A DNA stretch of 64,000 bases, from the IMG/VR virus record IMGVR_UViG_3300005289_000052, positions 124,001-188,000 of that record; one strand, 5' to 3'. This document shows positions 1 through 64,000 of the stretch, one piece after another (position 1 is the first letter of the stretch; the number at the start of each line of letters is the position of its first letter). Position numbers and translations under genes: made by a program. A model generated the notes under the pieces. The model made no database searches. It saw only the letters and a program-made list of their open reading frames with translations, and had not been told where the DNA came from.

Positions 1-771
1 ATGAAATTCGCACGTAGCATTCCAAACGTGTTGGTTTACACTTCTGGGTCTGGTGCTCAAGCTATCGTTTCTTCTTCCCAAGTTCCAGGCGGGGTTGTGG
101 CGGGAGTTGAGTATTACATCGAATGGTGCATTGACATGCCTAACGGAATGTACAGAGCGCGTATTGATGGTGTAGAGGTGACACCCGTTGCGATTGGTGC
201 TAGCGTTAAGACCTACCTGCTCCAGGGCGTTCAGTATTTGATGTACGGTAGCTGGAATACGACCGTCAGCGCAGCAGTCGACATCTATCTTCGAGATGGT
301 TACGTTCTCGAGAAAACACCCGACGGATTGATGAGTAGTTGGTTGGGTCCACAGCGTGTTCGTCGTCTTCCAGTAGCGGAGTTTGTAGCTCCTTGGGCAG
401 CCAGCAATGGTGCGGAACCCAAAGATGTTCTGAACACCCCAGTCACGACTGCTGCTAACCGCTTAACTCCGGTGGTTATTTCGGACAGCGACGTGACAGA
501 AGCAATCGTAAAGTTTGACACCTCTGTCATTCAAGGGAAAATCAATGGGGTGTCGATCAACACCTCTGCCACCAAACCAGGCGGTAAAGTTGGCAACGTG
601 GAGCTAGTTTTGTCTTCGGCTGGAGTAGACGGTGCTAAGACCACTATCGTCCCAACCACTGAGATGTTGATGTTCAGTCGCATCGGTCTTTCATCCAAGG
701 CACCAAACGGTAGTGCGTGGACTGCTGAGAACCTTGCCGCCGCCACTCTAAAACTCAAACCGGTAAACTAA
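1..771 (+). CDS. Putative tail-appendage/virion protein, beta-rich; may be 5'-truncated by the window
   Basis: 256-aa ORF from base 1. Paralogous to the next ORF (LGPQRVRRLPV..W.A..G..PKDVLN versus LGPIRIKRIPY..W.AVGGKTPKDILN). Confidence 0.55.
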   Translation: MKFARSIPNVLVYTSGSGAQAIVSSSQVPGGVVAGVEYYIEWCIDMPNGMYRARIDGVEVTPVAIGASVKTYLLQGVQYLMYGSWNTTVSAAVDIYLRDGYVLEKTPDGLMSSWLGPQRVRRLPVAEFVAPWAASNGAEPKDVLNTPVTTAANRLTPVVISDSDVTEAIVKFDTSVIQGKINGVSINTSATKPGGKVGNVELVLSSAGVDGAKTTIVPTTEMLMFSRIGLSSKAPNGSAWTAENLAAATLKLKPVN

Positions 772-781
772 GGGGTTTATA

Positions 782-1885
782 ATGAAAGACCTTAAACCCA
801 TTGGGGTTGAGCATTTACAAAACGGTCAATCGGTTGCTAGTTTACAGACTGGGCGAGGTTTGTTCGCTATCTGGGACATGGATACCATCAAGACCAACAG
901 CGCATACATGCCACTGGGTTTGTTCGTTCAAGGTAACCAGGTGCGCTACGGTTTAGGGAATGATGCGACTGGTGGTTCTGCCAATGGGATGGTGCAGATT
1001 GGTAACTTGGGTATGTGGGGAGACCGTTCCGACTTCCGGGTCTGTGTTTTTGGTTTCCGCTATAAACCTGGCAACAAATCCGGCATCGCCCAATTCGGCG
1101 TTAGGTTGGCACGGTTAACCGCTGACCAATCGGCAAACCCAGACAACATACTGCTCAGTATCCCAGCGAATTCGCCAGAAGGCTATTACGAAATCGTAAT
1201 TCGCCCTTACCTTAACACTGGTACGACTTACGGGGCGTCGGTCTACAAGGACGGTGATCTGATCAGTACGCCTGGTATTGTTTATACGCTTAATGCGTCC
1301 AGCTTTAAAAACGCATTCTTCTGCATCGGGTCTGCGGTCACTACTATGATGTCTTCAGCCAGCGCGTTGGCTGGCGACTACACATTCTCGATGGAAGACA
1401 TGTATACTGCATGGTCGAACGTCGGCGATGAAGATATTCGTCTGGGTCCAATCCGAATCAAACGCATTCCGTATGTATCGGTAGATCCTAGTGCCTGGAC
1501 TGCTGTGGGTGGTAAAACACCGAAAGATATTCTGAACTTGTCGGGTAATGGTGGTGCCCTTCGCACGGACTATCTGACTAACGACCCGGCCAATAGTTCG
1601 ATCAAATGTAAACTGGACGTCAGTGTACTTAAAGATATTGATCGTGTGGTAGCGTTAGGAGTCTCCTCTTCCGCTTGGCGGGATGGCGGGACGGTAGGTA
1701 GTCTGGGGGTTAAATGGAAACACCCTGATGGCGAAACTCTCCCTACTACCCATTCCCCGACTACTGGAATTTACCGTACTCAATTCGATGTCCTCAATCC
1801 GACGTTGATCACTACTCCGGGTGGGGCGGCTCTGACGAAGACTTCATTGGCTGCGTTGGAGTTGGTGGTCACCCCAAGCGCGTAG
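782..1885 (+). CDS. Putative tail-appendage/virion protein, paralog of 1..771
   Basis: 367 aa, SD-like AAGGGG upstream, shares C-terminal domain motifs with the preceding ORF. Confidence 0.6.
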   Translation: MKDLKPIGVEHLQNGQSVASLQTGRGLFAIWDMDTIKTNSAYMPLGLFVQGNQVRYGLGNDATGGSANGMVQIGNLGMWGDRSDFRVCVFGFRYKPGNKSGIAQFGVRLARLTADQSANPDNILLSIPANSPEGYYEIVIRPYLNTGTTYGASVYKDGDLISTPGIVYTLNASSFKNAFFCIGSAVTTMMSSASALAGDYTFSMEDMYTAWSNVGDEDIRLGPIRIKRIPYVSVDPSAWTAVGGKTPKDILNLSGNGGALRTDYLTNDPANSSIKCKLDVSVLKDIDRVVALGVSSSAWRDGGTVGSLGVKWKHPDGETLPTTHSPTTGIYRTQFDVLNPTLITTPGGAALTKTSLAALELVVTPSA

Positions 1886-1892
1886 GTGAACT

Positions 1893-2642
1893 ATGTCATT
1901 CAATCTTCGTAATGCTCCGACATACGCGGTCACCACAGAGCCTCAGCGCATTAACCTGCGCAACGCACCTGTGTACGCAGTTACCAAAGATGCTCCTGGG
2001 GTCGCTGTGCGATCTCTGGATCTCTCGGTTTTGGAGACCGTACCACCTGAAGTAATGATGCGTAGTCTCGACGCATTGGTCATGGAAGGAGTTGTTCCAT
2101 CCAGTTTGTTTTCGACCCTTAATGGGTTGGAAACTTTGAGGGCGGCGATCAAGAAGGAACTTGGTGTAGTCGTTAACGATGCGTTGGCAACGTTCGGTAA
2201 TCCCTTGGTTAATACTGGGGCCTACAACACTCGGGTTATCTTAACGGCTAACCCAGCGTCGGAATTTGGTGGCACTGTAGCTCTCCAGTACACTCGTTTC
2301 CCTCTGAGCGAAGCGTTCAAAGGAAAGGACACCAGTCAAGTCGTAGGAGCTGCAACTACTCTCCACGGACGCTTGGCTGCTATCAACGCGTTCTACGGTT
2401 TGAAGTTAGAACCGCGAGATGTAGTTGATCGAGTGTTGGTTCCAGACACCAAGAGCTTCACCTTGCGCATCACCAACGATAGTTACCTGTACGCCCCAAA
2501 CTCTACTGTGTTTATTGGATTGTTGGGTAACGACCTTGAACTGGAAATCGACAATAGTCAGATGAACGGTTTCGAGGAGATCAATGATCTCGAGTCCTGG
2601 ATCAAAGTCAGTGAGATGAATGGATTCACTCCAGCGACTTGA
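1893..2642 (+). CDS. Virion structural protein with N-terminal repeats, NT...Y.R paralog domain and duplicated MNGF tail
   Basis: 249 aa; YNTRVILTA..F.GTV.LQYTR; ends SQMNGF..SEMNGF. Confidence 0.65.
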   Translation: MSFNLRNAPTYAVTTEPQRINLRNAPVYAVTKDAPGVAVRSLDLSVLETVPPEVMMRSLDALVMEGVVPSSLFSTLNGLETLRAAIKKELGVVVNDALATFGNPLVNTGAYNTRVILTANPASEFGGTVALQYTRFPLSEAFKGKDTSQVVGAATTLHGRLAAINAFYGLKLEPRDVVDRVLVPDTKSFTLRITNDSYLYAPNSTVFIGLLGNDLELEIDNSQMNGFEEINDLESWIKVSEMNGFTPAT

Positions 2643-2676
2643 CGGCATAGAGGGAGGCCACCGCCTCCCCTTATGC
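2643..2676. terminator. Bidirectional hairpin terminator with TATGC(CG) on both arms
   Basis: CGGCATAGAGGGAGGC-CACC-GCCTCCCCTTATGC between convergent genes. Confidence 0.75.
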
Positions 2677-3126
2677 TCAGAGCTTACGGATCGTCAGATC
2701 CACGGCACCCAGGTAAACCCAGCTACCGTCTTTGGCGAGCAGTTGGAGCGTCTTGCTTTCACCAGCAGCCACCGGCAGGGTCGCATCTTGCTCGAAAGCC
2801 AGTTCACTGGCGATGAGTTTGTAGCGATCTGCAATCAGCGTGATAATGGAGGCCAGAGTGTCACCGGCTTGTAAGGTGTAGGTGGTCGACTTCACGATCT
2901 CCTCCACGTACAGGCGACGGTAGTTCAACGTCTGGGTTCCGTAGAACTCGTTGTTGAGGGTAGCCTCGACAGTGAGGGAAGAGTTCTTGACAGTGATGTC
3001 GCCGCTGCTGTCGATCTGCACCAGGTCTTTGATGACGAAATCATCGAGCGTAAACGACGTGCCGTTGGTCTCGTTGATCTGGTTGATGACGTTCTGAAGC
3101 GGACTTAAAGTGTGATCAACTAGCAC
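2677..3126 (-). CDS. Virion structural protein, same paralog family
   Basis: Start reassigned to GTG 3126 (AGGAG upstream); NSSLTVEA..FYGTQTLNYRRL motif. Confidence 0.65.
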   Translation of the reverse strand: MLVDHTLSPLQNVINQINETNGTSFTLDDFVIKDLVQIDSSGDITVKNSSLTVEATLNNEFYGTQTLNYRRLYVEEIVKSTTYTLQAGDTLASIITLIADRYKLIASELAFEQDATLPVAAGESKTLQLLAKDGSWVYLGAVDLTIRKL

Positions 3127-3231
3127 GTTGATACTCCTGTTGTAGTAGGGACGTCTATAACGATAGGTGCTCGGCGACGTATCATTTGACGGGAGCAATC
3201 CCACCCACTTTCTAAAGCAGGCGTCTTTGCC

Positions 3232-3762
3232 ATGTACCACATTGGAATGAAATCTGTAGAGCAGTTACTCGCTCTACTTAACGACACCAACGGGTTGTCG
3301 TTAACACTTGATGACATCCAGTTCAGTACTCCGGTTGTGCTGACCCCAGAGTCTCAGGTAGGCGACGACAATCCTGCCAACACTGAGATTCTGATTGTTG
3401 CCAAGCCTAATCGCAAGCCGATTGGTGAGGTAAAGGTTCGGTACGATCGGATTGATCTGGCTGACTTTGAAACTCTGCGTGACCCGACTGAGATCGAGGT
3501 TACACTCCCCCTGACCCATGCTCGATTAATGGAAGCTTTCAATATCCATTACGGTTCCGCTCTGGAACTGGAAGACATTGACGTCACCACTGTCCTACCT
3601 GAGGACATCGACGAGGAAACTTTCGTTGAGCTGAAAGCCTCTACAGGCTCGCTAGCTTATCGAGGAGAGATCCTACTGTCTGTGATCCCAGGTACGATCA
3701 AGCTCAGCAATGTGATCATTGTAAGAGCACTCAGTGGCCTTGAGTATATGGGTCGACCTTAA
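3232..3762 (+). CDS. Virion structural protein, same paralog family
   Basis: 176 aa; NTEILIVA..GEVKVRYDRIDL; ends LSNVI..LSGLEY. Confidence 0.65.
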   Translation: MYHIGMKSVEQLLALLNDTNGLSLTLDDIQFSTPVVLTPESQVGDDNPANTEILIVAKPNRKPIGEVKVRYDRIDLADFETLRDPTEIEVTLPLTHARLMEAFNIHYGSALELEDIDVTTVLPEDIDEETFVELKASTGSLAYRGEILLSVIPGTIKLSNVIIVRALSGLEYMGRP

Positions 3763-3764
3763 TG

Positions 3765-3791
3765 AAGGGGCCTTCGGGCCCTTTTATGCCG
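3765..3791 (+). terminator. Hairpin + TTTTATGCCG terminator
   Basis: GGGGCC-TTCG-GGCCCTTTTATGCCG just after the stop codon. Confidence 0.75.
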
Positions 3792-3861
3792 GAGTTTGTG
3801 TGTAATTTTTAATATCTTATGAGTAGGGCATAAGTCCTACTTCGTTTACCTGGAGATCCCC

Positions 3862-4368
3862 ATGAAAATCAATGTCGCAAAAACTGGTGCCGAGAACATT
3901 CTGGCCCTGGTACTGGACGCTAACCCAGGTCTGTCGCTGACCGCTGCCCAGTTCACTCTGGGTAACCCAAGCGCATTCGTGGGTACTGCTGGTCGTAACA
4001 CCCAAGTCACCCTGACCGCTGTTGAAGGTGAGGGCAAGACTGGCTCCAAAGTCATCGACTACACCCGTCTGAACCCAGTGACCGGCCCTAACGCTGGTCA
4101 AGCTGTGACTGGCGTGGAAACTGCGCTGGACGCTACTGACGTACAAGTCAAAGCTGCCCTGGTTGCTCTGTTCGGTCTGGTTGCTGCTGACGTTGTCGTG
4201 TCTGATCTGGTTCTGCCAGTTGACGCCGACACCGACGGTTCCATCACCCTGGCCGCTGGCGCCAACAGCCTGCTGTACGTTGGCTCCACCTCCGTGGTGC
4301 TGAAAGCTCCGGTCGACGATATCAGCGATATCGAAGGTCAGATGAACGGTTTCGAACCTGAAGCCTAA
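3862..4368 (+). CDS. Virion structural protein, same paralog family
   Basis: 168 aa, GGAG SD, strongly biased codons; NTQVTLTA..GSKVIDYTRL; ends GQMNGFEPEA. Confidence 0.7.
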   Translation: MKINVAKTGAENILALVLDANPGLSLTAAQFTLGNPSAFVGTAGRNTQVTLTAVEGEGKTGSKVIDYTRLNPVTGPNAGQAVTGVETALDATDVQVKAALVALFGLVAADVVVSDLVLPVDADTDGSITLAAGANSLLYVGSTSVVLKAPVDDISDIEGQMNGFEPEA

Positions 4369-4373
4369 GTAGT

Positions 4374-4410
4374 CGGCATAAAGGGAGGCCTTCGGGCCTC
4401 CCTTTATGCT
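4374..4410. terminator. Bidirectional terminator, TTTATGC on both arms
   Basis: GCATAAAGGGAGGCC-TTCG-GGCCTCCCTTTATGC, perfect inverted repeat. Confidence 0.85.
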
Positions 4411-4415
4411 GTCTG

Positions 4416-5063
4416 TCACAGGAAGTACAATTCCAGATGCTCTTTGATCTTCTCGAGGTTTTCAGCCACAGGAAGTTCTGCATCCAACACCAGCGAACGT
4501 TCAGTGGTGTGTGGGTGTCGCACTTGGAAACCTTCACGCACTGCATCATGGTACTCGATGCCTTTCAGCTCGATGCGGTCTTTGGCACGCACGAGATCAG
4601 ACTGACGAGCCATTGCCACACGAGGGTCGATATCGAGGAACACCACGAGATCAGGACGGAACCCTTTAAGAGCGATCTCTTCAACCTTGAGGAAGTCCAA
4701 CGTGTCTACCACAGAATCGTCCACAGCATGACATTGCATGGCGTAAGACGAATCGGTGTAGCGGTCGCTCAGTACGACGTTACCCAACTCAAGTTTCGGC
4801 TTGATCATCTCTTCGGTGTGTTGAATCCGACCAGCCATGAAGCAGAACAGTTCTGCCATTGGGTTGAACGGTTCGTCACGCCTTTTGAGCAGAAGCTCAC
4901 GAATCTCTTCAGCCAATTCTGTTCCACCCGGTTCACGGGTTTCTACCACATGGTTGGAGATACGAGTCCGCAGCCAGTTTGCCACCTCGATACGCATGGT
5001 GGTTTTGCCGCAGAAGTCAGGTCCTTCAAAAGCCATGAAGAACGGTTTAACTTGATTGCTCAT
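4416..5063 (-). CDS. tmk: Thymidylate (dTMP) kinase
   Basis: FEGPDFCGKTT P-loop, TREPGGT, LSDRY and PDLVVFLD motifs. Confidence 0.95.
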   Translation of the reverse strand: MSNQVKPFFMAFEGPDFCGKTTMRIEVANWLRTRISNHVVETREPGGTELAEEIRELLLKRRDEPFNPMAELFCFMAGRIQHTEEMIKPKLELGNVVLSDRYTDSSYAMQCHAVDDSVVDTLDFLKVEEIALKGFRPDLVVFLDIDPRVAMARQSDLVRAKDRIELKGIEYHDAVREGFQVRHPHTTERSLVLDAELPVAENLEKIKEHLELYFL

Positions 5064-6408
5064 TCTTGTCTGGTTCCAGGAAGAGAGTCAGGGACGTGTT
5101 GCTCGCATACCGCCGAGTTGTCGACCCTGTACCTTTGAGGTGAATATAGTCTTGAGTCATCGTGACCACACCAAACAGCTCCTTGGTTTCGCCACCCGCT
5201 TCGTACAGATAACGCACTGGCATTCCCGGATAGATCAAACTACCACGAGAGTTCTCCCACTTGACCTGCACAGGCTGGCCTTTGCGAGAAGAGATCTTGG
5301 ACAACGCAGACATCAGGTTGCTTGAGATCTTGTCAGCCGCTTGCACGACGTGGTTTAACCCGTTCTTGGCTTCTTCAAACAGCACCTCAGTAACGTTCTT
5401 CCCTCGGGAGAGAGTTGTTACGTTATCAATGGTTTTACCGAAGCTGTCGAAGATGGCTTTAGCATCCGTGAGACGGAAGCCGTTACCTTCACCAACTTGA
5501 CGAGCGTTAGACGAATCCACCGAACGAGTCGAACCAGTGGCCAGAATGATCAACTGGTTAGCCGTCTGACGGAACGTACGCTCTACCTCTGGGAAGCGGT
5601 TCTCAGGTACGTTGATTACCGTGAGGCCGCTAGGGGTAGCTTCGAAGCGTTGCGTGTTAAAGAGAGGCCATACATACCAAGAGCCTTGGTGTAGATAAAA
5701 ACCGATCTCACTGTTGTAGATGCCGCCACATTTATCTTGAATGTAGCTAGGCAGGGCTACCAAAGGCGTACCGTGTGGAATGACCACGTGGGCACGCTTC
5801 TCAGTGTTATCGGCCTCGACCATATCAATGGCTTCAATCGACAACCCACGCTCCAGAGGCATCTTGTTGGATTCATCTGCGAGCATGGATTGTAGCACTT
5901 GCCAAGGAGTGGCTTGCTTGAACACCCCACCAACCGTACAACCACGCAACCATTCAGTTACGTTGTCAATCAATTGGAAGTTGACTTTGATCACGTCACC
6001 CAAGTCACCCATCTGCACCGAATCGAGCATTGGTGAAGAACCTTCTTTCGCATGGTCCCGCACGTCCATCAAGATCGCAGTATAGATGAGGGTTTCAACT
6101 TGAGCATTGGCTGAAACCGTGTCAGAGATCTCTCCGATGTATTGGCGTTGGATTACTGCCTTGAGGTTATTCCGTTGAGGGAACACCTTCTGGCTATACG
6201 TACCAGCACCGAACACCACCTCCATCACGATCTCATCAGCAAAGCTTTGAGTGAAGTCTCGAACGATGTCCACCGACATGAACTTGAGTGGGGCTATCGT
6301 GTTACCGTCTGGTAACTGAAACCACATCTCGTACAAGTAGTGAACATCTTTAGGTCCATCCTTGGTGATCTTCGAGACCTCATTCATTAAGGTGCTTTTC
6401 TCGATCAT
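5047..6408 (-). CDS. Virion structural protein, probable baseplate-hub-like (phiKZ gp101 position)
   Basis: 453 aa; last of four coupled genes whose size and order fit the gp98-101 block as recalled. Confidence 0.55.
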   Translation of the reverse strand: MIEKSTLMNEVSKITKDGPKDVHYLYEMWFQLPDGNTIAPLKFMSVDIVRDFTQSFADEIVMEVVFGAGTYSQKVFPQRNNLKAVIQRQYIGEISDTVSANAQVETLIYTAILMDVRDHAKEGSSPMLDSVQMGDLGDVIKVNFQLIDNVTEWLRGCTVGGVFKQATPWQVLQSMLADESNKMPLERGLSIEAIDMVEADNTEKRAHVVIPHGTPLVALPSYIQDKCGGIYNSEIGFYLHQGSWYVWPLFNTQRFEATPSGLTVINVPENRFPEVERTFRQTANQLIILATGSTRSVDSSNARQVGEGNGFRLTDAKAIFDSFGKTIDNVTTLSRGKNVTEVLFEEAKNGLNHVVQAADKISSNLMSALSKISSRKGQPVQVKWENSRGSLIYPGMPVRYLYEAGGETKELFGVVTMTQDYIHLKGTGSTTRRYASNTSLTLFLEPDKNEQSS

Positions 6409-6977
6409 ACCGAAGCGCCTCGACGGATCAGTTGGTCAGCCAGACCTTCCACCATCATTGAGTGCTCCAGCGGGATCTCAGAAGCCACCTGAGCAGGTGT
6501 TGCCATGTCGCGACGGATAGCACGACGGTTCAAGCGATCCAGGCTACGGAACAAGCGAGAGCCGCTGACAGCCGTTTCAACATGCTGCCGTGCCATTGGG
6601 TAGATCATCGCTGCAAACTCTTCTAGCGTGCGCAGAGAGTCCACAGGGACCTGATCTCGAAGGCCTGGGTCTTTGTTGACCTCGTCTTGCCAGTCGTTGA
6701 TGTGCTCCAAGATCCATCCGTAGATCTGTTTGGATTCATCAGGGTTCACCAGCGCAATGGTTGCACCTTGAGCCATGTGATCTGCCATCTGGGCGACCGT
6801 CAAGTTAGCCTTTACCATGTTCTGGTAAGCTGCTGCGTCAACGGCGTCATCACCTGAGGAGTACAGACCAAACTTCTGCACGTACTCTTGCGAGTAGAGG
6901 TACATCTGTGGGATCAGGGCTTCCACGAAGTAGTGGAAGATCTTGTAGGCTGCGGTGTGATGCTTTTGTTCTAACAT
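6405..6977 (-). CDS. Conserved jumbo-phage protein (phiKZ gp100 position)
   Basis: 190 aa, overlapping start/stop with both neighbours. Confidence 0.55.
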   Translation of the reverse strand: MLEQKHHTAAYKIFHYFVEALIPQMYLYSQEYVQKFGLYSSGDDAVDAAAYQNMVKANLTVAQMADHMAQGATIALVNPDESKQIYGWILEHINDWQDEVNKDPGLRDQVPVDSLRTLEEFAAMIYPMARQHVETAVSGSRLFRSLDRLNRRAIRRDMATPAQVASEIPLEHSMMVEGLADQLIRRGASV

Positions 6978-8380
6978 CAGTAATCCCTCAAGCCAACCTT
7001 GATCAGGATCATCAACATTGGCACGTAATAGAACCGTTCCAGGTTAGACCAGTTCTTGGACGTACGAACCAAGTACAACAACACGGTCTTGTCGATGGCC
7101 TCGCCTTGCAACAAGTCCCACAACAGCTTCTCAAGCTTGGAGAACCCTTCTGGAGTGTTCTCGTAGAAAGCTCGGGACAGGACGTAGTAGTCATCCTTGT
7201 TGACACGGTGAATGTCAGGCAGTGCCGCAATCCCTACAGCTTCCTCAGAGGCCGTATGGAAGCCTTTCATCTCTGTCTGCACCAACACACGCCGTAAGTC
7301 GTTATAACGCGACTGGCCGCCTAATAGACGCCCTGGAACCAGAGGATCGTTGTACAGCTCCTGACCATCTACGTGACGCAGGGTAGAACGCTCCGTAGGG
7401 AACACTACTTCCTGCACACCGCTGTAATAGATGCCGTCAAACAGAGGACTCTCGTCGAACTGTCGGAAGGATACCAGTCCAGCAGTCTGGAAGCACAGAT
7501 CAACCATGTCACCATCGGCAGCAATCAAGCAGGTCCAAAGGTTGTTCTCTTTGTACCGGATCGAACGGTCAGTGTTGAGCGCGCGGATCTTCATGATGGT
7601 GTTGTTGTCGGTGTTATCCAACGTCGACAGGAAAGCGGTGACGAAGAACGGGTCGTAGCACACTGTCGGGATGCCATCGGTTTCTTGGTCAGGCAGAATC
7701 AGCGTAGCGTACTCGGTGTTATAGAAGTCGACCAGATACTGGTTCAACATCTTTTTGTAACCGGCGTTCAGAGAAGCGAGTTGTTCAAACTCACTGGTGG
7801 CGATCACTGGGTTCTGACCGTAGTAAATGAAGTCACGAACGAACGTGGTATCCTTCACTACTTTGCGACCGAGATCGTCCCGGTACTGCTTGGTCAGGTA
7901 ATCACGCATGACGTAGTCGATGGTGTAGACTGCGTCTTTGAACACTGCTTTCTTTTCAGAGCGAGTGATCGTGAACACACCTACTTGACCATCACCCACG
8001 TCAGCGAGGAAGATGTCGCCTTGGTTAGGTTTGGTGCCTCCGTAGATGGTAGCCGAACCGTTGATCACCGTATTGCGATCTGCGTCCTGTTGCTGATACG
8101 TCAGCGGTGAGGTCACCTTCAATTCCAAGTGACGAATCAACTTGTATTGTTGGTACACCGCTTTCTGCGTCAATTGCAGGTCGGATGTTTCGTTGTCCAG
8201 ATCGAGGATCTGGTTGTAGTAGTCAACGGTCCAGCTAGCACCTTCAACGTGCGTCAGTAACGCAGTCTGAGGAATGTAGCGAGAGTCGACCACCTGATTG
8301 CGGACTTCGGGAGCCACAGCAATCGGTTCAACCGGTTTAGCCTTGGGGGGCAAACCCTTGTTGGAATCTAAGATTGGCAT
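6977..8380 (-). CDS. Virion structural (putative neck) protein (phiKZ gp99 position)
   Basis: 467 aa, coupled to neighbours; synteny. Confidence 0.55.
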   Translation of the reverse strand: MPILDSNKGLPPKAKPVEPIAVAPEVRNQVVDSRYIPQTALLTHVEGASWTVDYYNQILDLDNETSDLQLTQKAVYQQYKLIRHLELKVTSPLTYQQQDADRNTVINGSATIYGGTKPNQGDIFLADVGDGQVGVFTITRSEKKAVFKDAVYTIDYVMRDYLTKQYRDDLGRKVVKDTTFVRDFIYYGQNPVIATSEFEQLASLNAGYKKMLNQYLVDFYNTEYATLILPDQETDGIPTVCYDPFFVTAFLSTLDNTDNNTIMKIRALNTDRSIRYKENNLWTCLIAADGDMVDLCFQTAGLVSFRQFDESPLFDGIYYSGVQEVVFPTERSTLRHVDGQELYNDPLVPGRLLGGQSRYNDLRRVLVQTEMKGFHTASEEAVGIAALPDIHRVNKDDYYVLSRAFYENTPEGFSKLEKLLWDLLQGEAIDKTVLLYLVRTSKNWSNLERFYYVPMLMILIKVGLRDY

Positions 8381-9885
8381 TAGGGTTTTCCTCTCTTAGC
8401 GATGATACCGGTAACGCCTACCGTGTACATCCGTCTGACTTGGGATTCCTTCTTCTTGTTGATGAGGTCTTTCAGCCAATCGATTGGGAAGATCTCACCG
8501 CCAATGAGTGGAGGTAGGGGTTTCTTACGAGGGTACAGAGTCTTGATGACTTCGATAGCGAACTCACCTTCCTTACGGATACGATCAATGGCCTCTGGAC
8601 TCAGGACTGACAGATCAGTCACGATAGCGAAACGCAAGTGGTACACGTAACGCGGGTTGAGATCCACTGACGCAGTCAAGTTGCCATCTGCATCCATGAT
8701 GACCGTACCGTCTGGCATCGGCTTACCCCAACGGTACAAACCGAAGTGGAAGATCGAATCGTACAGGCGGTTGATATACGGCCACTCTTTCTTCAAGAAC
8801 TTCAAGGTAGCAGGACTGAATTCAAAGTCCCCCAGCTCGGAGATGTTGAAGAGTTCACCACGATCCTCACCAACACCCACCAGGACGTCCAGCATGCTCG
8901 CTGTGCGCGAGTGCGTCCATTCAGGTACCCAGTCATCGAAGACGGGAATACGGTTGCCCTGGAGCGGCTGAGCGCGTTCCTTATAGAGGTTGGTGAACTG
9001 ATCGTAGTAGTAACGATCGTTAGCAGGTCGGCGAGCTTGTTTGATCAGCTCGTATACCGAGTACTCACTGCGGTACTTGACGTCAATCAGTTGGTTGTGG
9101 ATACAGACTGGGTAATGGAATTGAACACCCACTACTTTGTCGTACTGGAACGTGTAATCGAATCCAGTTTCCCACGGAGCACCATCACCAGCCTTAGAAC
9201 CTTTCTCTGGCTGCGCTACGAAGTTAAAGCCACCGACGATACCTACTTGACGCTCAGTGATTGCCATGATGGGCTGAGTGCCTGCTTGGGTAGTCAGTTG
9301 GGTAGCGCGACCAGTGATGTGGTCCTTCACCCACTTACCGAGTTCTTCACCGTAAGGTTCCACTCGCTCACGCATCTCAAAGATCTCGTGAAGAATGATT
9401 GCCACCACGTCAGGGACAGGATAGTGGTAGTCCATTTGATGGAGTAGTTCTACCCGACCTTGTGAACTGCGTACTCGAAACTCATCACGCCACCGCTCTG
9501 CCATGGTTCGGTCTGGGGCACGGTAACGGAAGTTGATAGTCACTTCACATTGTACGTAGATCGGCTTAACGTAAACGTCGAGCTTCTGGTCGTAGAAAAT
9601 AAAAGGTACGTTGGGCCGCTTCACTGCACTCGACAGTGTGCGGTCTTCAATGTACTGTTCGTCGGCTTCGATGTTGATACGACCATTGAACGGGAACTTG
9701 TTCTGAATCCCGTTGGTCGTCATCGTAGAGCCTGGTTGGAATTGAGACTCGGCTGCTCCGAAGAACTCAAAACCCGTATCCTCAGGAAGCCTCATAATGC
9801 CAATGAGCTGTTTCGCTACCTGGACAATAGCTGGACGGGTAATGGAGTTATACGTCTCTGGTAGTTCAACGACAATATTGGGCAT
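8380..9885 (-). CDS. Virion structural (putative neck/tail-terminator) protein (phiKZ gp98 position)
   Basis: Start reassigned to ATG 9885 (MPNIVVELP) with GGAG SD; 501 aa. Confidence 0.55.
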   Translation of the reverse strand: MPNIVVELPETYNSITRPAIVQVAKQLIGIMRLPEDTGFEFFGAAESQFQPGSTMTTNGIQNKFPFNGRINIEADEQYIEDRTLSSAVKRPNVPFIFYDQKLDVYVKPIYVQCEVTINFRYRAPDRTMAERWRDEFRVRSSQGRVELLHQMDYHYPVPDVVAIILHEIFEMRERVEPYGEELGKWVKDHITGRATQLTTQAGTQPIMAITERQVGIVGGFNFVAQPEKGSKAGDGAPWETGFDYTFQYDKVVGVQFHYPVCIHNQLIDVKYRSEYSVYELIKQARRPANDRYYYDQFTNLYKERAQPLQGNRIPVFDDWVPEWTHSRTASMLDVLVGVGEDRGELFNISELGDFEFSPATLKFLKKEWPYINRLYDSIFHFGLYRWGKPMPDGTVIMDADGNLTASVDLNPRYVYHLRFAIVTDLSVLSPEAIDRIRKEGEFAIEVIKTLYPRKKPLPPLIGGEIFPIDWLKDLINKKKESQVRRMYTVGVTGIIAKRGKP

Positions 9886-10034
9886 GTCGGGTCTCCAGTG
9901 TAAGATCATAGGATACCCAGAGAACAACAGCATAAGGACCAGCCCATAAGGCTGGCTATATTGGGAATAAAGAGCCCCTGGACAACAGCAGTGTTTTAAG
10001 GGCATTTGATACGGTTAGGTAATAGGAAAATACC

Positions 10035-10075
10035 AAAAAAAAACACCCCTAGACAAGCGGGTGTTTCTTATGCCG
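10035..10075. terminator. Hairpin with U9 on the minus strand and TATGCCG on the plus strand
   Basis: A9-CACCC..GGGTGTTTCTTATGCCG. Confidence 0.75.
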
Positions 10076-10079
10076 TCGC

Positions 10080-10589
10080 TTATTCGACAACGAAGCCATG
10101 AGAGGCAACGTCACCGGTCAGCTCACCGCGCAGGTTGCGGATCATCAGGTCGAACACCAGAGGCACTTCTTGGCGCTGGCCCAGAGGACCGGACAGCGAG
10201 GTAGTGAGGATCAGGATGCGATCACAACCGTGGGCCACGATACCGAAGTTCTCGTACAGGTACGGTTGACCACCGTAGGCCACTGGGTTTTGATCCATGT
10301 AAGACATACCCATGTTCAGCATGCGGGGTTGCTGAAACGCCAGTGTGCGCTGATTGACTTCGTTGGCTTCTGGACCGTTGACCTGATTGAAGGTGATCGG
10401 GTTCAGGATCAGAGAGAAGCCTTTGCCTTCTTTGATGTCGGCGGCGAACTCAGGACTGAGCTTTGCGATGGCTTCGACCACGGCGTCCACCGAAGTGATC
10501 AGGTAACGCTTGTCGAAGAACTGACCGCACACCAGGTTAGCGATTGGGAAAGTTTTGACGGGTTGCTTTTCTTGCTGTTCCATTTGCAT
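10080..10589 (-). CDS. Hypothetical protein, putative early gene
   Basis: 169 aa, AAGAGAG upstream, phage-typical codon use. Confidence 0.7.
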   Translation of the reverse strand: MQMEQQEKQPVKTFPIANLVCGQFFDKRYLITSVDAVVEAIAKLSPEFAADIKEGKGFSLILNPITFNQVNGPEANEVNQRTLAFQQPRMLNMGMSYMDQNPVAYGGQPYLYENFGIVAHGCDRILILTTSLSGPLGQRQEVPLVFDLMIRNLRGELTGDVASHGFVVE

Positions 10590-10626
10590 ACTCTCTTGAG
10601 CTTAAAGGTTGATGTAGCGACGGGGT

Positions 10627-10935
10627 TTACTTAGCAGGGTGATTCGGTGGAACACCGACCTTGAAGGTACGGACCCACTTGCGGACTTTGAAAAACTGAT
10701 ACCAGCCCACGATGTAGTTGACGATGATCAAAGGGATCAAAGCCATCATTCCAAAGTAGCCAGCCAGGATCAGGAAAACGGCGGTGGTCGCTGTGAACTT
10801 GTAGCGACTCGGACAAGTGGTCACGAGGAACTTCACAGCACGGTTGTCGTTCTTCTTCTCGAACAGATAGATCCCACGCAGGGTGATCAAGAATCCGAAG
10901 ATCAGAAAGACGTAAGCGAAGATGGTAAAGCCCAT
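10627..10935 (-). CDS. Small membrane protein, putative early gene
   Basis: ATG 10935 with AGGGAG SD; 2-3 hydrophobic segments. Confidence 0.7.
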   Translation of the reverse strand: MGFTIFAYVFLIFGFLITLRGIYLFEKKNDNRAVKFLVTTCPSRYKFTATTAVFLILAGYFGMMALIPLIIVNYIVGWYQFFKVRKWVRTFKVGVPPNHPAK

Positions 10936-10992
10936 AGTTAAAACTCCCTTGAGCATTGAGATTAGAAGGTTAGGTACCAATGTTACACTAGA

Positions 10993-11012
10993 GTAATATA
11001 GACTTGAGATTT
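10993..11012 (-). promoter_or_regulatory. phiKZ-type early (virion RNAP) promoter
   Basis: Minus strand AAATCTCAAGTCTATATTAC contains the phiKZ early motif TATATTAC. Confidence 0.75.
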
Positions 11013-11032
11013 ATTTATTTCCAGTTAACAGA

Positions 11033-11066
11033 CGGCATAAAAGCCCGCCCCGAAGGACGGGCTTTT
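11033..11066 (-). terminator. Hairpin + TTTTATGCCG terminator of the head-protein unit
   Basis: Minus strand AAAAGCCCGTCC-TTCG-GGGCGGGCTTTTATGCCG. Confidence 0.8.
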
Positions 11067-11097
11067 ACTAGACGACTGAATCAGTCGACTTCAAGAA

Positions 11098-12405
11098 TTA
11101 CTTCTTGTCGCCGTCTTTCTTCTTGTCATCTTTCTTTTCGCTTTTGCCAGCGGCAGCGATGGAACGCTCTACCAGTGCCAGAGCCGAACGAACGGCGCTG
11201 AAACCAGCGTTGTTCACTTGCAGCAGCGGACGGGTCAGGTCCTTGGTCGCTTTACGCAGACCACGGTTGACGGTGGCGTTCGACCAGGCTTTGCCCAGCT
11301 TGCCGGTTTCAGCAGCGTTCACGAACTTCTCGGTGGTCTGAACAGCCTTCTCGCGAGCGGTGTTCAGCTTGTCCATGTAGGAGCCCTTAGCCAGCAGGGT
11401 TTCCACGATGGTCGAGCAGTGGCCGAGGATGTCGCGCAGGGTGTTTGGACCTGGGCAATCGATCTCGGCGCCTTCGTTGATGGACGGCTTCTTACGAGCC
11501 AGGGTCAGAGTGCCCTTGGAGTCGTCGTCGCCAGCAGCGCCACCTTCGGCCGAAGCGGAGAAGTACCAGCCACCAGCGGCTTCTTTCGAACGCGAGGTGA
11601 TCTTGCCAGCTACGGTGCTGAACATGCCATCGGCGCTTTCAACGGCGCTGGAGATAGCGGACTCTTCCAGAGCAGCCTGGGTTTTCGGATCGGCCAGAAC
11701 GGCGCCCATGGCAGCGTAGTACTTCTCGGCAGCCGGAGCCAGTTCGGACCAGGATTCTTGAACCAGTTCACCCAGTACGCCCAGACCTTGGGAAACCGAA
11801 GCGCCGTCGACTTTGCCTTTGTAAGCGATCGACTCGCCGCCGGTTACCTTGACTTTCTTGCCTTGGTAATCGACTGCTTCGCCGGTTTTGCCTTTCAGGG
11901 CTTCGATGCGGGACTTCAGCTTCTTGGCGCCGCCGAAGATCTTGGCGAAGAAGTTCTTGACAGCAGCAATGGCCTTGGCCACGGCGTTCTTGATGGCCTG
12001 CCAGATCTTCTTGATGGTTTCCTTGATACCTTCCATCGAGATGGTGGTAGCAGCGGCTTGGCCAGAGGCACCGCCGAAGGATTCCAGGGAAGGAGTAACG
12101 GCGCTGACTTTCAGGCCCAGGCGAGAGGTGTAGGAACCAACGGCGTGTTGCATGAACAGCGCAGCCTGAGGGTTCAGACCGCCGTCTTGCATGGCAGCTT
12201 CCATCGAAACGAAGATGGACTCCAGGCCGTCGGAGATTTCTTCCAGTTCGCCTTGGTCGTCACCAGCTTGCTCGGATTCCGAGAAGGCTTCGGCGGTTTC
12301 GGCAATTTCTTGCTCAACGGTGTCGTCCGGGCTCACGACCAGGTCGGTTTCGTTGACGGTGTCGTCTTCCATGGAGACGAACAGTTGACGCAGAGATTGA
12401 GACAT
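11098..12405 (-). CDS. Internal head/inner-body protein, phiKZ gp93-like family
   Basis: ATG 12405; acidic propeptide with VSME, VSME, PSLE, ISME protease-type sites, then the amphipathic IKETIKKIWQAIKNAV segment. Confidence 0.8.
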   Translation of the reverse strand: MSQSLRQLFVSMEDDTVNETDLVVSPDDTVEQEIAETAEAFSESEQAGDDQGELEEISDGLESIFVSMEAAMQDGGLNPQAALFMQHAVGSYTSRLGLKVSAVTPSLESFGGASGQAAATTISMEGIKETIKKIWQAIKNAVAKAIAAVKNFFAKIFGGAKKLKSRIEALKGKTGEAVDYQGKKVKVTGGESIAYKGKVDGASVSQGLGVLGELVQESWSELAPAAEKYYAAMGAVLADPKTQAALEESAISSAVESADGMFSTVAGKITSRSKEAAGGWYFSASAEGGAAGDDDSKGTLTLARKKPSINEGAEIDCPGPNTLRDILGHCSTIVETLLAKGSYMDKLNTAREKAVQTTEKFVNAAETGKLGKAWSNATVNRGLRKATKDLTRPLLQVNNAGFSAVRSALALVERSIAAAGKSEKKDDKKKDGDKK

Positions 12406-12491
12406 GTGGAGTAACTCCGATAAACAATTGTTGATGCGTAAATGCACACGTGCATAACATACATACATTTACACAGATTGGCATTTTGGCC

Positions 12492-13061
12492 TTACACGAA
12501 CTTCGCGTACAGAGCCCGGAGGTCGATCGGGTCGTCGCCCTTGGCTTTGGGATTGCGCCATTCACCAAACATGATGTACAGCGTGATCACCAGGTCGTTC
12601 AGACCTTCTGGACGGGAGATCCATTCGGAAACTACCTTGCTCGGGGCAGTTCCTACAGTGGTGTAGAACTCGCGGATCTCCTTGCTGGCGTTACGTTCCC
12701 TATAATCATTACTGGGTTTAGGGTTCTCAGTCAGCAGGGCTAACCAGTTCTGAACAGACACCCGGCGACGACCCGTTTGGATGTACTTGAGGGTATCGAG
12801 CAGAAACTCATAATTATATCCGTACAGAAACGGATTGTTTTTCTGCGTGTTCAGGAACAGAGCGAAGTTATTGAAGCAACCCATCGCTACACGCAGGGCT
12901 CGTTTTTGGAACGCCCAACCATTACGGTCGACAGTCCCTTCGATCAAGCTGGTGTACAGTGTGTTAACGTCAGCGCTACCGCTAACACGACTGATGTCCA
13001 TACGATCGGAGGGAGCAATGAAGCCGCGTGGGTAGAGGTCACCCGATACGCGACTAGTCAT
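12492..13061 (-). CDS. Virion/head protein (phiKZ gp91-92 position)
   Basis: 189 aa within the head operon. Confidence 0.55.
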   Translation of the reverse strand: MTSRVSGDLYPRGFIAPSDRMDISRVSGSADVNTLYTSLIEGTVDRNGWAFQKRALRVAMGCFNNFALFLNTQKNNPFLYGYNYEFLLDTLKYIQTGRRRVSVQNWLALLTENPKPSNDYRERNASKEIREFYTTVGTAPSKVVSEWISRPEGLNDLVITLYIMFGEWRNPKAKGDDPIDLRALYAKFV

Positions 13062-13944
13062 TGAAGCCTTCCTCCATGTCGTTGAGCTTCTTGTTCAGCT
13101 TTTGCAGACGACCCTCGGTGTAGACGATCTCCTGCTCGATCTTCGCATCTTTGCTGCCGTCTTTCAGAACGAGCAAGCGGTACTCCAGAGCACGCTTCTC
13201 TTCCACAGCAGCCTTGTAGCGATTGACCTGCCACTCAGCGATAGCCATGCGGACATAGTAGATCGGGTTCAGGCGAACAGGGATGATGCCGAAGTGGAAC
13301 GGATCGGTCTTGGTAGCGCCAACGGTGGCTTCTACGGTCGATACGTCGTCCGGTGCTACAACCATGTCAGGGATGGCCTGGAACGAGCTTTCCATGCGAC
13401 GTACGTCGATGGAGAGGATGCTGAGGCAGTACGCGTAGTTATCGCGGTTGTCCCAGATCCAACGCTCTTCGGCACGAGACATGGCTTTCGGCACACGGAA
13501 CGGACCGTCTTCCGATTGCTCTTCGGACAGAGTCCACAGCAACAGGCGGCGCGCATAACGAGAAGCGAAGGAAGCCACTTCCAGATACTGGAGGATGTTG
13601 GCACGCAGGAAGCTGATGCTCGAGGACCCAACGTCTTTAGCGAACGCACGGTCGATCAGCTTGCCCAGCACTTCCATTTTGTCATCCACGTTGGACAACA
13701 CCTGGTAGGACGCCACGATGTAGTTGCCGTTGGCCTTTTCGATCTTGGCGATCTTGAGGAAGTTCTTGTCGTAGTTCTGGGTTTGTTTACCCTTGAACTT
13801 GGAGTTGCGATAGAACTCGGAAGCTTCACGCAGCGGAGGCAGCGTCAGTTCTTTGAGTTCGTTTTTCACGACTGCCAGCTCTTCGATCAACCGGCCCTTC
13901 TCGAAGGTCGGGAGCATCAGAGCGAGAAACTTTTGTAACTTCAT
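13054..13944 (-). CDS. Head protein (phiKZ gp90-like)
   Basis: 296 aa, C-terminal coiled coil, synteny. Confidence 0.6.
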   Translation of the reverse strand: MKLQKFLALMLPTFEKGRLIEELAVVKNELKELTLPPLREASEFYRNSKFKGKQTQNYDKNFLKIAKIEKANGNYIVASYQVLSNVDDKMEVLGKLIDRAFAKDVGSSSISFLRANILQYLEVASFASRYARRLLLWTLSEEQSEDGPFRVPKAMSRAEERWIWDNRDNYAYCLSILSIDVRRMESSFQAIPDMVVAPDDVSTVEATVGATKTDPFHFGIIPVRLNPIYYVRMAIAEWQVNRYKAAVEEKRALEYRLLVLKDGSKDAKIEQEIVYTEGRLQKLNKKLNDMEEGFND

Positions 13945-13956
13945 GGTGACCTCGAG

Positions 13957-15090
13957 TTAGATGGCGGGGCTGTTGCCCAGTTGGTAAGCTTTGAGGATCT
14001 CGCCTACGTCTGGACCTTTGCCCTTGTTGGAGACCGCCAGTTCTTTCACCGACATCTCGGTTGGGATGGCGATGGAGCGGTGGTAGAAGGTGACGTGTTC
14101 CCACTCAGGGTCGACCACGCACAGGATCATGCAGTAGGTCTCACGGAAGAGCTTCTCACGAACGCGGAAGTCTTTCAGGCGACCACCAACTTGACGCTCG
14201 ATGTCTTTCACAGCAGCCGAGGAACACACGATGATGTTCGACGCGGTAGCTACGGAAGGCTGGCCGGAGAAGATGGCGGAGATGCTGTTACCCTTACGAC
14301 GCTTACGCAGCTCGTCGTACAGACCGGTTGGGTCTTTGGCCAGGGTTTTCTTGTGAGCATCGATCAGGTCTTGGCACAGCAGCAGGTCACGAACGAACTC
14401 CAGTTGGCCTGCACGCCAAGCGTGGAAGCGTTCCTTGACGGAGATGTTCTTGCTGCCGACGCTTAAGATATGAACCAGCTCCTTGGTCCCGATGCCGCTG
14501 CAAATGAGGCGGACGTTGATCGGGAAGGTAGCTTTGTTACCCTCGGACTCGATGTTGACTTCCAGCATCTTGCCCACAGACAGGTTGGTCAGCTCGCCCA
14601 GTGAAGCCACGGCGTCACGACCAGTGGTCAGAGTTGGCGGATTGCCTACCGGAAGTTCGTCTTCGATGTCCTCGAGGCTCACCTTGAGGTTTTGCAGACC
14701 ATCACGACCACCAGGTACCGGCAGAGCAAAACGATACGAGCGCGCGTCTTCCAGGCTCACCATGGTGGCGACGCCGTTGGAGACACCGTTGATCAGGTTG
14801 TCGGTAGCGTTACGCTTAGGGTTCAGCTTGTCGAGCAGGCGGATCACGTCCACGCTACCAACGTTCACCGAAAGTGCAATCGCTTGCAGGTAGTAGCCAC
14901 TGAACAACGAGGTCAGGGACTGCATGATGTCGCCAGCATAAGGCAGACGAATGAGCGACTCGTCCATCAGAACGATTGGCTCAACGCGAGTGGGTTGGGT
15001 GTACTCGATCAACGAACCAGCCTTCGCGGCCCGCATCGTGTCCGTCAATTTACTGGCCATATTAAGGCCAGTCACAATGTCATTCATCAT
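13957..15090 (-). CDS. Head/inner-body protein (phiKZ gp89-like)
   Basis: Start ATG 15090; two VSLE processing-type motifs; synteny. Confidence 0.6.
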   Translation of the reverse strand: MMNDIVTGLNMASKLTDTMRAAKAGSLIEYTQPTRVEPIVLMDESLIRLPYAGDIMQSLTSLFSGYYLQAIALSVNVGSVDVIRLLDKLNPKRNATDNLINGVSNGVATMVSLEDARSYRFALPVPGGRDGLQNLKVSLEDIEDELPVGNPPTLTTGRDAVASLGELTNLSVGKMLEVNIESEGNKATFPINVRLICSGIGTKELVHILSVGSKNISVKERFHAWRAGQLEFVRDLLLCQDLIDAHKKTLAKDPTGLYDELRKRRKGNSISAIFSGQPSVATASNIIVCSSAAVKDIERQVGGRLKDFRVREKLFRETYCMILCVVDPEWEHVTFYHRSIAIPTEMSVKELAVSNKGKGPDVGEILKAYQLGNSPAI

Positions 15091-15115
15091 TACTGATAAT
15101 CCCTCGAAGGTGACT

Positions 15116-16246
15116 ATGGCTAAAACTATTAAAGATGTGTTGAGCATCATTCAAAAGGCAGGTGGGCTAGGTGATCTTTCGCAGGCCGCGATTAATAACC
15201 TTAAAGGCATCAACCACCGAGGTTTCGGAAACCCGTTACCAGTCAACAAAGATAACCAGGGCTTGACGTTCTTCACACGCCCTAACCTGAACTTATCATA
15301 CGATAATATCGCGGCGAAGCGGATTCTGACCCCATTGCTCGATGGTGACGGTCCAGCGATGAACACGTACCAGCGTGCCGTGCGTATGACACTCGACCCG
15401 TACCTTGGTGACCCGTCTGCTTTTAAGATGGGAGATCCACGGCGTGGGGCTAAGATGATGACTTGTGACCTGATCGATCAGAAGCAAGCATTCATTCCGA
15501 TCCTCACGAACTGCCTCATTTCGTTAGGGGGTTGGCCAGACCTTTCGGTAGAGACTTTCTCCTCGACTCCAGGTAACTACGGTGAGTCCTGGGCGATGGT
15601 TGACAGTAGCTCTCGCTTCTATGAAGTGTTCGAATTGAACGCTGCATTTAAGAGTCTCGAGGGTGACCCGATCTCCACGATCTTCTCGACTTGGCTACAC
15701 TATATGTCGGGGGTTTACGAGGGGTCCATGGTTCCTTACCCGAACAACCTCGTGGAACGTCGCATTGATTACCAGACTCGCATCTATCGAATCCTGTTGG
15801 ACTCGAGTCGTCGGTACGTGCAAAAGATCGCAGCCTGTGGTGCAGCCTTCCCGCTGAACTCACCACTGGGTAACGCGTTCAACTTCACGAACGAAGGGGT
15901 CTACAACCAAGACAACGACCAGATCCAGATTCGCTTTAAAGCGATGGGTGCTGACTACAACGACCCAATCACCATTCAAGAGTTCAACGCAGTAGTTCAG
16001 ATCTTCAACCCGGAGATGAAAGGTGACGACAATGATCGTTCCCGCTACTACCGCAAACTCGATGGCATTGATGAGATGAAAGCCTACAACTATAACGGCT
16101 ATCCTCGCATTGATCCTGAGTCGATGGAACTTACGTGGTGGGTGCCGATTGACAACAACTCAGTCAGCGTCGCTGTGGCTACTCCGTCTTCTGGTGTGGA
16201 CCTCTCCCCAATCACTGACCTCCTCAAGGGCACTGCTTCGACATGA
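15116..16246 (+). CDS. Virion tail/baseplate protein (phiKZ gp88-like)
   Basis: Start reassigned to ATG 15116 (GAAGGTGA SD); 376 aa; coupled to the next gene. Confidence 0.6.
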   Translation: MAKTIKDVLSIIQKAGGLGDLSQAAINNLKGINHRGFGNPLPVNKDNQGLTFFTRPNLNLSYDNIAAKRILTPLLDGDGPAMNTYQRAVRMTLDPYLGDPSAFKMGDPRRGAKMMTCDLIDQKQAFIPILTNCLISLGGWPDLSVETFSSTPGNYGESWAMVDSSSRFYEVFELNAAFKSLEGDPISTIFSTWLHYMSGVYEGSMVPYPNNLVERRIDYQTRIYRILLDSSRRYVQKIAACGAAFPLNSPLGNAFNFTNEGVYNQDNDQIQIRFKAMGADYNDPITIQEFNAVVQIFNPEMKGDDNDRSRYYRKLDGIDEMKAYNYNGYPRIDPESMELTWWVPIDNNSVSVAVATPSSGVDLSPITDLLKGTAST

Positions 16247-19155
16247 CGACTACTACCGCTGAGTTAATGGCCGCGATTGACGCGGTGCGTTTTAACCCCG
16301 CTGCGATCCACCGTTTGGCCCTGAACATTCTTGAGGAAACTCGGAACGGGGAGCGGGTGATTGTAGACCCTACCAACCCTTTTATGTTCCTGCTGGAATC
16401 CAGTGCGGTTAACGTTGCTGCTGCTATGGCGTGCAACGAAGCCAACCTGCGTAAACAGTACGGGAGCATGGCGTTGACTGAGGAGGAGATCTACCTCCAC
16501 ATGTCGGATCGGGATTACCTCGACCGCTTCGCCAAACCTTCACGCACAGAGATCGGCATACTGCTGTCGTTGGATGAGATCTACCAACGCGTAGTGCCCA
16601 CTGGTCAAGGTGGCATGAAGAAGATGGTGATCCCTCGTAACAGTGAGTTTACTGTTGCAGGCTACAGCTTCACCATGCAGTATCCGATTGAACTGCGAGT
16701 CATGGCCAACAAAGGCTTGCAGGTGATCCACGACGTCTCACGTCAGTCTCCTCTGATGTCGTTGAACTCGAACGTGGCTAAGACCACACTGATGAACATC
16801 GAAGGACAGAAGTATCTGTTGATCTATGCTCCAGTGCTCCAGGTCAAGATCGACGTCCAGTATCCAAAGCTGGTCTCGGCTACTGCGTTCCGTAAGCGTT
16901 ACAACTTCGACAACCAGTTCCACTTTGCACGAGTGTACCAAGCCAACGCGGCTGGTGAGTGGGTCGAAATGAGGACCACGCACACCGATCAGGTCTTTGA
17001 CCCGATGGTTCCTACAGCGTGCTTGAAAGTGTTGGATGGTCAATTGGAAGTTAGCATTCCGATGATCTACCAATCAGCAGGCACCGTGGATTCAGAGTTG
17101 CGACTGGAGATCTACACCACTGTAGGACCTCTGGACCTGATCCTGAACAACTACGAACCGGGTTCTTACACCGCTCGTTGGATTGACTTGGATAACGATG
17201 ACAACGGGATCTACATCTCACCCCTGTCTCAGTTCAGCTCAGTCTCTGTGTTCTCTGATCGCGTAGTGACTGGTGGTAGTGCAGCGCTGTCGTTTGAAGA
17301 TCTGCGTGAACGTGTGATCAACAACAGTCTGGGTTCTCAACAGCTTCCGATCACCAACCAGCAAGTTACCTCGACGCTGTCGAACTTGGGGTACAACCTG
17401 TCGACCAACATCGACTTGATCACTAACCGTCAGTTCTTGGCTACTCGCGTGTTGCCTCCTCCGACTGATGGTTCTGTGATTGCTGGCGTGGCGTCTACCG
17501 TGGCTACCTATCAAGCATCGTTCGATGACTTGAAGACCCATGAGTACATTCGCGACAACGGTCTGCGGTTGACCATCACTCCGAAAGTGTTGTTCCAAGG
17601 TTACAACGGTCAGTACGGTCTGGTCTCCAAGATGCGTACGGATCAACTGTTGGCAATGCGTGGGACCGATGCGTTCCTCCCAGAGCTGGAACAGAACCGT
17701 TACCTGGCGTCTCCGTTCTACTACGTGTGGGACATTGACAATGACCTGTTTGATTGCCGGATGTATCACCTCGATTCGCCGGAAGTTGAATCCAAGGTAT
17801 TCGTCCAGGAGAACGACACCACAGGTCTGATCGTAGCTACTGACACTTACGCGCTGGAGAAGATCGACGAAGGCTATCGCGTCGTCATCAAGACCCGGTC
17901 GAGTGAAGAGTGGAAGTTGTTGCGTGACGATCAAGTCTACGTGCAATTGGCATTCGTGGCTGAAGGTGAAACGGCTCGTGCGTACATCAACGGTACGCTG
18001 CTGGCGCGTGACATCGACACCAACGAGCGGATCTACGAGTTCAAGATCCTCACCAACTACGACGTGGATGAATCCCACGGCCTGATGATCAACAACTTCA
18101 CCATCTTCGGTCAGATACAAAACTGCCCGATTCCACTGTCAGGTAAGTTGGACATCCTCTACGCAGCGGCTGACTATAGTTACCTCGACATGACCTCCTC
18201 GGAGATCGACACTATCCTTGACAGCTCTTTGCTGCCAGAGAAATACATCGGTCTGATTCACGAGCAACTGAACGTCACCTTGGGACACACCTTGGATGGC
18301 TTCTGGTTGAACAGCCGGTCTGTGGTGTCCTCGATTGAGTACATGACCTACCCAACTGACGTGGTGGCTACTTATCAGGAAACCGTTTACGAACGTGATC
18401 CTGTAACTGGCACCGTGAAGGTTGAGATGGTCAACGGTAAACCTAAGTTCAACATCCTGCATGCAAAAGGCGACATCATTCGTGATGCGTTGGGAGAGGT
18501 GACTTACCAGTATCGTGCTGGTGATGTCATTATCGATGCTCAAGGTAACCCGGTGCCAGCTAACCCACGTGGGATGCTGCGTCAGACGGATCTGTTCTTG
18601 ATGGACGGTCTGTACTACTTCGCTACCGAGGCAGCCTCTAAAGACTACGCGGCGAGTGTGCCTAACACTATCGTTTCGTGGTTGGAAGATGACATCGCAC
18701 CAATCTCCAAACGTTTGCTGGAACAGACTGAATTGTTCTTCCATCCTCAGATCACCACGGGTTACGCCAAGGCACTGGTGATGGATAACTTTGAAGTCGA
18801 CTTGGATACCGAGCAGACGCTGGTAGTTCGCTACTACCTGTCGGAGTCTGGGTTCAAGAACGCTGAGCTGCGTAAGAGCTTGGAGACCACTGCTATTGAA
18901 GTGATCCATGAAGCCTTTGCTGTCGCTCGCGTTAGCACCAAAGACATCGCTAACCGCATCCAGTTGGCTGCTGGCGACGATGTTCGTACGGTGTCGGTAC
19001 AAGGCTTGGGTGGTGGTACTCCAGGTTACGACATCTTGACCCTGCAAGACGAATCTGCTCGCTTGGGGATTCGTAAAAAGCTGGTTGCTTTGGCTGATGG
19101 TACTTACGCTGTAGAAGATGCAGTGGAAGTGATGTTCATCCTGCACGGTAACTAA
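16243..19155 (+). CDS. Large virion protein, probable baseplate wedge (phiKZ gp87-like)
   Basis: 970 aa; VTGGSAALSFEDLRERV resembles the GG...E..R motif of baseplate J/gp6-like proteins. Confidence 0.65.
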   Translation: MTTTTAELMAAIDAVRFNPAAIHRLALNILEETRNGERVIVDPTNPFMFLLESSAVNVAAAMACNEANLRKQYGSMALTEEEIYLHMSDRDYLDRFAKPSRTEIGILLSLDEIYQRVVPTGQGGMKKMVIPRNSEFTVAGYSFTMQYPIELRVMANKGLQVIHDVSRQSPLMSLNSNVAKTTLMNIEGQKYLLIYAPVLQVKIDVQYPKLVSATAFRKRYNFDNQFHFARVYQANAAGEWVEMRTTHTDQVFDPMVPTACLKVLDGQLEVSIPMIYQSAGTVDSELRLEIYTTVGPLDLILNNYEPGSYTARWIDLDNDDNGIYISPLSQFSSVSVFSDRVVTGGSAALSFEDLRERVINNSLGSQQLPITNQQVTSTLSNLGYNLSTNIDLITNRQFLATRVLPPPTDGSVIAGVASTVATYQASFDDLKTHEYIRDNGLRLTITPKVLFQGYNGQYGLVSKMRTDQLLAMRGTDAFLPELEQNRYLASPFYYVWDIDNDLFDCRMYHLDSPEVESKVFVQENDTTGLIVATDTYALEKIDEGYRVVIKTRSSEEWKLLRDDQVYVQLAFVAEGETARAYINGTLLARDIDTNERIYEFKILTNYDVDESHGLMINNFTIFGQIQNCPIPLSGKLDILYAAADYSYLDMTSSEIDTILDSSLLPEKYIGLIHEQLNVTLGHTLDGFWLNSRSVVSSIEYMTYPTDVVATYQETVYERDPVTGTVKVEMVNGKPKFNILHAKGDIIRDALGEVTYQYRAGDVIIDAQGNPVPANPRGMLRQTDLFLMDGLYYFATEAASKDYAASVPNTIVSWLEDDIAPISKRLLEQTELFFHPQITTGYAKALVMDNFEVDLDTEQTLVVRYYLSESGFKNAELRKSLETTAIEVIHEAFAVARVSTKDIANRIQLAAGDDVRTVSVQGLGGGTPGYDILTLQDESARLGIRKKLVALADGTYAVEDAVEVMFILHGN

Positions 19156-19193
19156 CGGCATAGAGGGAGGCCTTCTGGCCTCCCCTTATGACG
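19156..19193. terminator. Bidirectional terminator with TATG arms
   Basis: CGGCATAGAGGGAGGCC-TTCT-GGCCTCCCCTTATGACG; nearly identical to 2643-2676. Confidence 0.8.
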
Positions 19194-20426
19194 TCACTTC
19201 TTGGACTTGTTCAGTTCGCGAAGTTTCTTTTTGGCATCTTCGTCATCCGAAGAAGTGATGGCAGCAACCATCGCTGTGTGCCCACGGTCAGCAGCACGAC
19301 GGCTCAGTTCAACGAAGTGGTTGCGCATGCGCTCACACTTGGCCAACATGGCATCGTACTTCTGTACAACGTCGATCATCTTGCGCATCGAGGACAAGCA
19401 AGAACGCAGAGCACGGTCAACGTCAGCACCCACTTTCGGGTTGAACGAAGACTTCTCGAGACGGTTCACTTCTGTGAGCAGACCTTCGAGTTGACCTGGT
19501 TGCTTGACCTTACGCAGCGGACACTTGTCAACCGAGTAGCCTTCCAGTTCGGCAACTACTTTGTCCCCATTGAAGGAGTTGGTGTAGGCTTGCGCGATGG
19601 TGGAGTTCAGGCTGTCGATGACCTCCCGCATGTCTTCTTGGTAATCAATCGGGTTACTGGAAGCCCGGTGGATCACTTGGAAGGCGTTACGGATAGTCGG
19701 GTCGGTGTCCCGGATCTCGATGTCGTTGATAGTGGTCAACACACGGTTGATTGCCATCTCATCGTTGGAGTTGTCCTTCTTGGACTCCTTGTCGATCAGC
19801 GTACACATCAACTTGAGCTTGGTGACCATCATGGAGAACGTGGAGTCAGCCGAAGCCAAGCAACGAGTGATCGGACCAACCGCCAAGATGTCACGCAGAA
19901 CACCGTTGTACAGTTGTGCCATTTCATCGTAGATCGGTTTCAGACGTTCAGCCTTACGCTCTTCGTAGTCACGACGGATAGCCGGAGAAACCATCTTCTC
20001 CAGATCACGCGTGGTCTTGAGGGAGGCAGTCATCTGCACAGCCGACTTCTCAGCTTCCTTGGAAGCCTTGTCGTTAGCCTTGAACATACCGAGCAACCAG
20101 AAGATCAGCTTGGCCACCAAAGCTACGAACGCAGCTACCGCACCACCAATCAGAGCCGCACTGGCAGCACTCATCGACTCCATCGAAACGGAGTAGTTGG
20201 TGAGCGTGGGGTTCTTACTGAAACTGTTGAGTTTCAGGTGGGCAGGCAACAGGTGCTGGACGGGCATGATCATCGACTTACTAACGCCGTTCTCACGACG
20301 CATAGCACGAACGACCATCTCGACGTCCAACGCTTTGGATTCCATCGAGAGCATGACCTCCTCTTCATCGAGGGTATCAGGACGCTCTGGTTCTGGCAGA
20401 CCAGTGGTAGTAGAACTGAGGGTCAT
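19194..20426 (-). CDS. Processed head protein (phiKZ gp84-86 block)
   Basis: 410 aa; LSME/VSME motifs then a hydrophobic helix (AALIGGAVAAFVALVAKLIFWLL). Confidence 0.6.
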   Translation of the reverse strand: MTLSSTTTGLPEPERPDTLDEEEVMLSMESKALDVEMVVRAMRRENGVSKSMIMPVQHLLPAHLKLNSFSKNPTLTNYSVSMESMSAASAALIGGAVAAFVALVAKLIFWLLGMFKANDKASKEAEKSAVQMTASLKTTRDLEKMVSPAIRRDYEERKAERLKPIYDEMAQLYNGVLRDILAVGPITRCLASADSTFSMMVTKLKLMCTLIDKESKKDNSNDEMAINRVLTTINDIEIRDTDPTIRNAFQVIHRASSNPIDYQEDMREVIDSLNSTIAQAYTNSFNGDKVVAELEGYSVDKCPLRKVKQPGQLEGLLTEVNRLEKSSFNPKVGADVDRALRSCLSSMRKMIDVVQKYDAMLAKCERMRNHFVELSRRAADRGHTAMVAAITSSDDEDAKKKLRELNKSKK

Positions 20427-20436
20427 ACCAGTCTCC

Positions 20437-20883
20437 TTAGAAAACGCTGTTGGCCTGGAAAACCTCGATCAGATCACGGTTCTCGTAAACGCACTTGTAG
20501 CGGTTTGCGATCTCGCAGGAGGTTGGGTCGGTGACTTCGCCGCACAGCAGCAGGTTCTTCAGGAGCGAAGAGGCCGCTGGGTGAGTAGCGTCGTGACACA
20601 GGCGGTAGCGGGTGATCCACAGCTTGAACACCAGGCCTTCCACGATATCCATGTCGATCACGTGCTGTTCGTTGATCACGTTCAGCGCTTGACCGATGTT
20701 GATACGCAGAGTGTTGCGGTACCAGGCTTCTGGATGATCCACAGCACTGGACGGCAGCGGGAGCTGACTTGCCAGGGCATCGGCCACCAACAGGCTGACA
20801 ACTTTGCAGCGGTCAGCGAATTGCACTTCACCACAGTCCAGAGCAGTCTGGAGAGCAGCGGCGATAGGTTTAATCTGTAGCAT
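20437..20883 (-). CDS. Small head-associated protein
   Basis: 148 aa between two head genes. Confidence 0.55.
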   Translation of the reverse strand: MLQIKPIAAALQTALDCGEVQFADRCKVVSLLVADALASQLPLPSSAVDHPEAWYRNTLRINIGQALNVINEQHVIDMDIVEGLVFKLWITRYRLCHDATHPAASSLLKNLLLCGEVTDPTSCEIANRYKCVYENRDLIEVFQANSVF

Positions 20884-20892
20884 GGCTTAGCC

Positions 20893-22161
20893 CTATGCGA
20901 ATTTCAGGTTGGTAAGTTTCTCGGCGGTTACGAAGAGCTGGTTGTTCACCAGTTTCTCCAGTTCCACCTGGAAGCGAAGTTGTTCGTATTGCTTACGACC
21001 ACTTGGCAGGATGCTGGTGTAGAAGAACTGCATCAGCGTGCGTTTGTCGTCGATGTTCTTGAGCAACGCGTCGACCGCTTCGATGTCGTCCACGATTGCT
21101 TTGCGCTGATCGGCAGGCAGGTCTTTTTGCTTGAGAGAAGCAACCAGCTCACGTTTCATGCGACCCAGACGAGCACCCGGATCATCGTACAGCTTCATGG
21201 CAGGGTTGAGCAGCAGAACCAGCAGGATCAAACCGGCGGTAGGGATGATCAACGCGAAGAACAGGATCACACGGATTACGGTAGCGAAGATGTGCATGCC
21301 AGTCGACATGTACGAGGAATCGCCGCCATAGTGACGGTGGATCTTGTCCAGACCAGTGGCGAGGAAACGGCCAGCACCTTGACGGATAGCGTACTGGTCA
21401 GCCAGAGCTTCGGTCGCGGTCAGGTCGTAGATGTTCGAGCCCAGGGAGGATTTCGCCTCGAGGATCGCTTTGCGCAGAACGACGGTTTGGAAGACTTCCT
21501 TGCTCTCGCACTTAACCAGTGCTTCAGGGTCATCCAGCGAGATATCCAACGCCTTGCAAGCCTCGTCCAGAACCTGGGTACGTTTGATCACGTCGTCAGA
21601 TTTGAAGAATGCTTGGGTGGCAGCGTGTAGAATTACGTTCGTCGTTAATGTATGACCGAGGAACTCGTAGTAGGTAAACAGGTGACCTACTTCGTGCAGG
21701 CAAACGGCTGCTCGCTCTTCGTCACACAGCAGGGTGCTTTCACACAGCCCTTTGTAGACAGTCAGGGAGTGTTCGATTTCTGAGAAGATACCGGACACTT
21801 TACCGCTTTTCAGGTCGACGGAACCCTTGATGATGTCACTGCGACGTGCTTTGATGAATTTCTTCACGTCAGTGTTGTCGATGTGCGGCTTCCACCAATC
21901 GTAGATCAGTGGGTTGTTCTTATCGACCATCGGCGGGATGACATACGCATTGATGTCATTGTTTTTCTCGACCTTGAAATTGACCTTGAGGCCAGTGTGA
22001 CGCTTGATGATTTCTGCGAATCCGATCCGCTTAAGGGCGTCTCCTTCGTAGGCCTTCTCCGTACGCATCCGTTGGAAAGCCAACGTAAGTTCTTTGAAGA
22101 AGAGATCATTCTGGACTTGAATGGCCTCGAGGCCTATGGAAAGTCGTTTACTGGTTAACAT
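20893..22161 (-). CDS. Virion protein with zincin-like HExxH motif and a transmembrane segment
   Basis: CLHEVGH, downstream EALADQYA, hydrophobic VIRVILFFALIIPTAGLILLVLLL, N-terminal IGLE. Confidence 0.65.
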   Translation of the reverse strand: MLTSKRLSIGLEAIQVQNDLFFKELTLAFQRMRTEKAYEGDALKRIGFAEIIKRHTGLKVNFKVEKNNDINAYVIPPMVDKNNPLIYDWWKPHIDNTDVKKFIKARRSDIIKGSVDLKSGKVSGIFSEIEHSLTVYKGLCESTLLCDEERAAVCLHEVGHLFTYYEFLGHTLTTNVILHAATQAFFKSDDVIKRTQVLDEACKALDISLDDPEALVKCESKEVFQTVVLRKAILEAKSSLGSNIYDLTATEALADQYAIRQGAGRFLATGLDKIHRHYGGDSSYMSTGMHIFATVIRVILFFALIIPTAGLILLVLLLNPAMKLYDDPGARLGRMKRELVASLKQKDLPADQRKAIVDDIEAVDALLKNIDDKRTLMQFFYTSILPSGRKQYEQLRFQVELEKLVNNQLFVTAEKLTNLKFA

Positions 22162-22247
22162 ATCAGCTCCATGGCTCGGGGGTGGGCTGTTAGAAAAGAT
22201 GACTCATAATGATAGTTTGAGCAAGGGCCACTAAAGGGAAACGTGCA

Positions 22248-23942
22248 GTGAACCAACCAAATTTTAACCCAGATGAAGTGAAAGGTTACGAAGTTAAACA
22301 CGTGACCTATACCCGTTCGAATAACCGAGATTCGAATGATGATGCGCTGATCATTAAGAAGATCGCGCACATGAAAAACGGTGACCAGATCCCGTTCCTC
22401 GATTTGGAGAAGAACTATAAACGTACGTTCTATCTGGAGCGTAATCAGAACTACACCGAGAAGAAGACTCAGCAGAAACTGCGGCGTCTGCAACAGTTCA
22501 CTTGTACCCAACGTAACCTGATCCCTTCGATCGGTCGTGCGTTAGGTCGTGGTAGCGTTAAAGGTGGTTTACGGACTATCGCTCGTAACCCTTTCTTATA
22601 CGGCACCGACATCACCAGTGCGACCCTGTACAAGCAGGACTTCCGTAAAGCGTACCCGGACTGTAACTCGCCTAACCGTGTAGCAGTATTCGACATTGAA
22701 ACTGATGTCGTAAACGGTGACGGTAGCGAACCGATCTGTATGTCCCTGACTTTCAAGGACAAGGTTTTCCTCGTTGTTACGAAGAAGTGGATCGGCACCA
22801 TTCAGGAGTTCGAGAAGAAAGCACACGCAGCGGCTGACAAGTATCTAAGCGAGCACTTCAAAGCTCGTAACATCACCATGGAAGTTATGGTGGTGGATAC
22901 TCCTGGTCAAGCGGTGGTGGAAACCTTCAAGCGTGCTCACGAGTGGAAGCCTGACTTCGTATCCGTCTGGAACATCAACTTCGACCTTCCAAAATGCTTG
23001 GCAGTATTGCAGAAAGAAGGCATCGACCCAGCACAGGTGTTCTCTGATCCGTCGGTTCCAGAAGAGTTCAAGTTCTTCCGTTATAAAGAAGGCAACGCCA
23101 CCAAGGTTACTGCAACTGGTCGAGTGGACTCCATTCACCCAGCAGAACGTTGGCACGTGGCCGAGTGTCCAGCTACCTTCTTCTTGATTGACTCGATGTG
23201 CGTGTACAAACGTATCCGCATGGCGAAGCAGAACGAACCGAGCTACGGCTTGGACGCAGTCATGAAGAAGAACCTCAAGAACCTGGGTAAGCTCAAGTTC
23301 GCTGAGGCAGATGCTTACAGTGGTCTGCAATGGCACATTTTCATGCAGGACAACTACAAGGTCGAATACTCGATCTATAACGTCTTTGACTGCATTGGTG
23401 TGGAGATCCTCGACGAGAAGATCAAAGACCTACAACTGGTTATCTCGACGCAATCCAAAGCATCGGAGTACACCATCTATAACTCGCAACCTAAGCGACT
23501 TGTGGATGACTTCTACTTCTTCTGCTTGGAGCGTGATTTTGTTCTGGGTTCTTGCTCGGACGAAATGGCTCACGAGTACGATCAGTACGTAACTGACATG
23601 AAGGGTTGGATCGTTACGCTACCGTCTCACCAGACTGTAGACAACGGTATTGCAGTGTTGGAGGAAATGCCAGACGTACGGACCTACATCCGAACGCACG
23701 TGGCTGACTTGGACATTGTATCCACCTACCCGAACGTACAGGTGATCCTGAACATCTCTCGTGAGACTACTCGCCGTGAGCTGTACAAGATTGCAGGTGT
23801 CGACGTCCGTACACAACGGATGGCAGGCATTAACCTGACGGGTGGACATGTCAATGCTGTTGAGATTGCGTGCTCGATCTACCAAGCACCTAACTTCGAC
23901 ATGTTGCTGAAAGACTTCGAAGAAGAGCAGAAGGCGGCATAA
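22248..23942 (+). CDS. Split family-B DNA polymerase, exonuclease + motif A subunit (phiKZ gp82-like)
   Basis: ExoI FDIET, ExoII WNINFD, ExoIII YNVFD, PolB motif A DLDIVSTYP. Confidence 0.85.
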   Translation: MNQPNFNPDEVKGYEVKHVTYTRSNNRDSNDDALIIKKIAHMKNGDQIPFLDLEKNYKRTFYLERNQNYTEKKTQQKLRRLQQFTCTQRNLIPSIGRALGRGSVKGGLRTIARNPFLYGTDITSATLYKQDFRKAYPDCNSPNRVAVFDIETDVVNGDGSEPICMSLTFKDKVFLVVTKKWIGTIQEFEKKAHAAADKYLSEHFKARNITMEVMVVDTPGQAVVETFKRAHEWKPDFVSVWNINFDLPKCLAVLQKEGIDPAQVFSDPSVPEEFKFFRYKEGNATKVTATGRVDSIHPAERWHVAECPATFFLIDSMCVYKRIRMAKQNEPSYGLDAVMKKNLKNLGKLKFAEADAYSGLQWHIFMQDNYKVEYSIYNVFDCIGVEILDEKIKDLQLVISTQSKASEYTIYNSQPKRLVDDFYFFCLERDFVLGSCSDEMAHEYDQYVTDMKGWIVTLPSHQTVDNGIAVLEEMPDVRTYIRTHVADLDIVSTYPNVQVILNISRETTRRELYKIAGVDVRTQRMAGINLTGGHVNAVEIACSIYQAPNFDMLLKDFEEEQKAA

Positions 23943-23984
23943 AAGGCAAAAAAAAGAAGGGGTGCAAGCCCCTTCTTTATGCCG
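23935..23984. terminator. Bidirectional compound terminator
   Basis: Plus strand: hairpin-TTTATGCCG. Minus strand: hairpin-T8-GCC-TTTTATGCCG. Confidence 0.8.
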
Positions 23985-24551
23985 TCAGCCTTCCAACTGT
24001 GCAGGACCACGATCCAGTTTAAACCGCACTGGATCTTCAAGGTCTGCATAGTCGTAGGACATGATCACGCTGGCAATTACTTTACCGTCAGTTCCAGCCC
24101 ACTCGACTTTATCGAAGTCAAAGTCCACGATCTCGAAGATCTTGTCCTTGTGTGCATCGAAGAAGTTGTGGACCAAGTTAGGGATTTCACCGTCCCCAAC
24201 GACAAACGCACGCATGGACTCAGGAGCCAACTTGCGTTGCATAACCAACGTTTCTGTACCACGCAGTCGAGTCTTACGATGTCTGACGATCGCAGCAAAC
24301 TCGTTGGTGAGTACGAAGTAGGTTTCGACGTGACCGAAGACCGGATCACGATCTACCTCTACTGTACAACGCCAACTAGGTTCATGCGCCAACAGATCAA
24401 CGTGGTGAAGCCGCCGGAGTTTCTCGGCTTCATCCAGAGACACTAAGTCTTCACCTTGACCGAGGAAGTACTGCTCAAATTCATCCACGGTAAAGTAAGA
24501 CATCTCGGGTTGACCATGGCCTGCATCAAGATCAACGCGTGAGTGTCCCAT
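23985..24551 (-). CDS. Hypothetical protein
   Basis: 188 aa, TAATG coupling to the upstream gene. Confidence 0.65.
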   Translation of the reverse strand: MGHSRVDLDAGHGQPEMSYFTVDEFEQYFLGQGEDLVSLDEAEKLRRLHHVDLLAHEPSWRCTVEVDRDPVFGHVETYFVLTNEFAAIVRHRKTRLRGTETLVMQRKLAPESMRAFVVGDGEIPNLVHNFFDAHKDKIFEIVDFDFDKVEWAGTDGKVIASVIMSYDYADLEDPVRFKLDRGPAQLEG

Positions 24552-25522
24552 TAGACGGCCCCGAAGATCGGCTGTTGGAAGTTTTCGTTGTAGCCTTCTT
24601 CGCCTGGCAGTACGTTCTCACCGTCAGCCAGCAGAATTTGCAGAACGCGCGGTTTGTCAGCACGAGTGATGCAGATGATCTTCTCGTACATTTCCGGGGC
24701 GTTCATTTCCACCAACGTAGCACGCACTGGAGTTTCGTCAGGACGAGCCAAGCCAACGCCGGTTTCGCCCAATTCCAGTGGACCTGGTGATTGTGCCAGC
24801 AACAGGATAACGTGCGACAACACGTTCATCGGTTGGGCAGCACTGATGAACAACTCGTAACCCACCGTGTTCACCAGACCAGTGGTATAGATGAACTGTG
24901 GAGTTGTGCCCTGGGCTTCCACGTGGTGTGCTGCAAAGCCGTGTTCAGCGATCAGGCGATCGGTACGATCTTGTACCTGACTGCGTTCTGCGGCTGCCAT
25001 CACCTTGGTCAGTTGTTCGCGGGACAGTTCCTTGTTGGCAACCAGACCTTTGAAGAACAGATCACGAGTGAAGTGTTCGTTGACGAACTCACGGGTGTGG
25101 TAGGCCGTGGCGATGATCTCGGCTTCGAACTGTTCAACGTGCAGGTTCGGGCACTGAGCAACCTTGATCAGGAACTCACGCAGATCAGCACCGGTTGGGA
25201 TCAGATCCCAGGTGAAGAACAACTGGCCAGGAATCGGCGAGGCGTTGAACTCTTCCGGCTCTACGTAACGACCATACTCGTTGTTGATCAGGTACTCCAT
25301 GAAACCACCGACGATTTCTTCAGCGCGTGGATGACCAGCGCGGTCGAGGTTCTGGTAGCTTGGCACGCCTTCCGGCAGAGTAACCGACGAGATGTAGATC
25401 TCGTACATCTGGTACGGGTTGAACTGTTTGCTGGCTTCAAAGCCGTAACCGAAGAACGAACCCAGTTGCATTGGGGCCAGTTGGAAGATTGCGCGTGCGC
25501 CTTTTTGTGCTTGCATTATCAA
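24551..25522 (-). CDS. Protein with C-terminal DUF4262-like domain
   Basis: HGFAAHHV..PQFIYTTGL..YELFI..VLQILLAD..LPGEEGY pattern. Confidence 0.6.
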   Translation of the reverse strand: MIMQAQKGARAIFQLAPMQLGSFFGYGFEASKQFNPYQMYEIYISSVTLPEGVPSYQNLDRAGHPRAEEIVGGFMEYLINNEYGRYVEPEEFNASPIPGQLFFTWDLIPTGADLREFLIKVAQCPNLHVEQFEAEIIATAYHTREFVNEHFTRDLFFKGLVANKELSREQLTKVMAAAERSQVQDRTDRLIAEHGFAAHHVEAQGTTPQFIYTTGLVNTVGYELFISAAQPMNVLSHVILLLAQSPGPLELGETGVGLARPDETPVRATLVEMNAPEMYEKIICITRADKPRVLQILLADGENVLPGEEGYNENFQQPIFGAV

Positions 25523-26004
25523 TGCTCCTGAGCATCAGTAGGTTCGTCGAACTGGATGTCGACAATTCGGAGAAGGTTTAGAACGTCGGCCAACACTGTT
25601 TCCAGCGGAGGACGACGCAGTTGTAGTTCGGGATAGAAGCGTGCAGACGTACCATCAGGGCGCAAAGCACCGATGAATTTGATAGCCTCCCAGTGCACAA
25701 CTGGATGGGTACCATAGATGTAGGTGGCGATCCCTTGGCCCCACCACATTGTTATCCCGTGAGAAGTGGCTCGGACATTGGTTTGTTTGTGGAACCAGAC
25801 CTTAACCGTACCGTCTTCTTGAATGTGGGGTGGTGTACGTTCCCAGTCGATGCCTCGTACATCCAGCACCATGTAGAACATACCACCCTTCTTAAGCTCA
25901 GCATGCTTGAACTTCTCGTACAAGTCCATCATGCGTTTGCCTGCCCACGGGTACAGTCGAGCGATACTTTGGATATCAGAGACCATGCGATCAGACTGGC
26001 TCAT
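25519..26004 (-). CDS. Hypothetical protein
   Basis: 161 aa, ATGA overlaps on both sides. Confidence 0.65.
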   Translation of the reverse strand: MSQSDRMVSDIQSIARLYPWAGKRMMDLYEKFKHAELKKGGMFYMVLDVRGIDWERTPPHIQEDGTVKVWFHKQTNVRATSHGITMWWGQGIATYIYGTHPVVHWEAIKFIGALRPDGTSARFYPELQLRRPPLETVLADVLNLLRIVDIQFDEPTDAQEH

Positions 26005-26666
26005 TTATCTTTCACCTTTTTGTAGACGGCCCAGTTGTCACGCATACCGCCGAAGCGGATGTGATGGCGTTCAAGCTCCATGGTCATTTCCCCATCACGC
26101 TCGAAAGCGAGATCGAAGTAATGGAACATCGAGTCAGAGCCAGTACAACCCATGAAGCCCTCGCCCTGATAGATCATAACCTGACCTACCCGCATTTTCT
26201 GGAGAACCTTTAGAGCAAAGTCGCTCCCCATCGGAGGCCAACCCATGACGAGCACGTCGTACGGATCGTAGTCCACTTCCAGGGCGTCACCACACTCGGA
26301 ACCGAAGTTCTTCTTGTCGTGAGTCCAGTACCACGAAGACCACAGATCCACAGCACGATAGTTCTCGACGCCACGCTGGCGCAGGTGTGCAGCCACGTAA
26401 CCAGTACCAGCACCCACCTCGAGGACGTTTTTGTCTTTGAGGTAGTTAGCCAGATAGTCAGCGTTCTCAGAGGTCAGGATGAACCACGCGTTGTTACGCA
26501 CATAGTCTTCACGCTGATGATAGTCGTGCTCGATCTCGTTGAAGATCTCGTTGAGTTCACCAAGAGACGGGTCTTGGAATTGCTTCCATTCCTGCTTAGT
26601 CATCAGTGGGAATGGTTCATCGAACTGTTCTGGTACGCCTGGCTTCTTGACGGAAGTTGCTTGCAT
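26001..26666 (-). CDS. Class I SAM-dependent methyltransferase-like protein
   Basis: VLEVGAGTGY motif I, AVD, GDA, VLVMGWPP; AAGGAG SD. Confidence 0.8.
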   Translation of the reverse strand: MQATSVKKPGVPEQFDEPFPLMTKQEWKQFQDPSLGELNEIFNEIEHDYHQREDYVRNNAWFILTSENADYLANYLKDKNVLEVGAGTGYVAAHLRQRGVENYRAVDLWSSWYWTHDKKNFGSECGDALEVDYDPYDVLVMGWPPMGSDFALKVLQKMRVGQVMIYQGEGFMGCTGSDSMFHYFDLAFERDGEMTMELERHHIRFGGMRDNWAVYKKVKDK

Positions 26667-26683
26667 ACTTGTTCTCCTTAGAA

Positions 26684-26947
26684 CTAGAAATTATCAAACT
26701 TGCCCAATTGGTCTTGCAGGCGAGTTCTGTACTTCTCGATATCGAACCAGTAGAAGTGCGGACAGTCAGCCGTTTGGAGCTGACCGTGGAAATGTACAAC
26801 GCAAGGGTAAATTGCTTCTACACCACCGGGCTGACGAGGATTACACTCCTTGCCATAGTGACGACCGGTGGCTTCACGAAAACCCTGACGGTTACGCACG
26901 ATGTAGACGCCATAAGTCAATTGGCGGTAAACGTCCCCCATAGTCAC
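26684..26947 (-). CDS. Small hypothetical protein, YPCVV paralog 1
   Basis: 87 aa; aligns by eye with the next ORF. Confidence 0.65.
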   Translation of the reverse strand: MTMGDVYRQLTYGVYIVRNRQGFREATGRHYGKECNPRQPGGVEAIYPCVVHFHGQLQTADCPHFYWFDIEKYRTRLQDQLGKFDNF

Positions 26948-27216
26948 TCCCCTTGCACTTCGCGAAATTGTGCCAACAACTTGTCTTTGTAATTCTCAAG
27001 ACACATCCAACGCACACCCATGTCACCCCAACGATCGAAGTACGTCCATACCACACACGGGTATTTCTTCGGGTAGTTGGTTGGGTAATCCAGAGGCTCG
27101 TCTTCCTTTTTATGCTCACGCTTCACAAGGTCACGGTAAGCGCCCTGGGTACGGCAGAGATGCCCGCCGCACATCAAGCGTTTGTAATTTGGTTTTGCAG
27201 TTACCGCAGTATTCAT
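26944..27216 (-). CDS. Small hypothetical protein, YPCVV paralog 2
   Basis: Start ATG 27216 with G-rich SD; 90 aa. Confidence 0.65.
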   Translation of the reverse strand: MNTAVTAKPNYKRLMCGGHLCRTQGAYRDLVKREHKKEDEPLDYPTNYPKKYPCVVWTYFDRWGDMGVRWMCLENYKDKLLAQFREVQGE

Positions 27217-27270
27217 TTTCCATGCCCCCTCTAGGGCTACAAACAAGAAGGGGTCCTGAGACCCCAATTG

Positions 27271-27657
27271 TTATTTTCCACGTTCCTCAAAGAAGCTGAG
27301 GATTTTTCCTCGGCAGCGACGCACCCAGCGACCACAGGGAACTTGAGTCCCAGTTTTATGGCCTTGAAGTACGCGATCCCGTTCTGTCTTAAAGACCAGA
27401 GGCAGAGGATAGTAGATCCACAGATCATTAACCACACGACGCACCAAGGAGTAGTTGTACTCCCGACTGTCTACCTTCTCGTAGATACCCAGCCTGCATT
27501 GTTCAATTTCTTCTTCACGCAACTCATCGTACAGGATAGTGGTGATCCCAGTTTCTTCGTCAAAGAATTGCTTCTTTCGGAAGAGTGTGCCTTCTAAGGC
27601 GTGACTGTAGATCTTGTCATCTTTCTTGATGATGAGGCGGTCGGTGGTCTCCGTCAT
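27271..27657 (-). CDS. Hypothetical protein
   Basis: ATG 27657 overlaps the upstream stop (ATGA). Confidence 0.6.
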   Translation of the reverse strand: MTETTDRLIIKKDDKIYSHALEGTLFRKKQFFDEETGITTILYDELREEEIEQCRLGIYEKVDSREYNYSLVRRVVNDLWIYYPLPLVFKTERDRVLQGHKTGTQVPCGRWVRRCRGKILSFFEERGK

Positions 27658-27947
27658 GGTACTTGTATCCCGTTCTTCTTGATCCATTCTTGTACTTCTG
27701 GAGCCATGCGTTGAAGCTGCTCGGGCGAGTACTTTTTCAGGTCAAAGACAACGTGATCGCCATCGCGCATCTCGAAGTTGAAGAACGATTTACCAGTGGC
27801 GTAGTTGTAGCAGTCCCCTGCATTGCAGTGAACCGGTTGCATGTCTTTCACCCATGCTGGATCTTGATCCGCTTTTGGTTGAGCACCAACGTTCGCCTGT
27901 ACAGAAGTGCAGGCTACCAGAGCGATTACTGCGAAAAGAGATTTCAT
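27654..27947 (-). CDS. Small secreted/periplasmic protein
   Basis: Signal peptide MKSLFAVIALVACTSVQA; C-x4-C pair. Confidence 0.65.
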   Translation of the reverse strand: MKSLFAVIALVACTSVQANVGAQPKADQDPAWVKDMQPVHCNAGDCYNYATGKSFFNFEMRDGDHVVFDLKKYSPEQLQRMAPEVQEWIKKNGIQVP

Positions 27948-27954
27948 TATTATG

Positions 27955-28266
27955 TCATTCCACAATGACTAGTTTTTGATTGTCAAACAGCGCAGGCAGA
28001 CTAACCGGGTCTTCTGCTTGTCGACGGAGAAAATCTTCCACCGAGATTGGGGTATCCAAGTCGGAGAAAGAGATGTAGCGAATCCCACCGCATTCGGTTT
28101 TCACGTAAGCGTAGGGGTACTTCGGTTTAGTGGACGGGAGGTTATCCGCGATCCACTGTGTTGCAGCCTGCGCAGCTTCCAGGGTTGGGTAGATCTTGTC
28201 GGAAGTGTGCTGGATCTTGACCGTTGCTTTGCTGTAGTCAGGCTGGTACATTGAGTAGTCCTGCAT
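27955..28266 (-). CDS. Hypothetical protein
   Basis: About 100 aa in a tightly packed run; start uncertain. Confidence 0.6.
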   Translation of the reverse strand: MQDYSMYQPDYSKATVKIQHTSDKIYPTLEAAQAATQWIADNLPSTKPKYPYAYVKTECGGIRYISFSDLDTPISVEDFLRRQAEDPVSLPALFDNQKLVIVE

Positions 28267-28513
28267 CAGAGAGGTCTTTGCGGATCATGCGGTACACGAT
28301 CCAGGTTGCAACCACAACGAAGAACAACAACCACACCTTGAAGATCGCCAGCACTACAGCGATAATCAAGAACCCAGTTGGCGAGAAGTTCTGGACACCC
28401 CACAGTGCAACCTTGGTCCAGAAGGTTTCTTTCTTGGTCAGGATGTATTCGCGACTAGCTTTCCAAACCACGAACAAACCGAACATCACCAACAACAGAA
28501 TCAATACGCCCAT
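28238..28513 (-). CDS. Small membrane protein
   Basis: 91 aa, AAGGAG SD, 2-3 hydrophobic segments. Confidence 0.7.
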   Translation of the reverse strand: MGVLILLLVMFGLFVVWKASREYILTKKETFWTKVALWGVQNFSPTGFLIIAVVLAIFKVWLLFFVVVATWIVYRMIRKDLSDAGLLNVPA

Positions 28514-28516
28514 GTC

Positions 28517-28732
28517 TCACTCCTTGTTTTTGATAGGTCTATAACAACACACCCCATCGAACTCATAGCGTTGAGTAGGATAGGTTTTTTGAGGCGGTGG
28601 CGCGGGAGGATCATTCCTGTGAATAAACGCATGAACACCCGCACCGATACCACCTACCACAATGCCAATGATGCACAGTCCGATCAAACCGCCGATCATC
28701 ATCATTGCTTCATCTTGAGCGCGCATGCACAA
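28517..28732 (-). CDS. Small single-pass membrane protein
   Basis: Gly-rich hydrophobic helix, Pro-rich linker; AGGAG SD. Confidence 0.65.
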   Translation of the reverse strand: MCMRAQDEAMMMIGGLIGLCIIGIVVGGIGAGVHAFIHRNDPPAPPPQKTYPTQRYEFDGVCCYRPIKNKE

Positions 28733-28735
28733 CTC

Positions 28736-29029
28736 CTAGAAGACGTACTTCACGACCTTGATGTTAGCCTGTGTTGCCACAGGGTACAGATCCTTACGGT
28801 GCCACGTTTCCGAGACACTTTCAGAATAGTTGTTGAGGTGTTGCACTTCGTCCTGAGAGGTCGCAGGAGGCTCTTGGACGTGCGGAAGAGCAATAACGGT
28901 GAGCACTAGGGCTACCACGAATACGAACACCAGCCAGCGCAGGAAAGCGTTCTGGCGGGCAAGTTCACGTTGATCCACGTTCTCCAGATTGTGGATCAGT
29001 TCTTTGTTCTTCTGGGATTCCTTATCCAT
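28736..29029 (-). CDS. Small single-pass membrane protein
   Basis: 97 aa, central WLVFVFVVALVLTVIAL. Confidence 0.65.
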   Translation of the reverse strand: MDKESQKNKELIHNLENVDQRELARQNAFLRWLVFVFVVALVLTVIALPHVQEPPATSQDEVQHLNNYSESVSETWHRKDLYPVATQANIKVVKYVF

Positions 29030-29229
29030 TACTTACCCACCCAAACTTTAGCTTCGGTTTGTTCGAACGAGCCATCTTCCAAGATGACTGTTTGTTTCAC
29101 AACACACCAGCCAGCTTCACACTGAGCAGGTTCAGACTTGAGGTCTTTCATCTGGTACATTGCGAAAGCCGACGAGCAGATGCCAGCGAGGGCGATAACG
29201 GCGATCAGAGCTTTAACGAATTTGTTCAT
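29029..29229 (-). CDS. Small secreted protein
   Basis: Signal peptide MNKFVKALIAVIALAGICSSAFA; CEAGWC. Confidence 0.65.
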   Translation of the reverse strand: MNKFVKALIAVIALAGICSSAFAMYQMKDLKSEPAQCEAGWCVVKQTVILEDGSFEQTEAKVWVGK

Positions 29230-29263
29230 GGTTCTATTTCCTTCTGAGGATATTTAAGTTAGG

Positions 29264-29905
29264 TTAGTAATGCGACTTCGGGTTGAAGTCGATACCGGGC
29301 AAACGGCTTACTGCTGTCATGAGTCGATGAACGTGGGCAACCTGGATGCTGATCCGGGAAGGACCACCACGAGGATAACCACGACCACGTGTAAGTTGCT
29401 GCGCTGCGTCATTGACTGCGACAACCAGTCCTTGAATGAACTTGCGTTCTTCTTCGCTGGGGTTGAAGCGCATTGGGCACAGACGAACGAATTCTTCTAC
29501 AGTCCAGCCCATGATGAAGATTTCGCCATTCTTGATGGTTACTTCTTCGGCAGGGTTTATGTGGAGATAGACACGATACAACAACGCCATTTCGTCATTC
29601 TTCTGACTTGGGCGTTCGGCAGGATGAAGTATCTCGCGAAGTTCTTCGATCGTGTGGGGCCGGATGGATTGTACCAGAGTCATCACAGAAGCTGGCGGTA
29701 GCGGTTCACGTCGCAACTGTTGATTGTGATCCAGAGCAAGCTTCACCTTTAACTTGCTAGGGGAGTAAGCGATTGCAAATGGTTTGTGTGCGTGAACCGA
29801 AACAATCGTGTAGTGTGTGGAATTCGAATACTGTAGACTGTTGTCGTAGTTGTAAATCAACGCGTGGATGAGGAGACGAGTCTCTTCGCGCATGGAGTTC
29901 TCCAA
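29264..29905 (-). CDS. Hypothetical protein, first gene after an early promoter
   Basis: About 210 aa; start uncertain (TTG 29905 or ATG 29893). Confidence 0.6.
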   Translation of the reverse strand: MENSMREETRLLIHALIYNYDNSLQYSNSTHYTIVSVHAHKPFAIAYSPSKLKVKLALDHNQQLRREPLPPASVMTLVQSIRPHTIEELREILHPAERPSQKNDEMALLYRVYLHINPAEEVTIKNGEIFIMGWTVEEFVRLCPMRFNPSEEERKFIQGLVVAVNDAAQQLTRGRGYPRGGPSRISIQVAHVHRLMTAVSRLPGIDFNPKSHY

Positions 29906-29950
29906 AGAACGAAAGGTTAGGGACCGATATAACTCAGTCTATTCACCAGT

Positions 29951-29970
29951 GTAATATAGATTTGAGATTT
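29951..29970 (-). promoter_or_regulatory. Early (virion RNAP) promoter
   Basis: Minus strand AAATCTCAAATCTATATTAC, 19/20 identical to 10993-11012. Confidence 0.8.
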
Positions 29971-29993
29971 TTTTGATTCCAGTTTACACGTAT

Positions 29994-30134
29994 GTAGTGA
30001 ATACAGGCAATGTCAACATTGCTCGCAAGGGGGTGATCCAGCCTTAGTGTGGTCTCCGAATCCTTGTATCGCTGGGAAGCGTAATAAAACGGATTCACGG
30101 CTGCCTGTATCCAGTCCGTCCTTCGGGACGGACT
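29994..30134 (+). ncRNA. Candidate structured RNA or structured leader
   Basis: Closing stem ATACAGGCA/TGCCTGTAT, inner GAATCC/GGATTC, GNRA loops, 3' cUUCGg hairpin; TATG at 29991. Confidence 0.4.
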
Positions 30135-30160
30135 CCTATTCCGCCAATCAGGTAAAACCA

Positions 30161-30667
30161 ATGGAAAACATCAAGACCGCCAGGACAGTGATCGATCTCG
30201 AGAAAACTGTGCAGAGGCTTATGGATTCAGTAGACCTTCTTCAAGACGCCGCAGAGATGTGTCGCGCTGAGGGTCCGATCTTACTGCGTGACTTCCGTAC
30301 CGTGGGTGTTAAAGTTCCACGTCAGTGCGGTAAATCCTTCGAAGCAGTACAACGCCTGATCCGCAATGAGAAGGCCATCATGATCTGTATCAATGATGCT
30401 CTTCGTAAATCGTTAGCCACCATCACCCACAGTCATCCGCATGGAGAGCCTCTCAAGCCTCACCAGATCGCGCGGATGTACACCGTGGACGAAGTCATCA
30501 AGGCAATCAAGTCAGTGCGTAACGGCCAACAGGACATCCTCTTGGCTGGCGCTAACGAGATCATCGTTGATGACTCTCACTGGTTCTTCCAACTGGTCCG
30601 CACTAACCAGTTCTACCAGTGGCTCTGGGATCGCCAAGGCGCAGACCAGAAAATCCTGCTCCTGTAG
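30161..30667 (+). CDS. Small P-loop NTPase (terminase-ATPase/helicase-like)
   Basis: ATG 30161; Walker A-like VPRQCGKS, Walker B-like IIVDD; 168 aa. Confidence 0.6.
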   Translation: MENIKTARTVIDLEKTVQRLMDSVDLLQDAAEMCRAEGPILLRDFRTVGVKVPRQCGKSFEAVQRLIRNEKAIMICINDALRKSLATITHSHPHGEPLKPHQIARMYTVDEVIKAIKSVRNGQQDILLAGANEIIVDDSHWFFQLVRTNQFYQWLWDRQGADQKILLL

Positions 30668-30668
30668 C

Positions 30669-30706
30669 AAAAAAAAAGCAGGGGATGCGGCCCCTGCTTT
30701 TATGCC
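30669..30706. terminator. Bidirectional terminator (U9 minus, TTTTATGCC plus)
   Basis: A9-GCAGGGG..CCCCTGCTTTTATGCC. Confidence 0.8.
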
Positions 30707-30707
30707 A

Positions 30708-31067
30708 TTACTTCTTGGCACCAGCCTTTTTCAACGCTGCTGTTACCAGAGCGTTTTGACGGGCGTGGTCTTCGGAGATGAGTTTCAGCAGAGACGGACT
30801 GGATTTAACCAGGTCGCTCATTTCAATCTCAAACCGACCACCCTTACGGATGTGCAGTATCCCGAGCTGCCAGCCGAACTCAATGCTGGCGAACTCAATG
30901 AAGTCGCCTTCGTTGCAATAGCTGATAGCCAACTGCAACATCCGAGGCAGTGCAGTATCGAAGTACGAGTAACGGCGGACGTCGATAACTTCTTTGGATT
31001 TGCCACGAGTCATGGTTGCGATAACGCGACGAACGTGGACAGTTTTCTTTTGTTCCGAGATTGCCAT
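30708..31067 (-). CDS. Hypothetical basic protein
   Basis: 119 aa, GAAGGA SD. Confidence 0.65.
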   Translation of the reverse strand: MAISEQKKTVHVRRVIATMTRGKSKEVIDVRRYSYFDTALPRMLQLAISYCNEGDFIEFASIEFGWQLGILHIRKGGRFEIEMSDLVKSSPSLLKLISEDHARQNALVTAALKKAGAKK

Positions 31068-31106
31068 GGGAGTTTTCCTTCTTAGGATTTAAGTTAAGAT
31101 GTCGCT

Positions 31107-31772
31107 TTACGACAAACGCATGTTGCGTTGGGCAATTTTCAGTAAGTCTTCGATCGGACGACTATTGTGAATGCGTTCCCGAAGTTTGAGTTTTTGTTCC
31201 CCAGACTCTTTATCTGGAGCCCAACCCACAGCACTATAGCGTTCGCTAGAATGTGGATCGAAATGCACAGCCATCCTGAAAGCATCCAACCAACCAATCT
31301 TGAATGTTTTCAGATAAGCTTCAAAGTAGGTAGCACCAGAACCGATAGCGATTGGGAGTTCTTTATCTGGCACTTCCCGAATATTGAGTATCTTCCTGCG
31401 AGTGATGATACTGAAACGATGTACCTTCCCAGTCTCAGTGACGATCAGCGCAGTGCCGCGAGGAATGTTGTTCTTCGTCAAGTTCAGCGCTTCAAACGAT
31501 TCAACAACGTGGTTCAGATCCGAACCCAAAGGCCAAATGGCCTCAAGGAAATTCCCTGTGTTGCCATCGCCAGCGCAACCCATGAACACGGCTACCTCAC
31601 CGCCAACCTTACGCTTCACTACGCCCTTATTGAGCATGATGATCTTTTGCGTGTTCTCTTTACTGCTGGTTCCAGTCGAGCCACACGAGTCACAGGAGAA
31701 TTCCATCGGATTGATGTGCGTCGATTTAAGGTCAGCGTACATCACTTTACCGTTTGTAGCAATCGTTGTCAC
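31107..31772 (-). CDS. HslV/proteasome-beta-like Ntn peptidase
   Basis: N-terminal (M)TTIA..YAD, QKI, AGD, AIGSGA, AVHFDPHS. Confidence 0.7.
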   Translation of the reverse strand: MTTIATNGKVMYADLKSTHINPMEFSCDSCGSTGTSSKENTQKIIMLNKGVVKRKVGGEVAVFMGCAGDGNTGNFLEAIWPLGSDLNHVVESFEALNLTKNNIPRGTALIVTETGKVHRFSIITRRKILNIREVPDKELPIAIGSGATYFEAYLKTFKIGWLDAFRMAVHFDPHSSERYSAVGWAPDKESGEQKLKLRERIHNSRPIEDLLKIAQRNMRLS

Positions 31773-31803
31773 AGGCCTTTCCTTCTTAGGATCTAATTAG
31801 AAC

Positions 31804-31832
31804 GGGGTCCCACAAGAGGACCCCATATGCCG
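31804..31832. terminator. Hairpin with plus-strand TATGCCG
   Basis: GGGGTCC-CACAAGA-GGACCCC-ATATGCCG. Confidence 0.55.
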
Positions 31833-31833
31833 C

Positions 31834-32904
31834 TTACTTCAGTTCAGGGAAGATTTCGCGGTATTGCTTCTTGAAGTGCTCGAGCAAACCAGCCTTGATC
31901 TCGGCACGCTTCTTGGCGCCGACACCATCGAGGATGATCATGTACTCGTTGATCGTCTTCTCGAGGATCGCTTCGTACTTGGCGTAGGAATCGACCTTCG
32001 GTTCTGGTACGTGCTTGGTGATGATCGCGCCCAGCAGAACCATGGTGGCGTGACCCAGCTCGCTGGTGTCAGCGTTAAGGATCGTTTGCAGCGCTTCGTT
32101 GATGTGCGCAGGCGCTGGCTTGAACTCGTCAGGCTGATCAGCCGGTTGTGACTTCGGCAGATGGTACGGCATTGGCCACATGGCGACAATAGCCCAACCA
32201 TTTACGTTGAATTCACGGTAGAAGCGCAGCAGTTCGGTGTGGGTGTAAGCATGGCCGACTGCACCTTCACCGATGATCATCGGTTTGCCATTACCGTTCT
32301 TGCGAGTGACCCAGAAGATGTCACCGGTTTCGGTCCACACCAACTGGTTACCCCAGCGCAAATGTTTCTTATCAGTGGATTGTCCACGATAGCGCAGGCC
32401 GCGATCTTCAACCCACTCCATGCCCAACAGCATTTTGGGTTTATGGATCAGACCAGCCGGATCGGTGAAGTACTCCACCGCATCGAAGACTTCGCGCGCG
32501 TTGCTGTAGAAGTGTTCGACCACTTCTGTTACTGGGAGGAACTCCAGCAGCTTGATATTGGCATGATCATAACGACCGCCCGCCAGATCACAGAAGAGAC
32601 GATCCAGAGTGATCTCACCACCACGATCCTGATACAGATTCAGTGCGTGGGCGTCCTCCTGGTTCATCTCCACGATCTGGAGAATGCCGTAGTCGCGCCC
32701 GCCGGGATGTTGCATCAGTTCGTTGGTCGGCGTCAGCGGCGCATTGATCTGCTTGGAGAACAGGAAGATCTTCGGAACATCACGGATGGTGAAGATGGCT
32801 ACAGCGGTGATGTCCAACACTTCCAGGTTGCGACCATGTGGGTCGATAATGACCTGGTTTTTGTCAGCGTGCAGTTTGTCAATTACGGGTTGCAAAAGGG
32901 ACAT
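31834..32904 (-). CDS. Hypothetical protein, putative early gene
   Basis: 356 aa, GAAGGAAG SD, downstream of an early promoter. Confidence 0.7.
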   Translation of the reverse strand: MSLLQPVIDKLHADKNQVIIDPHGRNLEVLDITAVAIFTIRDVPKIFLFSKQINAPLTPTNELMQHPGGRDYGILQIVEMNQEDAHALNLYQDRGGEITLDRLFCDLAGGRYDHANIKLLEFLPVTEVVEHFYSNAREVFDAVEYFTDPAGLIHKPKMLLGMEWVEDRGLRYRGQSTDKKHLRWGNQLVWTETGDIFWVTRKNGNGKPMIIGEGAVGHAYTHTELLRFYREFNVNGWAIVAMWPMPYHLPKSQPADQPDEFKPAPAHINEALQTILNADTSELGHATMVLLGAIITKHVPEPKVDSYAKYEAILEKTINEYMIILDGVGAKKRAEIKAGLLEHFKKQYREIFPELK

Positions 32905-32977
32905 GCGACATCTTCCTTCTAAGGATTCATAAATAGCTTAGGTGTGTGAGATTAAACAACTGTTGTCTCTCACCTGA

Positions 32978-32997
32978 GTAATATGTATCTCAAATTT
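32978..32997 (-). promoter_or_regulatory. Early promoter variant
   Basis: Minus strand AAATTTGAGATACATATTAC. Confidence 0.65.
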
Positions 32998-33006
32998 GTT
33001 TCATTG

Positions 33007-33031
33007 CGGCATAGAGGGCCCGAAGGCCCTC
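33007..33031 (-). terminator. Hairpin + TATGCCG with no U tract
   Basis: Minus strand GAGGGCC-TTCG-GGCCCTC-TATGCCG. Confidence 0.7.
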
Positions 33032-33032
33032 A

Positions 33033-33473
33033 TCAGAAAAGCAGTACGTCAACCGGCAATTCTGTTCCGCCCAGACACTCTTCGACCAAAGGCTTGAAGA
33101 CCTTGACGAAGTCGAGCTGACCGTAGCCACAACCCAGAGCAGGGATTCCCAGTTCAGTGATACCCAGCTCTTTATACCGCGCTACCAGATCCTTGAACCC
33201 AGCTTCGAGATATTCCTTCTTACTCGGTTTGCTCCAGTGATGCTTCGTGGGGAAGAGCAACACTTGGAACGGTCCCGCATTGTAGACCACCAGCTTCCCA
33301 ACGGTTAAGTCCCCCGAGCGCAAGGCAGCTTGATAGAACTCCAGCAACCCCGGAATCCTGATCTTGAACTGCAACGCCAAACCATTACCCAAAGTCCCCG
33401 CAGTGTTAACAGGACAGGCAATGGTCTGGAGTCCACTCGAGAACAAGTCACCCTCACCCATGAAACGGATCAT
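33033..33473 (-). CDS. Macrodomain protein, DarG/TARG1-like
   Basis: GDLF, PVNTAGTLGNGLA, FPTK.HW, PALGCGYGQL. Confidence 0.85.
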   Translation of the reverse strand: MIRFMGEGDLFSSGLQTIACPVNTAGTLGNGLALQFKIRIPGLLEFYQAALRSGDLTVGKLVVYNAGPFQVLLFPTKHHWSKPSKKEYLEAGFKDLVARYKELGITELGIPALGCGYGQLDFVKVFKPLVEECLGGTELPVDVLLF

Positions 33474-33886
33474 TAAGCTTTCCTCGTACTCTGATTCTGT
33501 TGGAGCTGACGAATCTGCTGTTCCGTAGGCAGGGTAGCCCGGTTAGCGTCTTCGGCAGTGATTCGCAGGATCAGTCGATGAATCTCTCGAGGTAAGTTCA
33601 AGAACTCAACGACAGTGAAGCCCCAGCGCTTATAAATCTCGTTGACGTTGTACTGATAGATCGCTCGATAAAGACCACCGTATTCGTGGTAGTCTTCTTT
33701 GTCGAAACGGGCCGCCAATGCTAACGGACGAGACTTATCATTGATGTGGTCGTAAATCCCATAATCAATGTCGTATGCGTCACGCAATACAAGTTGCGCT
33801 GAGATCCCGTCGAGTTTGCCTGAGGTTTCCAAGGCTCGCTCGACTTGACCTTTCTCCCCGACGCGGTTCAGACCGAAGCCTGGCAT
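33473..33886 (-). CDS. Probable -1 frameshift extension of 33925..35484 (tail chaperone T/E'-like)
   Basis: No SD at ATG 33886; the frame stays open upstream through the T8 run; WGFTVVEFLNLP motif. Confidence 0.55.
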   Translation of the reverse strand: MPGFGLNRVGEKGQVERALETSGKLDGISAQLVLRDAYDIDYGIYDHINDKSRPLALAARFDKEDYHEYGGLYRAIYQYNVNEIYKRWGFTVVEFLNLPREIHRLILRITAEDANRATLPTEQQIRQLQQNQSTRKA

Positions 33887-33924
33887 CGCGACGTGTCTGT
33901 CGTTGTGCTCTCTGATCTCCGGGT

Positions 33925-35484
33925 CTATTGTAAGAGGGAGACTTTTGAAAGGACTTTGTTGATGCGTTGGGAGAGCATGAAAAAAAACACTCGACTCACA
34001 TCCAGAGGGATGATGTGAGGGTGGCCTTTATGCTCTGCCGACATCTGCGGGAAGTTGCAGGCCGGGCAGTTGTGACGTGGCAAACCGACGAGGCTGATGG
34101 TGGCGTCATCGATGAACTTACCGATTTCTTCCACGAACCGATTGCGCAGTTCTTCGTTGGTCGAGAACATCGACATCAGACCTTCGATGGTCTCACGGTC
34201 AGTACCCATCTGAGTAGAACCGTCACCCAGGTGCATCTCACCGACCCAGTGGCCGTATTGACGCATGGTCGACAGGCGACCCTGGTTGCTGATGTAGGAA
34301 TCGCGCTCGTCGCCCTTGAGTGGGACTTGGAATGCGTTCTCCATCATGTCGATGATACCGCCGATCCAGGAGTAACCCGAATCTTCGTACTGTTGCAGGT
34401 TCGGTACGAACAGCGTAGCCGCTACGACTTCGGTCAGTTGCACTTGGCGCTGGCCGCCGCGAGTGTGTTCCGATTCGTAACGCTTGATGTCGTCATCGGT
34501 CATGCGAGCTTTACGCTGTTGCATGCGACGCTTCTGCCACTGGGTCAGCGACGACTTGTCGGTGTACACCAGTTTGCCCAGGTCGAGCATTTCCTTGATC
34601 ACGAACTTGCAAGACGCGTCGGTGTTGACGCACGCCTGAGCGTACGGGTAACCGTTCGGGTACATTGCCAGAGCCAGACCCCACAGGATGGTCGGGATGT
34701 CGGTGACCTTGATGATCGACTTGAGGTAGTCGACGCCCATTTCTTTCGCGTTGGTTTCGAAGACGTATTCGAACGCGAAGTTGAGCAGGTAGTTGATCTG
34801 GTACACCGAAGTGTTCGAGAACAACAGACCGTTGGTGAAACGCCCGAGGGTGATCTTGTCGTTGGCGATACGACGTTCAAGCTCGAGGATCGCAGCTTCT
34901 GGCGGGTTCTTGAAGCTCAGCCAGATACCGGTGTGCCACAGTGGAACAGACACGATCGAACCCATGCCGGTCATTGCAGCAGCGTAGATCTGCGCGCGCT
35001 CACCCGTCAGAGCACCACCGCCAGCATCGAAGCGAGGACGGGAAGCAGCCAGCTTCTGACCTTCTACTTCAATGTACTGTGCCCACTCGGAACCTTCGCG
35101 GTTCATCGAAGCAGCCAGCGGGTTACCGCGCATCAGGGTGTTCTGACCATCACGCAGGGTTTGGGTCCACAGGCGAGTAGCCGGGTCACCAGCAGCGTTG
35201 ATGTTCGGGTAGTTATCGATCAGCGCACCCAGGTCGAATGCGTCACCACCGAGCAGACGCAGAGTGGAGTTCTCGGCCTCGTAGTCGATGTACTGGAGTT
35301 CTTTGTCAGTCGGCTTACGCGAGTGAGGGAACTCTTGGGTGACGTTGTCGTTGTGGGTCTTCGCCTGATAGTCATGGCTCTCGGACGTTGGGTCCAGGCC
35401 AGCTTTGGCGGTGTCGCTTACCGGCGCGGCTTGTTCAGCATTGTCTGCTGGGATTTGACCTTGACCGTCATCATTGATAGGCAT
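33925..35484 (-). CDS. Conserved protein (phiKZ gp77-like), putative tail/baseplate assembly chaperone
   Basis: 519 aa, AAGGAG SD; C-x6-C..LDLGKL and C-terminal CPAC, reminiscent of T4 gp26/gp51-type chaperones (inference). Confidence 0.55.
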   Translation of the reverse strand: MPINDDGQGQIPADNAEQAAPVSDTAKAGLDPTSESHDYQAKTHNDNVTQEFPHSRKPTDKELQYIDYEAENSTLRLLGGDAFDLGALIDNYPNINAAGDPATRLWTQTLRDGQNTLMRGNPLAASMNREGSEWAQYIEVEGQKLAASRPRFDAGGGALTGERAQIYAAAMTGMGSIVSVPLWHTGIWLSFKNPPEAAILELERRIANDKITLGRFTNGLLFSNTSVYQINYLLNFAFEYVFETNAKEMGVDYLKSIIKVTDIPTILWGLALAMYPNGYPYAQACVNTDASCKFVIKEMLDLGKLVYTDKSSLTQWQKRRMQQRKARMTDDDIKRYESEHTRGGQRQVQLTEVVAATLFVPNLQQYEDSGYSWIGGIIDMMENAFQVPLKGDERDSYISNQGRLSTMRQYGHWVGEMHLGDGSTQMGTDRETIEGLMSMFSTNEELRNRFVEEIGKFIDDATISLVGLPRHNCPACNFPQMSAEHKGHPHIIPLDVSRVFFFMLSQRINKVLSKVSLLQ

Positions 35485-35494
35485 TTACGGCTCC

Positions 35495-36007
35495 TTACAG
35501 GGACGACAGTTCAGGGGTAGCGACGGCCGCCGGAGTCGGCAGGGTAATCGACGCGGTCACATCGGCAGGCTGGAAGAAACCGGTAACGTTGAACGCACCT
35601 GGGATCACTACCAATTGATATGACGCGATCCATTCACTGTATTCCTCAGCGATGGTCAGCACGGCAGCCAGCAGGTCTTCTTGGACCAGAGTCGGGTTGC
35701 CTTGTTGGCTACGAGCCAGTTCCACGTGTTTGGCGTGGATGGCATCGAGGCGCACTTTGTAAGCTTGCATGTCGTTGTTGAGAACCTCAACAGCGGCCAG
35801 CAGGCCCTTCGGATCTTTCACCGCACGCTTCACCAGCTCTTTGTTACGGATCAGGATCAGGGCGTTGGATGGGCTAACCCGCAGTGCGTTGCACTCGGCC
35901 AGCAGTTCATCGAGACCCATCCATACGGACAAGCCTTCGTTATGGGCCTGGAGTTGGGCCACATTATTCGGACCACGATAGCGTGGACTCTGTTGCGAAT
36001 TCGACAT
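35495..36007 (-). CDS. Hypothetical helical protein
   Basis: 170 aa, CAGGA SD. Confidence 0.65.
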   Translation of the reverse strand: MSNSQQSPRYRGPNNVAQLQAHNEGLSVWMGLDELLAECNALRVSPSNALILIRNKELVKRAVKDPKGLLAAVEVLNNDMQAYKVRLDAIHAKHVELARSQQGNPTLVQEDLLAAVLTIAEEYSEWIASYQLVVIPGAFNVTGFFQPADVTASITLPTPAAVATPELSSL

Positions 36008-36114
36008 TGATTCGATTTCCTGTGGTAAAAAGTTACGTGCCGGTGGACTGAATAAAAGAAAAGAGGCACTTTTCCTATAATTGGAAGTTTGCGTATTATT
36101 TAACAGGACAGTCT

Positions 36115-36969
36115 ATGACTATTGATGAACTTGAAGTCTTCCTTGATCAGCGTGTTTCACCAGAGGCGACTGAGTCACTGATTGACTGTGCTCGCGTAAT
36201 GTGTGAATCCGGTTTGACCAGTCACCTTGACGACATTGACGACCTCATCGCTTTAGAGGATAACGTCGGGCGTGACGTCACCGTGTCTCGGATCAGAAAC
36301 TATCTGGAAGACGCACTAGAAGCATGTGTGAACCAGTTCGGTGTTGAGCTGCAACAAGGCATCGACATCAACCTGCGACACCTGACAGCACTGCAACGCG
36401 GGATCAACCAGATCACTGACTTCGAGGACATCGAGACCTTAGAAGCTTACTGTCTGTCGGAAGAAGATCCCGAACAACGTTTGGCTGACATGATGGAGCT
36501 GCTCACCGAATACACGTGGGCTGACTACCTACTGTTTATTCAGACCGTCACTCCTTCGTTCTTCAAACGGGTGCTGGAGCAGATCACCAAGCCCGATAGC
36601 TTGGAAGAGATCGACAACACTGGTAATGCGATTCTGTTGCGTACCAAGTCGTTGTTGCTCAAGGTACAAAAGCCTTGGTTGATCGACGAGATCGAAGACG
36701 GTGCTACGCTGGGCTTGTCCCTCGATGCAATGATCATCCGTTTCCGGGCTCGCTACGAAGTAGCATTGGCTCAAACTATGGAGTGGAACCGTAAGCCACA
36801 ACTGTTGGCTGAACAGTACATGCTCTATATCTTGGCCTCTGACGTCCCGGATGACAAACTGCTGGAGGCTTCACAGACCCAAGCAGAGAACGTGATTCAC
36901 CACATGCCAACTCTGTCGGCTGTGTTGCGTCATTGCCAAGAACTCTTAAGCCAGGTGCCTTCTAAATGA
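36115..36969 (+). CDS. Conserved acidic protein (phiKZ gp79 position)
   Basis: 284 aa, coupled by ATGA to the vRNAP subunit. Confidence 0.6.
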   Translation: MTIDELEVFLDQRVSPEATESLIDCARVMCESGLTSHLDDIDDLIALEDNVGRDVTVSRIRNYLEDALEACVNQFGVELQQGIDINLRHLTALQRGINQITDFEDIETLEAYCLSEEDPEQRLADMMELLTEYTWADYLLFIQTVTPSFFKRVLEQITKPDSLEEIDNTGNAILLRTKSLLLKVQKPWLIDEIEDGATLGLSLDAMIIRFRARYEVALAQTMEWNRKPQLLAEQYMLYILASDVPDDKLLEASQTQAENVIHHMPTLSAVLRHCQELLSQVPSK

Positions 36970-38279
36970 AAGTAGCCGATTACTACTTGGCGGCCTTGAA
37001 TGCTGGCGCCTATAAAAAGAAGATCTGGGTACTGAGCTTATTCAGTCTTCTGGTGGAGCCTAAAGCCTACCGTTTCCCTTACGAGATCGTGAAGACCGAG
37101 AAGAACGTATTCTTCCGCAACCCAGAGGACTTGGATGACCTCGTGTTGTTGGACGATGCCCTCGTGTCACGCCCTGTGCTCACGTTTAAGGACAAGCTCC
37201 AGATCACCCCTGATCGTGTACCGAACTTGGCTGCACCGATCACTACGACCGCTGGGAACCTGTTGTTCAACTTCTATGTCCTGATCTACTCGATGGGCAA
37301 GAAGATCCCGTACATGGAAGGACGTCTGACACCAAAGATGGTTGAAGGACTGATCCAACCGCGCTTGACTTCCAATCCAGTCAACAACGGTGAGAACTAC
37401 GACCCCAACGATCTGAACCCGATCTACGTTTCAGAGTACAAGAAGTTCAACCGTGCGATGTTTGCACTGATGGGCTTCACACAGCTCTGTGTGCCCTCTG
37501 CTACGCCTCGGACGATGTCGACTGACCCTCGTATCCCTGAGATCCGAAACAAGCTGGTAGAGAAGTACAAGGACCGTCTGAACGACCCGGCTGTGATCTC
37601 CATGATCGATGCTGAGTTGATCAAGATCGACAAACAGTGGATGGCCGATGACCCGGATGGTGGCGCTGGCTTCTACGTGAACGAGAACAAGTCCTACGAC
37701 GTTGTGCGTAAGAAAGTGTTCCTGATGCACGGTGCTGAGGCTGGCTTCCAAGAAGGTACGGACGTTGACTTCATTAAGAACTCCCTGAACGAAGGCTGGG
37801 AGATCGAGAAGCTTCCGTCCATGGTCAACTCCCTGCGGGAAGGTTCGTACAACCGTGGTCGAGACACAGCGCTCGGCGGTGAGGCTGTAAAGTTCCTGGG
37901 TCGAGTTTTCCAGAACACTGTGATTGCAGAGAAAGACTGCGGCGCCACTATGGGCTGGGACAAGGAAGTAACAGAGGACAACTACAAGGAATTTGCTGGC
38001 TTCTATGAGAACACTCCGAAAGGACCTGTGATCCTGGAAGAAGCTTACCTCAAAGGTAAGATCGGCAAAACTATCAACATGAGAACACCCATGTTGTGTA
38101 GGACTCCGAAAACCGGCTTCTGCGAATGCTGTATGGGCGCAAAGAACGCCCTCAACCCAACCTCTCTCGGATTGTTGGCAGCAGACGTAGGTTCCCAGAT
38201 GATGGGCATCTTCATGGGTGCGATGCACGGTAAGTCCTTGAAGACCGCAAAGTACGACTACTTGAAGTCTATCTTCTGA
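36966..38279 (+). CDS. Virion RNA polymerase beta'-like subunit (phiKZ gp80-like)
   Basis: SLREGSYNRGRDTALGG bridge-helix-like region, EKDCG, RTPMLC..FCECCMG Zn site, SQMMGIFMGAMHG trigger-loop-like region. Confidence 0.85.
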   Translation: MKVADYYLAALNAGAYKKKIWVLSLFSLLVEPKAYRFPYEIVKTEKNVFFRNPEDLDDLVLLDDALVSRPVLTFKDKLQITPDRVPNLAAPITTTAGNLLFNFYVLIYSMGKKIPYMEGRLTPKMVEGLIQPRLTSNPVNNGENYDPNDLNPIYVSEYKKFNRAMFALMGFTQLCVPSATPRTMSTDPRIPEIRNKLVEKYKDRLNDPAVISMIDAELIKIDKQWMADDPDGGAGFYVNENKSYDVVRKKVFLMHGAEAGFQEGTDVDFIKNSLNEGWEIEKLPSMVNSLREGSYNRGRDTALGGEAVKFLGRVFQNTVIAEKDCGATMGWDKEVTEDNYKEFAGFYENTPKGPVILEEAYLKGKIGKTINMRTPMLCRTPKTGFCECCMGAKNALNPTSLGLLAADVGSQMMGIFMGAMHGKSLKTAKYDYLKSIF

Positions 38280-38311
38280 AGCAGTTCATTCTCAATACGG
38301 AGACAGTCCCA

Positions 38312-39274
38312 ATGGGCAAGCAATCGAATAACACCCAACCTCAATCCCAACAAAAGGGTGAACAGGATGTTCAGGACAAGAACGAGTTGGATAGCGCTGG
38401 CGCTGGCGACATCGCTGAGCAAGGCAATGAAACCTCTGGCGATCAGAGCGGCGATGCGGGCAACGGCGAGAGCGGCTCCGATTCCGAAGGCACCGAGGGT
38501 GCTGGGGACTCCGATGCAGGCTCGGACGCAGAAGCGCTGGCGGCACTCGCGGCGTTGAGCACTGCTGGTCAAGGCGATGGTGCTACCGATGAAGGCACCG
38601 ATGGCAATGAAGACCAAGGCGGTGATAGTGATGCCGATACCGATGGCGGTGACGTAACTGAAGCCACCGACGAACCAGGTGATGACGTCCAGATCAACGA
38701 TGCCCCTGCTGCGACCGAAGCCCCCGTCCAAGGCAACGCTGCTTCCGTAGCCGATGCTCCGAACGACACTCCGGTGGCCGCGCCTCACGCACGCATCCCG
38801 TCGGTTACCCTGAACCCGATTCCTACCAAGGTCGACATCAAAGTGCAACAAGACAACCTCAAGCTGACCATCATCGCGTCGCAACTGCAAGACTACGCGA
38901 CCAACATGCACCCGTCCAAGGCCATGAACGCCGTCGACGGCAAGGCGAACCAAACTGCGCTGTGGCGTACCATTGAAATGATCCTGAAGCTGGAAGGCCC
39001 AGAGTTCATCAAGGGCTTCACCATGCTGCTGGACTGGTTCTCCGAGAACCGCCAAGGCGCGCTGAACGAGCGTTACATCTACCGCTACTTCGCCGACCTG
39101 ACCATTCCGAACAACGATCGCAAGAACTTCAACCGCATCCTGAACCTGCTGGTTGCGACTGCTGATCCTGCTACTCGTCGCCTGGGCCTGGAACAAGCCG
39201 ACCTGACCGCGACCCTGTCCGGTTTCCGTGACGGTGCGATCCAACAGCGTGTGACCGAGTTCTACTCGCTGTAA
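38312..39274 (+). CDS. Putative virion protein with long acidic low-complexity N-terminus
   Basis: 320 aa; about 140 aa rich in D/G/E/A/S, then a globular domain. Confidence 0.65.
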   Translation: MGKQSNNTQPQSQQKGEQDVQDKNELDSAGAGDIAEQGNETSGDQSGDAGNGESGSDSEGTEGAGDSDAGSDAEALAALAALSTAGQGDGATDEGTDGNEDQGGDSDADTDGGDVTEATDEPGDDVQINDAPAATEAPVQGNAASVADAPNDTPVAAPHARIPSVTLNPIPTKVDIKVQQDNLKLTIIASQLQDYATNMHPSKAMNAVDGKANQTALWRTIEMILKLEGPEFIKGFTMLLDWFSENRQGALNERYIYRYFADLTIPNNDRKNFNRILNLLVATADPATRRLGLEQADLTATLSGFRDGAIQQRVTEFYSL

Positions 39275-39276
39275 AG

Positions 39277-39327
39277 CGGCATAGAAGCAAAAAAAAGAGC
39301 CCTGGGAAACCGGGGCTCTTTATGCCG
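39277..39327. terminator. Bidirectional compound terminator
   Basis: Plus strand: hairpin-TTTATGCCG. Minus strand: hairpin-T8-GCTTCTATGCCG. Confidence 0.8.
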
Positions 39328-39330
39328 CAC

Positions 39331-39939
39331 TCAATGGAGAGTGTGGTTGTAGTTGATGTGTTGCGTCACCACGTTAACCCGACCGCAGAACGCTTGGGTT
39401 TGATCGGCGTTAGCAGCCATGAAGTGCAGGATACGTCCTACCATGTCAACCGAGACATCCTTACGGAAGCAGGCTTGCATGTTAGCGAACAGGGCCACTA
39501 AGTAATCGTCAATCACAGAGAACATGCGACCAGGGTTGGGTTCTTTAACAATGTAGCGTTGATACATCGTGTGGTAGTACTGCTGGTAAGTCTCTGCAAG
39601 GAAGAACCCTGCAAACAGCGCACCGAGGTTACGCACCACTTGAACTACCCAGGCACCACCCATCAGGTGCCAAGCGAAGTTGAAGCCCATCAGCACTTCA
39701 TGTCGCAGCTTGTTGTCGGTAATCTCTTTGCCGCTAGAAAGCCAATGGTACGAGGTTCCTGGGATGCCATGACGATCAGACATCATGTAGCGCAAATAGG
39801 GTTGGTCAAGGAGATCAATCATCAATTGACGGAAGTCCCCTGGACACCGGGGATCTTTGAAGATAGCATCCGGTGGTAGTTTAAACAGGTATTCAGCGCG
39901 ATGCTTAGGCATCTCACCGAAGATTGCAGGATGTTCCAT
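39331..39939 (-). CDS. Hypothetical protein
   Basis: Start ATG 39939 with GAGGAG SD; 202 aa. Confidence 0.65.
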   Translation of the reverse strand: MEHPAIFGEMPKHRAEYLFKLPPDAIFKDPRCPGDFRQLMIDLLDQPYLRYMMSDRHGIPGTSYHWLSSGKEITDNKLRHEVLMGFNFAWHLMGGAWVVQVVRNLGALFAGFFLAETYQQYYHTMYQRYIVKEPNPGRMFSVIDDYLVALFANMQACFRKDVSVDMVGRILHFMAANADQTQAFCGRVNVVTQHINYNHTLH

Positions 39940-39961
39940 ACTCCTCACCTTTCTTAAGGCT

Positions 39962-39991
39962 GGCATAAAACGTAGGGGACCGAAGTCCCCC
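39962..39991 (-). terminator. Hairpin + TTTTATGCC
   Basis: Minus strand GGGGAC-TTCG-GTCCCC-TACGTTTTATGCC after the helicase. Confidence 0.65.
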
Positions 39992-39995
39992 ACAA

Positions 39996-41573
39996 TCAAA
40001 TCACATAATCGGTTGTAAACGTTTGGTGGCTGGTGACACGACCACGGAATGTTTCCATCTTGCGCTCGTGATACTCGATGTGCTTTTCAATATCAGTACA
40101 CACCAAGTAGAAGAACGTCGGTATTGCATCAGGCCAGATCTTGAAGATCGTATCCCGTAGGCGCCCCATTGCTTGCAGGTTAGCCTGACTGGAACCTAAC
40201 CCATCCGTCATGTACACATGGAGCAGCTTTGGAATGTCCTGGGCTGTACCAAGCGATTTCAGGGTGGAGACGATAATGTCCGACTCAAGCATCTCATCGA
40301 AATCATCTTCTGCTGTATACCGCATGACCTTCAAGTCAGGGTGACGAGGACGCAGGTAGTCTGCCATCAACGTACACATTTCCACCGTAGCGAAGTACAT
40401 CAAGCATTTCTGCCCATCCTTCATTAACCGGCGGTAGTTCTGCTGGATCAGGTCAGCGTTCATCTCCAGATACGCCCGCAACGACTCCTTGTTCTTTGGC
40501 TCCATGAGAGCTTGTTCAAACAAGATGTGGGAATAGGACTTACGAGCCCTGTTGATCCACTTGAGTCGTGTAGGCTGTCTCAACCGATAAGCAACCGCTT
40601 CCACGGCGGTGAAGATCACCCGCTCGCCGTTGTCGATGCGCTCCCGTTTAGGGAACATCACCTCCTTACGACGGTTCAGGAAATCGTCGTCCCCCTCCAG
40701 CGTACCGGAAAGTGAAAGCGCTTTCTGACAGTGCATGTACAGGTCTTGACGATAGTTAAGATGGAAGTCCTGGTGGACCTCGTCAATCAACCGGAAGCCA
40801 AAGCCCATGGTCTGGTAGAAGTTCGGGGGTGTGCACCCATACCCCAAGTCGAGCAAGCCGTCTTTGAACTTCTCATAGTCCTTGAGGTAGTTGTAGAAGG
40901 TGGTGTTGGAGCAGATTACAATCTTCGCATCCAACGCACCAGCCACTGCAAGGTTCGTCGCAAGCGCAAGCTGCTTCGACCCCTGCAACACCATCAAGTC
41001 CCCTTTCTTTAACTTGAACGCTGCCTCAATGTCACCAATCCACTTCTTGATGTACATGGCTTTGATGCAGATAAACACCCGCTTGCCATAACTCGCGATA
41101 GAGGTCAGTGCCATAAAGGTTTTACCACGGCCTGGATCAACCGTGATGATTTTAGTTACACCATCTTGCCCGACATACTCGATCTTTGGGATCTGGTCTT
41201 CTCGGGGAGTACGTTTGTCAATCACGTCAAACTTCGCAGGGAAGCCGTAGTTCTCAACTAGGTACTCGTACTGGATGTTCTGGTCGTTAAACCCGTACAT
41301 CTTCAGGTGTCGCTTCAGGTCGTCTAACTCATTCCGGTGGAAGTGAAAGAATGACCTGTCGTGTGCTACCCCTACAAAGACGCGCAGCATGGCTCTTTGA
41401 AACTGCCCATTGGGCTGCCTCTCGTAGCCGTACTGCGCTAAGCCCCTACAGAACTCAAGTAGGGCTGACTTCACCCGGTGGTCGAAGTCGACCACTCGGA
41501 TGTGGTGACTTGCCACAATGATGCGCACGTCTGGCTTTGCAATGGTAGGTGGAATCGGGGTTAAACACGACAC
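39996..41573 (-). CDS. SF2 DExH helicase (phiKZ gp75-like)
   Basis: PGRGKT, DEVH, SGT, QAMGRLR motifs. Confidence 0.85.
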   Translation of the reverse strand: MSCLTPIPPTIAKPDVRIIVASHHIRVVDFDHRVKSALLEFCRGLAQYGYERQPNGQFQRAMLRVFVGVAHDRSFFHFHRNELDDLKRHLKMYGFNDQNIQYEYLVENYGFPAKFDVIDKRTPREDQIPKIEYVGQDGVTKIITVDPGRGKTFMALTSIASYGKRVFICIKAMYIKKWIGDIEAAFKLKKGDLMVLQGSKQLALATNLAVAGALDAKIVICSNTTFYNYLKDYEKFKDGLLDLGYGCTPPNFYQTMGFGFRLIDEVHQDFHLNYRQDLYMHCQKALSLSGTLEGDDDFLNRRKEVMFPKRERIDNGERVIFTAVEAVAYRLRQPTRLKWINRARKSYSHILFEQALMEPKNKESLRAYLEMNADLIQQNYRRLMKDGQKCLMYFATVEMCTLMADYLRPRHPDLKVMRYTAEDDFDEMLESDIIVSTLKSLGTAQDIPKLLHVYMTDGLGSSQANLQAMGRLRDTIFKIWPDAIPTFFYLVCTDIEKHIEYHERKMETFRGRVTSHQTFTTDYVI

Positions 41574-41589
41574 TTCCTACCTCCAACAC

Positions 41590-43557
41590 TTACTGTCTAG
41601 TCAAGTCCCCCATCATCAGAGGGTCCAGTGGGTGGTCTGGTCGGCCCTTCAAGATGAAGGTGCGAAGGTCTTGGAGCGTAGCCCCTTGACGTTCGTACGC
41701 CATGGATGCAGCCAAGCTGCGGTTGTCCATGTTGTCCTCGTAGTACCCAATTTCACCGTTCTCACGGTCTAGCGGTAAGCGGTGGTCCCGTTTCTCCACG
41801 CTCTCCACCATAGTGGACAGAATGATCACCTCAAGGTGTTGGACGTTTACGTTCAGCTTCGAGCTGATCAGCCCGTAGAACGCAAACAATGCTTCCTCGG
41901 TGTTCGAGTAGGCATTCGAGGTCTGATAACGTGAGCGTTTGCCACGCGGTTTCCCTTTCCGGGTTGGGGCCGCTTTGATGAACTTCTCGATCTCGCCCAT
42001 GTATTCCACCATGTTGGTGTGTTTCATGGGGAGCTTGAACATTACATCATTGTAGTCCCAGTGGGTCAGGTCAATCACGTAGTCGCCACGTGGGGTCAGA
42101 TCCCAGCCATAACGCTTGATGTAGATCAACGCTTCTTCAGTCAGATACGACAGACGCGAACCCATCGAGACCGACAGGTTAACTTGGTCAGCCGAATCTT
42201 CGGGTCCAGGGATTTCCAGGGTGATGTCGACAATTTCCGACAGTCGTTCCAACGGTAGTGCCCGTACGGTCCTTACCCGGTTAAGGTCAGGTAGTCGTGG
42301 CGCGTAGTCCGCAGAGATAACCATCTTGATTGCTTGACCAGCGAACTCAGCATTGAGCTTGACTTCGTTGCCCATAGTACCCAGTCGCAAGTACGCCTGA
42401 TCGTGGTCGTTGATATAGAAGTCATCAACCACGGAGCTACCATCCAAGTGTTTGGTAGACAGAACGCTTTGCGACACCAGCTCACATAAGGTTGTGGCGC
42501 TGACGTGACCCAATACTGTTCCTGGTGGAATCGAGAAAGCCAACTCGCCCATACAGGTAGAACAGACACCGTAACGATCCGGGTGTTTACATTTCAGTAC
42601 GGTCCGCACTTCGATTTCAGTGCCGATCAGGAAACGCTGGTGTTTCAGAATCGGGAACAGACCCTCAGGGGTAACCCGATACTTACCTTCCAATGCCTGG
42701 AAGTTCCCAGCCGTAACCTTCCAACGCATGGTGCCAGTAGCACCACAGTCGCCGTAGTGCACACGTTGCAATGTTGCGCAACCGAGTTGAAGCTGTCGGT
42801 TGAAGTACTCGGAATCCGCTACCGGGTCCTTTGCTGCTTCCAACGCTTTGGATGCCGACCGGGATTCGATCAACGCGTCGTACAGACTGATCAGGCCCTG
42901 AGTGTAGTTCCGCATCACCGGATCGTGGAAGATCCTGGAGTCCACGTCGGTCAAGAAGCCCCGCAGAGAACACACCTGCAATGTCTGACCAATACTCACC
43001 AGCTTAGACTTCACAGCCTTAGCGATTGGGTTGTAGGCCAGTTCATTCGGATCTTTCAACACCGCCGTCACAGCACGATAAGTTTCATCGATGCTTTGTT
43101 GGGTTGGTTTCGCATTGGCGTTTGCCGCAGCGATCTTCGGATGACGGATTACGTCAATGAAGTCAGTAATACAAATACTGGCCACATGACGTTCCTGCAT
43201 CGTTACGGTGTTGTTGTAGATCGTCTGTTGCGTATCGTAGATCGCCCGCGACCACATTTCGTTGTCGTAGTTGATACGGTTCGCATTACAGTAGTCCACT
43301 GCCAAGGAACGCCCAGTAGCCATCAGGTCGTTGAACGTGTCCTTGGTCAAGCGGTCAGTCCCCATGTGCGACTTCTTCAAATGGGGGATCTCTGGGAACA
43401 TCCGGTTGAACAATGCGCAATACCACACGTAGATCGTGGCTTCACGCTCAACCGCAAGCTCACCATCATCAAACTCAATGATGAACTTGTCGTCCGGGAA
43501 GGTCCAGACTTCTTCCTCACTCTGCTGGTAAATCTCGCGAGCAGGGTAACGATTCAT
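41590..43557 (-). CDS. Non-virion RNAP beta' C-terminal subunit (phiKZ gp74-like)
   Basis: ATG 43557 with AGGAGG SD; GDCG, RTVLKC..VCSTCMG, SQSVLSTKH, HLEVI. Confidence 0.88.
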   Translation of the reverse strand: MNRYPAREIYQQSEEEVWTFPDDKFIIEFDDGELAVEREATIYVWYCALFNRMFPEIPHLKKSHMGTDRLTKDTFNDLMATGRSLAVDYCNANRINYDNEMWSRAIYDTQQTIYNNTVTMQERHVASICITDFIDVIRHPKIAAANANAKPTQQSIDETYRAVTAVLKDPNELAYNPIAKAVKSKLVSIGQTLQVCSLRGFLTDVDSRIFHDPVMRNYTQGLISLYDALIESRSASKALEAAKDPVADSEYFNRQLQLGCATLQRVHYGDCGATGTMRWKVTAGNFQALEGKYRVTPEGLFPILKHQRFLIGTEIEVRTVLKCKHPDRYGVCSTCMGELAFSIPPGTVLGHVSATTLCELVSQSVLSTKHLDGSSVVDDFYINDHDQAYLRLGTMGNEVKLNAEFAGQAIKMVISADYAPRLPDLNRVRTVRALPLERLSEIVDITLEIPGPEDSADQVNLSVSMGSRLSYLTEEALIYIKRYGWDLTPRGDYVIDLTHWDYNDVMFKLPMKHTNMVEYMGEIEKFIKAAPTRKGKPRGKRSRYQTSNAYSNTEEALFAFYGLISSKLNVNVQHLEVIILSTMVESVEKRDHRLPLDRENGEIGYYEDNMDNRSLAASMAYERQGATLQDLRTFILKGRPDHPLDPLMMGDLTRQ

Positions 43558-43567
43558 ACAGACCTCC

Positions 43568-45745
43568 TTAGGACTCTTCTTTCCGATAGACGAAGCGCAT
43601 GCCCGCACATTCAAGGATGTGGTTCACGAACACATTGTTACGACCGTTACCCACTGGGAACTCTTTCCGGTCGATAACTTCCTTGATACGGGTAGGTTTC
43701 TCGGCTCGCATGATGTTTGCCAAGATTTCCTTACCCACTGTCGGGTTGTTGGACTGATCGATGATATCTGCCCAGACTTCGCCGCCACAGGTAGCCGCAC
43801 CCAAACGCACTTCCGCCTCACCAGTCATCCGTACAGGCTGTGCAGCACCTGGATAACTGTTCTTGTCAGACTTGGTGATCTTGGCTGGGATGCCGTGGTG
43901 TTGCAGTTTCGCTGCCGATACGCCAGACCAATCGCCACCGGTTTTCTCGAGGACGATGATGTAAGCGGAACCGATAAGCACAGGTTCGACCGTGGTAACC
44001 TCTTTGCCGAGGTAACCAATAAACTTGACCGGACCATAGACTGGAGGGAATTCCTCCTTCAACTGCTCGATCATTGTCGGGTAGTCGATCGGGTTGTTAT
44101 TCGGCATCCACAAGAAGATCCCGTCACGCAGGACAGAGAGCACGTGTGGTTCGCCAGCGTTCGGGTAGTCTGGCTCCATCATCATCTGCACCATCCAAGG
44201 TGAGCAGATCTGGTAGAAGCGCAGCAAAGAGCCGTAAGCCAGCTTGACTTTCTCTGGGTCCAACTTGATACCAGGTTGTGGTGCCTGGAAACGAAGCAGC
44301 GACTTAACCTCCTTAGGAATGTCAGTGCCATCGCGGTTGAAACCGAAGAGTTCCCGCAGTTGCTTGGTGAGACGGTCAGCCGAGGCGTTGATATACGGCT
44401 CGTACATGCAGCCCAAGTTCATCCGTTTGATAACGGAGTAGGGTTCCATGATGATGTCAGCCCGATTACCCTCAGCGTCGACAGGCATCCGGTGGGCTGG
44501 CCACACTTGACAGATTACACCTTTGTTACCGTGACCGCCAGAAAGCTTCGCACCATCGGTTGGATGGGTGTCGAACTCGATCGTGATTTCAACCCGCCAA
44601 TCGTCCAGCGGTTGCCGACGATAAGTCTTGCTCGCTTGTTGCCCTTGCGAGTTAGGTTTGTTCACGTAGCCGAGCGCCTGGAAAATCAGCTCGTGGAATT
44701 CAGGAGTCAACGACAGGTTAGCGCCGTGAGACTTCTTGAGCTTGTAGTACACGTCCAGGATTTTCTGGTGGAACTTGAGGGCCGCCTGATAATACTTGTT
44801 CATCTGGCGTTCCATACCGACAGGCGTAGGAGGATTCCGATTGGTATCCTCGTGATACACCTGTACGTCAATTACGCGAGCACCTGGTGTTACGTAGGTG
44901 AGGCGGTCATAGACGTAATCCACTTCTTGCAGGGCACCCACGGACATTTCCACGGGAGCTAGCAGCGGATCATACGGTCTTGTTGCAAACAGCAATCCAT
45001 CGGGACGCACGATGTCGCCGATGTCCGGCCACGGTTTGTACAGCCCTGGGTTTTCCGGGTCGGGATACAGATTCAGGAACATGTGTTTCGAACCTGCCGA
45101 CTCGGTGTACTTCTTGAAGCCTTTCGCTACGAGATCAGGGCAAACGTCGTCTGCCACAATCACGCCGTCCTCGATAACCCCAGGCATCGTCATGTAAGCT
45201 ACCTTGAGTTCACGACCCAAGTTGTAGTTACCGTCTTTGTCATGGTTCGAGGAACGTGCCACCACAGACCCTGCCGCAATGCTAGCCCCGGCATAAAGCT
45301 TGGATGTCACGTCTTTGTTGAACTGGTACTTGAAACCAAAGTACTGGTGCTTGCAGTTGAACCGAGGAACGATCAGTACCCCGATCTCTAGTGTCTCCGC
45401 ATCTTCGTAGATGTATACAGTTTCAGGGTTTTCAGCAATGGTGTCCACACCAATGGAAAACGGATAGCGCTCGATCTCTGCAATGATGTTAACATTGCGG
45501 TCAAACCTTTTCTCAAAGGTGAAACGACCGAACTCTCGTTCTGTGCCGGTTTGTTGCCGACGGGGTGTTGCTCCCTTAATTACCAGCGCTTGACCGTACT
45601 GCGAGTTGACCATCTGCACACGAGACGAACTGTTGGCACGCAGGTGAGTAATGATACTACCTTGACCAGTGATCTCTGGGAACAGTTGGTAATCTGTTGC
45701 CATCGGGTCCGCGTTCGAATAGTGCGGAATGGGTGTATCGTCCAT
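43568..45745 (-). CDS. Non-virion RNAP beta C-terminal subunit (phiKZ gp71-73-like), intron-free
   Basis: ATG 45745 with AGGAG SD; EDG, GAKLSGGHGNKGVI, RMNLG, RMTGEAE. Confidence 0.9.
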   Translation of the reverse strand: MDDTPIPHYSNADPMATDYQLFPEITGQGSIITHLRANSSSRVQMVNSQYGQALVIKGATPRRQQTGTEREFGRFTFEKRFDRNVNIIAEIERYPFSIGVDTIAENPETVYIYEDAETLEIGVLIVPRFNCKHQYFGFKYQFNKDVTSKLYAGASIAAGSVVARSSNHDKDGNYNLGRELKVAYMTMPGVIEDGVIVADDVCPDLVAKGFKKYTESAGSKHMFLNLYPDPENPGLYKPWPDIGDIVRPDGLLFATRPYDPLLAPVEMSVGALQEVDYVYDRLTYVTPGARVIDVQVYHEDTNRNPPTPVGMERQMNKYYQAALKFHQKILDVYYKLKKSHGANLSLTPEFHELIFQALGYVNKPNSQGQQASKTYRRQPLDDWRVEITIEFDTHPTDGAKLSGGHGNKGVICQVWPAHRMPVDAEGNRADIIMEPYSVIKRMNLGCMYEPYINASADRLTKQLRELFGFNRDGTDIPKEVKSLLRFQAPQPGIKLDPEKVKLAYGSLLRFYQICSPWMVQMMMEPDYPNAGEPHVLSVLRDGIFLWMPNNNPIDYPTMIEQLKEEFPPVYGPVKFIGYLGKEVTTVEPVLIGSAYIIVLEKTGGDWSGVSAAKLQHHGIPAKITKSDKNSYPGAAQPVRMTGEAEVRLGAATCGGEVWADIIDQSNNPTVGKEILANIMRAEKPTRIKEVIDRKEFPVGNGRNNVFVNHILECAGMRFVYRKEES

Positions 45746-45810
45746 AAAACGCTCCTGACAGAGGGAGTTTGCTACTAAAGAAACAGGCGCACGAAGCCTA
45801 TGTCCCAATA

Positions 45811-45830
45811 ATAGTATAGGTTTCAAATGA
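45811..45830 (-). promoter_or_regulatory. Degenerate early promoter for the nvRNAP/helicase unit
   Basis: Minus strand TCATTTGAAACCTATACTAT aligns with the 20-nt consensus. Confidence 0.45.
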
Positions 45831-45855
45831 TTTTTGTTGGATGTGAGGTTTTACT

Positions 45856-46200
45856 ATGGCCATGCCTATTTCCCAGAAAATGATTGACCCTGGAGCGCAG
45901 GTCTATTACGACCAAGCTTTCAGACGAGTACTTGAAACACACTTGGGTCTGCTCCGAAATATGGCCGATACCAAAGCTGTAGAGATCACCAACGATCTGG
46001 CCTACAAGTTCGAGTACGACTTTTACGGGCTGCTCCAAGCTAAAAACGTGCCGGAGTACTTACACTGGGTTGTCATGCGGGTTAATGACATGACTGATCC
46101 ACGACAATACTTAAGCTCTATGAATCAGTTCCTCTATCCACCGGCTGAGGTCATTGAGAACATTCGCCGGATTTATGCAACCACTGTCAATAAGCTATAA
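45856..46200 (+). CDS. Small conserved protein, possibly T4 gp53/LysM-like baseplate wedge
   Basis: 114 aa, GAGG SD; YLHWVVMRVNDMTDP pattern. Confidence 0.5.
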   Translation: MAMPISQKMIDPGAQVYYDQAFRRVLETHLGLLRNMADTKAVEITNDLAYKFEYDFYGLLQAKNVPEYLHWVVMRVNDMTDPRQYLSSMNQFLYPPAEVIENIRRIYATTVNKL

Positions 46201-46241
46201 AAAAGAAAGAGAGGGTTTGACCCCTCTCTTTCTTTATGCCG
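46199..46241. terminator. Bidirectional terminator (U-rich minus, TTTATGCCG plus)
   Basis: AAAGAAAGAGAGGG..CCCTCTCTTTCTTTATGCCG. Confidence 0.8.
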
Positions 46242-46246
46242 TCAGG

Positions 46247-47596
46247 TTAGATCCCGTTAGGGAACATAACCTGTTGTTGCTGTTGCTGGCCGAACAGGCC
46301 ACCTTGCGGGCTACGGAAGCCACCGTTGTTGAACGCACCGGTTTGGAACGTCTGCGGTTGGGCGTAACCACCACGGGTCACTTGCACCGGCGGCTGGAAG
46401 CTCTGCGGGCTTTGGAACAGTTGAGGCTGAGCGAAACGATTCGCCTGCTGGAACGCGGCGTTTTGTTGTTGCAGCGCCGGGCTCTTGGCCACCAGGTCTT
46501 TCCAACTGCCAGGAGTTGGAGCTTGGTTCTGCTGTTGAGTTACCGGTTGCTGGCTGAACGGTGGATCGAACGGGATGTCGTTGTTCTGCGGCTGGAACGG
46601 CGTAGGCGCAGCGGACTCACGCTCAACTACAGCTTGAGCCAGACGATTCACGTTGTGCTTCGGCGCAGCCGTGGTAGCAGTCAGGCTAGCCTTGATGCCT
46701 TCGTGACCGTCACCGACGTCACCTTCGTTACCTTGCAGCGATGGGATCATGTCGCGGTATTGCGCCAGATCGTCGATGTGGTCAGCGAAGGACAGGTCGA
46801 TGTGCAGCTCATCAGGATTGTCCAGGTGCTTGCGGAACAAATGAGTCATCTTGTTCAGCTTCTTGGCGATCTTGACGAACGAACTCAGCAGGGCGTGCAG
46901 GTTTGGTGCTGCCATGCTGTTGCTGCCGAACGAGTAGGCTTCGGCTACATCTGCATCCGGGAGGATGTAGTTGAACAGCGCGAGGATTGCCTTCTTGTTC
47001 TTGAGCGAGCCCATGTTGACATCGTAGGCTTTGGTGCCTTCGGATTTCAACTGTTCGATCAGTGGGAAGTCCACGACCGCTACACGCTGGTAGCCTTTGC
47101 CCTTGTAGGTGCCGCCACGCTTGATGAACAGCGACATCAGGCGACGCTCGCCGTCAATCGAGATCACGTCCATCAAGTTGTTCAGCTTCTTGAGGGTGTC
47201 AGCGTTCACCGCGCCGATCAACGACAAGAACTCCGACTGGGTCGGCGACAGCTTCTTGTGGTAATCGGTATCAACCGCCATACCCATCAGGTCGGTCAAC
47301 AGGCAGGAAGCTACGGTGGTGATACGAGCCATCACCGCAACTTTCAGCTTACGGATCATCGGGGACTCGCCACGAATGATCGCTTCGGACATGGGGTGGA
47401 ACGCGATGGTGTTATCCCAGTCCGGGTTCTGGAGCACCGGTGAAGCCGGGAAGACGATGCGCTTCCCGTTACACATGGCCGGGACTTTCTCGCCGCCAAT
47501 TACATAGCTGACGAGATTGTCATCGCCGACCACGAAGTTGTTCGCTGCCAGAATGGCACGATACAGTTCGAGGATGGTCATAGTTTTCCTTCCCAT
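46247..47596 (-). CDS. Chimallin-block conserved protein (phiKZ gp70-like) with Q/P/F-rich tail
   Basis: 449 aa; follows the PicA-like gene. Confidence 0.65.
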   Translation of the reverse strand: MGRKTMTILELYRAILAANNFVVGDDNLVSYVIGGEKVPAMCNGKRIVFPASPVLQNPDWDNTIAFHPMSEAIIRGESPMIRKLKVAVMARITTVASCLLTDLMGMAVDTDYHKKLSPTQSEFLSLIGAVNADTLKKLNNLMDVISIDGERRLMSLFIKRGGTYKGKGYQRVAVVDFPLIEQLKSEGTKAYDVNMGSLKNKKAILALFNYILPDADVAEAYSFGSNSMAAPNLHALLSSFVKIAKKLNKMTHLFRKHLDNPDELHIDLSFADHIDDLAQYRDMIPSLQGNEGDVGDGHEGIKASLTATTAAPKHNVNRLAQAVVERESAAPTPFQPQNNDIPFDPPFSQQPVTQQQNQAPTPGSWKDLVAKSPALQQQNAAFQQANRFAQPQLFQSPQSFQPPVQVTRGGYAQPQTFQTGAFNNGGFRSPQGGLFGQQQQQQVMFPNGI

Positions 47597-49071
47597 GGGT
47601 TATGTTGACTCTGCATCGAGTCAAGGTTGAAGTTAGGCTGCTGCACCGGGACCTGAACTTGATAGTTCTGTGGTTCCTGTGGAGCATGGTGGCGGATGTC
47701 AAGGTTACGCGAGATCGTATCGAAGTCGCTCACCAGACCGAAGACGTGCTCCTTGTTGTACGAGATCACTGGAGCAAACAGTGCAGAGGCACAGGTCGGT
47801 GCACAGAAATCCTGAGCAGCGCCACCCTGCATGCTGACTTTCACCCAGGTTTCGCCGTGCATGTCCACCATACCAGTCAAGCTGAACTTGATTTGGCTGT
47901 TGTGGGACAGACCACGCAGAACCGAAGCAGTCAAGCGTTGCTTGAACATCTCGATCGAACGGGTCATGTCGAAGGCAGCGAATGCCTTGTAGTCCCGGAC
48001 TTCCACTTCGTATTGGCCGCCGAACGTGTCGTTGGTTGCTACGAATACCACACCAGTCAGGAACAGATCCGACATCAGAGCCGGTACCTGAGTGGCGACT
48101 GCGATTGCAGCCAGGGTCTCACCAGTAGCCGCATTCCAGTTGGAAGTCGAACCACGGTTGTGCAAGCTGTGTGCAAACTGCGACTGGCCGCCGATTACTA
48201 CAGCGACGTTGTCCAGACCCGGAGAGATACCGCACAGCGCACCGTAGGTGATGCTGCCGTCCTCGTTGAAGTTCAGCGTCTTACAGATCGCATGGAACAG
48301 TGGGTCTTCGGTGATTACGCCTTCTGCCACGTTGCCAATTGCGTACTGCATGGCATCTGGCATGGTGGACTGGCCACCCATTCCGTTCACCACCGAGTCA
48401 CGATAGTTCGAGAGAACCGACGCAGCGTAGTGGTTAGGGATTTCGTTGATCAGCTTGGACTTCTTCGGCAGCAGGTCTGCGAAGACCAAGCGACCGTCGG
48501 CGTAATGAGCACCGCCAGTTTGCGAGGACACTTCCAGTACCGAGAAGATGTCTTCTGGCCGGATAGCCATGGCGACGTTTTCTTGGGACTGGTTGAAGCT
48601 TGGGTTGTACGCACCGAACAGCAGGTGACTGGAATCGATCACGTTGGTACGATCACCCAGAGTCTGGATGGTCACCGACTTGTCGAAGTACATCTTCATG
48701 TTCTGGTCGATGATGGTCGATTGGCTGTCGACCCGGTGGAAACCAGGGTAGTCGGTGTAGCCCGACACGTAGGTTACCAGGTTAGCGCCCATGGCGCGGG
48801 AATGTACTTCCATCATGAAGCGCAGGCGTTGCTCGCCGAAACCGTTGGCGATTTGAACCTGTGTAAAGATGTCAGCACTCGGCTTGAGCATCATGCCACC
48901 CAGCCCGGACAACGTACCCGCGTTGATTTGACGTCCATTGCGGGTAGATTCCTGCAACATCGACAACACTTGGGTATCGACGTTATCGCCCATGTAGTAC
49001 GGGCGCAGGTACTGGTCGTTGTACGTACCGGTAGGGGTGAACAACAACTTAGCGATTTGGAAATTGGACAT
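47578..49071 (-). CDS. picA: Phage-nucleus protein import factor PicA/Imp1 (phiKZ gp69-like)
   Basis: 497 aa directly downstream of the gp68-like gene; assignment by synteny and size. Confidence 0.7.
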   Translation of the reverse strand: MSNFQIAKLLFTPTGTYNDQYLRPYYMGDNVDTQVLSMLQESTRNGRQINAGTLSGLGGMMLKPSADIFTQVQIANGFGEQRLRFMMEVHSRAMGANLVTYVSGYTDYPGFHRVDSQSTIIDQNMKMYFDKSVTIQTLGDRTNVIDSSHLLFGAYNPSFNQSQENVAMAIRPEDIFSVLEVSSQTGGAHYADGRLVFADLLPKKSKLINEIPNHYAASVLSNYRDSVVNGMGGQSTMPDAMQYAIGNVAEGVITEDPLFHAICKTLNFNEDGSITYGALCGISPGLDNVAVVIGGQSQFAHSLHNRGSTSNWNAATGETLAAIAVATQVPALMSDLFLTGVVFVATNDTFGGQYEVEVRDYKAFAAFDMTRSIEMFKQRLTASVLRGLSHNSQIKFSLTGMVDMHGETWVKVSMQGGAAQDFCAPTCASALFAPVISYNKEHVFGLVSDFDTISRNLDIRHHAPQEPQNYQVQVPVQQPNFNLDSMQSQHNPWEGKL

Positions 49072-49105
49072 CTGCGTATTTGACCTTCGGAGTCAGGAGT
49101 TTAGG

Positions 49106-50635
49106 TTAGGCCGGGACGCGCTCAAGAATCAAGCGGGCCAACTGATTTTTGATTTCAGCAGGCAAGACCATATCGCCGTTGACAATGTAGCGGGAGAGTT
49201 CCGGGAGCAGTTCCTGAGGCAGGTTCAAACTCCAGTAGTTCTTGGACATCTCGCTGACCAGGATATTGATCGCTTTGATGGCCACATTGTTTTGCCGGTC
49301 GTTCTGACCAGCATTCGCTTTACCGCCTTGACGCTGTGCGTATGGATAACGCTCCAGCAACGCAGCGACGTATTCGCGAGACACACGTGCACGGTAATCG
49401 TTGTTACCCAACGAATACTCATCAGCCAGCACGACAGGCTGTGCACTCATCAAGGCTGCGAGTTCCTTGAAGTCCCAATGCCACAACAGCGCCTGGGTTA
49501 CACCCATGGTGCGCAACAGGGCAGGTTTGCTCAAGCTTGGGATAGCTCGGGCTGACAGCGACTTGGACATTACCCACTGACACATGGTCATGTGGTGTTG
49601 CTCAATCCGCATCGTTGACATCCTCGTGAGAATTCCCACGAAGCCTTCTACCAGTTCTGGCGGGATTGTCGGATCGACTTTCCTTGCCATACCAAGGTAG
49701 TTCTCCGTATAAACAGACAACATTACAATGTCGCCGTTGGAGACTTCTTGCTTGATCTTGTAGTTCTCTGCCGAGGAAATGTTATCTTCCTCAGTTTCCC
49801 GCGACTTGTTAGTCTTAGGAATGATCGCGCCGTCTTTCCAGAAGTTACGATCCAGCGAACGCAGGCTGGTGTCGATGGTGTGGTATACGTTGGAGATCAC
49901 ACTGCAATTGTTATCTTCAACGGTCACTTCACCGATACAGACTTTACGCACGATGACTTTCGCCAGCAGCCACGTCGGCAAGGTTTCCGAGCCCAATGCC
50001 TTGAAGACTGCGCCGTTCGAAACTTTCTCTGCCTGAGCGTACGGTTCAATGTACACCCGAAGCCGTTCCATCGCTGGAGTTTCGTACAGCCACGATTTAC
50101 CGATCAAGCCCAGAGTGTGGAACTCTTTCAAGTTGTTACCAACCTGAGGCAAGATCACTTCGGCGTATTCACCGAAGATTGGCACCATGCCACCCAGCGC
50201 TACAGTCATGTAGGCCAGCACATAGTAGTCATCCCGCAGATAGGTCTTCTGCCAGGGTTTATCGTCCAGCTCCGTTTTGGTTGTGGTGGGCATGTAGATC
50301 TTGCCGTACATGCGGATGAAGTTCGTGAGTTCGTCCAGCGTAATCAGCCTGTACAAGTCACGGACCAGCAATTGCACACGGGACTTCATACGACCCATGT
50401 CTGCTACAGTTTTGATCACCTCGTGGATTGAGCAATAGGTTTGCCAGATGGCGTCCTGTTTTTCAACCGGCAAAGATGCAAAGAATGCGTTTATCTGTAG
50501 GAACAGACTTGGCAGATCTTTGAAATTGTTCCGACGATACAGAATCGAAACACTCCAGTCCAACGACTCTTCTCCGTGCACGATACGGATTGTAGTGAGT
50601 TCATTGGGCTTCTCACTAGCATTTAGAATTTGCAT
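49106..50635 (-). CDS. Non-virion RNAP promoter-specificity subunit (phiKZ gp68-like)
   Basis: 509 aa, largely helical; position between ChmC-like and PicA-like genes. Confidence 0.72.
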   Translation of the reverse strand: MQILNASEKPNELTTIRIVHGEESLDWSVSILYRRNNFKDLPSLFLQINAFFASLPVEKQDAIWQTYCSIHEVIKTVADMGRMKSRVQLLVRDLYRLITLDELTNFIRMYGKIYMPTTTKTELDDKPWQKTYLRDDYYVLAYMTVALGGMVPIFGEYAEVILPQVGNNLKEFHTLGLIGKSWLYETPAMERLRVYIEPYAQAEKVSNGAVFKALGSETLPTWLLAKVIVRKVCIGEVTVEDNNCSVISNVYHTIDTSLRSLDRNFWKDGAIIPKTNKSRETEEDNISSAENYKIKQEVSNGDIVMLSVYTENYLGMARKVDPTIPPELVEGFVGILTRMSTMRIEQHHMTMCQWVMSKSLSARAIPSLSKPALLRTMGVTQALLWHWDFKELAALMSAQPVVLADEYSLGNNDYRARVSREYVAALLERYPYAQRQGGKANAGQNDRQNNVAIKAINILVSEMSKNYWSLNLPQELLPELSRYIVNGDMVLPAEIKNQLARLILERVPA

Positions 50636-50666
50636 ACAAGCTTCCTAGTCGAAGTACTGCACTTGG

Positions 50667-50686
50667 ATGATATATACTTCAAAAAT
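50667..50686 (-). promoter_or_regulatory. Early promoter variant
   Basis: Minus strand ATTTTTGAAGTATATATCAT followed by CCAAGTG, like the other copies. Confidence 0.55.
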
Positions 50687-50744
50687 CTTCGTGTCAACTT
50701 TTTAGAAAGCGACCACATAGTCCTTTGTTAGGGACATTTACCTA

Positions 50745-50783
50745 AGAGAAAGGAGTGGATCGTATTGATCCACTCCTTTCTCT
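50745..50783 (-). terminator. Long hairpin after the ChmC-like gene
   Basis: AGAGAAAGGAGTGGATC-GTATT-GATCCACTCCTTTCTCT, 17-bp perfect stem. Confidence 0.7.
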
Positions 50784-50792
50784 ATTGAGGGT

Positions 50793-51554
50793 TTACATCG
50801 GGAAATCGTCGTCGCCGAACGAGTCCGAACCGCCACCAGTGCCTGGGGCGTCGTTACCACCGCCACCCCAATCGTTGCGCTGGCCACCGCCACCGCCGCC
50901 GTTGTTGTTACGGTTGTTGTTGTAGTTGTTGCTACCACCACCGCCTTGACGCTGACCGCCATTCTGACCGTCTTTCGGTTTCGGTTCGGTGTAGTTGGCA
51001 ACAGCAGTCGCAGCCATCATGTTTTCCAGCATGGTTGCGTAACCGGCCAGGTAGTAGTCGGACGCTTCACGCTTGGTCACCGGCTCGCCATTCACGCCGA
51101 TCATGACGTGGTAGTTCGACGGCAGCATGTTGAACTTGAGGTACGGACGATCCTTGGCCACACAGGCCAGGAACAGAACGCCGTCTTTGTCACGACCAAC
51201 CAGAGTGGTCGAAACCAGTTTCGGTTCAGCCGAACGCTCACCACCGAAGAACACGTGGTTGAGGTTTTGCAGCTTGAGGACCTGGTTGTCTTCCAGACTG
51301 ATGGCTTTGCGCATCATCTGGAGCAGCAGGTAGAACGAAGGCATGTCCATGGCGCCACGGATGTTGCCGTTGTTCTTGTCGTTTGGAACGTTGGTGTAAA
51401 CGTCGATCCGTGGGTTGTTCGCTACCAGCGAGATTGCCCAGGAACCAGGCTTGTTCGCACCTTGCACCGGAGGGCAAGACAAGCGCAGTTTGTATTCATC
51501 CAGAGCGTTCTTCGGACGGGGTGGTGCTTGGAAACGACCTTGTTGACCAGCCAT
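50793..51554 (-). CDS. chmC: ChmC-like nucleic-acid-binding protein (phiKZ gp67 position)
   Basis: ATG 51554 with GGAG SD; globular domain plus G/N-rich disordered tail ending DSFGDDDFPM; directly upstream of the gp68-like gene. Confidence 0.68.
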   Translation of the reverse strand: MAGQQGRFQAPPRPKNALDEYKLRLSCPPVQGANKPGSWAISLVANNPRIDVYTNVPNDKNNGNIRGAMDMPSFYLLLQMMRKAISLEDNQVLKLQNLNHVFFGGERSAEPKLVSTTLVGRDKDGVLFLACVAKDRPYLKFNMLPSNYHVMIGVNGEPVTKREASDYYLAGYATMLENMMAATAVANYTEPKPKDGQNGGQRQGGGGSNNYNNNRNNNGGGGGGQRNDWGGGGNDAPGTGGGSDSFGDDDFPM

Positions 51555-51615
51555 GTGAATCTCCAACTTGCGTACAAATGATGAGTGGTTCCTGTAAACC
51601 GTTACAGTTACCTAT

Positions 51616-52467
51616 TTAAAACATCGACAACAGGATGCTTTTGAAGGTCGGATGCAATGGTTCAGAGTTGATATCCATACGCATCTTGTCCAACGTGGTG
51701 GTAGGGTTCCACCGTCTGCGGTCCGCTAACTCGATGATCTGTTTCTTTTCCTTCATCGGGAAGGTGTTGAAGTGAACGCCGTCACCAAAGAACTGGAGGG
51801 TTACATGGTTAAACGGCATCCTCGACAATTCTTTACCACCTGTGAGCTTTGAGTTCCAGGAGGTGTATGCCTTGATCTTCCCTGTGTGGGACTCCAGCAA
51901 ACGTAAGCGGGAGAACTCGTACCGAGACAACAAGTCAATCGGCATGTGAGTAATGATCAAGGCGTCATCAGGATTCTGCGGCAACTTGAGATCACTCTCA
52001 ATCACCGTCATGTCCAAGTGCATCTCGTGCAGACGATCCAGAACACTCTTCTCCAAAGCTGCCCCGAACTTCTGCTTCTCGGTTTTGAGTTCCCGAAGGA
52101 AGCAGTTACGGTATTTGGATGGAATGCTCTTGTACGACTGGACGTAAGGCACCAGTTTACAACGACGCTGCGTGTTCAACTGAACAGCCGAGGCGATGAT
52201 TCGCAACTCGGCAGTCAGAGCGTCTAACAGCGGATCAGGGAAAACTTTATCCTGATCTTGGGTTGGGATTGCTCCCATGATGTTACGGATCAGAGTGCGC
52301 AGGTTAACCCAAAGCGCATCTACCGATTGCAGCGGCGGCTTCTGCTTGTGCTCTGGGTGATCTTCGGAGAGCCCCATCGCACTTTCTAAAGCCAAGGCTG
52401 TCGCAATGGAAACGGGCACTTGCGTACCCATCTCACGATTACCCAGTACTTGGTAGTAGCGATCCAT
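51616..52467 (-). CDS. Conserved protein (phiKZ gp66 position), possible degenerate FEN/PIN-like fold
   Basis: 283 aa; LWVNLRTL, LIITHMPIDLL, FFGDG. Confidence 0.55.
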   Translation of the reverse strand: MDRYYQVLGNREMGTQVPVSIATALALESAMGLSEDHPEHKQKPPLQSVDALWVNLRTLIRNIMGAIPTQDQDKVFPDPLLDALTAELRIIASAVQLNTQRRCKLVPYVQSYKSIPSKYRNCFLRELKTEKQKFGAALEKSVLDRLHEMHLDMTVIESDLKLPQNPDDALIITHMPIDLLSRYEFSRLRLLESHTGKIKAYTSWNSKLTGGKELSRMPFNHVTLQFFGDGVHFNTFPMKEKKQIIELADRRRWNPTTTLDKMRMDINSEPLHPTFKSILLSMF

Positions 52468-53584
52468 TCATGTATTCCTCAGCCAGCGCAAGTTGCTCTG
52501 GTGAAAAGCCTCTTCGCTTAAGTCTTTCCAGAACCATTGGTACGACCGACGTCGGTGTGATAGCCACTGGCGTAAACGGTGTAACGATCCGGTTGACTGC
52601 TTCGCGGGTAATCTTCTCGCCATCTGTCCACTTGCCGCTTAACGAGTGTAGGTTGAAGTGCTTCTCGACCTCTTTAAAGCCGAGTTGAATTGGGTCACCC
52701 TTGTTACCAAGGACCCGAATGAATGTACCGACCGGCATGGTATCCGCCAAAGCTTGGATGCGGTTCATGCAGTCTTCCAGCTCACAACCTTTAAGATCAA
52801 TGGTCTTGTACAACATCGCGTCTTCGTTTACCACGAACTTGATCTCGTGGTTCCCGTGTTCGCGATCAACTACCACCCGGTAGTGACCCTTGTCTTCTTC
52901 TTCCCCGTGACTCAGGCGTTCCAAAGAACCAGCAGCCAGGATGTTCCCGTACTGTGAGCGCTTGTGGATGTGTCCGCCAAAGACGAAGTACCTGGTGATT
53001 CCCATGTACCGCTCAGGGATGTGGGTTGGAACCGGGACGTGACTTGGGAGTTGGTAGTTGAACGCACCGTGCAGAATGGTGAAGTCTACTTTCTCTAAGC
53101 CTTTCTCGGTCAAAGCCTGAACAACGTCTTTCCAAACATCGTCAGTCTCCACACGCCATTCGTCAGGTACGTAAAGAATGTTGATACCGAAGCGATCGAT
53201 GTACTCGATCGACAAGGTGTCTACCCACTTTACGTCTGCACCAATAGCCGCAATCTCATTCTCAGAGATCACGTTGGCACTTTGTTTCCAGTCGTGGCTA
53301 GGTGTTCCTTCCAGAATACGCACCACAATGTCGCGGCGTTTACACATGGAAAGAAACCAGAAGAACCAACGACGGATCTGGTCGATCAGGACAACCTCAG
53401 AGTGCATCACCAGACGGTCGTAGAGATCGCCTGCAATGATGATCATGTCCAAGTCACCAGTCTCAGCATTATCCGGGAAAGCTTTGTACAGCGCTTTCAG
53501 GACGTGTGAGGTGAGGGTATTGTGATGGCCTAGGTGAACATCCCCCGTTTCACCTATTCGCAGCTTACGCGAGATCGTAGTCAT
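52439..53584 (-). CDS. sbcD: SbcD/Mre11-like metallophosphoesterase nuclease
   Basis: GDVHLG, AGDLYD, EGTPSHD, LHG, GHIH, AGS motifs; start ATG 53584. Confidence 0.88.
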   Translation of the reverse strand: MTTISRKLRIGETGDVHLGHHNTLTSHVLKALYKAFPDNAETGDLDMIIIAGDLYDRLVMHSEVVLIDQIRRWFFWFLSMCKRRDIVVRILEGTPSHDWKQSANVISENEIAAIGADVKWVDTLSIEYIDRFGINILYVPDEWRVETDDVWKDVVQALTEKGLEKVDFTILHGAFNYQLPSHVPVPTHIPERYMGITRYFVFGGHIHKRSQYGNILAAGSLERLSHGEEEDKGHYRVVVDREHGNHEIKFVVNEDAMLYKTIDLKGCELEDCMNRIQALADTMPVGTFIRVLGNKGDPIQLGFKEVEKHFNLHSLSGKWTDGEKITREAVNRIVTPFTPVAITPTSVVPMVLERLKRRGFSPEQLALAEEYMNGSLLPSTG

Positions 53585-54128
53585 CGGACAAGAAACCTTC
53601 AGACTGGACGGGGATAGCTTTTGCAGTAGGCATTTTGCCTGGTTCTGCATCAGCAGCGTCAGCGCTGAGGGATGTCAGTCCGTAGAACTTGAACACCTTT
53701 TGCCACTCGAGTACTTCACGATCATAGAGGCGACGACCCTCTACACGCTGCACCAGAGCGTTCTGGATGTAGCGCTGGCCAAGCATCGGGATCATGTCAT
53801 CCTTCTGCATAGCCTTCGAGATGTGCTCGAACATACTGTCACGCGGGTTGCGTGCAATCCCGAAGTTAACGGGACGACCAATGGCTGGACACTTGAACAG
53901 GAAGTTCTGTCCTTGGTATACAGCGATCGGGCGGAGTACAGAATCTGAGACGCGCAGCCAAGCTTCAAAAGATTTCGGCGGCTCTTTACTCAGAATCAAC
54001 GGCAGAATCGTTTCCCGGAATTGGTTTTCCTGGATACGGGGAAGATCTTCTTCGAAGGCTTTTTCTAATACTGCGAAGGCTTCTTTAACTCTGTCGTCGT
54101 TGGGTACCGGTTTGCTAAGTGGGTTCAT
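53565..54128 (-). CDS. Conserved hypothetical protein
   Basis: 187 aa, AGGAGG SD. Confidence 0.7.
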   Translation of the reverse strand: MNPLSKPVPNDDRVKEAFAVLEKAFEEDLPRIQENQFRETILPLILSKEPPKSFEAWLRVSDSVLRPIAVYQGQNFLFKCPAIGRPVNFGIARNPRDSMFEHISKAMQKDDMIPMLGQRYIQNALVQRVEGRRLYDREVLEWQKVFKFYGLTSLSADAADAEPGKMPTAKAIPVQSEGFLSDDYDLA

Positions 54129-54142
54129 GGTTAGTCCTCCTA

Positions 54143-54177
54143 CGAAAGACCCAGGGCTCTATACCCTAGGTCTTTCG
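54143..54177. terminator. Intergenic hairpin
   Basis: CGAAAGACC..GGTCTTTCG with no clear U tract. Confidence 0.45.
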
Positions 54178-54209
54178 CATAAAGAGTTACGTGGTTGGTA
54201 GCGGTACTT

Positions 54210-54965
54210 TTATCGCGACTGACCCGCACCAGGCAAACCTGGGCGCGAGTCTCCGACGGTACGGGCACGGACTTGTTGGGTCAGGCCTTGCACCATCTGT
54301 TGCATCTGCTGGGCTGGGGTCAACTGCGCGTACACGCCTTGTTCTACGGCAGCCAAGTCGGGGGTCGGCTCGAGAGCCGATTGCAGGGACTTTGGCAGCA
54401 CAGAAGCTTTACGATGTACGATGGCCGGGCGTTGCTCGAGGCCTTCGCGGCCAGGCAACGACTCTTGGGTCTCCACTTCCAACACGGGTTGTTGGTCCAT
54501 GATGAAGGAGGTGCCGTCGATCGGTTCATCGGACGAACGATACACTTCGACATAGAATGCGACATTTACGGTGCCGCCAGTTTGTTGCTGGAACTCGTGA
54601 ACCAACAGCGCAGCCAGGTTTTCGTCCACGTCCAGCGCATCGAACTGGTCCAGGCCAACTTCACGGCGGGTGTGGATGTGCACTTTACCGGGATTGATCG
54701 GGTGATCATAAGCATCCTGGTAGATGCGGTACATAGTATTCTCGGTCAGAGCCTCGTAAACCTTGAACACCAGTTGTGGCGCAACCGGGGCGTGATCGTG
54801 ATGATCGACGACGTGCTCATTGCCGCCGAGCTTGCGCAGGGAGATCAACTGGCTCACCACAATACCCAGGTCTTGGATAGCGCTGAGCAGATGATGTTCC
54901 AGACCATCGAGACGTTGCTCGATAGCGATCAGACGTTGTTCATGACTCGGTTGGTTCTTGGACAT
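54210..54965 (-). CDS. Hypothetical protein
   Basis: 251 aa, GAGGA SD, N-terminal coiled coil. Confidence 0.65.
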   Translation of the reverse strand: MSKNQPSHEQRLIAIEQRLDGLEHHLLSAIQDLGIVVSQLISLRKLGGNEHVVDHHDHAPVAPQLVFKVYEALTENTMYRIYQDAYDHPINPGKVHIHTRREVGLDQFDALDVDENLAALLVHEFQQQTGGTVNVAFYVEVYRSSDEPIDGTSFIMDQQPVLEVETQESLPGREGLEQRPAIVHRKASVLPKSLQSALEPTPDLAAVEQGVYAQLTPAQQMQQMVQGLTQQVRARTVGDSRPGLPGAGQSR

Positions 54966-54976
54966 CGGTATTTCCT

Positions 54977-55378
54977 CTAACCATTGTTGGCATCAAAGAT
55001 AGCAACCACTTTCGAGTTGATCACTTGGATTTCCTTACCGACGCTATAAATGACGGCGTCCTGGGTAACCGTTGCGTCCACTCGGAGGTTGATGTTGTCG
55101 GGGTTAGTGTCGTCCACTGCGGTAATCGTCACATCTACTTGGATGGTATCGAAGTAGGGGTTGATGAAGTTAGTCACTACGCGCTTGGTTTCAGTACGTA
55201 GCAAACTGCGGTTGTCCGCACACTCCTTGATCAGATTCGGCAGCGAAGACACTTGCCCTTGATACAGATGACTCTGGGAGAAGTCACTCAAAAAGAAATA
55301 GCTGATTAACTTATCCAGCTTCTCTGCAATGTTCCCAACCCAGCCGGAAGCACTGAGAGACGGCACTTGTACGGCCAT
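54977..55378 (-). CDS. Conserved small protein, possibly T4 gp25-like
   Basis: Start ATG 55378 (GAGGG SD); helix followed by three beta strands. Confidence 0.5.
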   Translation of the reverse strand: MAVQVPSLSASGWVGNIAEKLDKLISYFFLSDFSQSHLYQGQVSSLPNLIKECADNRSLLRTETKRVVTNFINPYFDTIQVDVTITAVDDTNPDNINLRVDATVTQDAVIYSVGKEIQVINSKVVAIFDANNG

Positions 55379-55427
55379 TAGCTCTACCCTCAAAAGACAT
55401 ATAAAGGAAGAAGAGGGTAGAAAAGAC

Positions 55428-55456
55428 AAAAAAAAAGAAAGGGAGCCGAAGCCCCC
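55428..55456 (-). terminator. Hairpin + U9 terminator
   Basis: Minus strand GGGGGC-TTCG-GCTCCC-TTTC-T9. Confidence 0.75.
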
Positions 55457-55477
55457 TAACTTTTCCCAGTCCGAAGA

Positions 55478-56092
55478 CTAAAGCGAGGCGTTGTAACGAC
55501 TGGTTGGGTCGTCACGGCCTTCTTTAATCTTACGGATCAGATTGCCAATCGAGTTTTCCAGAATGACTTGCTCGTCATGCTGCAACTCACGGTCGCCTTC
55601 GTTGAGTTCCTCGAAGAACGTCCATGCTACCCAGTCTTCTTCGGTTTCTTGCACCACACCATTCATGAGGCGGCGGTAGTCATAATGATCATGACCAATC
55701 GCATTGCCTTCGGTGTTCTTGTAGGTGTCAGAATAACCGTCGAGTTTCTGAGCCAGGTAGCGTGCCCGAATGAACGGGTCTGCCATGAGGTAACGCTGCA
55801 TCACCGGTGGAGCATTTTGCATCTGTGCAATCGATGATAACAGCCGGATAGCATCAGTATCCCACATGGTCTGGACACTACGAACAGCAGCACGAGCCGC
55901 CCGCATTGCATCTTGACCGAAATACTGATCCCACTTCTGCGTAGCCATCTGCACGAATGCTCGACCAGAATCCGTAAGGTTCTGAGTAAACATCGCGGCA
56001 GATTCAGCCAGGTACTGCATTGTTGATTCGGCTCTTGGCGCGTACGCCAATTCGTTGAATGCCAACGAGCCGCCTTCGATATAGCCTGCCAT
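55478..56092 (-). CDS. Chimallin-block conserved protein (phiKZ gp59/Imp3 position, tentative)
   Basis: 204 aa, GAGGGAG SD; ends DDPTSRYNASL; synteny only. Confidence 0.55.
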   Translation of the reverse strand: MAGYIEGGSLAFNELAYAPRAESTMQYLAESAAMFTQNLTDSGRAFVQMATQKWDQYFGQDAMRAARAAVRSVQTMWDTDAIRLLSSIAQMQNAPPVMQRYLMADPFIRARYLAQKLDGYSDTYKNTEGNAIGHDHYDYRRLMNGVVQETEEDWVAWTFFEELNEGDRELQHDEQVILENSIGNLIRKIKEGRDDPTSRYNASL

Positions 56093-56133
56093 GGTAGCTC
56101 CCTCGTTACATACTTTATTGGCTACCTGTAAGA

Positions 56134-56415
56134 TTAGACGTGCTCAAACCCTCGGGCAGCCAGCCATTCAGGTTGAGCGTTAGTTGCGACCAGCACCATG
56201 GAGTCGGTTCCTTTGTCCACCAGGTACAGGTCATATTGCTTCTTGTCATCGTGTTGACGACCGCGCAGTTCGAAAACCACGTTGTGTTCCGCGAGTCCTT
56301 GCTTCATCGACACGAAGTCTTCCGCCGGTTGTGGGAACATGGCAAGATAGAGAGCAGGGGTGGAGTGGTGTCCATCCTTGATCATCTGGAGCACTTTCTC
56401 AGCACTGGTGTTCAT
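56134..56415 (-). CDS. Hypothetical protein
   Basis: 93 aa, AAGGA SD. Confidence 0.65.
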   Translation of the reverse strand: MNTSAEKVLQMIKDGHHSTPALYLAMFPQPAEDFVSMKQGLAEHNVVFELRGRQHDDKKQYDLYLVDKGTDSMVLVATNAQPEWLAARGFEHV

Positions 56416-56462
56416 AGTTTCCTTTTCCTTAAAAGGGAAGGGGGACTCAAGTCCCCCAGAGG

Positions 56463-57905
56463 TTAGCGGCCATGGTGAATGAAGTTGGCAAGCGTTGCGA
56501 TGATTGGTGCAGGAAGCGATACGTGTCCAGAGATTGCCCTGGGGTTACGTAGATCCAGTACACCATTATGCGGGGCCAACGGGTCCAACTTGAGAAGCGT
56601 CTTTTCGTCCAGGATCACAATGCCGTTCAAGGCGTCACCGTCAAAGTCGGCGTTCATCCCGGACAGGATGTTCACAGATGGGCTGATGGTGTTGATCTTG
56701 GGGTCTTTCTTGATGCGACGGATGTACAGGCGCTGAGCCGAGAGACGGGTCAACGTCGGGTTACGCTGGAAGATTACCGCAATACCGCCACGGTGTCCTT
56801 CTGCGATCAGTTCCTCAAACAGCTCATCCAGCAGTGGGTGATACCGCAGGGTGTGCTCGTAAAGGAACTTGTTGATTTCGTTCGGGCTAAAGAGTTGGTC
56901 TGTTCCCGGAACGCAACGACGAAGTAGCTTGCTGGTCAGGTGAACCTTCAAGGTCATCACTGCCATCGGCCACGGTAGTTCGAGATCCTCGTAGTGGTGA
57001 GGGTCAGACAGGGACGAAATTACACCACGGAACGAGTAGTTAACTCGAGAGCCGAAGATGTGCTTACGATACCAGCCTGGCTTACCACCCAGTTGCCCTG
57101 CGATGAAAGGCGCATAATAAGCCACCAACATGTTCAGAGCTTTGATCGTCATCACTTCAATCTGCCGAGGTTTCAGCGGAGTGGGTGAGTTTTCGATCGA
57201 ACTGAATGTCCGCATGGCGTTAATCGCCGGAGTCATCCCTGTGTCAGCGTAGGTGCCAGTTGCCGTGTTCTCCGTAATAAAGGAGATCCGACTTGGACAG
57301 GGGATATACTTCGAGAAGATCGCATGACGGTACATCTGGACAAACATCAACGCGTCGTCCATTTGTTGCTGGTTCTTGTTGTTCGGAAGAATCTCCCGCA
57401 AGAACAAGTTCATCAGGTCATCGAAATGCCTGTAGAACGTATTGATACCCCGACCAATGTTCAGCCCTTTCAGGTACTGCAACACGTGTTGGGCATCGTT
57501 GTTGGGGGGAATGTACGATGGATTGGTTACCCAGTCCAGTAGGTTCGTTCCCTTGAAAGCGAAGATCGGCTTAAGCACATGGAGTGCCCAAGGGTTGATC
57601 AGTGCGTCAATGCCTCTTGGCGCAGCAATCCACAACAAGGACTCCAAAGGTCTTTCCGTAACCGACATACAGGGAAACCCGCAGTGGTCACACACAACAC
57701 CAACGTTGTGTTCGTACTTAACCCTCTTACATTCACATGACGGCACGACGTCTAAGGTGTCACCCTCATAACGCGTCATGATCATTTGGTTCAGTCGTTC
57801 CCGATCCAGCTCGGTAGTAACATCGAAGTCGTTGATGATCACGGGAGCTGTTGTCAACTTGTTGAACAACTCATCGTGACTAACGATTTCCGCTTCTACG
57901 CCCAT
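56463..57905 (-). CDS. Non-virion RNAP beta' N-terminal/catalytic subunit (phiKZ gp55-like), intron-free
   Basis: Zn ribbon CEC..CDHC, RGVIS, RNPTL, catalytic NADFDGD. Confidence 0.93.
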   Translation of the reverse strand: MGVEAEIVSHDELFNKLTTAPVIINDFDVTTELDRERLNQMIMTRYEGDTLDVVPSCECKRVKYEHNVGVVCDHCGFPCMSVTERPLESLLWIAAPRGIDALINPWALHVLKPIFAFKGTNLLDWVTNPSYIPPNNDAQHVLQYLKGLNIGRGINTFYRHFDDLMNLFLREILPNNKNQQQMDDALMFVQMYRHAIFSKYIPCPSRISFITENTATGTYADTGMTPAINAMRTFSSIENSPTPLKPRQIEVMTIKALNMLVAYYAPFIAGQLGGKPGWYRKHIFGSRVNYSFRGVISSLSDPHHYEDLELPWPMAVMTLKVHLTSKLLRRCVPGTDQLFSPNEINKFLYEHTLRYHPLLDELFEELIAEGHRGGIAVIFQRNPTLTRLSAQRLYIRRIKKDPKINTISPSVNILSGMNADFDGDALNGIVILDEKTLLKLDPLAPHNGVLDLRNPRAISGHVSLPAPIIATLANFIHHGR

Positions 57906-57923
57906 GGGCTACTCCTGAAGTGA

Positions 57924-57960
57924 CGGACATAAAAAGAAAAGGGGACCGAAGTCCCCTTTT
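57924..57960 (-). terminator. chmA terminator
   Basis: Minus strand AAAAGGGGAC-TTCG-GTCCCCTTTTCTTTTTATGTCCG. Confidence 0.8.
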
Positions 57961-57985
57961 GCTCAGTGCAACACGCTACCGCTTA

Positions 57986-60022
57986 TTAACGGTTCCAGGT
58001 CCCGGTGAAGGGGGAACCGAACATGCGGGAACCTTGTTGCTGACCGCCACCGTAGTTGAAGAAGCCACCAACGTTGTTGGCAACCAGGTGGTTGAGGTCG
58101 TAGCCGCCGCGCTGGGTCAGGACGTTGTTGTCGTCCAGGCCTTTCGCAGGACGCACGTTCAGACCGCAACGTACGATTGCTTCGGACAGCGCTTCCAGGA
58201 AGGAGTTGTCGAAGCTTACGCGACGAGCAAAGCCTTTGACGTGGATTTCCGATGCCAGGAGCTGACGCAGGATTTCTTTGCGCTGAGCCAGGCGGATTTC
58301 CAGAGGAACCTGGATGTTGCGGTGAGTTTCTTCCCACGCCTCGACCAGTTTCGGGTTGGTCTTGCCAGCCAGGTTGAGGATGGCCAGGTAGTCGATCTCA
58401 CGCAGGTCACGACGATTGCCTTCGCGATCGTAGTAGAAGCCCAGGTGGATACGGTCCTGATCGTCGTAGCACACTGGCTTGGACGCATCGAACAACTGCT
58501 GGAAGTGACCCATGGTCAGGTTGTTGGCTGCTTGCAGGATGGTCAGACGTGCGTTCTCGTCGCCGTTGGCGGCCGCGATGTAGGTCTGGTGAATCCAGGA
58601 CAGCTCGCCAACCTCGGCGATGTCGAGGGTGAAGATCAGCTTTTGACCGATCAGCATGTTGATGAGCTGGCGCATTTCGTTGTCACCGAAGTCGGCGGAA
58701 CGAGTTGGCAGTGCATCAGGCTTGGCTTGCGGATCGCCGGTCAGGTTGACTTCGTAACCGGTAGCACCCAGGTCTTTCAGGTCCACGTCGGTAGCCTTGC
58801 CCTTGTTGGCGCGCCAGGTACCGGTGAACAGGCCGTTGCGGTTCAGGCCGAAAGCAGTGGACAGGGCCAGGAGTTGCAGCTCCATGTTCACGGCGTCGGT
58901 CAGGGTGTCGACCGAGGTCAGCACCATACGCGGCTGGTACATCTGGGTAGCCATCATTTGCTGCTGGTTGCCGAACATGCCGAAGGCTTGCTGCTGAGGC
59001 TGGAAGCCTGCTTGAGCCGGTTGGTACATCAGGTCGACGTAGCCAGCGACGCGAGTCAGTTGGCGGGTCTGTTGCAGGCTGAACTGCGAGTCGGCTTGGG
59101 ACTGCGCGGACATGGTGACGATGATGTCTTCACGTACCGGCATGCCCACGATGTCTTCGCCGTGCTGACGAGTGAACTCGACGCGCGCGCTCAGTTGGTC
59201 GCCGGAGCCGACTTCACCCAGGGTGAACGGTTCTTCGTTGCCGCCGAGCTGGTTGTCCATGATGGTGTAGCAGGCCTGGGTGCTGTTGTGCAGCAGGCGG
59301 TTGAAGCGGTTCTCGGTGCTGACTTCAGCTTCGGCTGGAATCACAACGCCACCGGCATCGTGGATCTGAGCGTTGAAGCCGTAGCTGTTGATGACGAACT
59401 GCTCCAGAACTTGCCAGTACGACTTGTTCAGGTAGATGTCGCCAGGCACGATGTCGACTTCGACGGTGGTGCCGCCCAGGTTCACGCTGCTTGGGTCCAG
59501 TGGAGCGCCGCTCGATTCGACCAGCAGGCTGTAGACAGCGATGTGCTTCTGGCCCTGGTATTCTTCGTAGTAGCAGACCAGGATGCTGGAGAAAGTCACC
59601 TTGGACTGGTTGTTGTCCAGTACCAGGATGTTGAACTCTTTCTTCTGCTGTTCGGTCAGCACTTTGCCAGCGCGTTCTTTCAGACCCAGTTGAATGGTCT
59701 GAACGTCTTCACCGGACATGTTCCGTGGAACAGGGCGGCGGTGGTTGGCGTTGATGTCCAGGACCGAACGGCCACGGCTACCTACGCGGGAGTTGTTGTT
59801 GGATTGCTGGTTCATCTGAGCACCTGCGTTGAAAGGCTGTTGCGGTTGAGCATTGCCGCCAGTTGGCTGCTGTTGCTGCCCACCGGTTGGTTGTTGAGTT
59901 TGTTCTTGGGGCTGTTCAGCACCCGTTGGAGTCATACCCGCTTTCAGCATGGCATCTGCCATTGCGCTGTTCTGCGGCTGGTTCCCCTGGCTCTGGCCAG
60001 GTCCATTACGTTTGACGGACAT
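57986..60022 (-). CDS. chmA: Chimallin, major phage-nucleus shell protein
   Basis: 678 aa, very strong codon bias, disordered termini, directly upstream of the NADFDGD subunit (diagnostic synteny), own promoter and terminator. Confidence 0.88.
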   Translation of the reverse strand: MSVKRNGPGQSQGNQPQNSAMADAMLKAGMTPTGAEQPQEQTQQPTGGQQQQPTGGNAQPQQPFNAGAQMNQQSNNNSRVGSRGRSVLDINANHRRPVPRNMSGEDVQTIQLGLKERAGKVLTEQQKKEFNILVLDNNQSKVTFSSILVCYYEEYQGQKHIAVYSLLVESSGAPLDPSSVNLGGTTVEVDIVPGDIYLNKSYWQVLEQFVINSYGFNAQIHDAGGVVIPAEAEVSTENRFNRLLHNSTQACYTIMDNQLGGNEEPFTLGEVGSGDQLSARVEFTRQHGEDIVGMPVREDIIVTMSAQSQADSQFSLQQTRQLTRVAGYVDLMYQPAQAGFQPQQQAFGMFGNQQQMMATQMYQPRMVLTSVDTLTDAVNMELQLLALSTAFGLNRNGLFTGTWRANKGKATDVDLKDLGATGYEVNLTGDPQAKPDALPTRSADFGDNEMRQLINMLIGQKLIFTLDIAEVGELSWIHQTYIAAANGDENARLTILQAANNLTMGHFQQLFDASKPVCYDDQDRIHLGFYYDREGNRRDLREIDYLAILNLAGKTNPKLVEAWEETHRNIQVPLEIRLAQRKEILRQLLASEIHVKGFARRVSFDNSFLEALSEAIVRCGLNVRPAKGLDDNNVLTQRGGYDLNHLVANNVGGFFNYGGGQQQGSRMFGSPFTGTWNR

Positions 60023-60070
60023 CGTGTGTTCCTTTCATTGAGGGTGAGCACTACAACAAACCATTTGCCT

Positions 60071-60221
60071 ATGCTCTATTTAATTACACTTGGCATGGTC
60101 TCACTTAGGTAATATGTGGCTCAAATGACTTTGAATCAAACATCACCTAAGCGGGTTACCAAGATCATGCGCCCATAAATCTAAATGCCGAAGCATCCAG
60201 TTGAGAGCATTCTCCTATAAC
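60071..60221 (-). promoter_or_regulatory. Structured chmA leader containing an early promoter (60109-60128)
   Basis: Nested stems with G-U pairs on the minus strand; TCATTTGAGCCACATATTAC promoter motif; TATG at 60224-60221. Confidence 0.55.
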
Positions 60222-60243
60222 ATAGTGCAGTGTATGTAAGAAA

Positions 60244-60540
60244 TTACTTTATCCTCACATTACTGATCAGCGAGTAGACGGTAAGTCCTTTCGCTTTAGC
60301 AGCTTTTCGAGCATCCATCTCGGCTTGAAGTTCCATCATTGACTTGGAATCAAATTCAAACTCCGTGATATCGTGACCACGGTTGTTGCTGATCCCCAGT
60401 ACAACTTTGCGTTCGAACTTCTTTCTGGCCTTAACAGCGGCCTTCACCGGCTCCGATGCAACGGACACTTGACCAGTAGACTGGGCAATTGCCAAACGCA
60501 GTGCTGCTTCGAAATCCGAGAGTTCATTGCTAACAACCAT
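60244..60540 (-). CDS. Small basic hypothetical protein
   Basis: 98 aa, AGGAG SD. Confidence 0.65.
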   Translation of the reverse strand: MVVSNELSDFEAALRLAIAQSTGQVSVASEPVKAAVKARKKFERKVVLGISNNRGHDITEFEFDSKSMMELQAEMDARKAAKAKGLTVYSLISNVRIK

Positions 60541-60599
60541 GGTTCAACTCCTAAGTTGAAAAAGTTTATAAGACAGATTACCTTGTGTCTGTCACGTGG

Positions 60600-60619
60600 A
60601 TATTATGTATTTGAAATTC
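60600..60619 (-). promoter_or_regulatory. Early promoter variant
   Basis: Minus strand GAATTTCAAATACATAATAT followed by CCACGTG. Confidence 0.5.
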
Positions 60620-60648
60620 CTTTTAATCAACTCTAAAGGGCCGCCCCA

Positions 60649-61749
60649 ATGTACACCCTTTTCAATGAACCGATCTGGGGTACGCAAGGTGCTAGCATTA
60701 CCTTCCCCAAATATCAGCGAGCTATTCAGGGGCTGCGCCAGAATCTGGACAAGGTGATCGAGTACAACCGTACCTATCCACGTGCCGTTGATAGTGGTCA
60801 CTTCCTCGTGAAACTGCTGCAATCCCTTAACGTACCATTGTCCATGGACGTGAACATTTACAGGGATCGTGTCGAGGAAGCCGCAGAAGGTCTCGCTATG
60901 GCGATGAACCTCACCTCTTCATTATACCGTGGTCGAGTCTTTAGTCCAGGACTTTTCTACGGGCCGGGTTCCTACGAGATCGTGGTTGCCCATGCTGAGG
61001 AATTCGATTTACGGGATATTGAGGATAACTGGGAGCAGTTGTGCCCAGTGACTTTCCTGACTCACCCCAAGACCGACCTCGGAATGGATACCCCCATGGG
61101 TTTCCAAACCAACGGTGAAGAAGGGTTGTCGATTATCCTGATCAACATTCCCATGCTGGCTGTGCAGTATAAACAGTGGCGTATTCGGGAGTGGCACCAG
61201 AATAATGAAGCGCAGCGGACGATGATGCAGTTTGTATCCTCGTATCCCCTGAACAACGCTTTGCATTCGCAGTTGGACATTGCGATCCTGAACCGTTTCA
61301 TGAATGTCTACCGGGGAGACCCAGTGGGACTGAGCATGATCCGTAAACCGTTTACCATGACTCGATGGGAAGCGGAACTGGACTTTGGGTTGGATCAGTA
61401 CGCCGAAGACTTGCAGAAACGCAAGTATACCTTCGATCACTTCTTAGCTGTCTTTAAAGGAGTGTCAGCATGGACCCTACGAGACGCTCTACGCATTCCT
61501 ACGATGGCACCGACCCGTCAGGTCACGTGGGCGCTTGCGATGTCCAGAGCGCGTCTGGTGGACTTCCTGTTGGACTGGACCAAAGAGAACCGAGTGGATC
61601 GTAACAAGAGCTACTGTAACGATATCCAGTTGGAAACTTCTCGACTGCTGAATGACAGTGCTCTGCGTAGCTCCCTCCCGCGTTGGGCATATCCAGCTTG
61701 GGAAGACCTCTTTAAAGAGATCATCGCCAAAGCTAAAAGCGTCCGCTAG
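60649..61749 (+). CDS. Conserved protein (phiKZ gp52-like), putative virion component
   Basis: 366 aa between the polymerase and chmA, on the opposite strand. Confidence 0.6.
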   Translation: MYTLFNEPIWGTQGASITFPKYQRAIQGLRQNLDKVIEYNRTYPRAVDSGHFLVKLLQSLNVPLSMDVNIYRDRVEEAAEGLAMAMNLTSSLYRGRVFSPGLFYGPGSYEIVVAHAEEFDLRDIEDNWEQLCPVTFLTHPKTDLGMDTPMGFQTNGEEGLSIILINIPMLAVQYKQWRIREWHQNNEAQRTMMQFVSSYPLNNALHSQLDIAILNRFMNVYRGDPVGLSMIRKPFTMTRWEAELDFGLDQYAEDLQKRKYTFDHFLAVFKGVSAWTLRDALRIPTMAPTRQVTWALAMSRARLVDFLLDWTKENRVDRNKSYCNDIQLETSRLLNDSALRSSLPRWAYPAWEDLFKEIIAKAKSVR

Positions 61750-61793
61750 GGAAACGGGGAAGCCTTGCGGCCTCCCCGTTTCCCTTTATGCCG
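61749..61793. terminator. Bidirectional hairpin with TTTATGCCG
   Basis: GGGAAACGGGGA..TCCCCGTTTCCCTTTATGCCG; the polymerase stop codon lies inside the motif. Confidence 0.75.
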
Positions 61794-63999
61794 CTGCGGA
61801 TGCTGGGACAAAGTCCGAAACCAACTTGGTATTGTTGTCGTTAGACAAGAACACGCCGAGCGATTCCAAGATCAGATAGAACGGCCGGACTGTAGAGTAG
61901 ACCAGTTTACGAATGTTCATTGCTGACAATACTTCTTTTGGCAGACCAGTCAACTCCACAACGTCCTTCGGCAGCAGCAACGTGGTAGCGTTGGTTTTGC
62001 CAGCGTAGGTATCGGTGAGGGTTTGTTTGATCTGAGGATCTTCGATCGTATCCAACCACAGGCCCAATGCCGTTTTGTTAGGCAAGTCCAGGGAGACTTT
62101 GATCGCAGAGTACGGAGGTTTTGGAGCTTCCCCGTATTTTGGACGGAACACACGCTCCCACAGGAGGTAGTGTTGATAAGGAGACTGACCTGGGTTGACG
62201 TATGCCGCCGGGTCTTTCACCTGAGTCCGTGCCAAGTAAGTAGATTCAGCGCGCATCACAGAACCAATAATGCCGTGTTCGATATCAGCAACACGCTGCA
62301 TGATTTCCGTGATCTTGATCTTCTTGCCGTCGATGATGCAGTCCATGATTTCACACATGGTCGACGTCACTTGTTTCATGATCTGTGGCGGACAGTTAGA
62401 GTCTTTGAGGTAAACCCCTTTGATCTCTTCTTCCAGCTTCGAGAACACGTTCCCTTCTTTGGCTGCCTTGTAGGCGTAGTAATGCTTAGCCATCGAAGTC
62501 AGCGAGAACACCGAGAATGCAAACTCGTTCTTCATCGCCAATACGTTCAGCTTCTCTGGTACCACACCGAGTGTAGTGGACAGCATAGCCAAAACGTGGA
62601 TGATCGACTGGGTGGCCAGGTAAACCATGGTGTAGTCCACGGCAAACGCGGTTTCACTAAAGTCAATCTTACCGGTGTACCACTCAACCCAGTTCTGCAC
62701 GGTGAAGATCGTGGAGTCTGTGTCGGAGGTGATCGCTACGTGTCGGACAGAATCCCGAATCCATGCAACCGAGGCTGGCATGTTGTCGGATACCCAGAAC
62801 GCTTTGATCAGGTACTGGTATTCGTTCAGTACGTGGTGGATGTTCTTGATGGTTGCCCCGATCAAGCAGTAGCTCGTTGGGTTTACTTCCAGCAAGCGAC
62901 CCAGACCCAAACCTTGTAGCTCCTTAGCGCACAGGAGGCTCACAAACGCTTTTAAGTCCGCATCCATACCCTTGACATAGACCTTGGCTTCTTCCAGCTC
63001 CAGCGGCACTTCTACCTTCATGGAGAGGCGAGCCATGAACACCCGCATTGGTCCGTCGTTGAACTTCGCCAAGTGCCAGCAATCGCCGACATAAGCAAAG
63101 GCCGAACGTTGCAGATCGTTCATACCTTCAACCAGCTTACGGATTTCCGCAATCTGACTTTTGTTGGTCCAGTAGTGGTGAGTCGAGTAAAGGATCAGTT
63201 CCATTACTTCGTCTACGGTTGGAGCACGGAACCCGTAGAGGCTCATCGCTTTCTCAATCAGATCGTAGTCAACGTGACCGATGATGCTGACGATATTTGC
63301 CTTCACTACATCAGGACACCAATAATGTCGGTTGCCTGCCAAGAACTTCTCGTTGTTGGCGTTCCCCAAACTGGTGGCTACACGGCAGGTCGAAGTCAGG
63401 CTCGAGTGAGCAGACTTGTTGTGCAGGATCGTGGAGGTCGACGCTTGTGCCCCGGACAGACTGTTGTTCGCAATCTTGTACGTGGTTTGTTCGTTCTCCT
63501 TAAGTTCTGCCAGTTCTTCCATCTGTACAGCATGGCGGCGGAACTTCTTGACTGCTTCAACATCCCCGGCTTTCTCAGCCTCATCTGCTTTCAGATTGGA
63601 TTCTTGTTGCTCCATCTGTGCATTGTGACCTTCCTTCTTTACAGCACCCCGGCCCACAATGTTACCGGTGATGTATTCCGACAGTAGAGAAGGAATAACG
63701 TCCGGGTGTTCGTACACAGTCATGGACGGTGCAAACAACCAGTTGTTATCTTTGATGTCCTTGAGGTAGGTCGAGTAAGTCATCTCCGTACGCTCACGGT
63801 CACCGACTTTGTTCCGGTGCAGGCAGTACAGAGCTGGGTCTTTGATCTCGAATTTACCACCCGGACCTGTCACACGGTGAATGTACCCTTGACAGTCTTC
63901 CAACGGCTTCCCCGTACGCACATGCAAAAAGATTGCCATGTCACGACGGTAGTTAGCCAGAATATCTAGGTCGCGCTTATAAGCGGACGCTGGCTTGAT
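61786..63999 (-). CDS. Split family-B DNA polymerase, catalytic subunit (phiKZ gp50-like); 5' end probably beyond the window
   Basis: Motif B KIANNSLSG, motif C SDTDS, KHYY, IKGV. The frame is open to the window edge (IKPASAYKRDLDILANYRRD before Met 63939). Confidence 0.88.
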   Translation of the reverse strand: MKPASAYKRDLDILANYRRDMAIFLHVRTGKPLEDCQGYIHRVTGPGGKFEIKDPALYCLHRNKVGDRERTEMTYSTYLKDIKDNNWLFAPSMTVYEHPDVIPSLLSEYITGNIVGRGAVKKEGHNAQMEQQESNLKADEAEKAGDVEAVKKFRRHAVQMEELAELKENEQTTYKIANNSLSGAQASTSTILHNKSAHSSLTSTCRVATSLGNANNEKFLAGNRHYWCPDVVKANIVSIIGHVDYDLIEKAMSLYGFRAPTVDEVMELILYSTHHYWTNKSQIAEIRKLVEGMNDLQRSAFAYVGDCWHLAKFNDGPMRVFMARLSMKVEVPLELEEAKVYVKGMDADLKAFVSLLCAKELQGLGLGRLLEVNPTSYCLIGATIKNIHHVLNEYQYLIKAFWVSDNMPASVAWIRDSVRHVAITSDTDSTIFTVQNWVEWYTGKIDFSETAFAVDYTMVYLATQSIIHVLAMLSTTLGVVPEKLNVLAMKNEFAFSVFSLTSMAKHYYAYKAAKEGNVFSKLEEEIKGVYLKDSNCPPQIMKQVTSTMCEIMDCIIDGKKIKITEIMQRVADIEHGIIGSVMRAESTYLARTQVKDPAAYVNPGQSPYQHYLLWERVFRPKYGEAPKPPYSAIKVSLDLPNKTALGLWLDTIEDPQIKQTLTDTYAGKTNATTLLLPKDVVELTGLPKEVLSAMNIRKLVYSTVRPFYLILESLGVFLSNDNNTKLVSDFVPASAAA

Positions 64000-64000
64000 G

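What the first reader, a model, noticed from the sequence alone, without database searches (positions are those of the whole stretch)
2643..61793. Two-class terminator code: hairpin+U8-9 after early units, hairpin+TATGCCG after late/middle units
Seen: 15 intergenic hairpins carry TATGCC(G) or a close variant just 3' of the stem (2643, 3765, 4374, 10035, 11033, 19156, 23935, 30669, 31804, 33007, 39277, 39962, 46199, 57924, 61749). Structural and replication genes end in hairpin + 0-4 U + TATGCCG; 33007 has no U tract at all. Units driven by TATATTAC-type promoters end in long U runs (10035, 23948, 30669, 39289, 55428). At 23935 and 39277 the minus strand stacks both signals in tandem. Known: TATG is the phiKZ late-promoter core read by nvRNAP. 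Inference: nvRNAP uses a sequence-specific termination or processing signal related to its promoter motif, while vRNAP uses classical intrinsic terminators.
Basis: partly seen in the sequence, partly recalled or inferred. Interest (0 to 1): 0.72.

Follow-up and report, generated by a model that had tools for sequence, protein, structure and literature searches.

The report
phiKZ-type terminators in a jumbo phage
The hairpin-plus-TATGCCG signals are this uncultivated phiKZ-like jumbo phage's version of a terminator motif already mapped in phiKZ, and a second, classical U-tract terminator class is almost confined to its early-promoter operons.

Summary
17 TATGCCG lie in the window against 4.2 expected. 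14 of them sit 0-4 nt after a stable intergenic hairpin.

Genome-wide (243.7 kb phiKZ-like phage), TATGC is the most enriched 5-mer after intergenic hairpins. The box is strand-specific: 71 of 128 sites where a gene ends upstream on that strand, against 18 of 134 on the opposite strand. It is commonest at convergent gene ends (37 of 44), so it is not a promoter for the next gene.

The consensus CCC-TT-TATG-CCG-T matches the published phiKZ terminator motif (hairpin + TTATKYYGT, found at 61 of 133 mapped 3' ends). It recurs in phiKZ, two Xanthomonas phages and 30 metagenomic relatives. The signal is therefore known, and this is a new member.

The two-class idea is partly supported.
- About 21 early-type promoters all lie on the minus strand.
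- All ~21 hairpin+U6-10 terminators are also on the minus strand (0 of 34 plus-strand ends), mostly after unconserved small genes.
- The same strand pairing appears in eight relatives.

The partition leaks. Box-type terminators occur inside early-promoter units, for example after chimallin. One U-type terminator follows a head-protein gene.

No RNA data exist for this phage, so polymerase-specific reading of the box remains an untested inference.

The parts
2643..2678 (.). Bidirectional box-type terminator between convergent virion-protein genes. The minus strand reads hairpin+TC+TATGCCGTCA. The plus strand reads hairpin+CT+TATGCTC. Member of the GGCATAGAGGGAGGCC...GGCCTCCCCTTATGC subfamily.
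   Evidence: PHROG virion proteins
3762..3791 (+). Box-type terminator (hairpin+TTT+TATGCCG) after a virion-protein paralogue. A separate promoter-like TATGAGTAGG follows at 3818.
4369..4416 (.). Perfect 15-bp palindromic bidirectional box-type terminator (GCATAAAGGGAGGCC-N4-GGCCTCCCTTTATGC), dG -36, between a virion-protein gene (+) and thymidylate kinase (-).
10035..10075 (-). U-type terminator (GGCATAA-hairpin-T9-GG) ending the two-gene early unit started at the promoter at 10993. The opposite strand carries an orphan TTCTTATGCCGTC with no plus-strand gene upstream.
10979..11031 (-). Early-type promoter (GGAAATAAATAAATCTCAAGTCTATATTACTCTAGTG; ATATTAC at 10993-10999), 30 nt downstream of the terminator at 11033.
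11033..11067 (-). Box-type terminator (hairpin+TTT+TATGCCGTC) after an internal head protein gene.
19156..19193 (.). Bidirectional box-type terminator between the 970-aa virion structural protein gene (+; TATGACGTCA) and a 410-aa gene (-; TATGCCGTTA).
23935..23984 (.). Composite terminator. The plus strand (DNA polymerase end) reads A8-hairpin-TT-TATGCCGTCA. The minus strand (end of a 14-gene early unit) reads hairpin-T8-GCC-TTT-TATGCCG.
29937..29989 (-). Early-type promoter (ATATTAC at 29951-29957) heading a run of 14 small genes that ends at 23953.
30669..30707 (.). Composite terminator. The minus strand reads hairpin-T8/9-GC (U-type, end of the early unit from the promoter at 32978). The plus strand reads hairpin-TT-TATGCCA.
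31802..31832 (+). Hairpin with the box only on the plus strand (CCCCA-TATGCCGC), while both neighbouring genes are on the minus strand. On the sense strand it is a hairpin with no box and no U run.
32964..33016 (-). Early-type promoter (ATATTAC at 32978-32984) starting directly after the terminator at 33007.
33007..33031 (-). Box-type terminator with no U at all (GAGGGCCTTCGGGCCCTC+TATGCCG) after a phosphatase-like gene.
39277..39327 (.). Composite terminator. The plus strand reads A8-hairpin-TT-TATGCCG. The minus strand reads hairpin-T8-GCT-TC-TATGCCG.
39961..39993 (-). Internal co-directional box-type hairpin (variant TTTTATGCCA) after a helicase gene, 35 nt before the next gene.
46199..46241 (.). 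Composite terminator. The plus strand reads hairpin-TT-TATGCCGTCA. The minus strand reads hairpin-TTTCTTTTTTATA (U-rich) after three conserved genes of unknown function.
55428..55457 (-). U-type terminator (AGGGGGCTTCGGCTCCCT+TTCTTTTTTTTTG) closing the chimallin/RNA-polymerase-subunit early region.
57925..57963 (-). Box-type hairpin with a U-rich spacer (TTTTCTTTTTATGTCCGTC) after the chimallin gene and 31 nt before the RNA-polymerase subunit gene. It is a box-type signal inside an early-promoter unit.
60095..60147 (-). Early-type promoter (ATATTAC at 60109-60115) upstream of the chimallin gene. A second, variant copy lies at about 60600.
61748..61793 (+). Box-type terminator (16-bp stem, dG -35, CTT+TATGCCGC) after a 366-aa virion-like gene. 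The convergent minus-strand gene shares the hairpin but has no box and no U run.

Best explanation
[quoted passage not shown] The hairpin+TATGCCG elements are its transcription terminators. They match the family-wide phiKZ-type terminator: a GC-rich stem-loop, often with a UUCG loop, then 0-4 pyrimidines, then the box TATG-YY-G-T.

**How it most likely works (inferred).** The RNA hairpin forms behind the polymerase. The short U-rich stretch UUUAU gives a weak hybrid. The U-then-G step and the GC-rich CCG just ahead hold the polymerase long enough for the hairpin to release the transcript. In this way the box replaces the long U tract of a classical terminator.

**Graded strength.** The canonical TATGCCG marks hard unit boundaries, namely convergent gene ends and sites just before early promoters. 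Degenerate boxes sit between co-directional genes 18-35 nt apart, where they probably act as leaky attenuators.

**Second class.** Hairpin + U6-10 + G(C), often with an upstream A tract so that it is bidirectional, closes the operons driven by early-type (virion polymerase) promoters.

**The partition.** The split between classes is real but statistical, not absolute.

**Shown and inferred.** Shown are the anatomy, strand specificity, position, class distribution and conservation. Inferred are that 3' ends form here, by analogy with mapped phiKZ and 201phi2-1 ends, and the pause mechanism.
For: - **Enrichment and hairpin adjacency:**
- **Strand specificity:** 71 of 128 sense sites against 18 of 134 antisense sites, p = 5e-13.
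- **Fixed position:** TATG starts -1 to +4 nt from the stem end in 40 of 48 perfect-stem cases.
- **Consensus:** CCC-TT-TATG-CCG-T. This equals the phiKZ motif BCCYCCCCHWWDGGGRRGGBYTTATKYYGT, found at 61 of 133 3' ends mapped by ONT-cappable-seq (PMC10914365). A similar motif occurs in 59 of the 132 mapped 201phi2-1 terminators (PMC11512511).
- **Conservation:** the same top 5-mers follow hairpins in phiKZ, RTH11 and LucasX and in 30 metagenomic relatives. At the orthologous DNA-polymerase 3' end the stems differ but the box persists in 14 loci.
- **RNA-level hairpin:** the TTCG loop is on the sense strand 13 times, against CGAA 3 times.
- **Boundary grading:** canonical box at 26 of 42 boundaries against 5 of 23 internal sites, p = 0.004.
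- **U-type class:** 0 of 34 plus-strand against 19 of 94 minus-strand ends. All early-type promoters are on the minus strand. Promoter-to-U-terminator units are listed. The pattern is replicated in relatives.
- **Phage identity:** chimallin, RNA-polymerase subunits and homologues of gp123 and the major capsid protein are present.
Against: - No transcript 3' ends are available for this phage. The public runs that hold it look like DNA.
- The box region GCCG would make a strong hybrid if the 3' end lay downstream of it. The exact release point is unknown.
- 45 of 128 sense hairpins carry neither signal.
- About 8 boxes adjacent to hairpins are orphans on the strand opposite to the flanking genes.
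- Co-directional box sites leave only 18-35 nt before the next gene, so either read-through or re-initiation must occur there.
- The pause mechanism is borrowed from cellular polymerases and is not shown for the phage enzymes.
Confidence: 0.62

Rival explanations
1. [quoted passage not shown] This causes a sequence-specific pause and release. The virion polymerase ignores the box and stops only at U tracts. Early transcripts would therefore read through box-type hairpins, while middle and late transcripts stop at them.
For: - phiKZ late promoters are TATG with G as +1, and all four bases are required (PMC4666361).
- gp123 binds the non-template TATG in a pocket under the beta lobe (PMC12809450).
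- A gp123 homologue is encoded here.
- Early-promoter runs pass through box-type hairpins and then end at U-type terminators, for example 88291 -> M@87955 -> six genes -> U@84542.
- Plus-strand units, which have no early promoters, never use U-type terminators.
- At four or more convergent sites the minus strand stacks both signals.
Against: - 201phi2-1 terminators carrying the related motifs also stop host polymerase in a terminator trap.
- The conserved part extends beyond TATG to YYG-T, which the promoter does not share. CC follows TATG in 39 of 76 hairpin-adjacent cases but in only 1 of 102 other intergenic cases.
- One U-type terminator follows a head-protein gene that has no early promoter.
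- In phiKZ an ATATTACA-headed unit ends in a box-type terminator.
- No biochemical data on termination by either phage polymerase were found.
Confidence: 0.2
2. **RNA tag.** The box is part of the mature 3' end of transcripts made inside the phage nucleus. It is bound by a phage RNA-binding protein or an RNase for processing, stability or export. Early transcripts are made before the nucleus exists, so they lack it.
For: - The box is strand-specific and adjacent to an RNA-type hairpin.
- The class split between early units and the rest would also follow from this model.
- Nucleus-forming phages must export mRNA and encode nucleus-associated RNA-binding proteins (title and abstract listed).
Against: - Conservation stops about 8-10 nt after the stem. 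That is the length of a transcription hybrid rather than of a protein-binding tail.
- Boxes also occur inside early-promoter units, for example after chimallin.
- No binding motif of this kind was found in the literature searched.
Confidence: 0.08
3. **Terminator-coupled promoter.** The TATG after the hairpin is a late promoter at which the non-virion polymerase re-initiates, with G as +1. It would feed the next gene, or make antisense RNA at convergent sites.
For: - The four-base core is the same as the phiKZ late promoter.
- At co-directional sites only 18-35 nt separate the box from the next start codon, which leaves no room for another promoter.
Against: - The box is twice as frequent at convergent ends (37 of 44) as before a same-strand gene (34 of 84).
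- The bona fide phiKZ promoter P119L has no upstream hairpin.
- Separate promoter-like TATGTAGAC and TATGAGTAG copies lie downstream of boxes.
- The box carries CCG, which other intergenic TATG copies lack.
Confidence: 0.07
4. **Selfish repeat.** The elements are copies of a small palindromic mobile or repeated element with GGCATAA/TTATGCC ends, and they have no role in transcription.
For: About ten near-identical copies (GGCATAGAGGGAGGCC-N4-GGCCTCCCCTTATGC) lie at convergent gene ends.
Against: - Most copies have unrelated stems and share only the box.
- The box is often on one side only and follows the direction of the upstream gene.
- It is kept at orthologous positions in relatives whose DNA polymerases are only 37-45% identical, while the stems change.
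Confidence: 0.03

Closest known systems
Conserved phiKZ terminator motif (Putzeys et al. 2024, microLife, PMC10914365) and motif A, with A/B combinations, of phage 201phi2-1 (PMC11512511)
   Same: - A GC-rich stem-loop (CCYCCCC...GGGRRGG here too, for example GGGAGGCC) is followed by YTTAT-K-YY-GT. The consensus here, TT-TATG-CCG-T, is an exact instance.
- It lies in intergenic regions at gene ends, with bidirectional copies between convergent genes.
- Flanking motifs lengthen the stem, as described for 201phi2-1 A/B combinations.
- The host phage is of the same family.
   Different: - The positions after TATG are fixed as CCG in this 52% GC genome, where phiKZ has T/C-T/C-G.
- No 3' ends are mapped here.
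- The near-exclusive use of a separate U-tract class in early-promoter operons, and the grading between canonical boxes at boundaries and degenerate boxes at internal sites, were not found in the papers I could read.
Canonical intrinsic (Rho-independent) terminators of bacteria
   Same: The U-type elements (hairpin + T6-10, often with an upstream A tract, bidirectional) fit the definition. The box-type elements share the GC-rich hairpin and its position after stop codons.
   Different: Box-type elements have on average 3.5 T in the 8 nt after the stem, against 6.3 for the U-type. One has none (w33007). They carry a conserved non-U box instead.
phiKZ late promoter (TATG, G = +1) read by the non-virion RNA polymerase
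   Same: The four-base core TATG is identical.
   Different: - The promoter needs no hairpin and has no conserved downstream bases.
- The box is anchored to a hairpin, extends to CCG-T, and is most frequent where no downstream gene exists.
Consensus elemental pause of multisubunit RNA polymerases (pyrimidine at -1, G at +1) and sigma-dependent promoter-proximal pausing at -10-like repeats (recalled from general knowledge, not tested)
   Same: - The U-then-G step sits at the expected distance from the hairpin.
- A promoter-like element is re-read during elongation.
   Different: - The upstream G at -10/-11 of the E. coli consensus is not conserved here.
- No evidence exists that the phage polymerases pause at this site.

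Membership tests
phiKZ-type conserved terminator (hairpin + TTATKYYGT) | GC-rich stem-loop of about 6-10 bp with a short loop | tested here: met
   Box-type sites have a mean perfect stem of 8.7 bp and a mean loop of 4.4 nt. The hairpins before window TATGCCG copies have dG -11.5 to -23.
phiKZ-type conserved terminator (hairpin + TTATKYYGT) | Box Y-TTAT-K-YY-G-T immediately 3' of the stem | tested here: met
   The position matrix from 71 sites gives T(.72) T(.75) TATG C(.82) C(.75) G(.66) T(.51). The offset is -1 to +4 nt in 40 of 48 cases.
phiKZ-type conserved terminator (hairpin + TTATKYYGT) | Lies downstream of genes on the transcribed strand, with bidirectional copies between convergent genes | tested here: met
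   71 of 128 sense sites against 18 of 134 antisense sites; 37 of 44 convergent ends.
phiKZ-type conserved terminator (hairpin + TTATKYYGT) | Coincides with experimentally mapped RNA 3' ends | not testable with these tools
   No RNA run holds this phage. The supplementary tables of the phiKZ and 201phi2-1 studies are not held.
phiKZ-type conserved terminator (hairpin + TTATKYYGT) | The phage belongs to the phiKZ-like nucleus-forming group with its own multisubunit RNA polymerases | tested here: met
   - Chimallin (phrog_4795, E = 3e-116).
- RNA-polymerase beta-type subunits (phrog_2987, phrog_3015).
- Homologues of phiKZ gp123, gp120 and gp97-101.
- Best protein hits are to Xanthomonas and Pseudomonas phiKZ-like phages.
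Canonical intrinsic terminator | Run of about 6-9 U directly after the hairpin | tested here: not met
   This applies to box-type elements, which have 3.5 T in the first 8 nt, and none at w33007. The feature is met for the ~21 U-type elements (T6-T10).
phiKZ late promoter (TATG, G = +1) | Lies upstream of, and points towards, a late gene | tested here: not met
   The box is most frequent at convergent ends, where it points into the antisense of the next gene (37 of 44 against 34 of 84).
phiKZ late promoter (TATG, G = +1) | Primary transcripts start at the G | not testable with these tools
   There are no transcript 5'-end data for this phage.
phiKZ-type early promoter (AT-rich element about -10, read by the virion polymerase) | Highly conserved AT-rich ~10-nt element upstream of operons of small genes, all on one strand | tested here: met
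   15 strong and 6 weaker matches to tnGAatnAAAnnAATCTCAnaTatATATTACccnAGTGAA, all intergenic and all on the minus strand. The literature description is in PMC7598289 and PMC8244752. Use by the virion polymerase is inferred.
Palindromic mobile or REP-like repeat | Copies share overall sequence and have no fixed relation to gene direction | tested here: not met
   Stems differ between copies and between orthologous sites. The box follows the direction of the upstream gene.

The most novel reading that the evidence does not exclude
The two terminator classes form a polymerase-specific punctuation system. The non-virion polymerase would re-use its promoter-reading pocket for non-template TATG to pause and terminate at hairpin+TATGYYG. 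The injected virion polymerase would read through those sites and stop only at U tracts. One DNA strand could then carry overlapping early and late transcription units with different ends, and tandem U+box elements would stop both enzymes.
Probability: 0.2. Interest if true: 0.75.

Novelty: new member of a known kind. Interest (0 to 1): 0.45.

Why it matters
**Known part.** The box-type terminator is already described for phiKZ and 201phi2-1. Finding it in a distant 52% GC metagenomic relative, and in some 30 other uncultivated relatives, shows it is a family-wide signal kept across deep divergence.

**Practical use.** It helps annotate transcription units in uncultivated jumbo phages. It also offers compact terminators that lack U tracts.

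**More interesting part.** Classical U-tract terminators are almost confined to the strand and operons that carry early promoters. This holds in this genome and in eight relatives.

**The open question.** How the two non-canonical multisubunit polymerases of these phages terminate is unknown. The box shares its TATG core with the late promoter, which the non-virion polymerase is now known to bind on the non-template strand. That makes a concrete hypothesis that can be tested in vitro.

Tried and rejected
**Searches that gave nothing**
- A megablast of the window against deposited phages found no match. Only protein-level relatives exist.
- RNA evidence: neither search for sequencing runs found a convincing RNA holder. 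The four runs I laid show flat, DNA-like contig depth for a 98-99% identical phage (X7, X8), or fragments, with no informative ends.
- The supplementary tables with phiKZ and 201phi2-1 3'-end coordinates are not held.
- Ceyssens et al. 2014, which gives the phiKZ temporal classes, is not held. I therefore could not test class against temporal class in phiKZ.

**Readings rejected**
- The promoter reading, because of the convergent-end excess and the CCG extension.
- The mobile-repeat reading.
- Sigma-70 promoters, which are not enriched (7-11 found against 12-14 expected per 20 kb). This fits transcription that is independent of the host.

**Limits of my own methods**
- My first hairpin finder (loops of 3-9 nt) missed w10053 and w55428. 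I widened the loop range for the second pass and checked the remaining sites by eye.
- Gene calls are my own heuristic. The last ~8 kb of the genome and the tRNA region were excluded from the statistics.

Full report
**What the sequence is.**
- The window is bases 124,001-188,000 of a 243,669-bp IMG/VR virus record with terminal repeats and 52% GC.
- No deposited phage matches it at the DNA level.
- Its 970-aa virion protein is 36-44% identical to proteins of phiKZ-like jumbo phages: Xanthomonas RTH11, LucasX and Xoo-sp14, and Pseudomonas Noxifer and PhiPA3.
- The window encodes chimallin (nuclear shell protein, E = 3e-116), RNA-polymerase beta-type subunits, a DNA polymerase, a helicase, an internal head protein and several virion proteins.
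- The genome has homologues of phiKZ gp120 (capsid), gp123 (non-virion polymerase beta-C), gp128-131 and gp97-101.
- Sigma-70-like promoters are not enriched.
- It is therefore a nucleus-forming phiKZ-like phage that should transcribe with its own virion and non-virion polymerases.

**Check of the observation.**
- TATGCCG occurs 17 times in the window against 4.2 expected.
- 14 copies are directly preceded by a hairpin of dG <= -11.5, where 5% of random positions reach -12. The other three copies are inside genes.
- At two of them (10069+, 31826+) the box lies on the strand opposite to both neighbouring genes.
- The U-run terminators and the two tandem U+box sites are as described.

**Unbiased genome-wide test.**
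- I called 278 genes with a simple codon-usage model.
- I collected intergenic hairpins.
- TATGC is the most enriched 5-mer in the 14 nt after intergenic perfect-stem hairpins: 38 of 178 flanks against 0.65 expected. Hairpins inside genes show nothing comparable.
- Of 131 intergenic hairpins scored on both strands, the box (TATG plus CC, CT, AC, TC, TT, CA or CG) is present at 71 of 128 sites where a gene ends upstream on the same strand. It is present at 18 of 134 sites on the other strand (p = 5e-13).
- TATG starts -1 to +4 nt from the stem end in 40 of 48 perfect-stem cases.
- The consensus is CCC-TT-TATG-CCG-T.
- UUCG loops are on the sense strand 13 times, against 3 for the complement. 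This points to an RNA hairpin.

**It is not a promoter for the next gene.**
- The box is present at 37 of 44 convergent gene ends but at only 34 of 84 co-directional ends (p = 2e-6).
- Intergenic TATG copies that are not next to a hairpin are followed by CC in 1 of 102 cases. Hairpin-adjacent copies are followed by CC in 39 of 76 cases.
- Separate promoter-like copies lie downstream of some boxes. One example is cTTATGTAGAC at genome 43427, which resembles the phiKZ late promoter P119L, gcTATGTAGAC.

**It is already known.**
- Putzeys et al. 2024 mapped 133 phiKZ terminators by ONT-cappable-seq. They found that 61 share 5'-BCCYCCCCHWWDGGGRRGGBYTTATKYYGT-3', a stem-loop followed by TTAT (PMC10914365).
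- In 201phi2-1, a strongly similar motif A occurs in 59 of the 132 mapped terminators. Co-occurring motifs lengthen the stem, and eight such terminators also stopped host-polymerase transcription in a terminator trap (PMC11512511).
- TTATGCCGT is an exact instance of TTATKYYGT.
- I confirmed the conservation directly. TTATG and TATGC are the top 5-mers after hairpins in 43-50 kb of phiKZ, RTH11 and LucasX and in 30 metagenomic loci around DNA-polymerase homologues.
- At the orthologous 3' end of the polymerase gene, 14 loci keep hairpin+YTATG(Y/A)YG(T) while the stems change.

**The palindromic look.**
- At convergent ends the hairpin is flanked by GGCATAA ... TTATGCC, so each strand sees the box after the stem.
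- About ten copies share the stem GGGAGGCC and a conserved A-C mismatch at its base.
- A composite form reads CGGCATAAAAGGC-A8-stem-loop-stem-TT-TATGCCG.
  - On one strand this gives hairpin+TTTATGCCG.
  - On the other strand it gives hairpin+U8+GCC+TTTTATGCCG.
  - In the window it occurs at 23935-23984 and 39277-39327, with simpler versions at 30669-30707 and 46199-46241.

**The two-class claim.**
- About 21 sites match an early-type promoter, tnGAatnAAAnnAATCTCAnaTatATATTACccnAGTGAA. All are intergenic and all are on the minus strand. This is the architecture described for vRNAP early promoters and their one-strand bias (PMC7598289, PMC8244752).
- Hairpins followed by T6-T10, usually then G(C), number about 21. 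All are on the minus strand: 0 of 34 plus-strand ends against 19 of 94 minus-strand ends (p = 0.003).
- Walking downstream from each early promoter, most runs end in a U-type or U+box terminator.
- Genes just upstream of U-type terminators are mostly unconserved: 5 of 21 have any PHROG hit. For genes upstream of box-type terminators in the window the figure is 16 of 17.
- The strand pairing is replicated in relatives.
  - In three relatives with 74-94% identical polymerase, T7G is 0/17, 1/20 and 1/10 forward/reverse, and the early-promoter pattern is 0/11, 0/11 and 0/3.
  - Five distant relatives show the same bias. Three of them also carry enough TATATTAC copies to show that it lies on the same strand.

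**Where the code leaks.**
- Box-type hairpins lie inside early-promoter runs.
  - One lies after chimallin (TTTTCTTTTTATGTCCGT), 31 nt before the polymerase-subunit gene.
  - Others are at genome 87955 and 56575.
- One U-type terminator (TTTTATTTTTTGC at genome 50227) follows a gp128 head-protein homologue in a run without an early promoter.
- In phiKZ an ATATTACA-headed unit ends in TTTATGTCGT.
- The box is graded. Canonical TATGCCG is found at 21 of 37 convergent ends and at 5 of 5 sites just before early promoters, but at only 5 of 23 internal co-directional sites (p = 0.004). This fits strong stops at unit boundaries and leaky stops inside operons.

**Mechanism.**
- Shown: an RNA-type hairpin plus a strand-specific box at a fixed short distance, at gene ends, conserved across the family. 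In two cultured relatives the same motif is found in the regions around mapped 3' ends.
- Inferred: the short UUUAU stretch, the U-to-G step and the GC-rich CCG pause the polymerase so that the hairpin can release the RNA without a long U tract.
  - It is attractive because gp123 binds non-template TATG (PMC12809450), and because early runs pass through boxes before ending at U tracts.
  - It is weakened because the host polymerase is also stopped by related terminators, and because the conserved YYG-T is not shared with promoters.
  - I give it about 0.2.
- An RNA-tag role and a re-initiation role are not excluded, but they fit the data less well.

**What could not be done.**
- No RNA data exist for this phage.
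- The coordinate tables of the phiKZ and 201phi2-1 studies and the phiKZ temporal-class paper are not held.

**Verdict.**
- The element is a new member of a known kind, the phiKZ-type terminator.
The two classes and their association with early and non-early units are real and conserved, but the partition is statistical, and polymerase-specific reading of the box is untested.

Noticed in passing
window 10993, 29951, 32978, 60109 and 60600 (strong); 45811 and 50667 (weak); all on the minus strand: Early-type promoters with a long consensus, tnGAatnAAAnnAATCTCAnaTatATATTACccnAGTGAA. All ~21 genomic copies are on the minus strand. Five sit within ~50 nt downstream of a canonical box-type terminator.
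   Followed up: yes
window 1893-4368: Four small paralogous virion structural protein genes (phrog_1037/2935). Three are on the plus strand and one on the minus strand. Each has its own box-type terminator.
   Followed up: partly
window 56463-60022 (-): The chimallin gene is followed 31 nt after a U-rich box-type hairpin by an RNA-polymerase subunit gene (phrog_2987). This is the same adjacency as phiKZ gp54/gp55, recalled from memory. The hairpin could set a high shell-to-polymerase ratio by partial termination.
   Followed up: partly
genome 2613, 5780, 17879, 23261, 45716, 210487; window 2652, 4376, 19165: A subfamily of near-identical palindromic terminators (GGCATAGAGGGAGGCC-N4-GGCCTCCCCTTATGC) at convergent gene ends. 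Their loops vary, and they share a conserved A-C mismatch at the stem base.
   Followed up: partly
window 10069 (+), 31826 (+); genome 605 (-), 91796 (+), 101933 (+), 225653 (+): Orphan boxes: hairpin-adjacent TATGCC(G) on the strand opposite to both flanking genes. They may stop antisense transcripts or mark unannotated small transcripts.
   Followed up: partly
genome 50227 (-), outside the window: A U-rich terminator (TTTTATTTTTTGC) after a homologue of the phiKZ gp128 head protein, in a run that has no early-type promoter. It is the one clear exception to the class rule.
   Followed up: yes
genome 192882-197588 (-), just beyond the window end: A cluster of 13 tRNA genes, all on the minus strand, downstream of an early-type promoter (198773) and a U-type terminator (198299).
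   Followed up: partly
genome 43427 (+); window 3818 (+): Promoter-like TATG copies a few nucleotides downstream of box-type terminators. The first, cTTATGTAGAC, closely resembles the phiKZ late promoter P119L (gcTATGTAGAC).
   Followed up: partly
window 55350-61300, in public runs X7 and X8: Two public runs, labelled as single organisms rather than metagenomes, hold a 98-99% identical phage at flat, DNA-like depth. A cultured host or lysate of this lineage may exist.
   Followed up: no
genome 203054-203926 (-): An HNH endonuclease gene forms a single-gene unit between a weak early-type promoter (203959) and a T10 terminator.
   Followed up: no
window 31110-31772 (-): An HslV-family peptidase-like gene lies inside an early-promoter unit.
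   Followed up: no

Follow-up and report, generated by a model that had tools for sequence, protein, structure and literature searches.

The closest described counterparts of the RNA reported here are two small mRNAs of Alphaproteobacteria, rreB and rreR. RreB is complementary over 17 nt to the 16S rRNA 3′ end and co-sediments with the 30S subunit (Hahn et al. 2016, PMC5711450). Its over-expression left growth unaffected (PMC5711450), so that titration of ribosomes is unproven even in this closest known case. The phage RNA shares with rreB and rreR a short transcript (~165 nt in the bacterial pair) with its own promoter and terminator, and a partly buried anti-16S sequence of 16-17 nt. The contiguous complementarity of at least 16 nt to the 16S 3′ end that marks the rre small mRNAs is present in it. 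The rre RNAs are bacterial, and in them the complementary stretch runs up to and includes the GUG start of a conserved ORF of 14-18 codons, whereas the phage RNA has no conserved ORF: a GUG lies 3 nt beyond its 16S-complementary box, and nothing equivalent is seen in other clades. The helices also differ, most phage members have a G·U pair in the Shine-Dalgarno (SD) core, and in some of them the complementarity continues into helix 45.

Another precedent is STAB-SD, an element of about 9 nt in the Bacillus cryIIIA mRNA and in early RNA of phage SP82, which binds 30S and stabilizes the mRNA in cis. The likeness consists in a non-initiating SD-like element far upstream of any start codon; in contrast to STAB-SD, the phage element spans 16-17 nt, is embedded in a four-helix RNA that is conserved, and is found even where there is no downstream gene. 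In Rfam, family RF01867 (CC2171) looks like an RNA of the same kind as the rre small mRNAs. Its model gives the phage RNA only 14.2 bits (gathering threshold 75) and E = 1.8, and only the box aligns.

ONT-cappable-seq has revealed 17 and 11 short ncRNA candidates, 5′-UTR-derived or intergenic, in phiKZ and 201phi2-1, respectively, which are catalogued without a function (Putzeys et al. 2024; PMC11512511). These candidates and our RNA have in common the phages, the size class and the biogenesis, with a start site and a strong phiKZ-type terminator nearby. The main texts of the phiKZ and 201phi2-1 transcriptome papers do not mention 16S complementarity, and in the literature we found no paper noting it for these RNAs.

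A small RNA encoded by nucleus-forming jumbo phages

The window, the whole 64,000-nt stretch of DNA analysed here, is part of a 243,669-bp phage genome. The genome encodes a nuclear shell protein (PHROG match with E = 3e-116, 57986-60022, minus strand) and RNA polymerase β-subunit PHROGs (41590-45826, minus strand); with a shell protein and split multisubunit RNA polymerases, it is that of a nucleus-forming jumbo phage (Chimalliviridae-like). We found that positions 29994-30142 of the plus strand constitute a separate small-RNA gene, which is neither a leader nor a riboswitch of the 168-aa ORF that follows (P0001). The layout of the locus is given in Table 1.

Table 1. Features of the small-RNA locus in the window
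Feature	Position	Strand	Remarks
Early-type promoter motif	29951-29974	-	reverse complement reads ...ATCTCAAATCTATATTAC
TATG, candidate promoter or start site for the small RNA	29991-29994	+	
Small RNA gene, ~149 nt	29994-30142	+	covariance model, 18 relatives
P1, 5′ strand of RNA-closing helix	30001-30009	+	pairs with 30102-30110
P2 hairpin GGCAAUG-UCAA-CAUUGCU	30006-30023	+	
16S box AAGGGGGUGAUCCAGCC	30027-30043	+	
Possible complementarity to helix-45 loop/3′ strand	30045-30057	+	RNAduplex, cofold
P3 hairpin	30058-30096	+	GNRA-type tetraloop GGGA 30074-77; A-rich internal loop 30086-90
ACGGCUGCCU, possible complement of 16S 1503-1512	30097-30110	+	overlaps P1 3′ strand 30102-30110
P4 terminator hairpin and degenerate tail UCCUAUUCC	30113-30142	+	9 bp, UUCG loop
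SD sequence AGGU of P0001	30150-30153	+	read from sequence; ATG 7 nt on
P0001 ORF, 168 aa	30161-30667	+	PRQCGKS = motif I; VDDSH = motif II-like
Bidirectional terminator	30669-30706		A run, hairpin GCAGGGG/CCCCUGC, then TTTTATGCC

The case for the RNA rests on conservation. In 18 close relatives it is nearly invariant, while the flanking proteins are only 28-89% identical and P0001 itself 43-73% identical; a near-invariant RNA beside such diverged neighbours must be under selection. Its covariance model, R1, finds a single copy in the genome (E = 2.8e-41). Blastn queries with the locus and with the RNA returned no match among 50,697 phage records, and the link to the wider family came solely via a weak covariance-model match. 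The family is found in nucleus-forming (chimallin-encoding) jumbo phages, its members being phiKZ, PhiPA3, 201phi2-1, Viktualia and PA1C together with many uncultured relatives. The homologues lie on the plus strand at about 212,853-213,036 in phiKZ, 229,019-229,201 in 201phi2-1 and 216,216-216,388 in PhiPA3, with predicted RNAs of ~175-185 nt. Searches for known RNAs, which the initial annotation had proposed, led to no described family: Rfam gave no match to the RNA at gathering or relaxed thresholds, and ARAGORN found nothing in the locus. An 18-mer scan of bacterial genomes produced chance matches in MAGs only, and hence neither a host clue nor a sign of a bacterial copy.

Judged by energy alone, the fold (MFE -57.1 kcal/mol, z = -1.76 relative to shuffled sequences) is no better than chance, and the proof of its reality is therefore comparative. 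Comparison across the family shows that the four helices P1-P4 are real and covary. P1 is invariant inside the close clade, where it cannot be discriminated from the alternative fold, and covaries between clades (ACAGG/CCUGU, AAGGC/GCCUU, AGAAGC/GCUUCU, CGAGG/CCUUG). At the place of P2, all 15 of the 15 representatives have a hairpin of divergent sequence, such as GCAGU-UUCG-ACUGC, GUACU-UUCG-AGUAC or CGC-GUAA-GCG; positions 30022/23 swap between CU and UC with pairing intact. The sequences of both P1 and P2 differ in every clade. In P3, pair 30067:30084 occurs as three Watson-Crick types and pair 30070:30081 as C:G and U:A, a relative's contig has two-sided changes at pairs 30072:79 and 30073:78, and the N position of the tetraloop is unconstrained (G, C, A or U). 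Covariation is also strong in the P4 hairpin; for P3 and P4 together the score is 0.173 compared with 0.103 in shuffles, none of 500 of which scored as high. The G·U pairs and three canonical tetraloops (GCAA, GNGA and UUCG) fix the plus strand as the functional one.

These comparisons bear out the earlier proposal of a structured non-coding RNA on the plus strand, all of whose listed elements we located at the stated positions: TATG at 29991-29994, AUACAGGCA (30001-09) facing UGCCUGUAU (30102-10), GAAUCC (30058-63) and GGAUUC (30091-96) around CGCU-GGGA-AGCG (30070-81), CUC-GCAA-GGG (30022-31), the 168-aa ORF with PRQCGKS and IIVDD, and the terminator ending the unit, with its hairpin and TTTTATGCC at 30678-30706. 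The three pairings listed as competing are likewise there, and one of them has a simple origin, because P1 and P2 share G30006-A30009. The perfect 9-bp UUCG hairpin (30113-30134) is present as well, with a weak U tract.

Two promoter-like motifs lie upstream. Early promoters of the phiKZ type have an AT-rich motif around -10, and the late promoter is T(-3)ATG(+1) (PMC7598289). The early-type motif serves the divergent minus-strand gene extending between 29905 and 29264, not the small RNA; its 11 copies in the genome share one orientation, each ~45-75 nt 5′ of a ribosome-binding site and start codon on the minus strand. By analogy with the late promoter, we infer G29994 to be the predicted +1 of the small RNA. 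TAT(G/A), as TATG or TATAG, is found 0-7 nt upstream of P1 in all family members.

At the other end, P4 fits the stereotyped terminator of this genome, a hairpin followed by TTTTATGCCGYC (a stable hairpin precedes 21 of the 25 motif matches). Putzeys et al. (2024) describe the phiKZ terminator motif as a stem-loop with TTAT directly after it. The tail of P4 agrees with the phiKZ-type consensus YTTATKYYGT in relatives (CUUUUAUUCC or UUUAUGCC), is the canonical TTTATGCCC in those that lack the ORF, and has degenerated in the window (CUCCUAUUCC); there it is 30678-30706, with its GC-rich hairpin, that fits the consensus in full. The terminator at 30669-30706 closes both the plus-strand unit and the convergent minus-strand gene running from 31067 to 30708. 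In 201phi2-1, the terminator of the homologue lies at ~229,198, coincident with position 229,201, where transcripts have been mapped to end with >99% termination (PMC11512511). Because P4 is degenerate here, the RNA and P0001 probably share one transcription unit in this genome. Three public RNA-library contig sets cover the RNA, one contig running across P4 into the ORF, although such contigs cannot show transcription; in public raw data, the one run queried contained no reads.

A box complementary to the 16S rRNA tail

In an alignment of 16 sequences from multiple clades, the sole block that is invariant throughout the family is AGGGGGUGAUCCAGCC (30028-30043). Together with A30027 it forms a 17-nt box, the reverse complement of 16S nucleotides 1525-1541, that is, of the anti-SD tail and 5 nt of helix 45. 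With 16S 3′ ends taken from E. coli rrsH and 77 genomes of a class sample, the box forms 17 contiguous pairs, 16 of them Watson-Crick and one G·U (G30031). Two box positions vary in the family, A/G opposite U1537 and C/U opposite G1526, and in both cases the variants (AGGAGG in the relatives L110 and L131, CCAGUC in phiKZ) still pair. The box sequence is unique in the phage genome. In predicted folds it is partly paired, with a mean unpaired probability of 0.38-0.46. The initial annotation did not list the 16S complementarity at 30027-30043.

Whether the complementarity reaches further is less clear. Downstream of the box, UAG:CUG (1521-23) and G(G/U)UCUCC:GGGGAAC (1514-20) are candidate pairings within 30045-30057, a weak extension on the modelled duplexes. 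Compared with the reverse complement of 16S of the common GGUAGCCGU type, the ACGGCUGCCU segment agrees at 9 of 10 positions; the single difference makes a G·U pair, and the relative L003 has a Watson-Crick A there. Most clades have a similar motif, ACGG(Y)(K)GCCU(K)G. With the box masked, the likeness to antisense 16S is significant in part of the family only: in the window it falls short of significance (p = 0.25), and one entire clade has no significant complementarity outside the box. The predicted heterodimer with a 51-nt 16S 3′ fragment has an energy of -99 to -104 kcal/mol versus -73 to -78 kcal/mol for the separate monomers. In RNAduplex energy the RNA ranks 2nd-3rd among 12,178 genome segments; other segments come to similar energies, and an unrelated one reaches a lower energy through G·U pairs. 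Given this energetically better segment and the non-significant value in the window, we reduced the idea that the RNA is antisense to the whole 3′ minor domain from a finding to a possibility. A1518 and A1519 are dimethylated in the mature 30S subunit, and part of the extended pairing would thereby be prevented.

The adjacent P-loop protein

P0001 belongs to PHROG 2586, which carries no functional annotation, and has no match in Pfam or in PDB sequence searches. Its family counts 128 representatives, mostly of ~150-190 aa and nearly all below 200 aa, with one of 1173 aa. An AF2 model covers the whole chain with a pLDDT of 92.6 (an earlier model from 11 sequences had reached 56). Structure searches with this model returned domain 1 of DinG, HrpB, HrpA, Prp43 and DEAD-box proteins as best matches (Z 9-10, rmsd 3.1-3.4 Å over 128-131 of the 168 residues). 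As judged from this model, P0001 is a stand-alone RecA1-like P-loop domain of the SF2 helicase type. It resembles the RecA1 domains of DinG/XPD, DEAH/RHA and DEAD-box helicases in fold, with Z 9.8-9.4, in the P-loop motif I and in the motif II DD(S/A)H/L; unlike these enzymes, it lacks RecA2, motifs IV-VI and the arginine finger, and without RecA2 it cannot alone be a helicase. PRQxG(K/R)(S/T) and VDD are conserved among the homologues, three close ones having Arg in place of the Walker lysine.

The protein had been called terminase-like, and it does have a Walker A of the RQxGK[ST] type and a subsequent hydrophobic-DD Walker B in common with the ATPase of large terminase subunits. The likeness ends with the P-loop: neither of two structure searches placed a terminase in its top 50, and there is no terminase match in Pfam or PHROG. 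The remark that there is no room for a nuclease domain was correct, since the terminase large subunit continues into a C-terminal RNase-H-like nuclease domain, whereas P0001 stops at residue 168. Searches with a conserved 119-aa neighbour gave no lead.

The proposal that the RNA and P0001 form an ncRNA-ATPase module, or that the RNA is a riboswitch of this gene, is not supported by a comparison of where the two occur. At least three close relatives (L017, L018 and L019) have kept the RNA with the downstream neighbour unchanged and have no P0001; Erwinia phage AH06 has the P0001 family and no RNA; in Viktualia and 201phi2-1 the RNA and the P0001 homologue are ~70 kb apart. Obligate linkage of the RNA to one gene family is thus not observed. 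In the distant relatives phiKZ, PhiPA3, 201phi2-1 and Viktualia, the RNA is either far from the ORF homologue or present by itself, and the RNA homologues of these phages and PA1C stand in different gene contexts. Mutually exclusive terminator and anti-terminator folds, expected of a riboswitch, are not seen; the alternatives involve P1 versus P2 only. P0001 is an optional, unrelated passenger gene that in this clade has been inserted between the RNA and the terminator following it. Its messenger is probably made by transcription continuing past the weakened P4; relatives have retained its SD sequence as AGGU or AGGA.

Possible roles of the RNA

Since the only family-wide invariant mirrors the 16S tail, the RNA probably acts on host ribosomes. 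We lean towards an independent RNA of ~150 nt whose box pairs with the host 16S 3′ tail, P0001 being accessory. Helices P1, P2, P3 and P4 hold the 16-17-nt box, exactly antisense to the 16S 3′ end, and by analogy with rreB the box may pair with this tail on the host 30S or pre-30S in a kind of 'super-Shine-Dalgarno' docking, such that the docked RNA would occupy or reshape the site at which mRNAs dock. The P1 3′ strand and the stretch preceding it appear, for part of the family, antisense to helix 45 and nucleotides 1492-1512; pairing of the box could spread by displacing P1, with P2 extending afterwards. Initiation shut-off, a block of 30S maturation and protection of the 16S 3′ end are candidate outcomes. 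A bolder version, in which the RNA is an anti-rRNA effector that docks on the anti-SD through its box and lets the masked P1 3′ strand invade helix 45, and helix 44 at its end, by strand displacement, we regard as conceivable and rather doubtful. The genes of the phage use SD motifs themselves, with a 4-6-fold enrichment, and a blanket anti-SD block would also hurt the phage.

Other readings account for parts of these data. That the partner of the box is a protein or a different RNA, or that the box descends from captured antisense rDNA, with the RNA serving as scaffold, decoy or sponge, seems to us unlikely without being far-fetched: the 5′ domain, P3 and the A-rich loop are conserved yet unexplained by 16S pairing, and the 3′ part of some members resembles antisense 16S 1492-1513, suggesting ancestry. 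However, 16 nt have remained frozen across clades whose helices changed wholly, and the variants are pairing-neutral, which fits an invariant RNA partner, and 16S is one. Less probable still is a cis-acting leader or attenuator that allows read-through into the downstream gene, termination at P4 perhaps being sensed via a 30S on the box. The degenerate U tract of P4 with P0001 less than 20 nt further on in the window would suit it, as would the RNA-library contig spanning P4, the same-strand genes found 3′ of the RNA in phiKZ, 201phi2-1, PhiPA3 and Viktualia, and the fact that many short RNAs of phiKZ and 201phi2-1 result from premature 5′ UTR termination. Yet those downstream genes are unrelated between phages and vary by clade, L017-L019 have none on the strand of the RNA, the 201phi2-1 terminator halts nearly all transcripts, and P4 shares no nucleotides with other helices, hence there is no visible anti-terminator.

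Two readings give the coding potential a role. We attach little weight to an rre-like small mRNA in which the box would act as an over-long SD, a mini-ORF would begin at GUG 30047, and either its peptide or a stalled ribosome would be the product. The position of this GUG in the close clade and the rre-like layout speak for it, and the peptide begins alike in the window (VWSPNP) and in most relatives (VCSPNP...), but the mini-ORF ranges from 6 to 207 codons, its stop position tracks P3 covariation, the core-to-GUG spacing is 13 nt, and other clades differ after the box and have no conserved start. An N-terminal extension of P0001 from the same GTG, named at the outset as the case against a non-coding RNA, can be practically dismissed. 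The window and four relatives do have this frame open and in register with the ORF; it contains stop codons in 8 of 16 loci, three loci lack the ORF altogether, and third codon positions are invariant while the ORF drifts. Finally, the reverse complement looks like helix 45 with its tail, so that a minus-strand transcript might mimic the 16S 3′ minor domain and decoy Era, KsgA or a 16S-cleaving toxin. This is very improbable: on the minus strand the G·U pairs of P1, P3 and P4 become A-C mismatches, the tetraloops are canonical on the plus strand only, where alone the U tract and TTAT follow P4, and the bidirectional terminator bars entry from the minus strand.

The RNA is shared by phages from soil metagenomes and the three main laboratory models, the tractable phiKZ and PhiPA3 of Pseudomonas aeruginosa and 201phi2-1 of P. 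chlororaphis, and with it the enigmatic rre RNAs of bacteria gain a counterpart in viruses. The short rRNA-complementary box can serve as a handle for finding further RNAs of this kind. To our knowledge, the links between nucleus-forming jumbo phages and host ribosomes have so far involved protein factors only; for the takeover or tuning of host translation by these phages, the RNA offers a concrete hypothesis. If the effector reading is true, host 30S or pre-30S particles would be reprogrammed, arrested or shielded during infection, and this would be the first known viral RNA to base-pair with bacterial rRNA.

A small RNA separate from P0001

All the sequence elements named in the initial annotation, which had read the locus as a structured RNA and a terminase-like ATPase forming a module or a riboswitch-like leader, were found in place. 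As a single sequence the RNA folds unremarkably (z -1.76), and Rfam and ARAGORN searches of the region returned no match; a weak Rfam match to Caulobacter CC2171 arises because the small RNA carries the box complementary to 16S rRNA, the sole part in common. Among 18 distinct versions of the locus in close relatives, collected from contigs with homologues of P0001 (the adjacent 168-aa protein) and by pattern scans, the RNA stretch is near-invariant, whereas P0001 is just 43-73% identical and the other neighbours 28-89%. Only on the plus strand does the structure show G.U pairs and canonical tetraloops, of which there are three (GCAA, GNGA and UUCG). Variation in the close clade is confined to helix P3 and terminator hairpin P4, and both covary: the P3 pair 30067:30084 occurs as three Watson-Crick types and 30070:30081 as two, and in a related contig two further P3 pairs are altered, each on both sides. 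Helix P1 and an alternative 5′ hairpin are inseparable within this clade.

The proposed pairing of RNA and ATPase does not hold across relatives. Three loci (L017, L018 and L019) keep the RNA with its hairpin but lack P0001, and the convergent 119-aa gene has its terminator directly 3′ of that hairpin; AH06 has a P0001-type protein but no RNA; and in Viktualia and 201phi2-1 about 70 kb lie between the two. Nor is the RNA region an N-terminal extension of P0001 starting at GTG 30047, since stops break that frame in 8 of 16 loci. Occurrence without P0001, near-invariance and the broken frame together show that the small RNA is a gene of its own. The 119-aa gene adjoins it with or without P0001 and encodes the best-conserved neighbour (76-88% identity), for which Pfam, PHROG and Atlas gave nothing informative.

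P0001 itself had no match in Pfam and belongs to PHROG 2586, a group of no known function; a profile search gave 128 representatives, mostly of about 150-190 aa. An AlphaFold model built from 90 of these (pLDDT 92.6) matches SF2 helicase domain 1, with Z scores of 9.8 for CRISPR-associated DinG and 9.7 for HrpB and HrpA, and a Foldseek check placed Hera domain 1 at the top (E 1e-3). Terminases are absent from the top 50 structural matches, which speaks against the terminase-like assignment. Unlike SF2 helicases, P0001 has no second RecA domain, and in three close homologues Arg replaces the Walker lysine. P0001 is a lone P-loop domain with the predicted fold of SF2 helicase domain 1.

Genome setting and transcription signals

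The phage record (243,669 bp with terminal repeats, 52% GC), whose bases 124,001-188,000 form the window, has PaBG and phiKZ-like phages as distant kin. Its chimallin homologue and split RNA-polymerase beta subunits, together with two DNA-polymerase-family genes, mark it as a nucleus-forming jumbo phage. Shine-Dalgarno motifs are ordinary in its genes, with 4-6 fold enrichment 5′ of 258 ORFs. Outside the window, 13 tRNA genes cluster on the minus strand (genome 192,882-197,588).

Features of the locus and its surroundings (window positions)
Feature	Position	Strand	Remark
AT-rich motif	29951-74		conserved; reverse complement of a minus-strand promoter motif with 11 copies
Small RNA	29994-30142	+	
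Helix P1	30001-09 with 30102-10	+	
16S-complementary box	30027-30043	+	
Helix P3	30058-30096	+	
Terminator hairpin P4	30113-30134	+	
P0001 ORF	30161-30667	+	168 aa
Terminator sites, among others	3783, 11034, 23936/23976, 30698-30706, 39319, 39962		
119-aa protein gene	30708-31067	-	convergent with the RNA unit
HslV-like peptidase	31107-31772	-	PHROG 1040; in some relatives only
Macro-domain protein	33033-33473	-	kept in all relatives
Split RNA-polymerase beta subunits, two pieces	41590-45826	-	PHROG match
Nuclear-shell (chimallin) homologue	57986-60022	-	PHROG match
DNA-polymerase-family gene	22248-23942	+	
DNA-polymerase-family gene	61786-63939	-	

An early-promoter-like motif (reverse complement AAANAAATCTCAGRTNYATATTAC) occurs in 11 copies in the genome (window 10993, 29951 and 32978, and eight other sites), all directed at minus-strand genes and each about 45-75 nt 5′ of a ribosome-binding site; the copy beside the small RNA serves the divergent gene. 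By analogy with the phiKZ late promoter motif, T(-3)ATG(+1) (PMC7598289), the small RNA would start at G29994. A dRNA-seq study of early infection did not confirm any sRNA in phiKZ, which is consistent with a non-early promoter.

Across the genome one terminator design recurs, with (C)TTTTTATGCCGYC after a GC-rich hairpin, and it matches the published phiKZ motif of a stem-loop and TTAT; a stable hairpin precedes 21 of 25 motif matches, and bidirectional pairs are frequent. Its TATG shares bases with the tetranucleotide of the phiKZ late promoter, so transcription might also restart at such sites. The terminator tail of the small RNA reads CUCCUAUUCC in the window and CUUUUAUUCC in most relatives, and is canonical, UUUAUGCC, where the P0001 ORF is absent; in the close clade P0001 thus seems to be expressed behind a weakened sRNA terminator. 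Contigs from RNA libraries span the small RNA, one continuing past P4 into the ORF, although such contigs cannot prove transcription. In 201phi2-1, the end of the homologue coincides with a transcript 3′ end at 229,201, listed in ONT-cappable-seq data with termination >99% and a terminator validated in vivo (PMC11512511).

A wider family with an invariant box

A weak covariance-model match in Pseudomonas phage Viktualia, which carries the same box, opened the way to a wider family through blastn and box scans. Its members include 201phi2-1, PhiPA3, the PA1C group, three more uncultured clades, two jumbo contigs whose box has the canonical AGGAGG, and phiKZ, where the RNA lies between PHIKZ203 and PHIKZ204 and the box has CCAGUC. 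The 15-16 representatives share a common plan: TAT(G/A), the P1 5′ strand, the P2 hairpin, a short linker, the box, P3 (usually capped by a GNRA-type loop), the P1 3′ strand, an extra hairpin in some members and a phiKZ-type terminator. P1 and P2 sequences differ clade by clade. The homologues in 201phi2-1, PhiPA3 and phiKZ lie in unannotated intergenic DNA; in Viktualia, the homologue contains the annotated 29-aa 'hypothetical protein' CDS0006 (L048:1523-1612), probably a spurious gene prediction.

In an alignment of 16 sequences, the 16-nt box is the only long invariant block. In the window the full box, AAGGGGGUGAUCCAGCC, is antisense to nt 1525-1541 of 16S rRNA with one G.U, covering the anti-Shine-Dalgarno tail and five bases of helix 45, and is single-copy in the phage genome. 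The complementarity was verified on E. coli rrsH and against the GGUAGCCGUAGGGGAACCUGCGGCUGGAUCACCUCCUU ending in 77 of 78 pattern-matching genomes (class sample of 301 genomes). Family-wide, two box positions vary, A/G opposite U1537 and C/U opposite G1526, and both still pair with 16S.

Several unrelated phage-contig groups (IMG/VR loci L075-L161) also carry the perfect 16-mer AGGAGGTGATCCAGCC. In one it lies immediately 5′ of ATG as an over-long Shine-Dalgarno sequence of a gene beginning MKY..., in a non-coding group of about 25 contigs (L079 type) its flanks are conserved, and in others it falls within long ORFs; some of these loci may encode further rRNA-tail-binding RNAs. Many phiKMV-like Pseudomonas phages have a 20/21 match to 16S nt ~1516-1536 in the scaffolding-protein gene (LUZ19 23906-23926, for example), which may be chance.

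Proposed pairing with the 16S rRNA tail

In RNAduplex and cofold predictions the RNA can form 40-42 pairs with the final 45-50 nt of 16S, and its heterodimer is favoured by about 26 kcal/mol with P1 opened and P2 extended; an unrelated genome window, used as a control, equals this score via G.U pairs. An SD-like stretch outside the window, UAGGGAGGUGGUGUGGC... at genome 199,521-199,640 (+), reaches the genome's minimum in RNAduplex energy against the 16S 3′ end via many G.U pairs, and cautions against arguing from energy alone. After masking of the box, L003, PA1C and phiKZ were still significantly similar to antisense 16S 1492-1524 (p 0.0015-0.012), and L012, L074 and L110 marginally so; for the window (p 0.25) and for one whole clade the similarity lacked significance. 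In light of these controls and this test, invasion of helix 45 is a possibility, not a finding.

The best-supported reading is that the box would pair with the 3′ tail of 16S in 30S or pre-30S particles. As a precedent rreB comes closest: it has 17 nt of complementarity, binds 30S and needs its 5′ extension for ribosome localisation (PMC5711450). A simple sponge for the tail is disfavoured, as the phage's own genes rely on Shine-Dalgarno pairing and over-expression of rreB has no growth effect (PMC5711450). More specific candidate actions of tail pairing are a maturation block and a shield that would keep exonucleases or tail-cleaving toxins off the 16S 3′ end. None of the literature searched describes a phage-encoded RNA with complementarity to the 3′ end of 16S; the transcriptome papers on phiKZ and 201phi2-1 tabulate ncRNA candidates, with no 16S discussion in their main texts.

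The initial annotation was right in its observation and only partly so in its interpretation: the RNA is real, but a module with P0001 is not supported. The locus holds a conserved small RNA of jumbo phages whose anti-16S box is frozen, together with an unrelated passenger gene.

Follow-up and report, generated by a model that had tools for sequence, protein, structure and literature searches.

A run of eight T's near the end of a gene resembling phiKZ gp77 very probably allows about 170 extra residues to be added in the -1 frame, and the same arrangement is kept in all 37 related jumbo-phage loci that we examined, phiKZ included. In each of these loci a T5-T9 run lies at the aligned Phe-Phe site of the family, a 0-frame stop follows 8-37 codons later, and the -1 frame stays open for 152-186 codons and encodes one conserved domain. 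We infer that a recoded fusion of about 670 aa is made beside the 519-aa product of the annotated frame. None of the 25 GenBank records inspected annotates the event, and literature searches on frameshifting, on the gene names, and on T4 gp26/gp51 found no description of it in the library searched; "gp77" in the Goslar, PCH45, and PhiPA3 papers refers to other genes.

The analyzed window is a stretch of 64,000 nucleotides from IMG/VR record IMGVR_UViG_3300005289_000052, in which the 519-aa open reading frame (ORF) occupies 35484..33925 on the minus strand and ends with a TAG stop at 33927-33925. Near its end the 0 frame reads GTG TTT TTT TTC ATG, with the T8 run at 33987-33980 and the slippery heptamer T_TTT_TTC at 33985-33979 (0-frame codons F501, F502). 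The -1 frame opens at 34027, 13 codons before the run, holds no ATG, GTG, or TTG before the ATG at 33886, and runs stop-free into the 137-aa ORF at 33886..33473 (minus strand; stop TAA 33475-33473). After the run, the -1 frame reads FHALPTHQQSPFKSLPLTIDPEIREHNDRHVA. The 20 nt preceding the ATG at 33886 contain no GGAG, GAGG, or AGGA, whereas the start of the gp77-like gene has AAGGAG and that of the Macro gene has GAGGAAAG. The main ones of these features had been pointed out in an earlier note made from the sequence alone, and its observation was confirmed in every sequence statement. The note had also stated that the gene otherwise favours TTC for Phe; the bias is stronger than that, since all 16 other Phe codons are TTC, none is TTT, and the longest other T run in the gene is 3.

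Between the run and the 0-frame stop (33979-33925, minus strand) the sequence is dual-coding, with the 0 frame encoding the C-terminal helix of the short form (MLSQRINKVLSKVSLLQ) and the -1 frame encoding the start of the linker (HALPTHQQSPFKSLPLT). The following segment at 33924-33887 appears to be an intergenic spacer but is read in the -1 frame as linker codons (IDPEIREHNDRHVA). The 137-aa ORF, as a gene caller sees it, corresponds to the C-terminal part of the -1 extension domain; it matched PHROG 12109 (E 2e-21), and its conserved motifs are H..FG, AY(D/E)..YGI, P(L)..., E97, and F..(L)PRE. The 519-aa protein matched PHROG 4585 (E 1e-110) over residues 71-512. Its AF2 model, based on an alignment of database proteins, had a pLDDT of 86 and a pTM of 0.86, with a C-terminal helix at 496-518 that starts at the Phe-Phe site. 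The predicted long form (35484..33476, minus strand) comprises residues 1-502 in the 0 frame (35484-33979) followed, after a slip back by one base on the T run, by 168 residues in the -1 frame (33979-33476). Its predicted junction peptide is VFFFHALPTHQQSPFK, and the linker region of phiKZ upstream of the annotated start contains SGHILHPNFGYDK.

To determine whether the arrangement is conserved, which the earlier note had proposed as a check on its reading, we compared the window with 36 other loci from relatives at 20-87% protein identity; a megablast search of the locus against GenBank phages had found nothing. The sample covers phiKZ, PhiPA3, 201phi2-1, Goslar, RAY, phiEaH2, a Seoulvirus, Vibrio, Ralstonia, and Xanthomonas phages, and 12 metagenome contigs. 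The T run and the -1 relation recurred in every locus. F500 is invariant in the family and F501 nearly so. The +1 frame was open for a much shorter stretch, mostly 1-23 codons and 36-88 codons in the window's clade and five other loci, always under half the -1 value. A canonical in-frame T_TTT_TTN heptamer was present in 29 of 37 loci, two of which (pEa_SNUABM_54 and the locus L033) carry the T_TTT_TTG annotated for P2. The other eight have only TTT TTY or T6 without a full heptamer. As the loci share descent, counts of loci overstate their independence. The run is held against codon bias: other Phe codons are TTT in 0/14, 0/15, 0/14, 0/14, 0/13, and 0/13 cases in six GC-rich relatives, and the site is always TTT TTN.

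The linker from the run to the first conserved residue took 16 different lengths (15-35 aa), always in frame and with no stops; at least 15 neutral length changes would all keep frame with a probability of about 7e-8. In 23 of 37 loci, the first ATG, GTG, or TTG of the -1 frame lies after the first conserved residue, inside the conserved domain, at codon 84-85 in phiKZ and AH06, 87 in AgentSmith, 67 in the locus L030, and 58 in pEa54. Selection was also evident on the 13 linker codons between the 0-frame stop and the downstream ATG within the window's clade, where the window and the close relative L020 differed by 8 synonymous and 0 non-synonymous changes, L020 and a second close relative, L024, by 7 and 0, and the window and L024 by 8 and 1. 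All eight changes falling on about 20% of sites has a p of about 3e-6. In the dual-coding overlap, synonymous divergence in the -1 frame was depressed (pS 0.08-0.24) relative to the downstream ORF (0.35-0.47) for the close pairs.

These results make it very unlikely that the locus consists of two ordinary genes, with the downstream ORF starting at its own ATG, perhaps by coupling to the nearby stop, and the shared frame inherited by chance. The window does have an ATG 38 nt after the 0-frame stop, gene callers find an ORF in every genome, and in 14 of 37 loci a start codon precedes the conserved domain, as in D6 and Psa21 (ATG at codon 18) and RP12 (codon 14). However, the ATG at 33886 lacks a Shine-Dalgarno (SD) sequence and is not conserved even among close relatives: L022 has Leu there, and the database proteins P0095, P0097, P0101, and P0102 start further downstream. 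In addition, codons upstream of it, with no start before them, are under strong purifying selection, and in 23 loci the conserved N-terminal motifs precede any start. Seven of the eight loci without a full heptamer have a start codon before the conserved domain, so some lineages may also, or instead, initiate independently.

A homopolymer error, in which the true run would be T9 (or T7) and the locus a single 670-aa gene, is all but excluded. Homopolymers are error-prone, and the RTH11 record has T7 where its relative LucasX has T8 and is annotated with an aberrant 627-aa ORF. However, the 0-frame tail after the run aligns with the tails of every homologue (..FF(T/M)L..Q(R/K)..) and is a confident helix in the model, and the 0-frame stop is kept in 37 loci from independent isolates and assemblies. 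An independent IMG/VR contig (L023) is identical, and a database cluster at 98% identity (P0001) also has 519 aa. None of 86 homologue clusters carries the extension in frame, the longer ones (627-656 aa) having long N-termini instead, so the short form is kept as well.

We next searched for elements that might stimulate slippage. RNAalifold on 10 loci gave 0 pairs, and no consistent upstream SD-like motif or hairpin appeared in the 37 loci. The earlier note had proposed a stem between TGCTCTC (33977-33971) and GAGAGCA (33912-33906); both are present and pair in the centroid fold of the window, for which the window-only fold had a z of -2.1, but the stem starts 1 nt after the heptamer, GAGAGCA is missing in the 73% and 65% relatives L021 and L022, and no conserved pairing exists. 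The stem is thus clade-specific and was rejected as a general element. In the window's clade, the 50 nt after the run are nearly unstructured (-0.6 to -1.2 kcal/mol). Such an element is not obligatory for known phage sites.

Transcriptional slippage, for which the lack of a detected stimulator speaks, is a possible, though less likely, alternative, in which the host or a phage-encoded RNA polymerase would stutter on the A8 template and add one U, so that a fraction of mRNAs would encode the fusion in a single frame. The proteins would be the same as in the ribosomal model, apart from possibly one extra Phe, and insertion of one base gives exactly the -1 reading. Runs of 7-9 T, which are also substrates for RNA polymerase slippage, occur in 28 of 37 loci, with T8-T9 throughout the window's clade, and the RTH11 run, one base off, shows that the length of the tract is easily miscopied or misread. 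Slippage at A/T runs of 9 or more is used in Thermus dnaX, IS elements, and Shigella mxiE. On the other hand, nine loci have only T5-T6, too short for efficient slippage by known polymerases, yet keep the whole arrangement, and in 29 of 37 loci the run is in the register that gives a proper X_XXY_YYZ heptamer, which transcriptional slippage would not require.

The arrangement was then compared with known recoded genes. In lambda G/GT, a -1 slip near the 3' end of a morphogenesis gene likewise gives a short form and a C-terminally extended form sharing the N-terminal body, the arrangement is conserved across very divergent phages, and the site is reported to need only its slippery sequence. The lambda slip sequence is G_GGA_AAG rather than a U run, however, and the short form is 140 aa rather than 519 aa. 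In P2 E/E+E', the slip occurs on a T run close to the end of the upstream frame, as the earlier note had stated, but E is 91 aa and lies directly before the tape-measure gene T. The note had further suggested that the WGFTVVEFLNLP segment resembles E'/T tails, but this was not significant, with an hhalign probability of 0.6% against both lambda T and P2 E'; the probabilities against lambda G and lambda T were 0.3-0.6%. No Pfam family, including TAC, T, and E, was found for either piece, and Foldseek hits to tail assembly chaperones had E values above 1. The gene does not lie between tube and tape-measure genes, as between V and H in lambda, and is not in a tail module; its neighbours are a gp78-like ORF, a Macro-domain gene, a gp79-like head protein gene, and a virion RNA polymerase subunit gene. 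Membership of the G/GT tail-chaperone families is therefore not shown, although the predicted anatomy of two products sharing an N-terminus through a -1 slip near the 3' end is shared. T7 gene 10A/10B also slips by -1 on Phe codons (UUU UUC type) a few codons before the stop, adding a C-terminal extension in a minority of products, but that is a capsid protein with a short extension, and its site is reported to depend on distant 3' sequence, whereas here the extension is a conserved domain of 170 aa.

By predicted fold only, the 519-aa protein resembles the T4 gp26/gp51 family; T4 gp26 and gp51 both belong to PF12322 and are listed as hub-assembly chaperones (PMC3004832). With this resemblance, the analogy to the tail chaperone pairs remains reasonable. 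Foldseek comparison of our model with predicted models in BFVD found T4-like baseplate hub assembly proteins (E 4e-5 to 5e-3, probability 1.0, TM on target 0.47-0.55), an AFDB "Phage baseplate protein" aligned to residues 225-499 (E 3e-3, TM 0.58), and an Atlas cluster carrying PF12322 gave a TM of 0.48; overall, the similarity covers residues about 175-505. No solved structure matched, as Foldseek against the PDB gave nothing better than E 2.3 and a wide VIA-align search gave a best Z of 5.6, within noise. Neither the window protein nor any of 64 homologues hit PF12322, even at E up to 1, although one member hit PHROG 150 "baseplate hub" at E 0.009. hhalign of the family profile against single T4 gp26 and gp51 sequences gave insignificant probabilities of 4-6%, aligning only the CPxC stretch, a motif that lies near the C-terminus in gp26 as in gp77. 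T4 gene 26 also yields two nested products (26 and 26'), but by internal initiation rather than frameshifting; the protein here is twice as long, and the T4 genes sit beside hub genes 27-29, whereas this one sits beside a head protein gene and a virion RNA polymerase gene. As indirect observations on absence from virions, 201phi2-1 gp135-137 carry no "identified using mass spectrometry" note although gp138 and gp139 do, and Goslar gp81 and gp82 are not mentioned in the virion structure paper. Counting against the reading proposed here, a paper on a phiKZ-like phage lists the homologue among proteins detected early in infection (PMC11849849). For the extension domain, the AF2 model was poor (pLDDT 65, pTM 0.33) and matched only its own family in BFVD, Pfam gave only sub-threshold noise (Gp22 and F-box-like at E above 0.03), and the ESM-Atlas feature neighbours were SLT lytic transglycosylases at a score of 0.75, below the level that shuffled proteins reach, so that lead was dropped.

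Taken together, the gp77-like gene is best explained as a recoded gene that makes two proteins sharing about 500 N-terminal residues, and the interpretation in the earlier note was partly supported, in that the fusion holds up on comparative evidence while the stem and the likeness to E'/T tails do not. In this model, most ribosomes would read through the run in the 0 frame and finish 17 codons later, giving the 519-aa form, whose last 20 or so residues form a C-terminal helix, whereas a minority would slip back one base on the U run, the tRNA-Phe pair moving from UUU UUC to U UUU UU, and would then read a Pro-rich linker and a conserved, mainly helical domain. The 137-aa ORF would be mostly or wholly the tail of this long form and not a free-standing gene. 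Our analysis demonstrates the anatomy, its conservation in 37 loci, purifying selection on linker codons that no start precedes, and codon usage held against bias; as all of this evidence is comparative, the long product itself is inferred, with high confidence. It is likewise inferred, with less assurance, that the slip is ribosomal rather than transcriptional, and that it is of low efficiency, since no stimulator was found. A chaperone function is inferred from predicted fold and by analogy, and we consider it less likely than not: the pair would then work like G/GT or E/E', as a chaperone made in a fixed ratio with a version carrying an extra binding domain.

A broader and tentative reading is that every chimallivirus and allied jumbo phage, phiKZ included, makes an unannotated long form of about 650-850 aa from a core gene by obligatory recoding, and that the short/long pair is the jumbo-phage counterpart of the G/GT and E/E' pairs, built on a gp26/gp51-like body instead of a TAC fold. 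This would tie the unexplained T4 hub chaperones gp26/26' and gp51 to the general rule of a chaperone plus an extended chaperone in a fixed ratio. A more unusual variant is that the slip is made by the phage's own RNA polymerase inside the phage nucleus.

The T run is a warning for homopolymer errors in jumbo-phage assemblies, as in RTH11, and should not be disrupted by codon optimisation in phage engineering. The gp77 gene is family-wide in nucleus-forming jumbo phages, with 219 phage records matching. If the recoding is real, all of those genomes lack one protein and carry a mis-started small ORF, namely 076.4 in phiKZ, gp82 in Goslar, gp266 in RAY, and gp073 in PhiPA3. It would also provide a functional handle on two proteins of unknown function, a second case beside the tail chaperones in which a fixed short:long ratio is set by slippage, and a link to the poorly understood T4 gp26/gp51 hub chaperones.

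Four ORFs run head to tail on the minus strand of the window: a gp78-like ORF (36007..35495, 170 aa), the gp77-like ORF (35484..33925, 519 aa), a 137-aa ORF (33886..33473), and a Macro-domain ORF (33473..33033; Pfam PF01661, E 2e-11). Seventeen codons before its stop, the 519-aa ORF reads GTG TTT TTT TTC ATG, with a run of eight T's (T8) at 33987-33980. The -1 frame opens at 34027, contains no ATG, GTG, or TTG until the ATG at 33886, and is stop-free to 33476. The ATG at 33886 has no Shine-Dalgarno (SD) sequence, whereas both flanking genes have one (AAGGAG before the gp77-like start and GAGGAAAG before the Macro start). The observation made in the earlier note held: its coordinates, its -1 peptide, and the two heptamers of its proposed stem were all correct. 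The gp77-like and 137-aa ORFs belong to separate PHROG families of unknown function (4585 and 12109, respectively), and neither showed a Pfam match. The Macro-domain gene starts in a TAATG overlap (33473-33477) with the stop of the downstream (extension) ORF. The same order, gp77-like, extension, and Macro, recurs in Goslar (gp81-83) and in six of the metagenome loci described below (L026-L031), but it is absent in phiKZ, PhiPA3, and others. Diverging from the gp78/gp77 unit, at 36115-38279 on the plus strand, are a gp79-like ORF (284 aa), whose phiKZ homologue is annotated as a structural head protein, and a 437-aa ORF in the position of the virion RNA polymerase beta' subunit (phiKZ gp80), which together represent the conserved chimallivirus block.

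A tblastn search revealed the 519-aa protein in 219 phage records, all below 60% identity, comprising phiKZ-like and allied jumbo phages of Pseudomonas, Erwinia, Salmonella, Serratia, Ralstonia, Vibrio, Klebsiella, Burkholderia, Xanthomonas, and Escherichia. The closest relatives are uncultivated contigs of 180-240 kb at 65-87% identity, and no isolated phage exceeds 40% identity. We examined 37 loci: the window, 24 GenBank phages, 4 IMG/VR contigs at 65-87% identity (L020, L021, L022, and L024), and 8 metagenome contigs at 35-47% identity. A fifth IMG/VR contig (L023, IMGVR_UViG_3300005289_000052, 243,669 bp, 100% identical over the gene) is the window's own and was not counted. In every locus, a T5-T9 run encodes the invariant Phe-Phe of the family (F500 invariant, F501 in at least 90%), the 0 frame stops 8-37 codons later, the downstream conserved domain lies in the -1 frame, and the -1 frame is open from before the run for 152-186 further codons. 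The +1 frame is open for a much shorter stretch, mostly 1-23 codons and 36-88 in the window's clade and five other loci, always under half the -1 value. One further record, Xanthomonas phage RTH11 (OQ790161), was left out: at about 2714-2720 it has T7 where its relative LucasX has T8, so that the annotated, aberrant 627-aa ORF runs into a third frame, with the normal C-terminal tail in -1 and the extension in -2. This is probably a homopolymer error in the record.

Several lines of evidence indicated translation across the gap rather than two ordinary genes. The number of residues between the run and the first conserved residue of the extension, a His in an H..FG motif, takes 16 different values from 15 to 35, and this linker is always in frame and stop-free; if the spacer were untranslated, 15 or more length changes would all preserve frame with a probability of about 7e-8. 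In 23 of the 37 loci, the first ATG/GTG/TTG of the -1 frame lies after that conserved residue (codon 84-85 in phiKZ and AH06, 87 in AgentSmith, 67 in metagenome locus L030, 58 in pEa54, and 56 in Phabio), and canonical initiation would therefore delete conserved blocks. Annotated starts of the downstream ORF are inconsistent: phiKZ 076.4 (80 aa, 2967-3209 of the locus examined), AH06_283, pEa54_00304, and AgentSmith_12 start 58-87 codons into the conserved domain, the phiKZ ORF being a truncated call, while RAY gp266 (3104-3652 of its locus) is started at a TTG 136 nt inside gp267. The window's ATG is not conserved either, as L022 has Leu there and database proteins of close relatives begin at four different downstream Met residues.

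Selection and codon usage pointed in the same direction. The 13 codons between the 0-frame stop and the ATG, which cannot be reached by any initiator in the window, showed 8 synonymous and 0 non-synonymous differences between the window and L020, 7 and 0 between L020 and L024, and 8 and 1 between the window and L024. In the stretch read in both frames, synonymous divergence was depressed, as expected of a dual-coding overlap. All 16 other Phe codons of the window's gene are TTC, and six GC-rich relatives likewise use no TTT elsewhere, yet the site is always TTT TTN and no other T run in the gene exceeds 3-5 bases. An assembly error did not account for the arrangement, since the 0-frame tail after the run aligns with the tails of all homologues and forms, in the AlphaFold model, a confident C-terminal helix (residues 496-518) that begins at the Phe-Phe. 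None of 86 homologue clusters carries the extension in frame, and both forms therefore appear to be kept by selection.

In the window, the 0-frame codons TTT TTC preceded by T form the heptamer T_TTT_TTC. After a tandem -1 slip, the next codon would be CAT, and the predicted product would be 502 + 168 = 670 aa with the junction VFFF/HALP, as the earlier note had proposed. A canonical T_TTT_TTN heptamer in the right register is present in 29 of 37 loci, two of which have T_TTT_TTG, the sequence at the annotated -1 site of P2 E/E'. The remaining eight loci (FLC9, Noxifer, D6, PhiPA3, PA1C, Psa21, Phabio, and metagenome locus L031) have only TTT TTY or a T6 in another register, where a single-tRNA slip would be needed. 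Seven of these eight also have a start codon ahead of the conserved domain, against 8 of 29 canonical loci. Some lineages may therefore also, or instead, start the domain independently, which hints that part of the PhiPA3/201phi2-1-like Pseudomonas group may be moving towards independent initiation.

No stimulatory element was found. RNAalifold on ten loci predicted no pair, the 50 nt after the run are almost unstructured in the window's clade, and no SD-like motif is conserved upstream across the loci. The stem proposed in the earlier note begins one base after the heptamer; it is present in the window and L020, has one mismatch in L024 (GAGAACA), and is absent in L021 and L022. A modest, unstimulated slip is thus the likeliest mode. 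Slippage of RNA polymerase on T7-T9 runs, adding one U, would give the same protein and cannot be excluded, although the T5-T6 loci and the conserved heptamer register speak for the ribosome.

Structure prediction with a 64-sequence alignment gave a confident model of the 519-aa protein (pLDDT 86, pTM 0.86). Searches with this model found no similar solved structure. Among predicted viral structures, after its own family, the significant matches were proteins of 226-293 aa named T4-like baseplate hub assembly protein or hub subunit (E 4e-5 to 5e-3, probability 1.0, TM on target about 0.5). An AFDB cluster called 'Phage baseplate protein' aligned to residues 225-499, and an ESM-Atlas cluster with PF12322 matched at a TM of 0.48. 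T4 gp26 and gp51 both belong to PF12322 (E 9e-64 and 4e-52; 7803-8429 and 8480-9229 of the T4 locus examined), so these two hub-assembly proteins are paralogues, and the T4 record also shows a nested second product of gene 26, 26'. A review of T4 tail assembly lists both gp26 and gp51 as hub-assembly chaperones and says that gp51 is absent from the particle (PMC3004832). By sequence, however, the link was not significant, and we therefore treat it as a fold-level lead and not as membership.

Four cysteines (C285, C292, C473, and C476), including a CPxC about 45 residues from the C-terminus, are nearly invariant (at least 90% conserved in 64 homologues), which suggests a metal site, possibly for zinc; T4 gp26 has a CPxC at a similar distance from its end. 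The extension is predicted to be a linker followed by a mainly helical domain ending in a long charged helix, although its model is poor (pLDDT 65) and matched only its own family. Consistent with a non-structural assembly factor, the 201phi2-1 record marks gp138 and gp139, but not gp135-137, as found by mass spectrometry, and the Goslar virion structure paper does not mention gp81 or gp82. On the other hand, a paper on the phiKZ-like phage Churi lists the gp77 homologue among proteins detected early in infection (PMC11849849), and the gene lies beside head and RNA polymerase genes, not tail genes.

The earlier note had interpreted the locus as a hidden G/GT-type tail chaperone pair, and this interpretation was only partly supported. 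The inferred event works like lambda G/GT, P2 E/E+E', and T7 10A/10B, in which a -1 slip close to the end of a morphogenesis gene yields a minor, C-terminally extended form. It is not a member of the TAC families, as there is no Pfam or profile similarity (hhalign probability at most 0.6% against lambda G, lambda T, and P2 E') and both the size and the genomic position are wrong. The likeness between WGFTVVEFLNLP and E' noted earlier is the segment that hhalign picks, but at a probability of 0.6%. None of the 25 GenBank records inspected annotates a joined CDS here, full-text literature searches on frameshifting and on the gene names found no description of the event, and the PRFect paper on phage frameshift prediction mentions neither jumbo phages, phiKZ, nor baseplate proteins.

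The arrangement, its conservation in 37 loci, the selection on the linker codons, and the codon usage at the run are shown by the sequences, whereas production of the long form, the mode of slippage, and the function of the proteins are inferred. On this comparative evidence, the recoding itself is very likely, a ribosomal mechanism is favored over a transcriptional one without being secured, and a hub or tail chaperone function remains tentative, being less likely than not. Slips of this type are already known from lambda, P2, and T7, but the one inferred here touches a core gene of a much-studied phage family.
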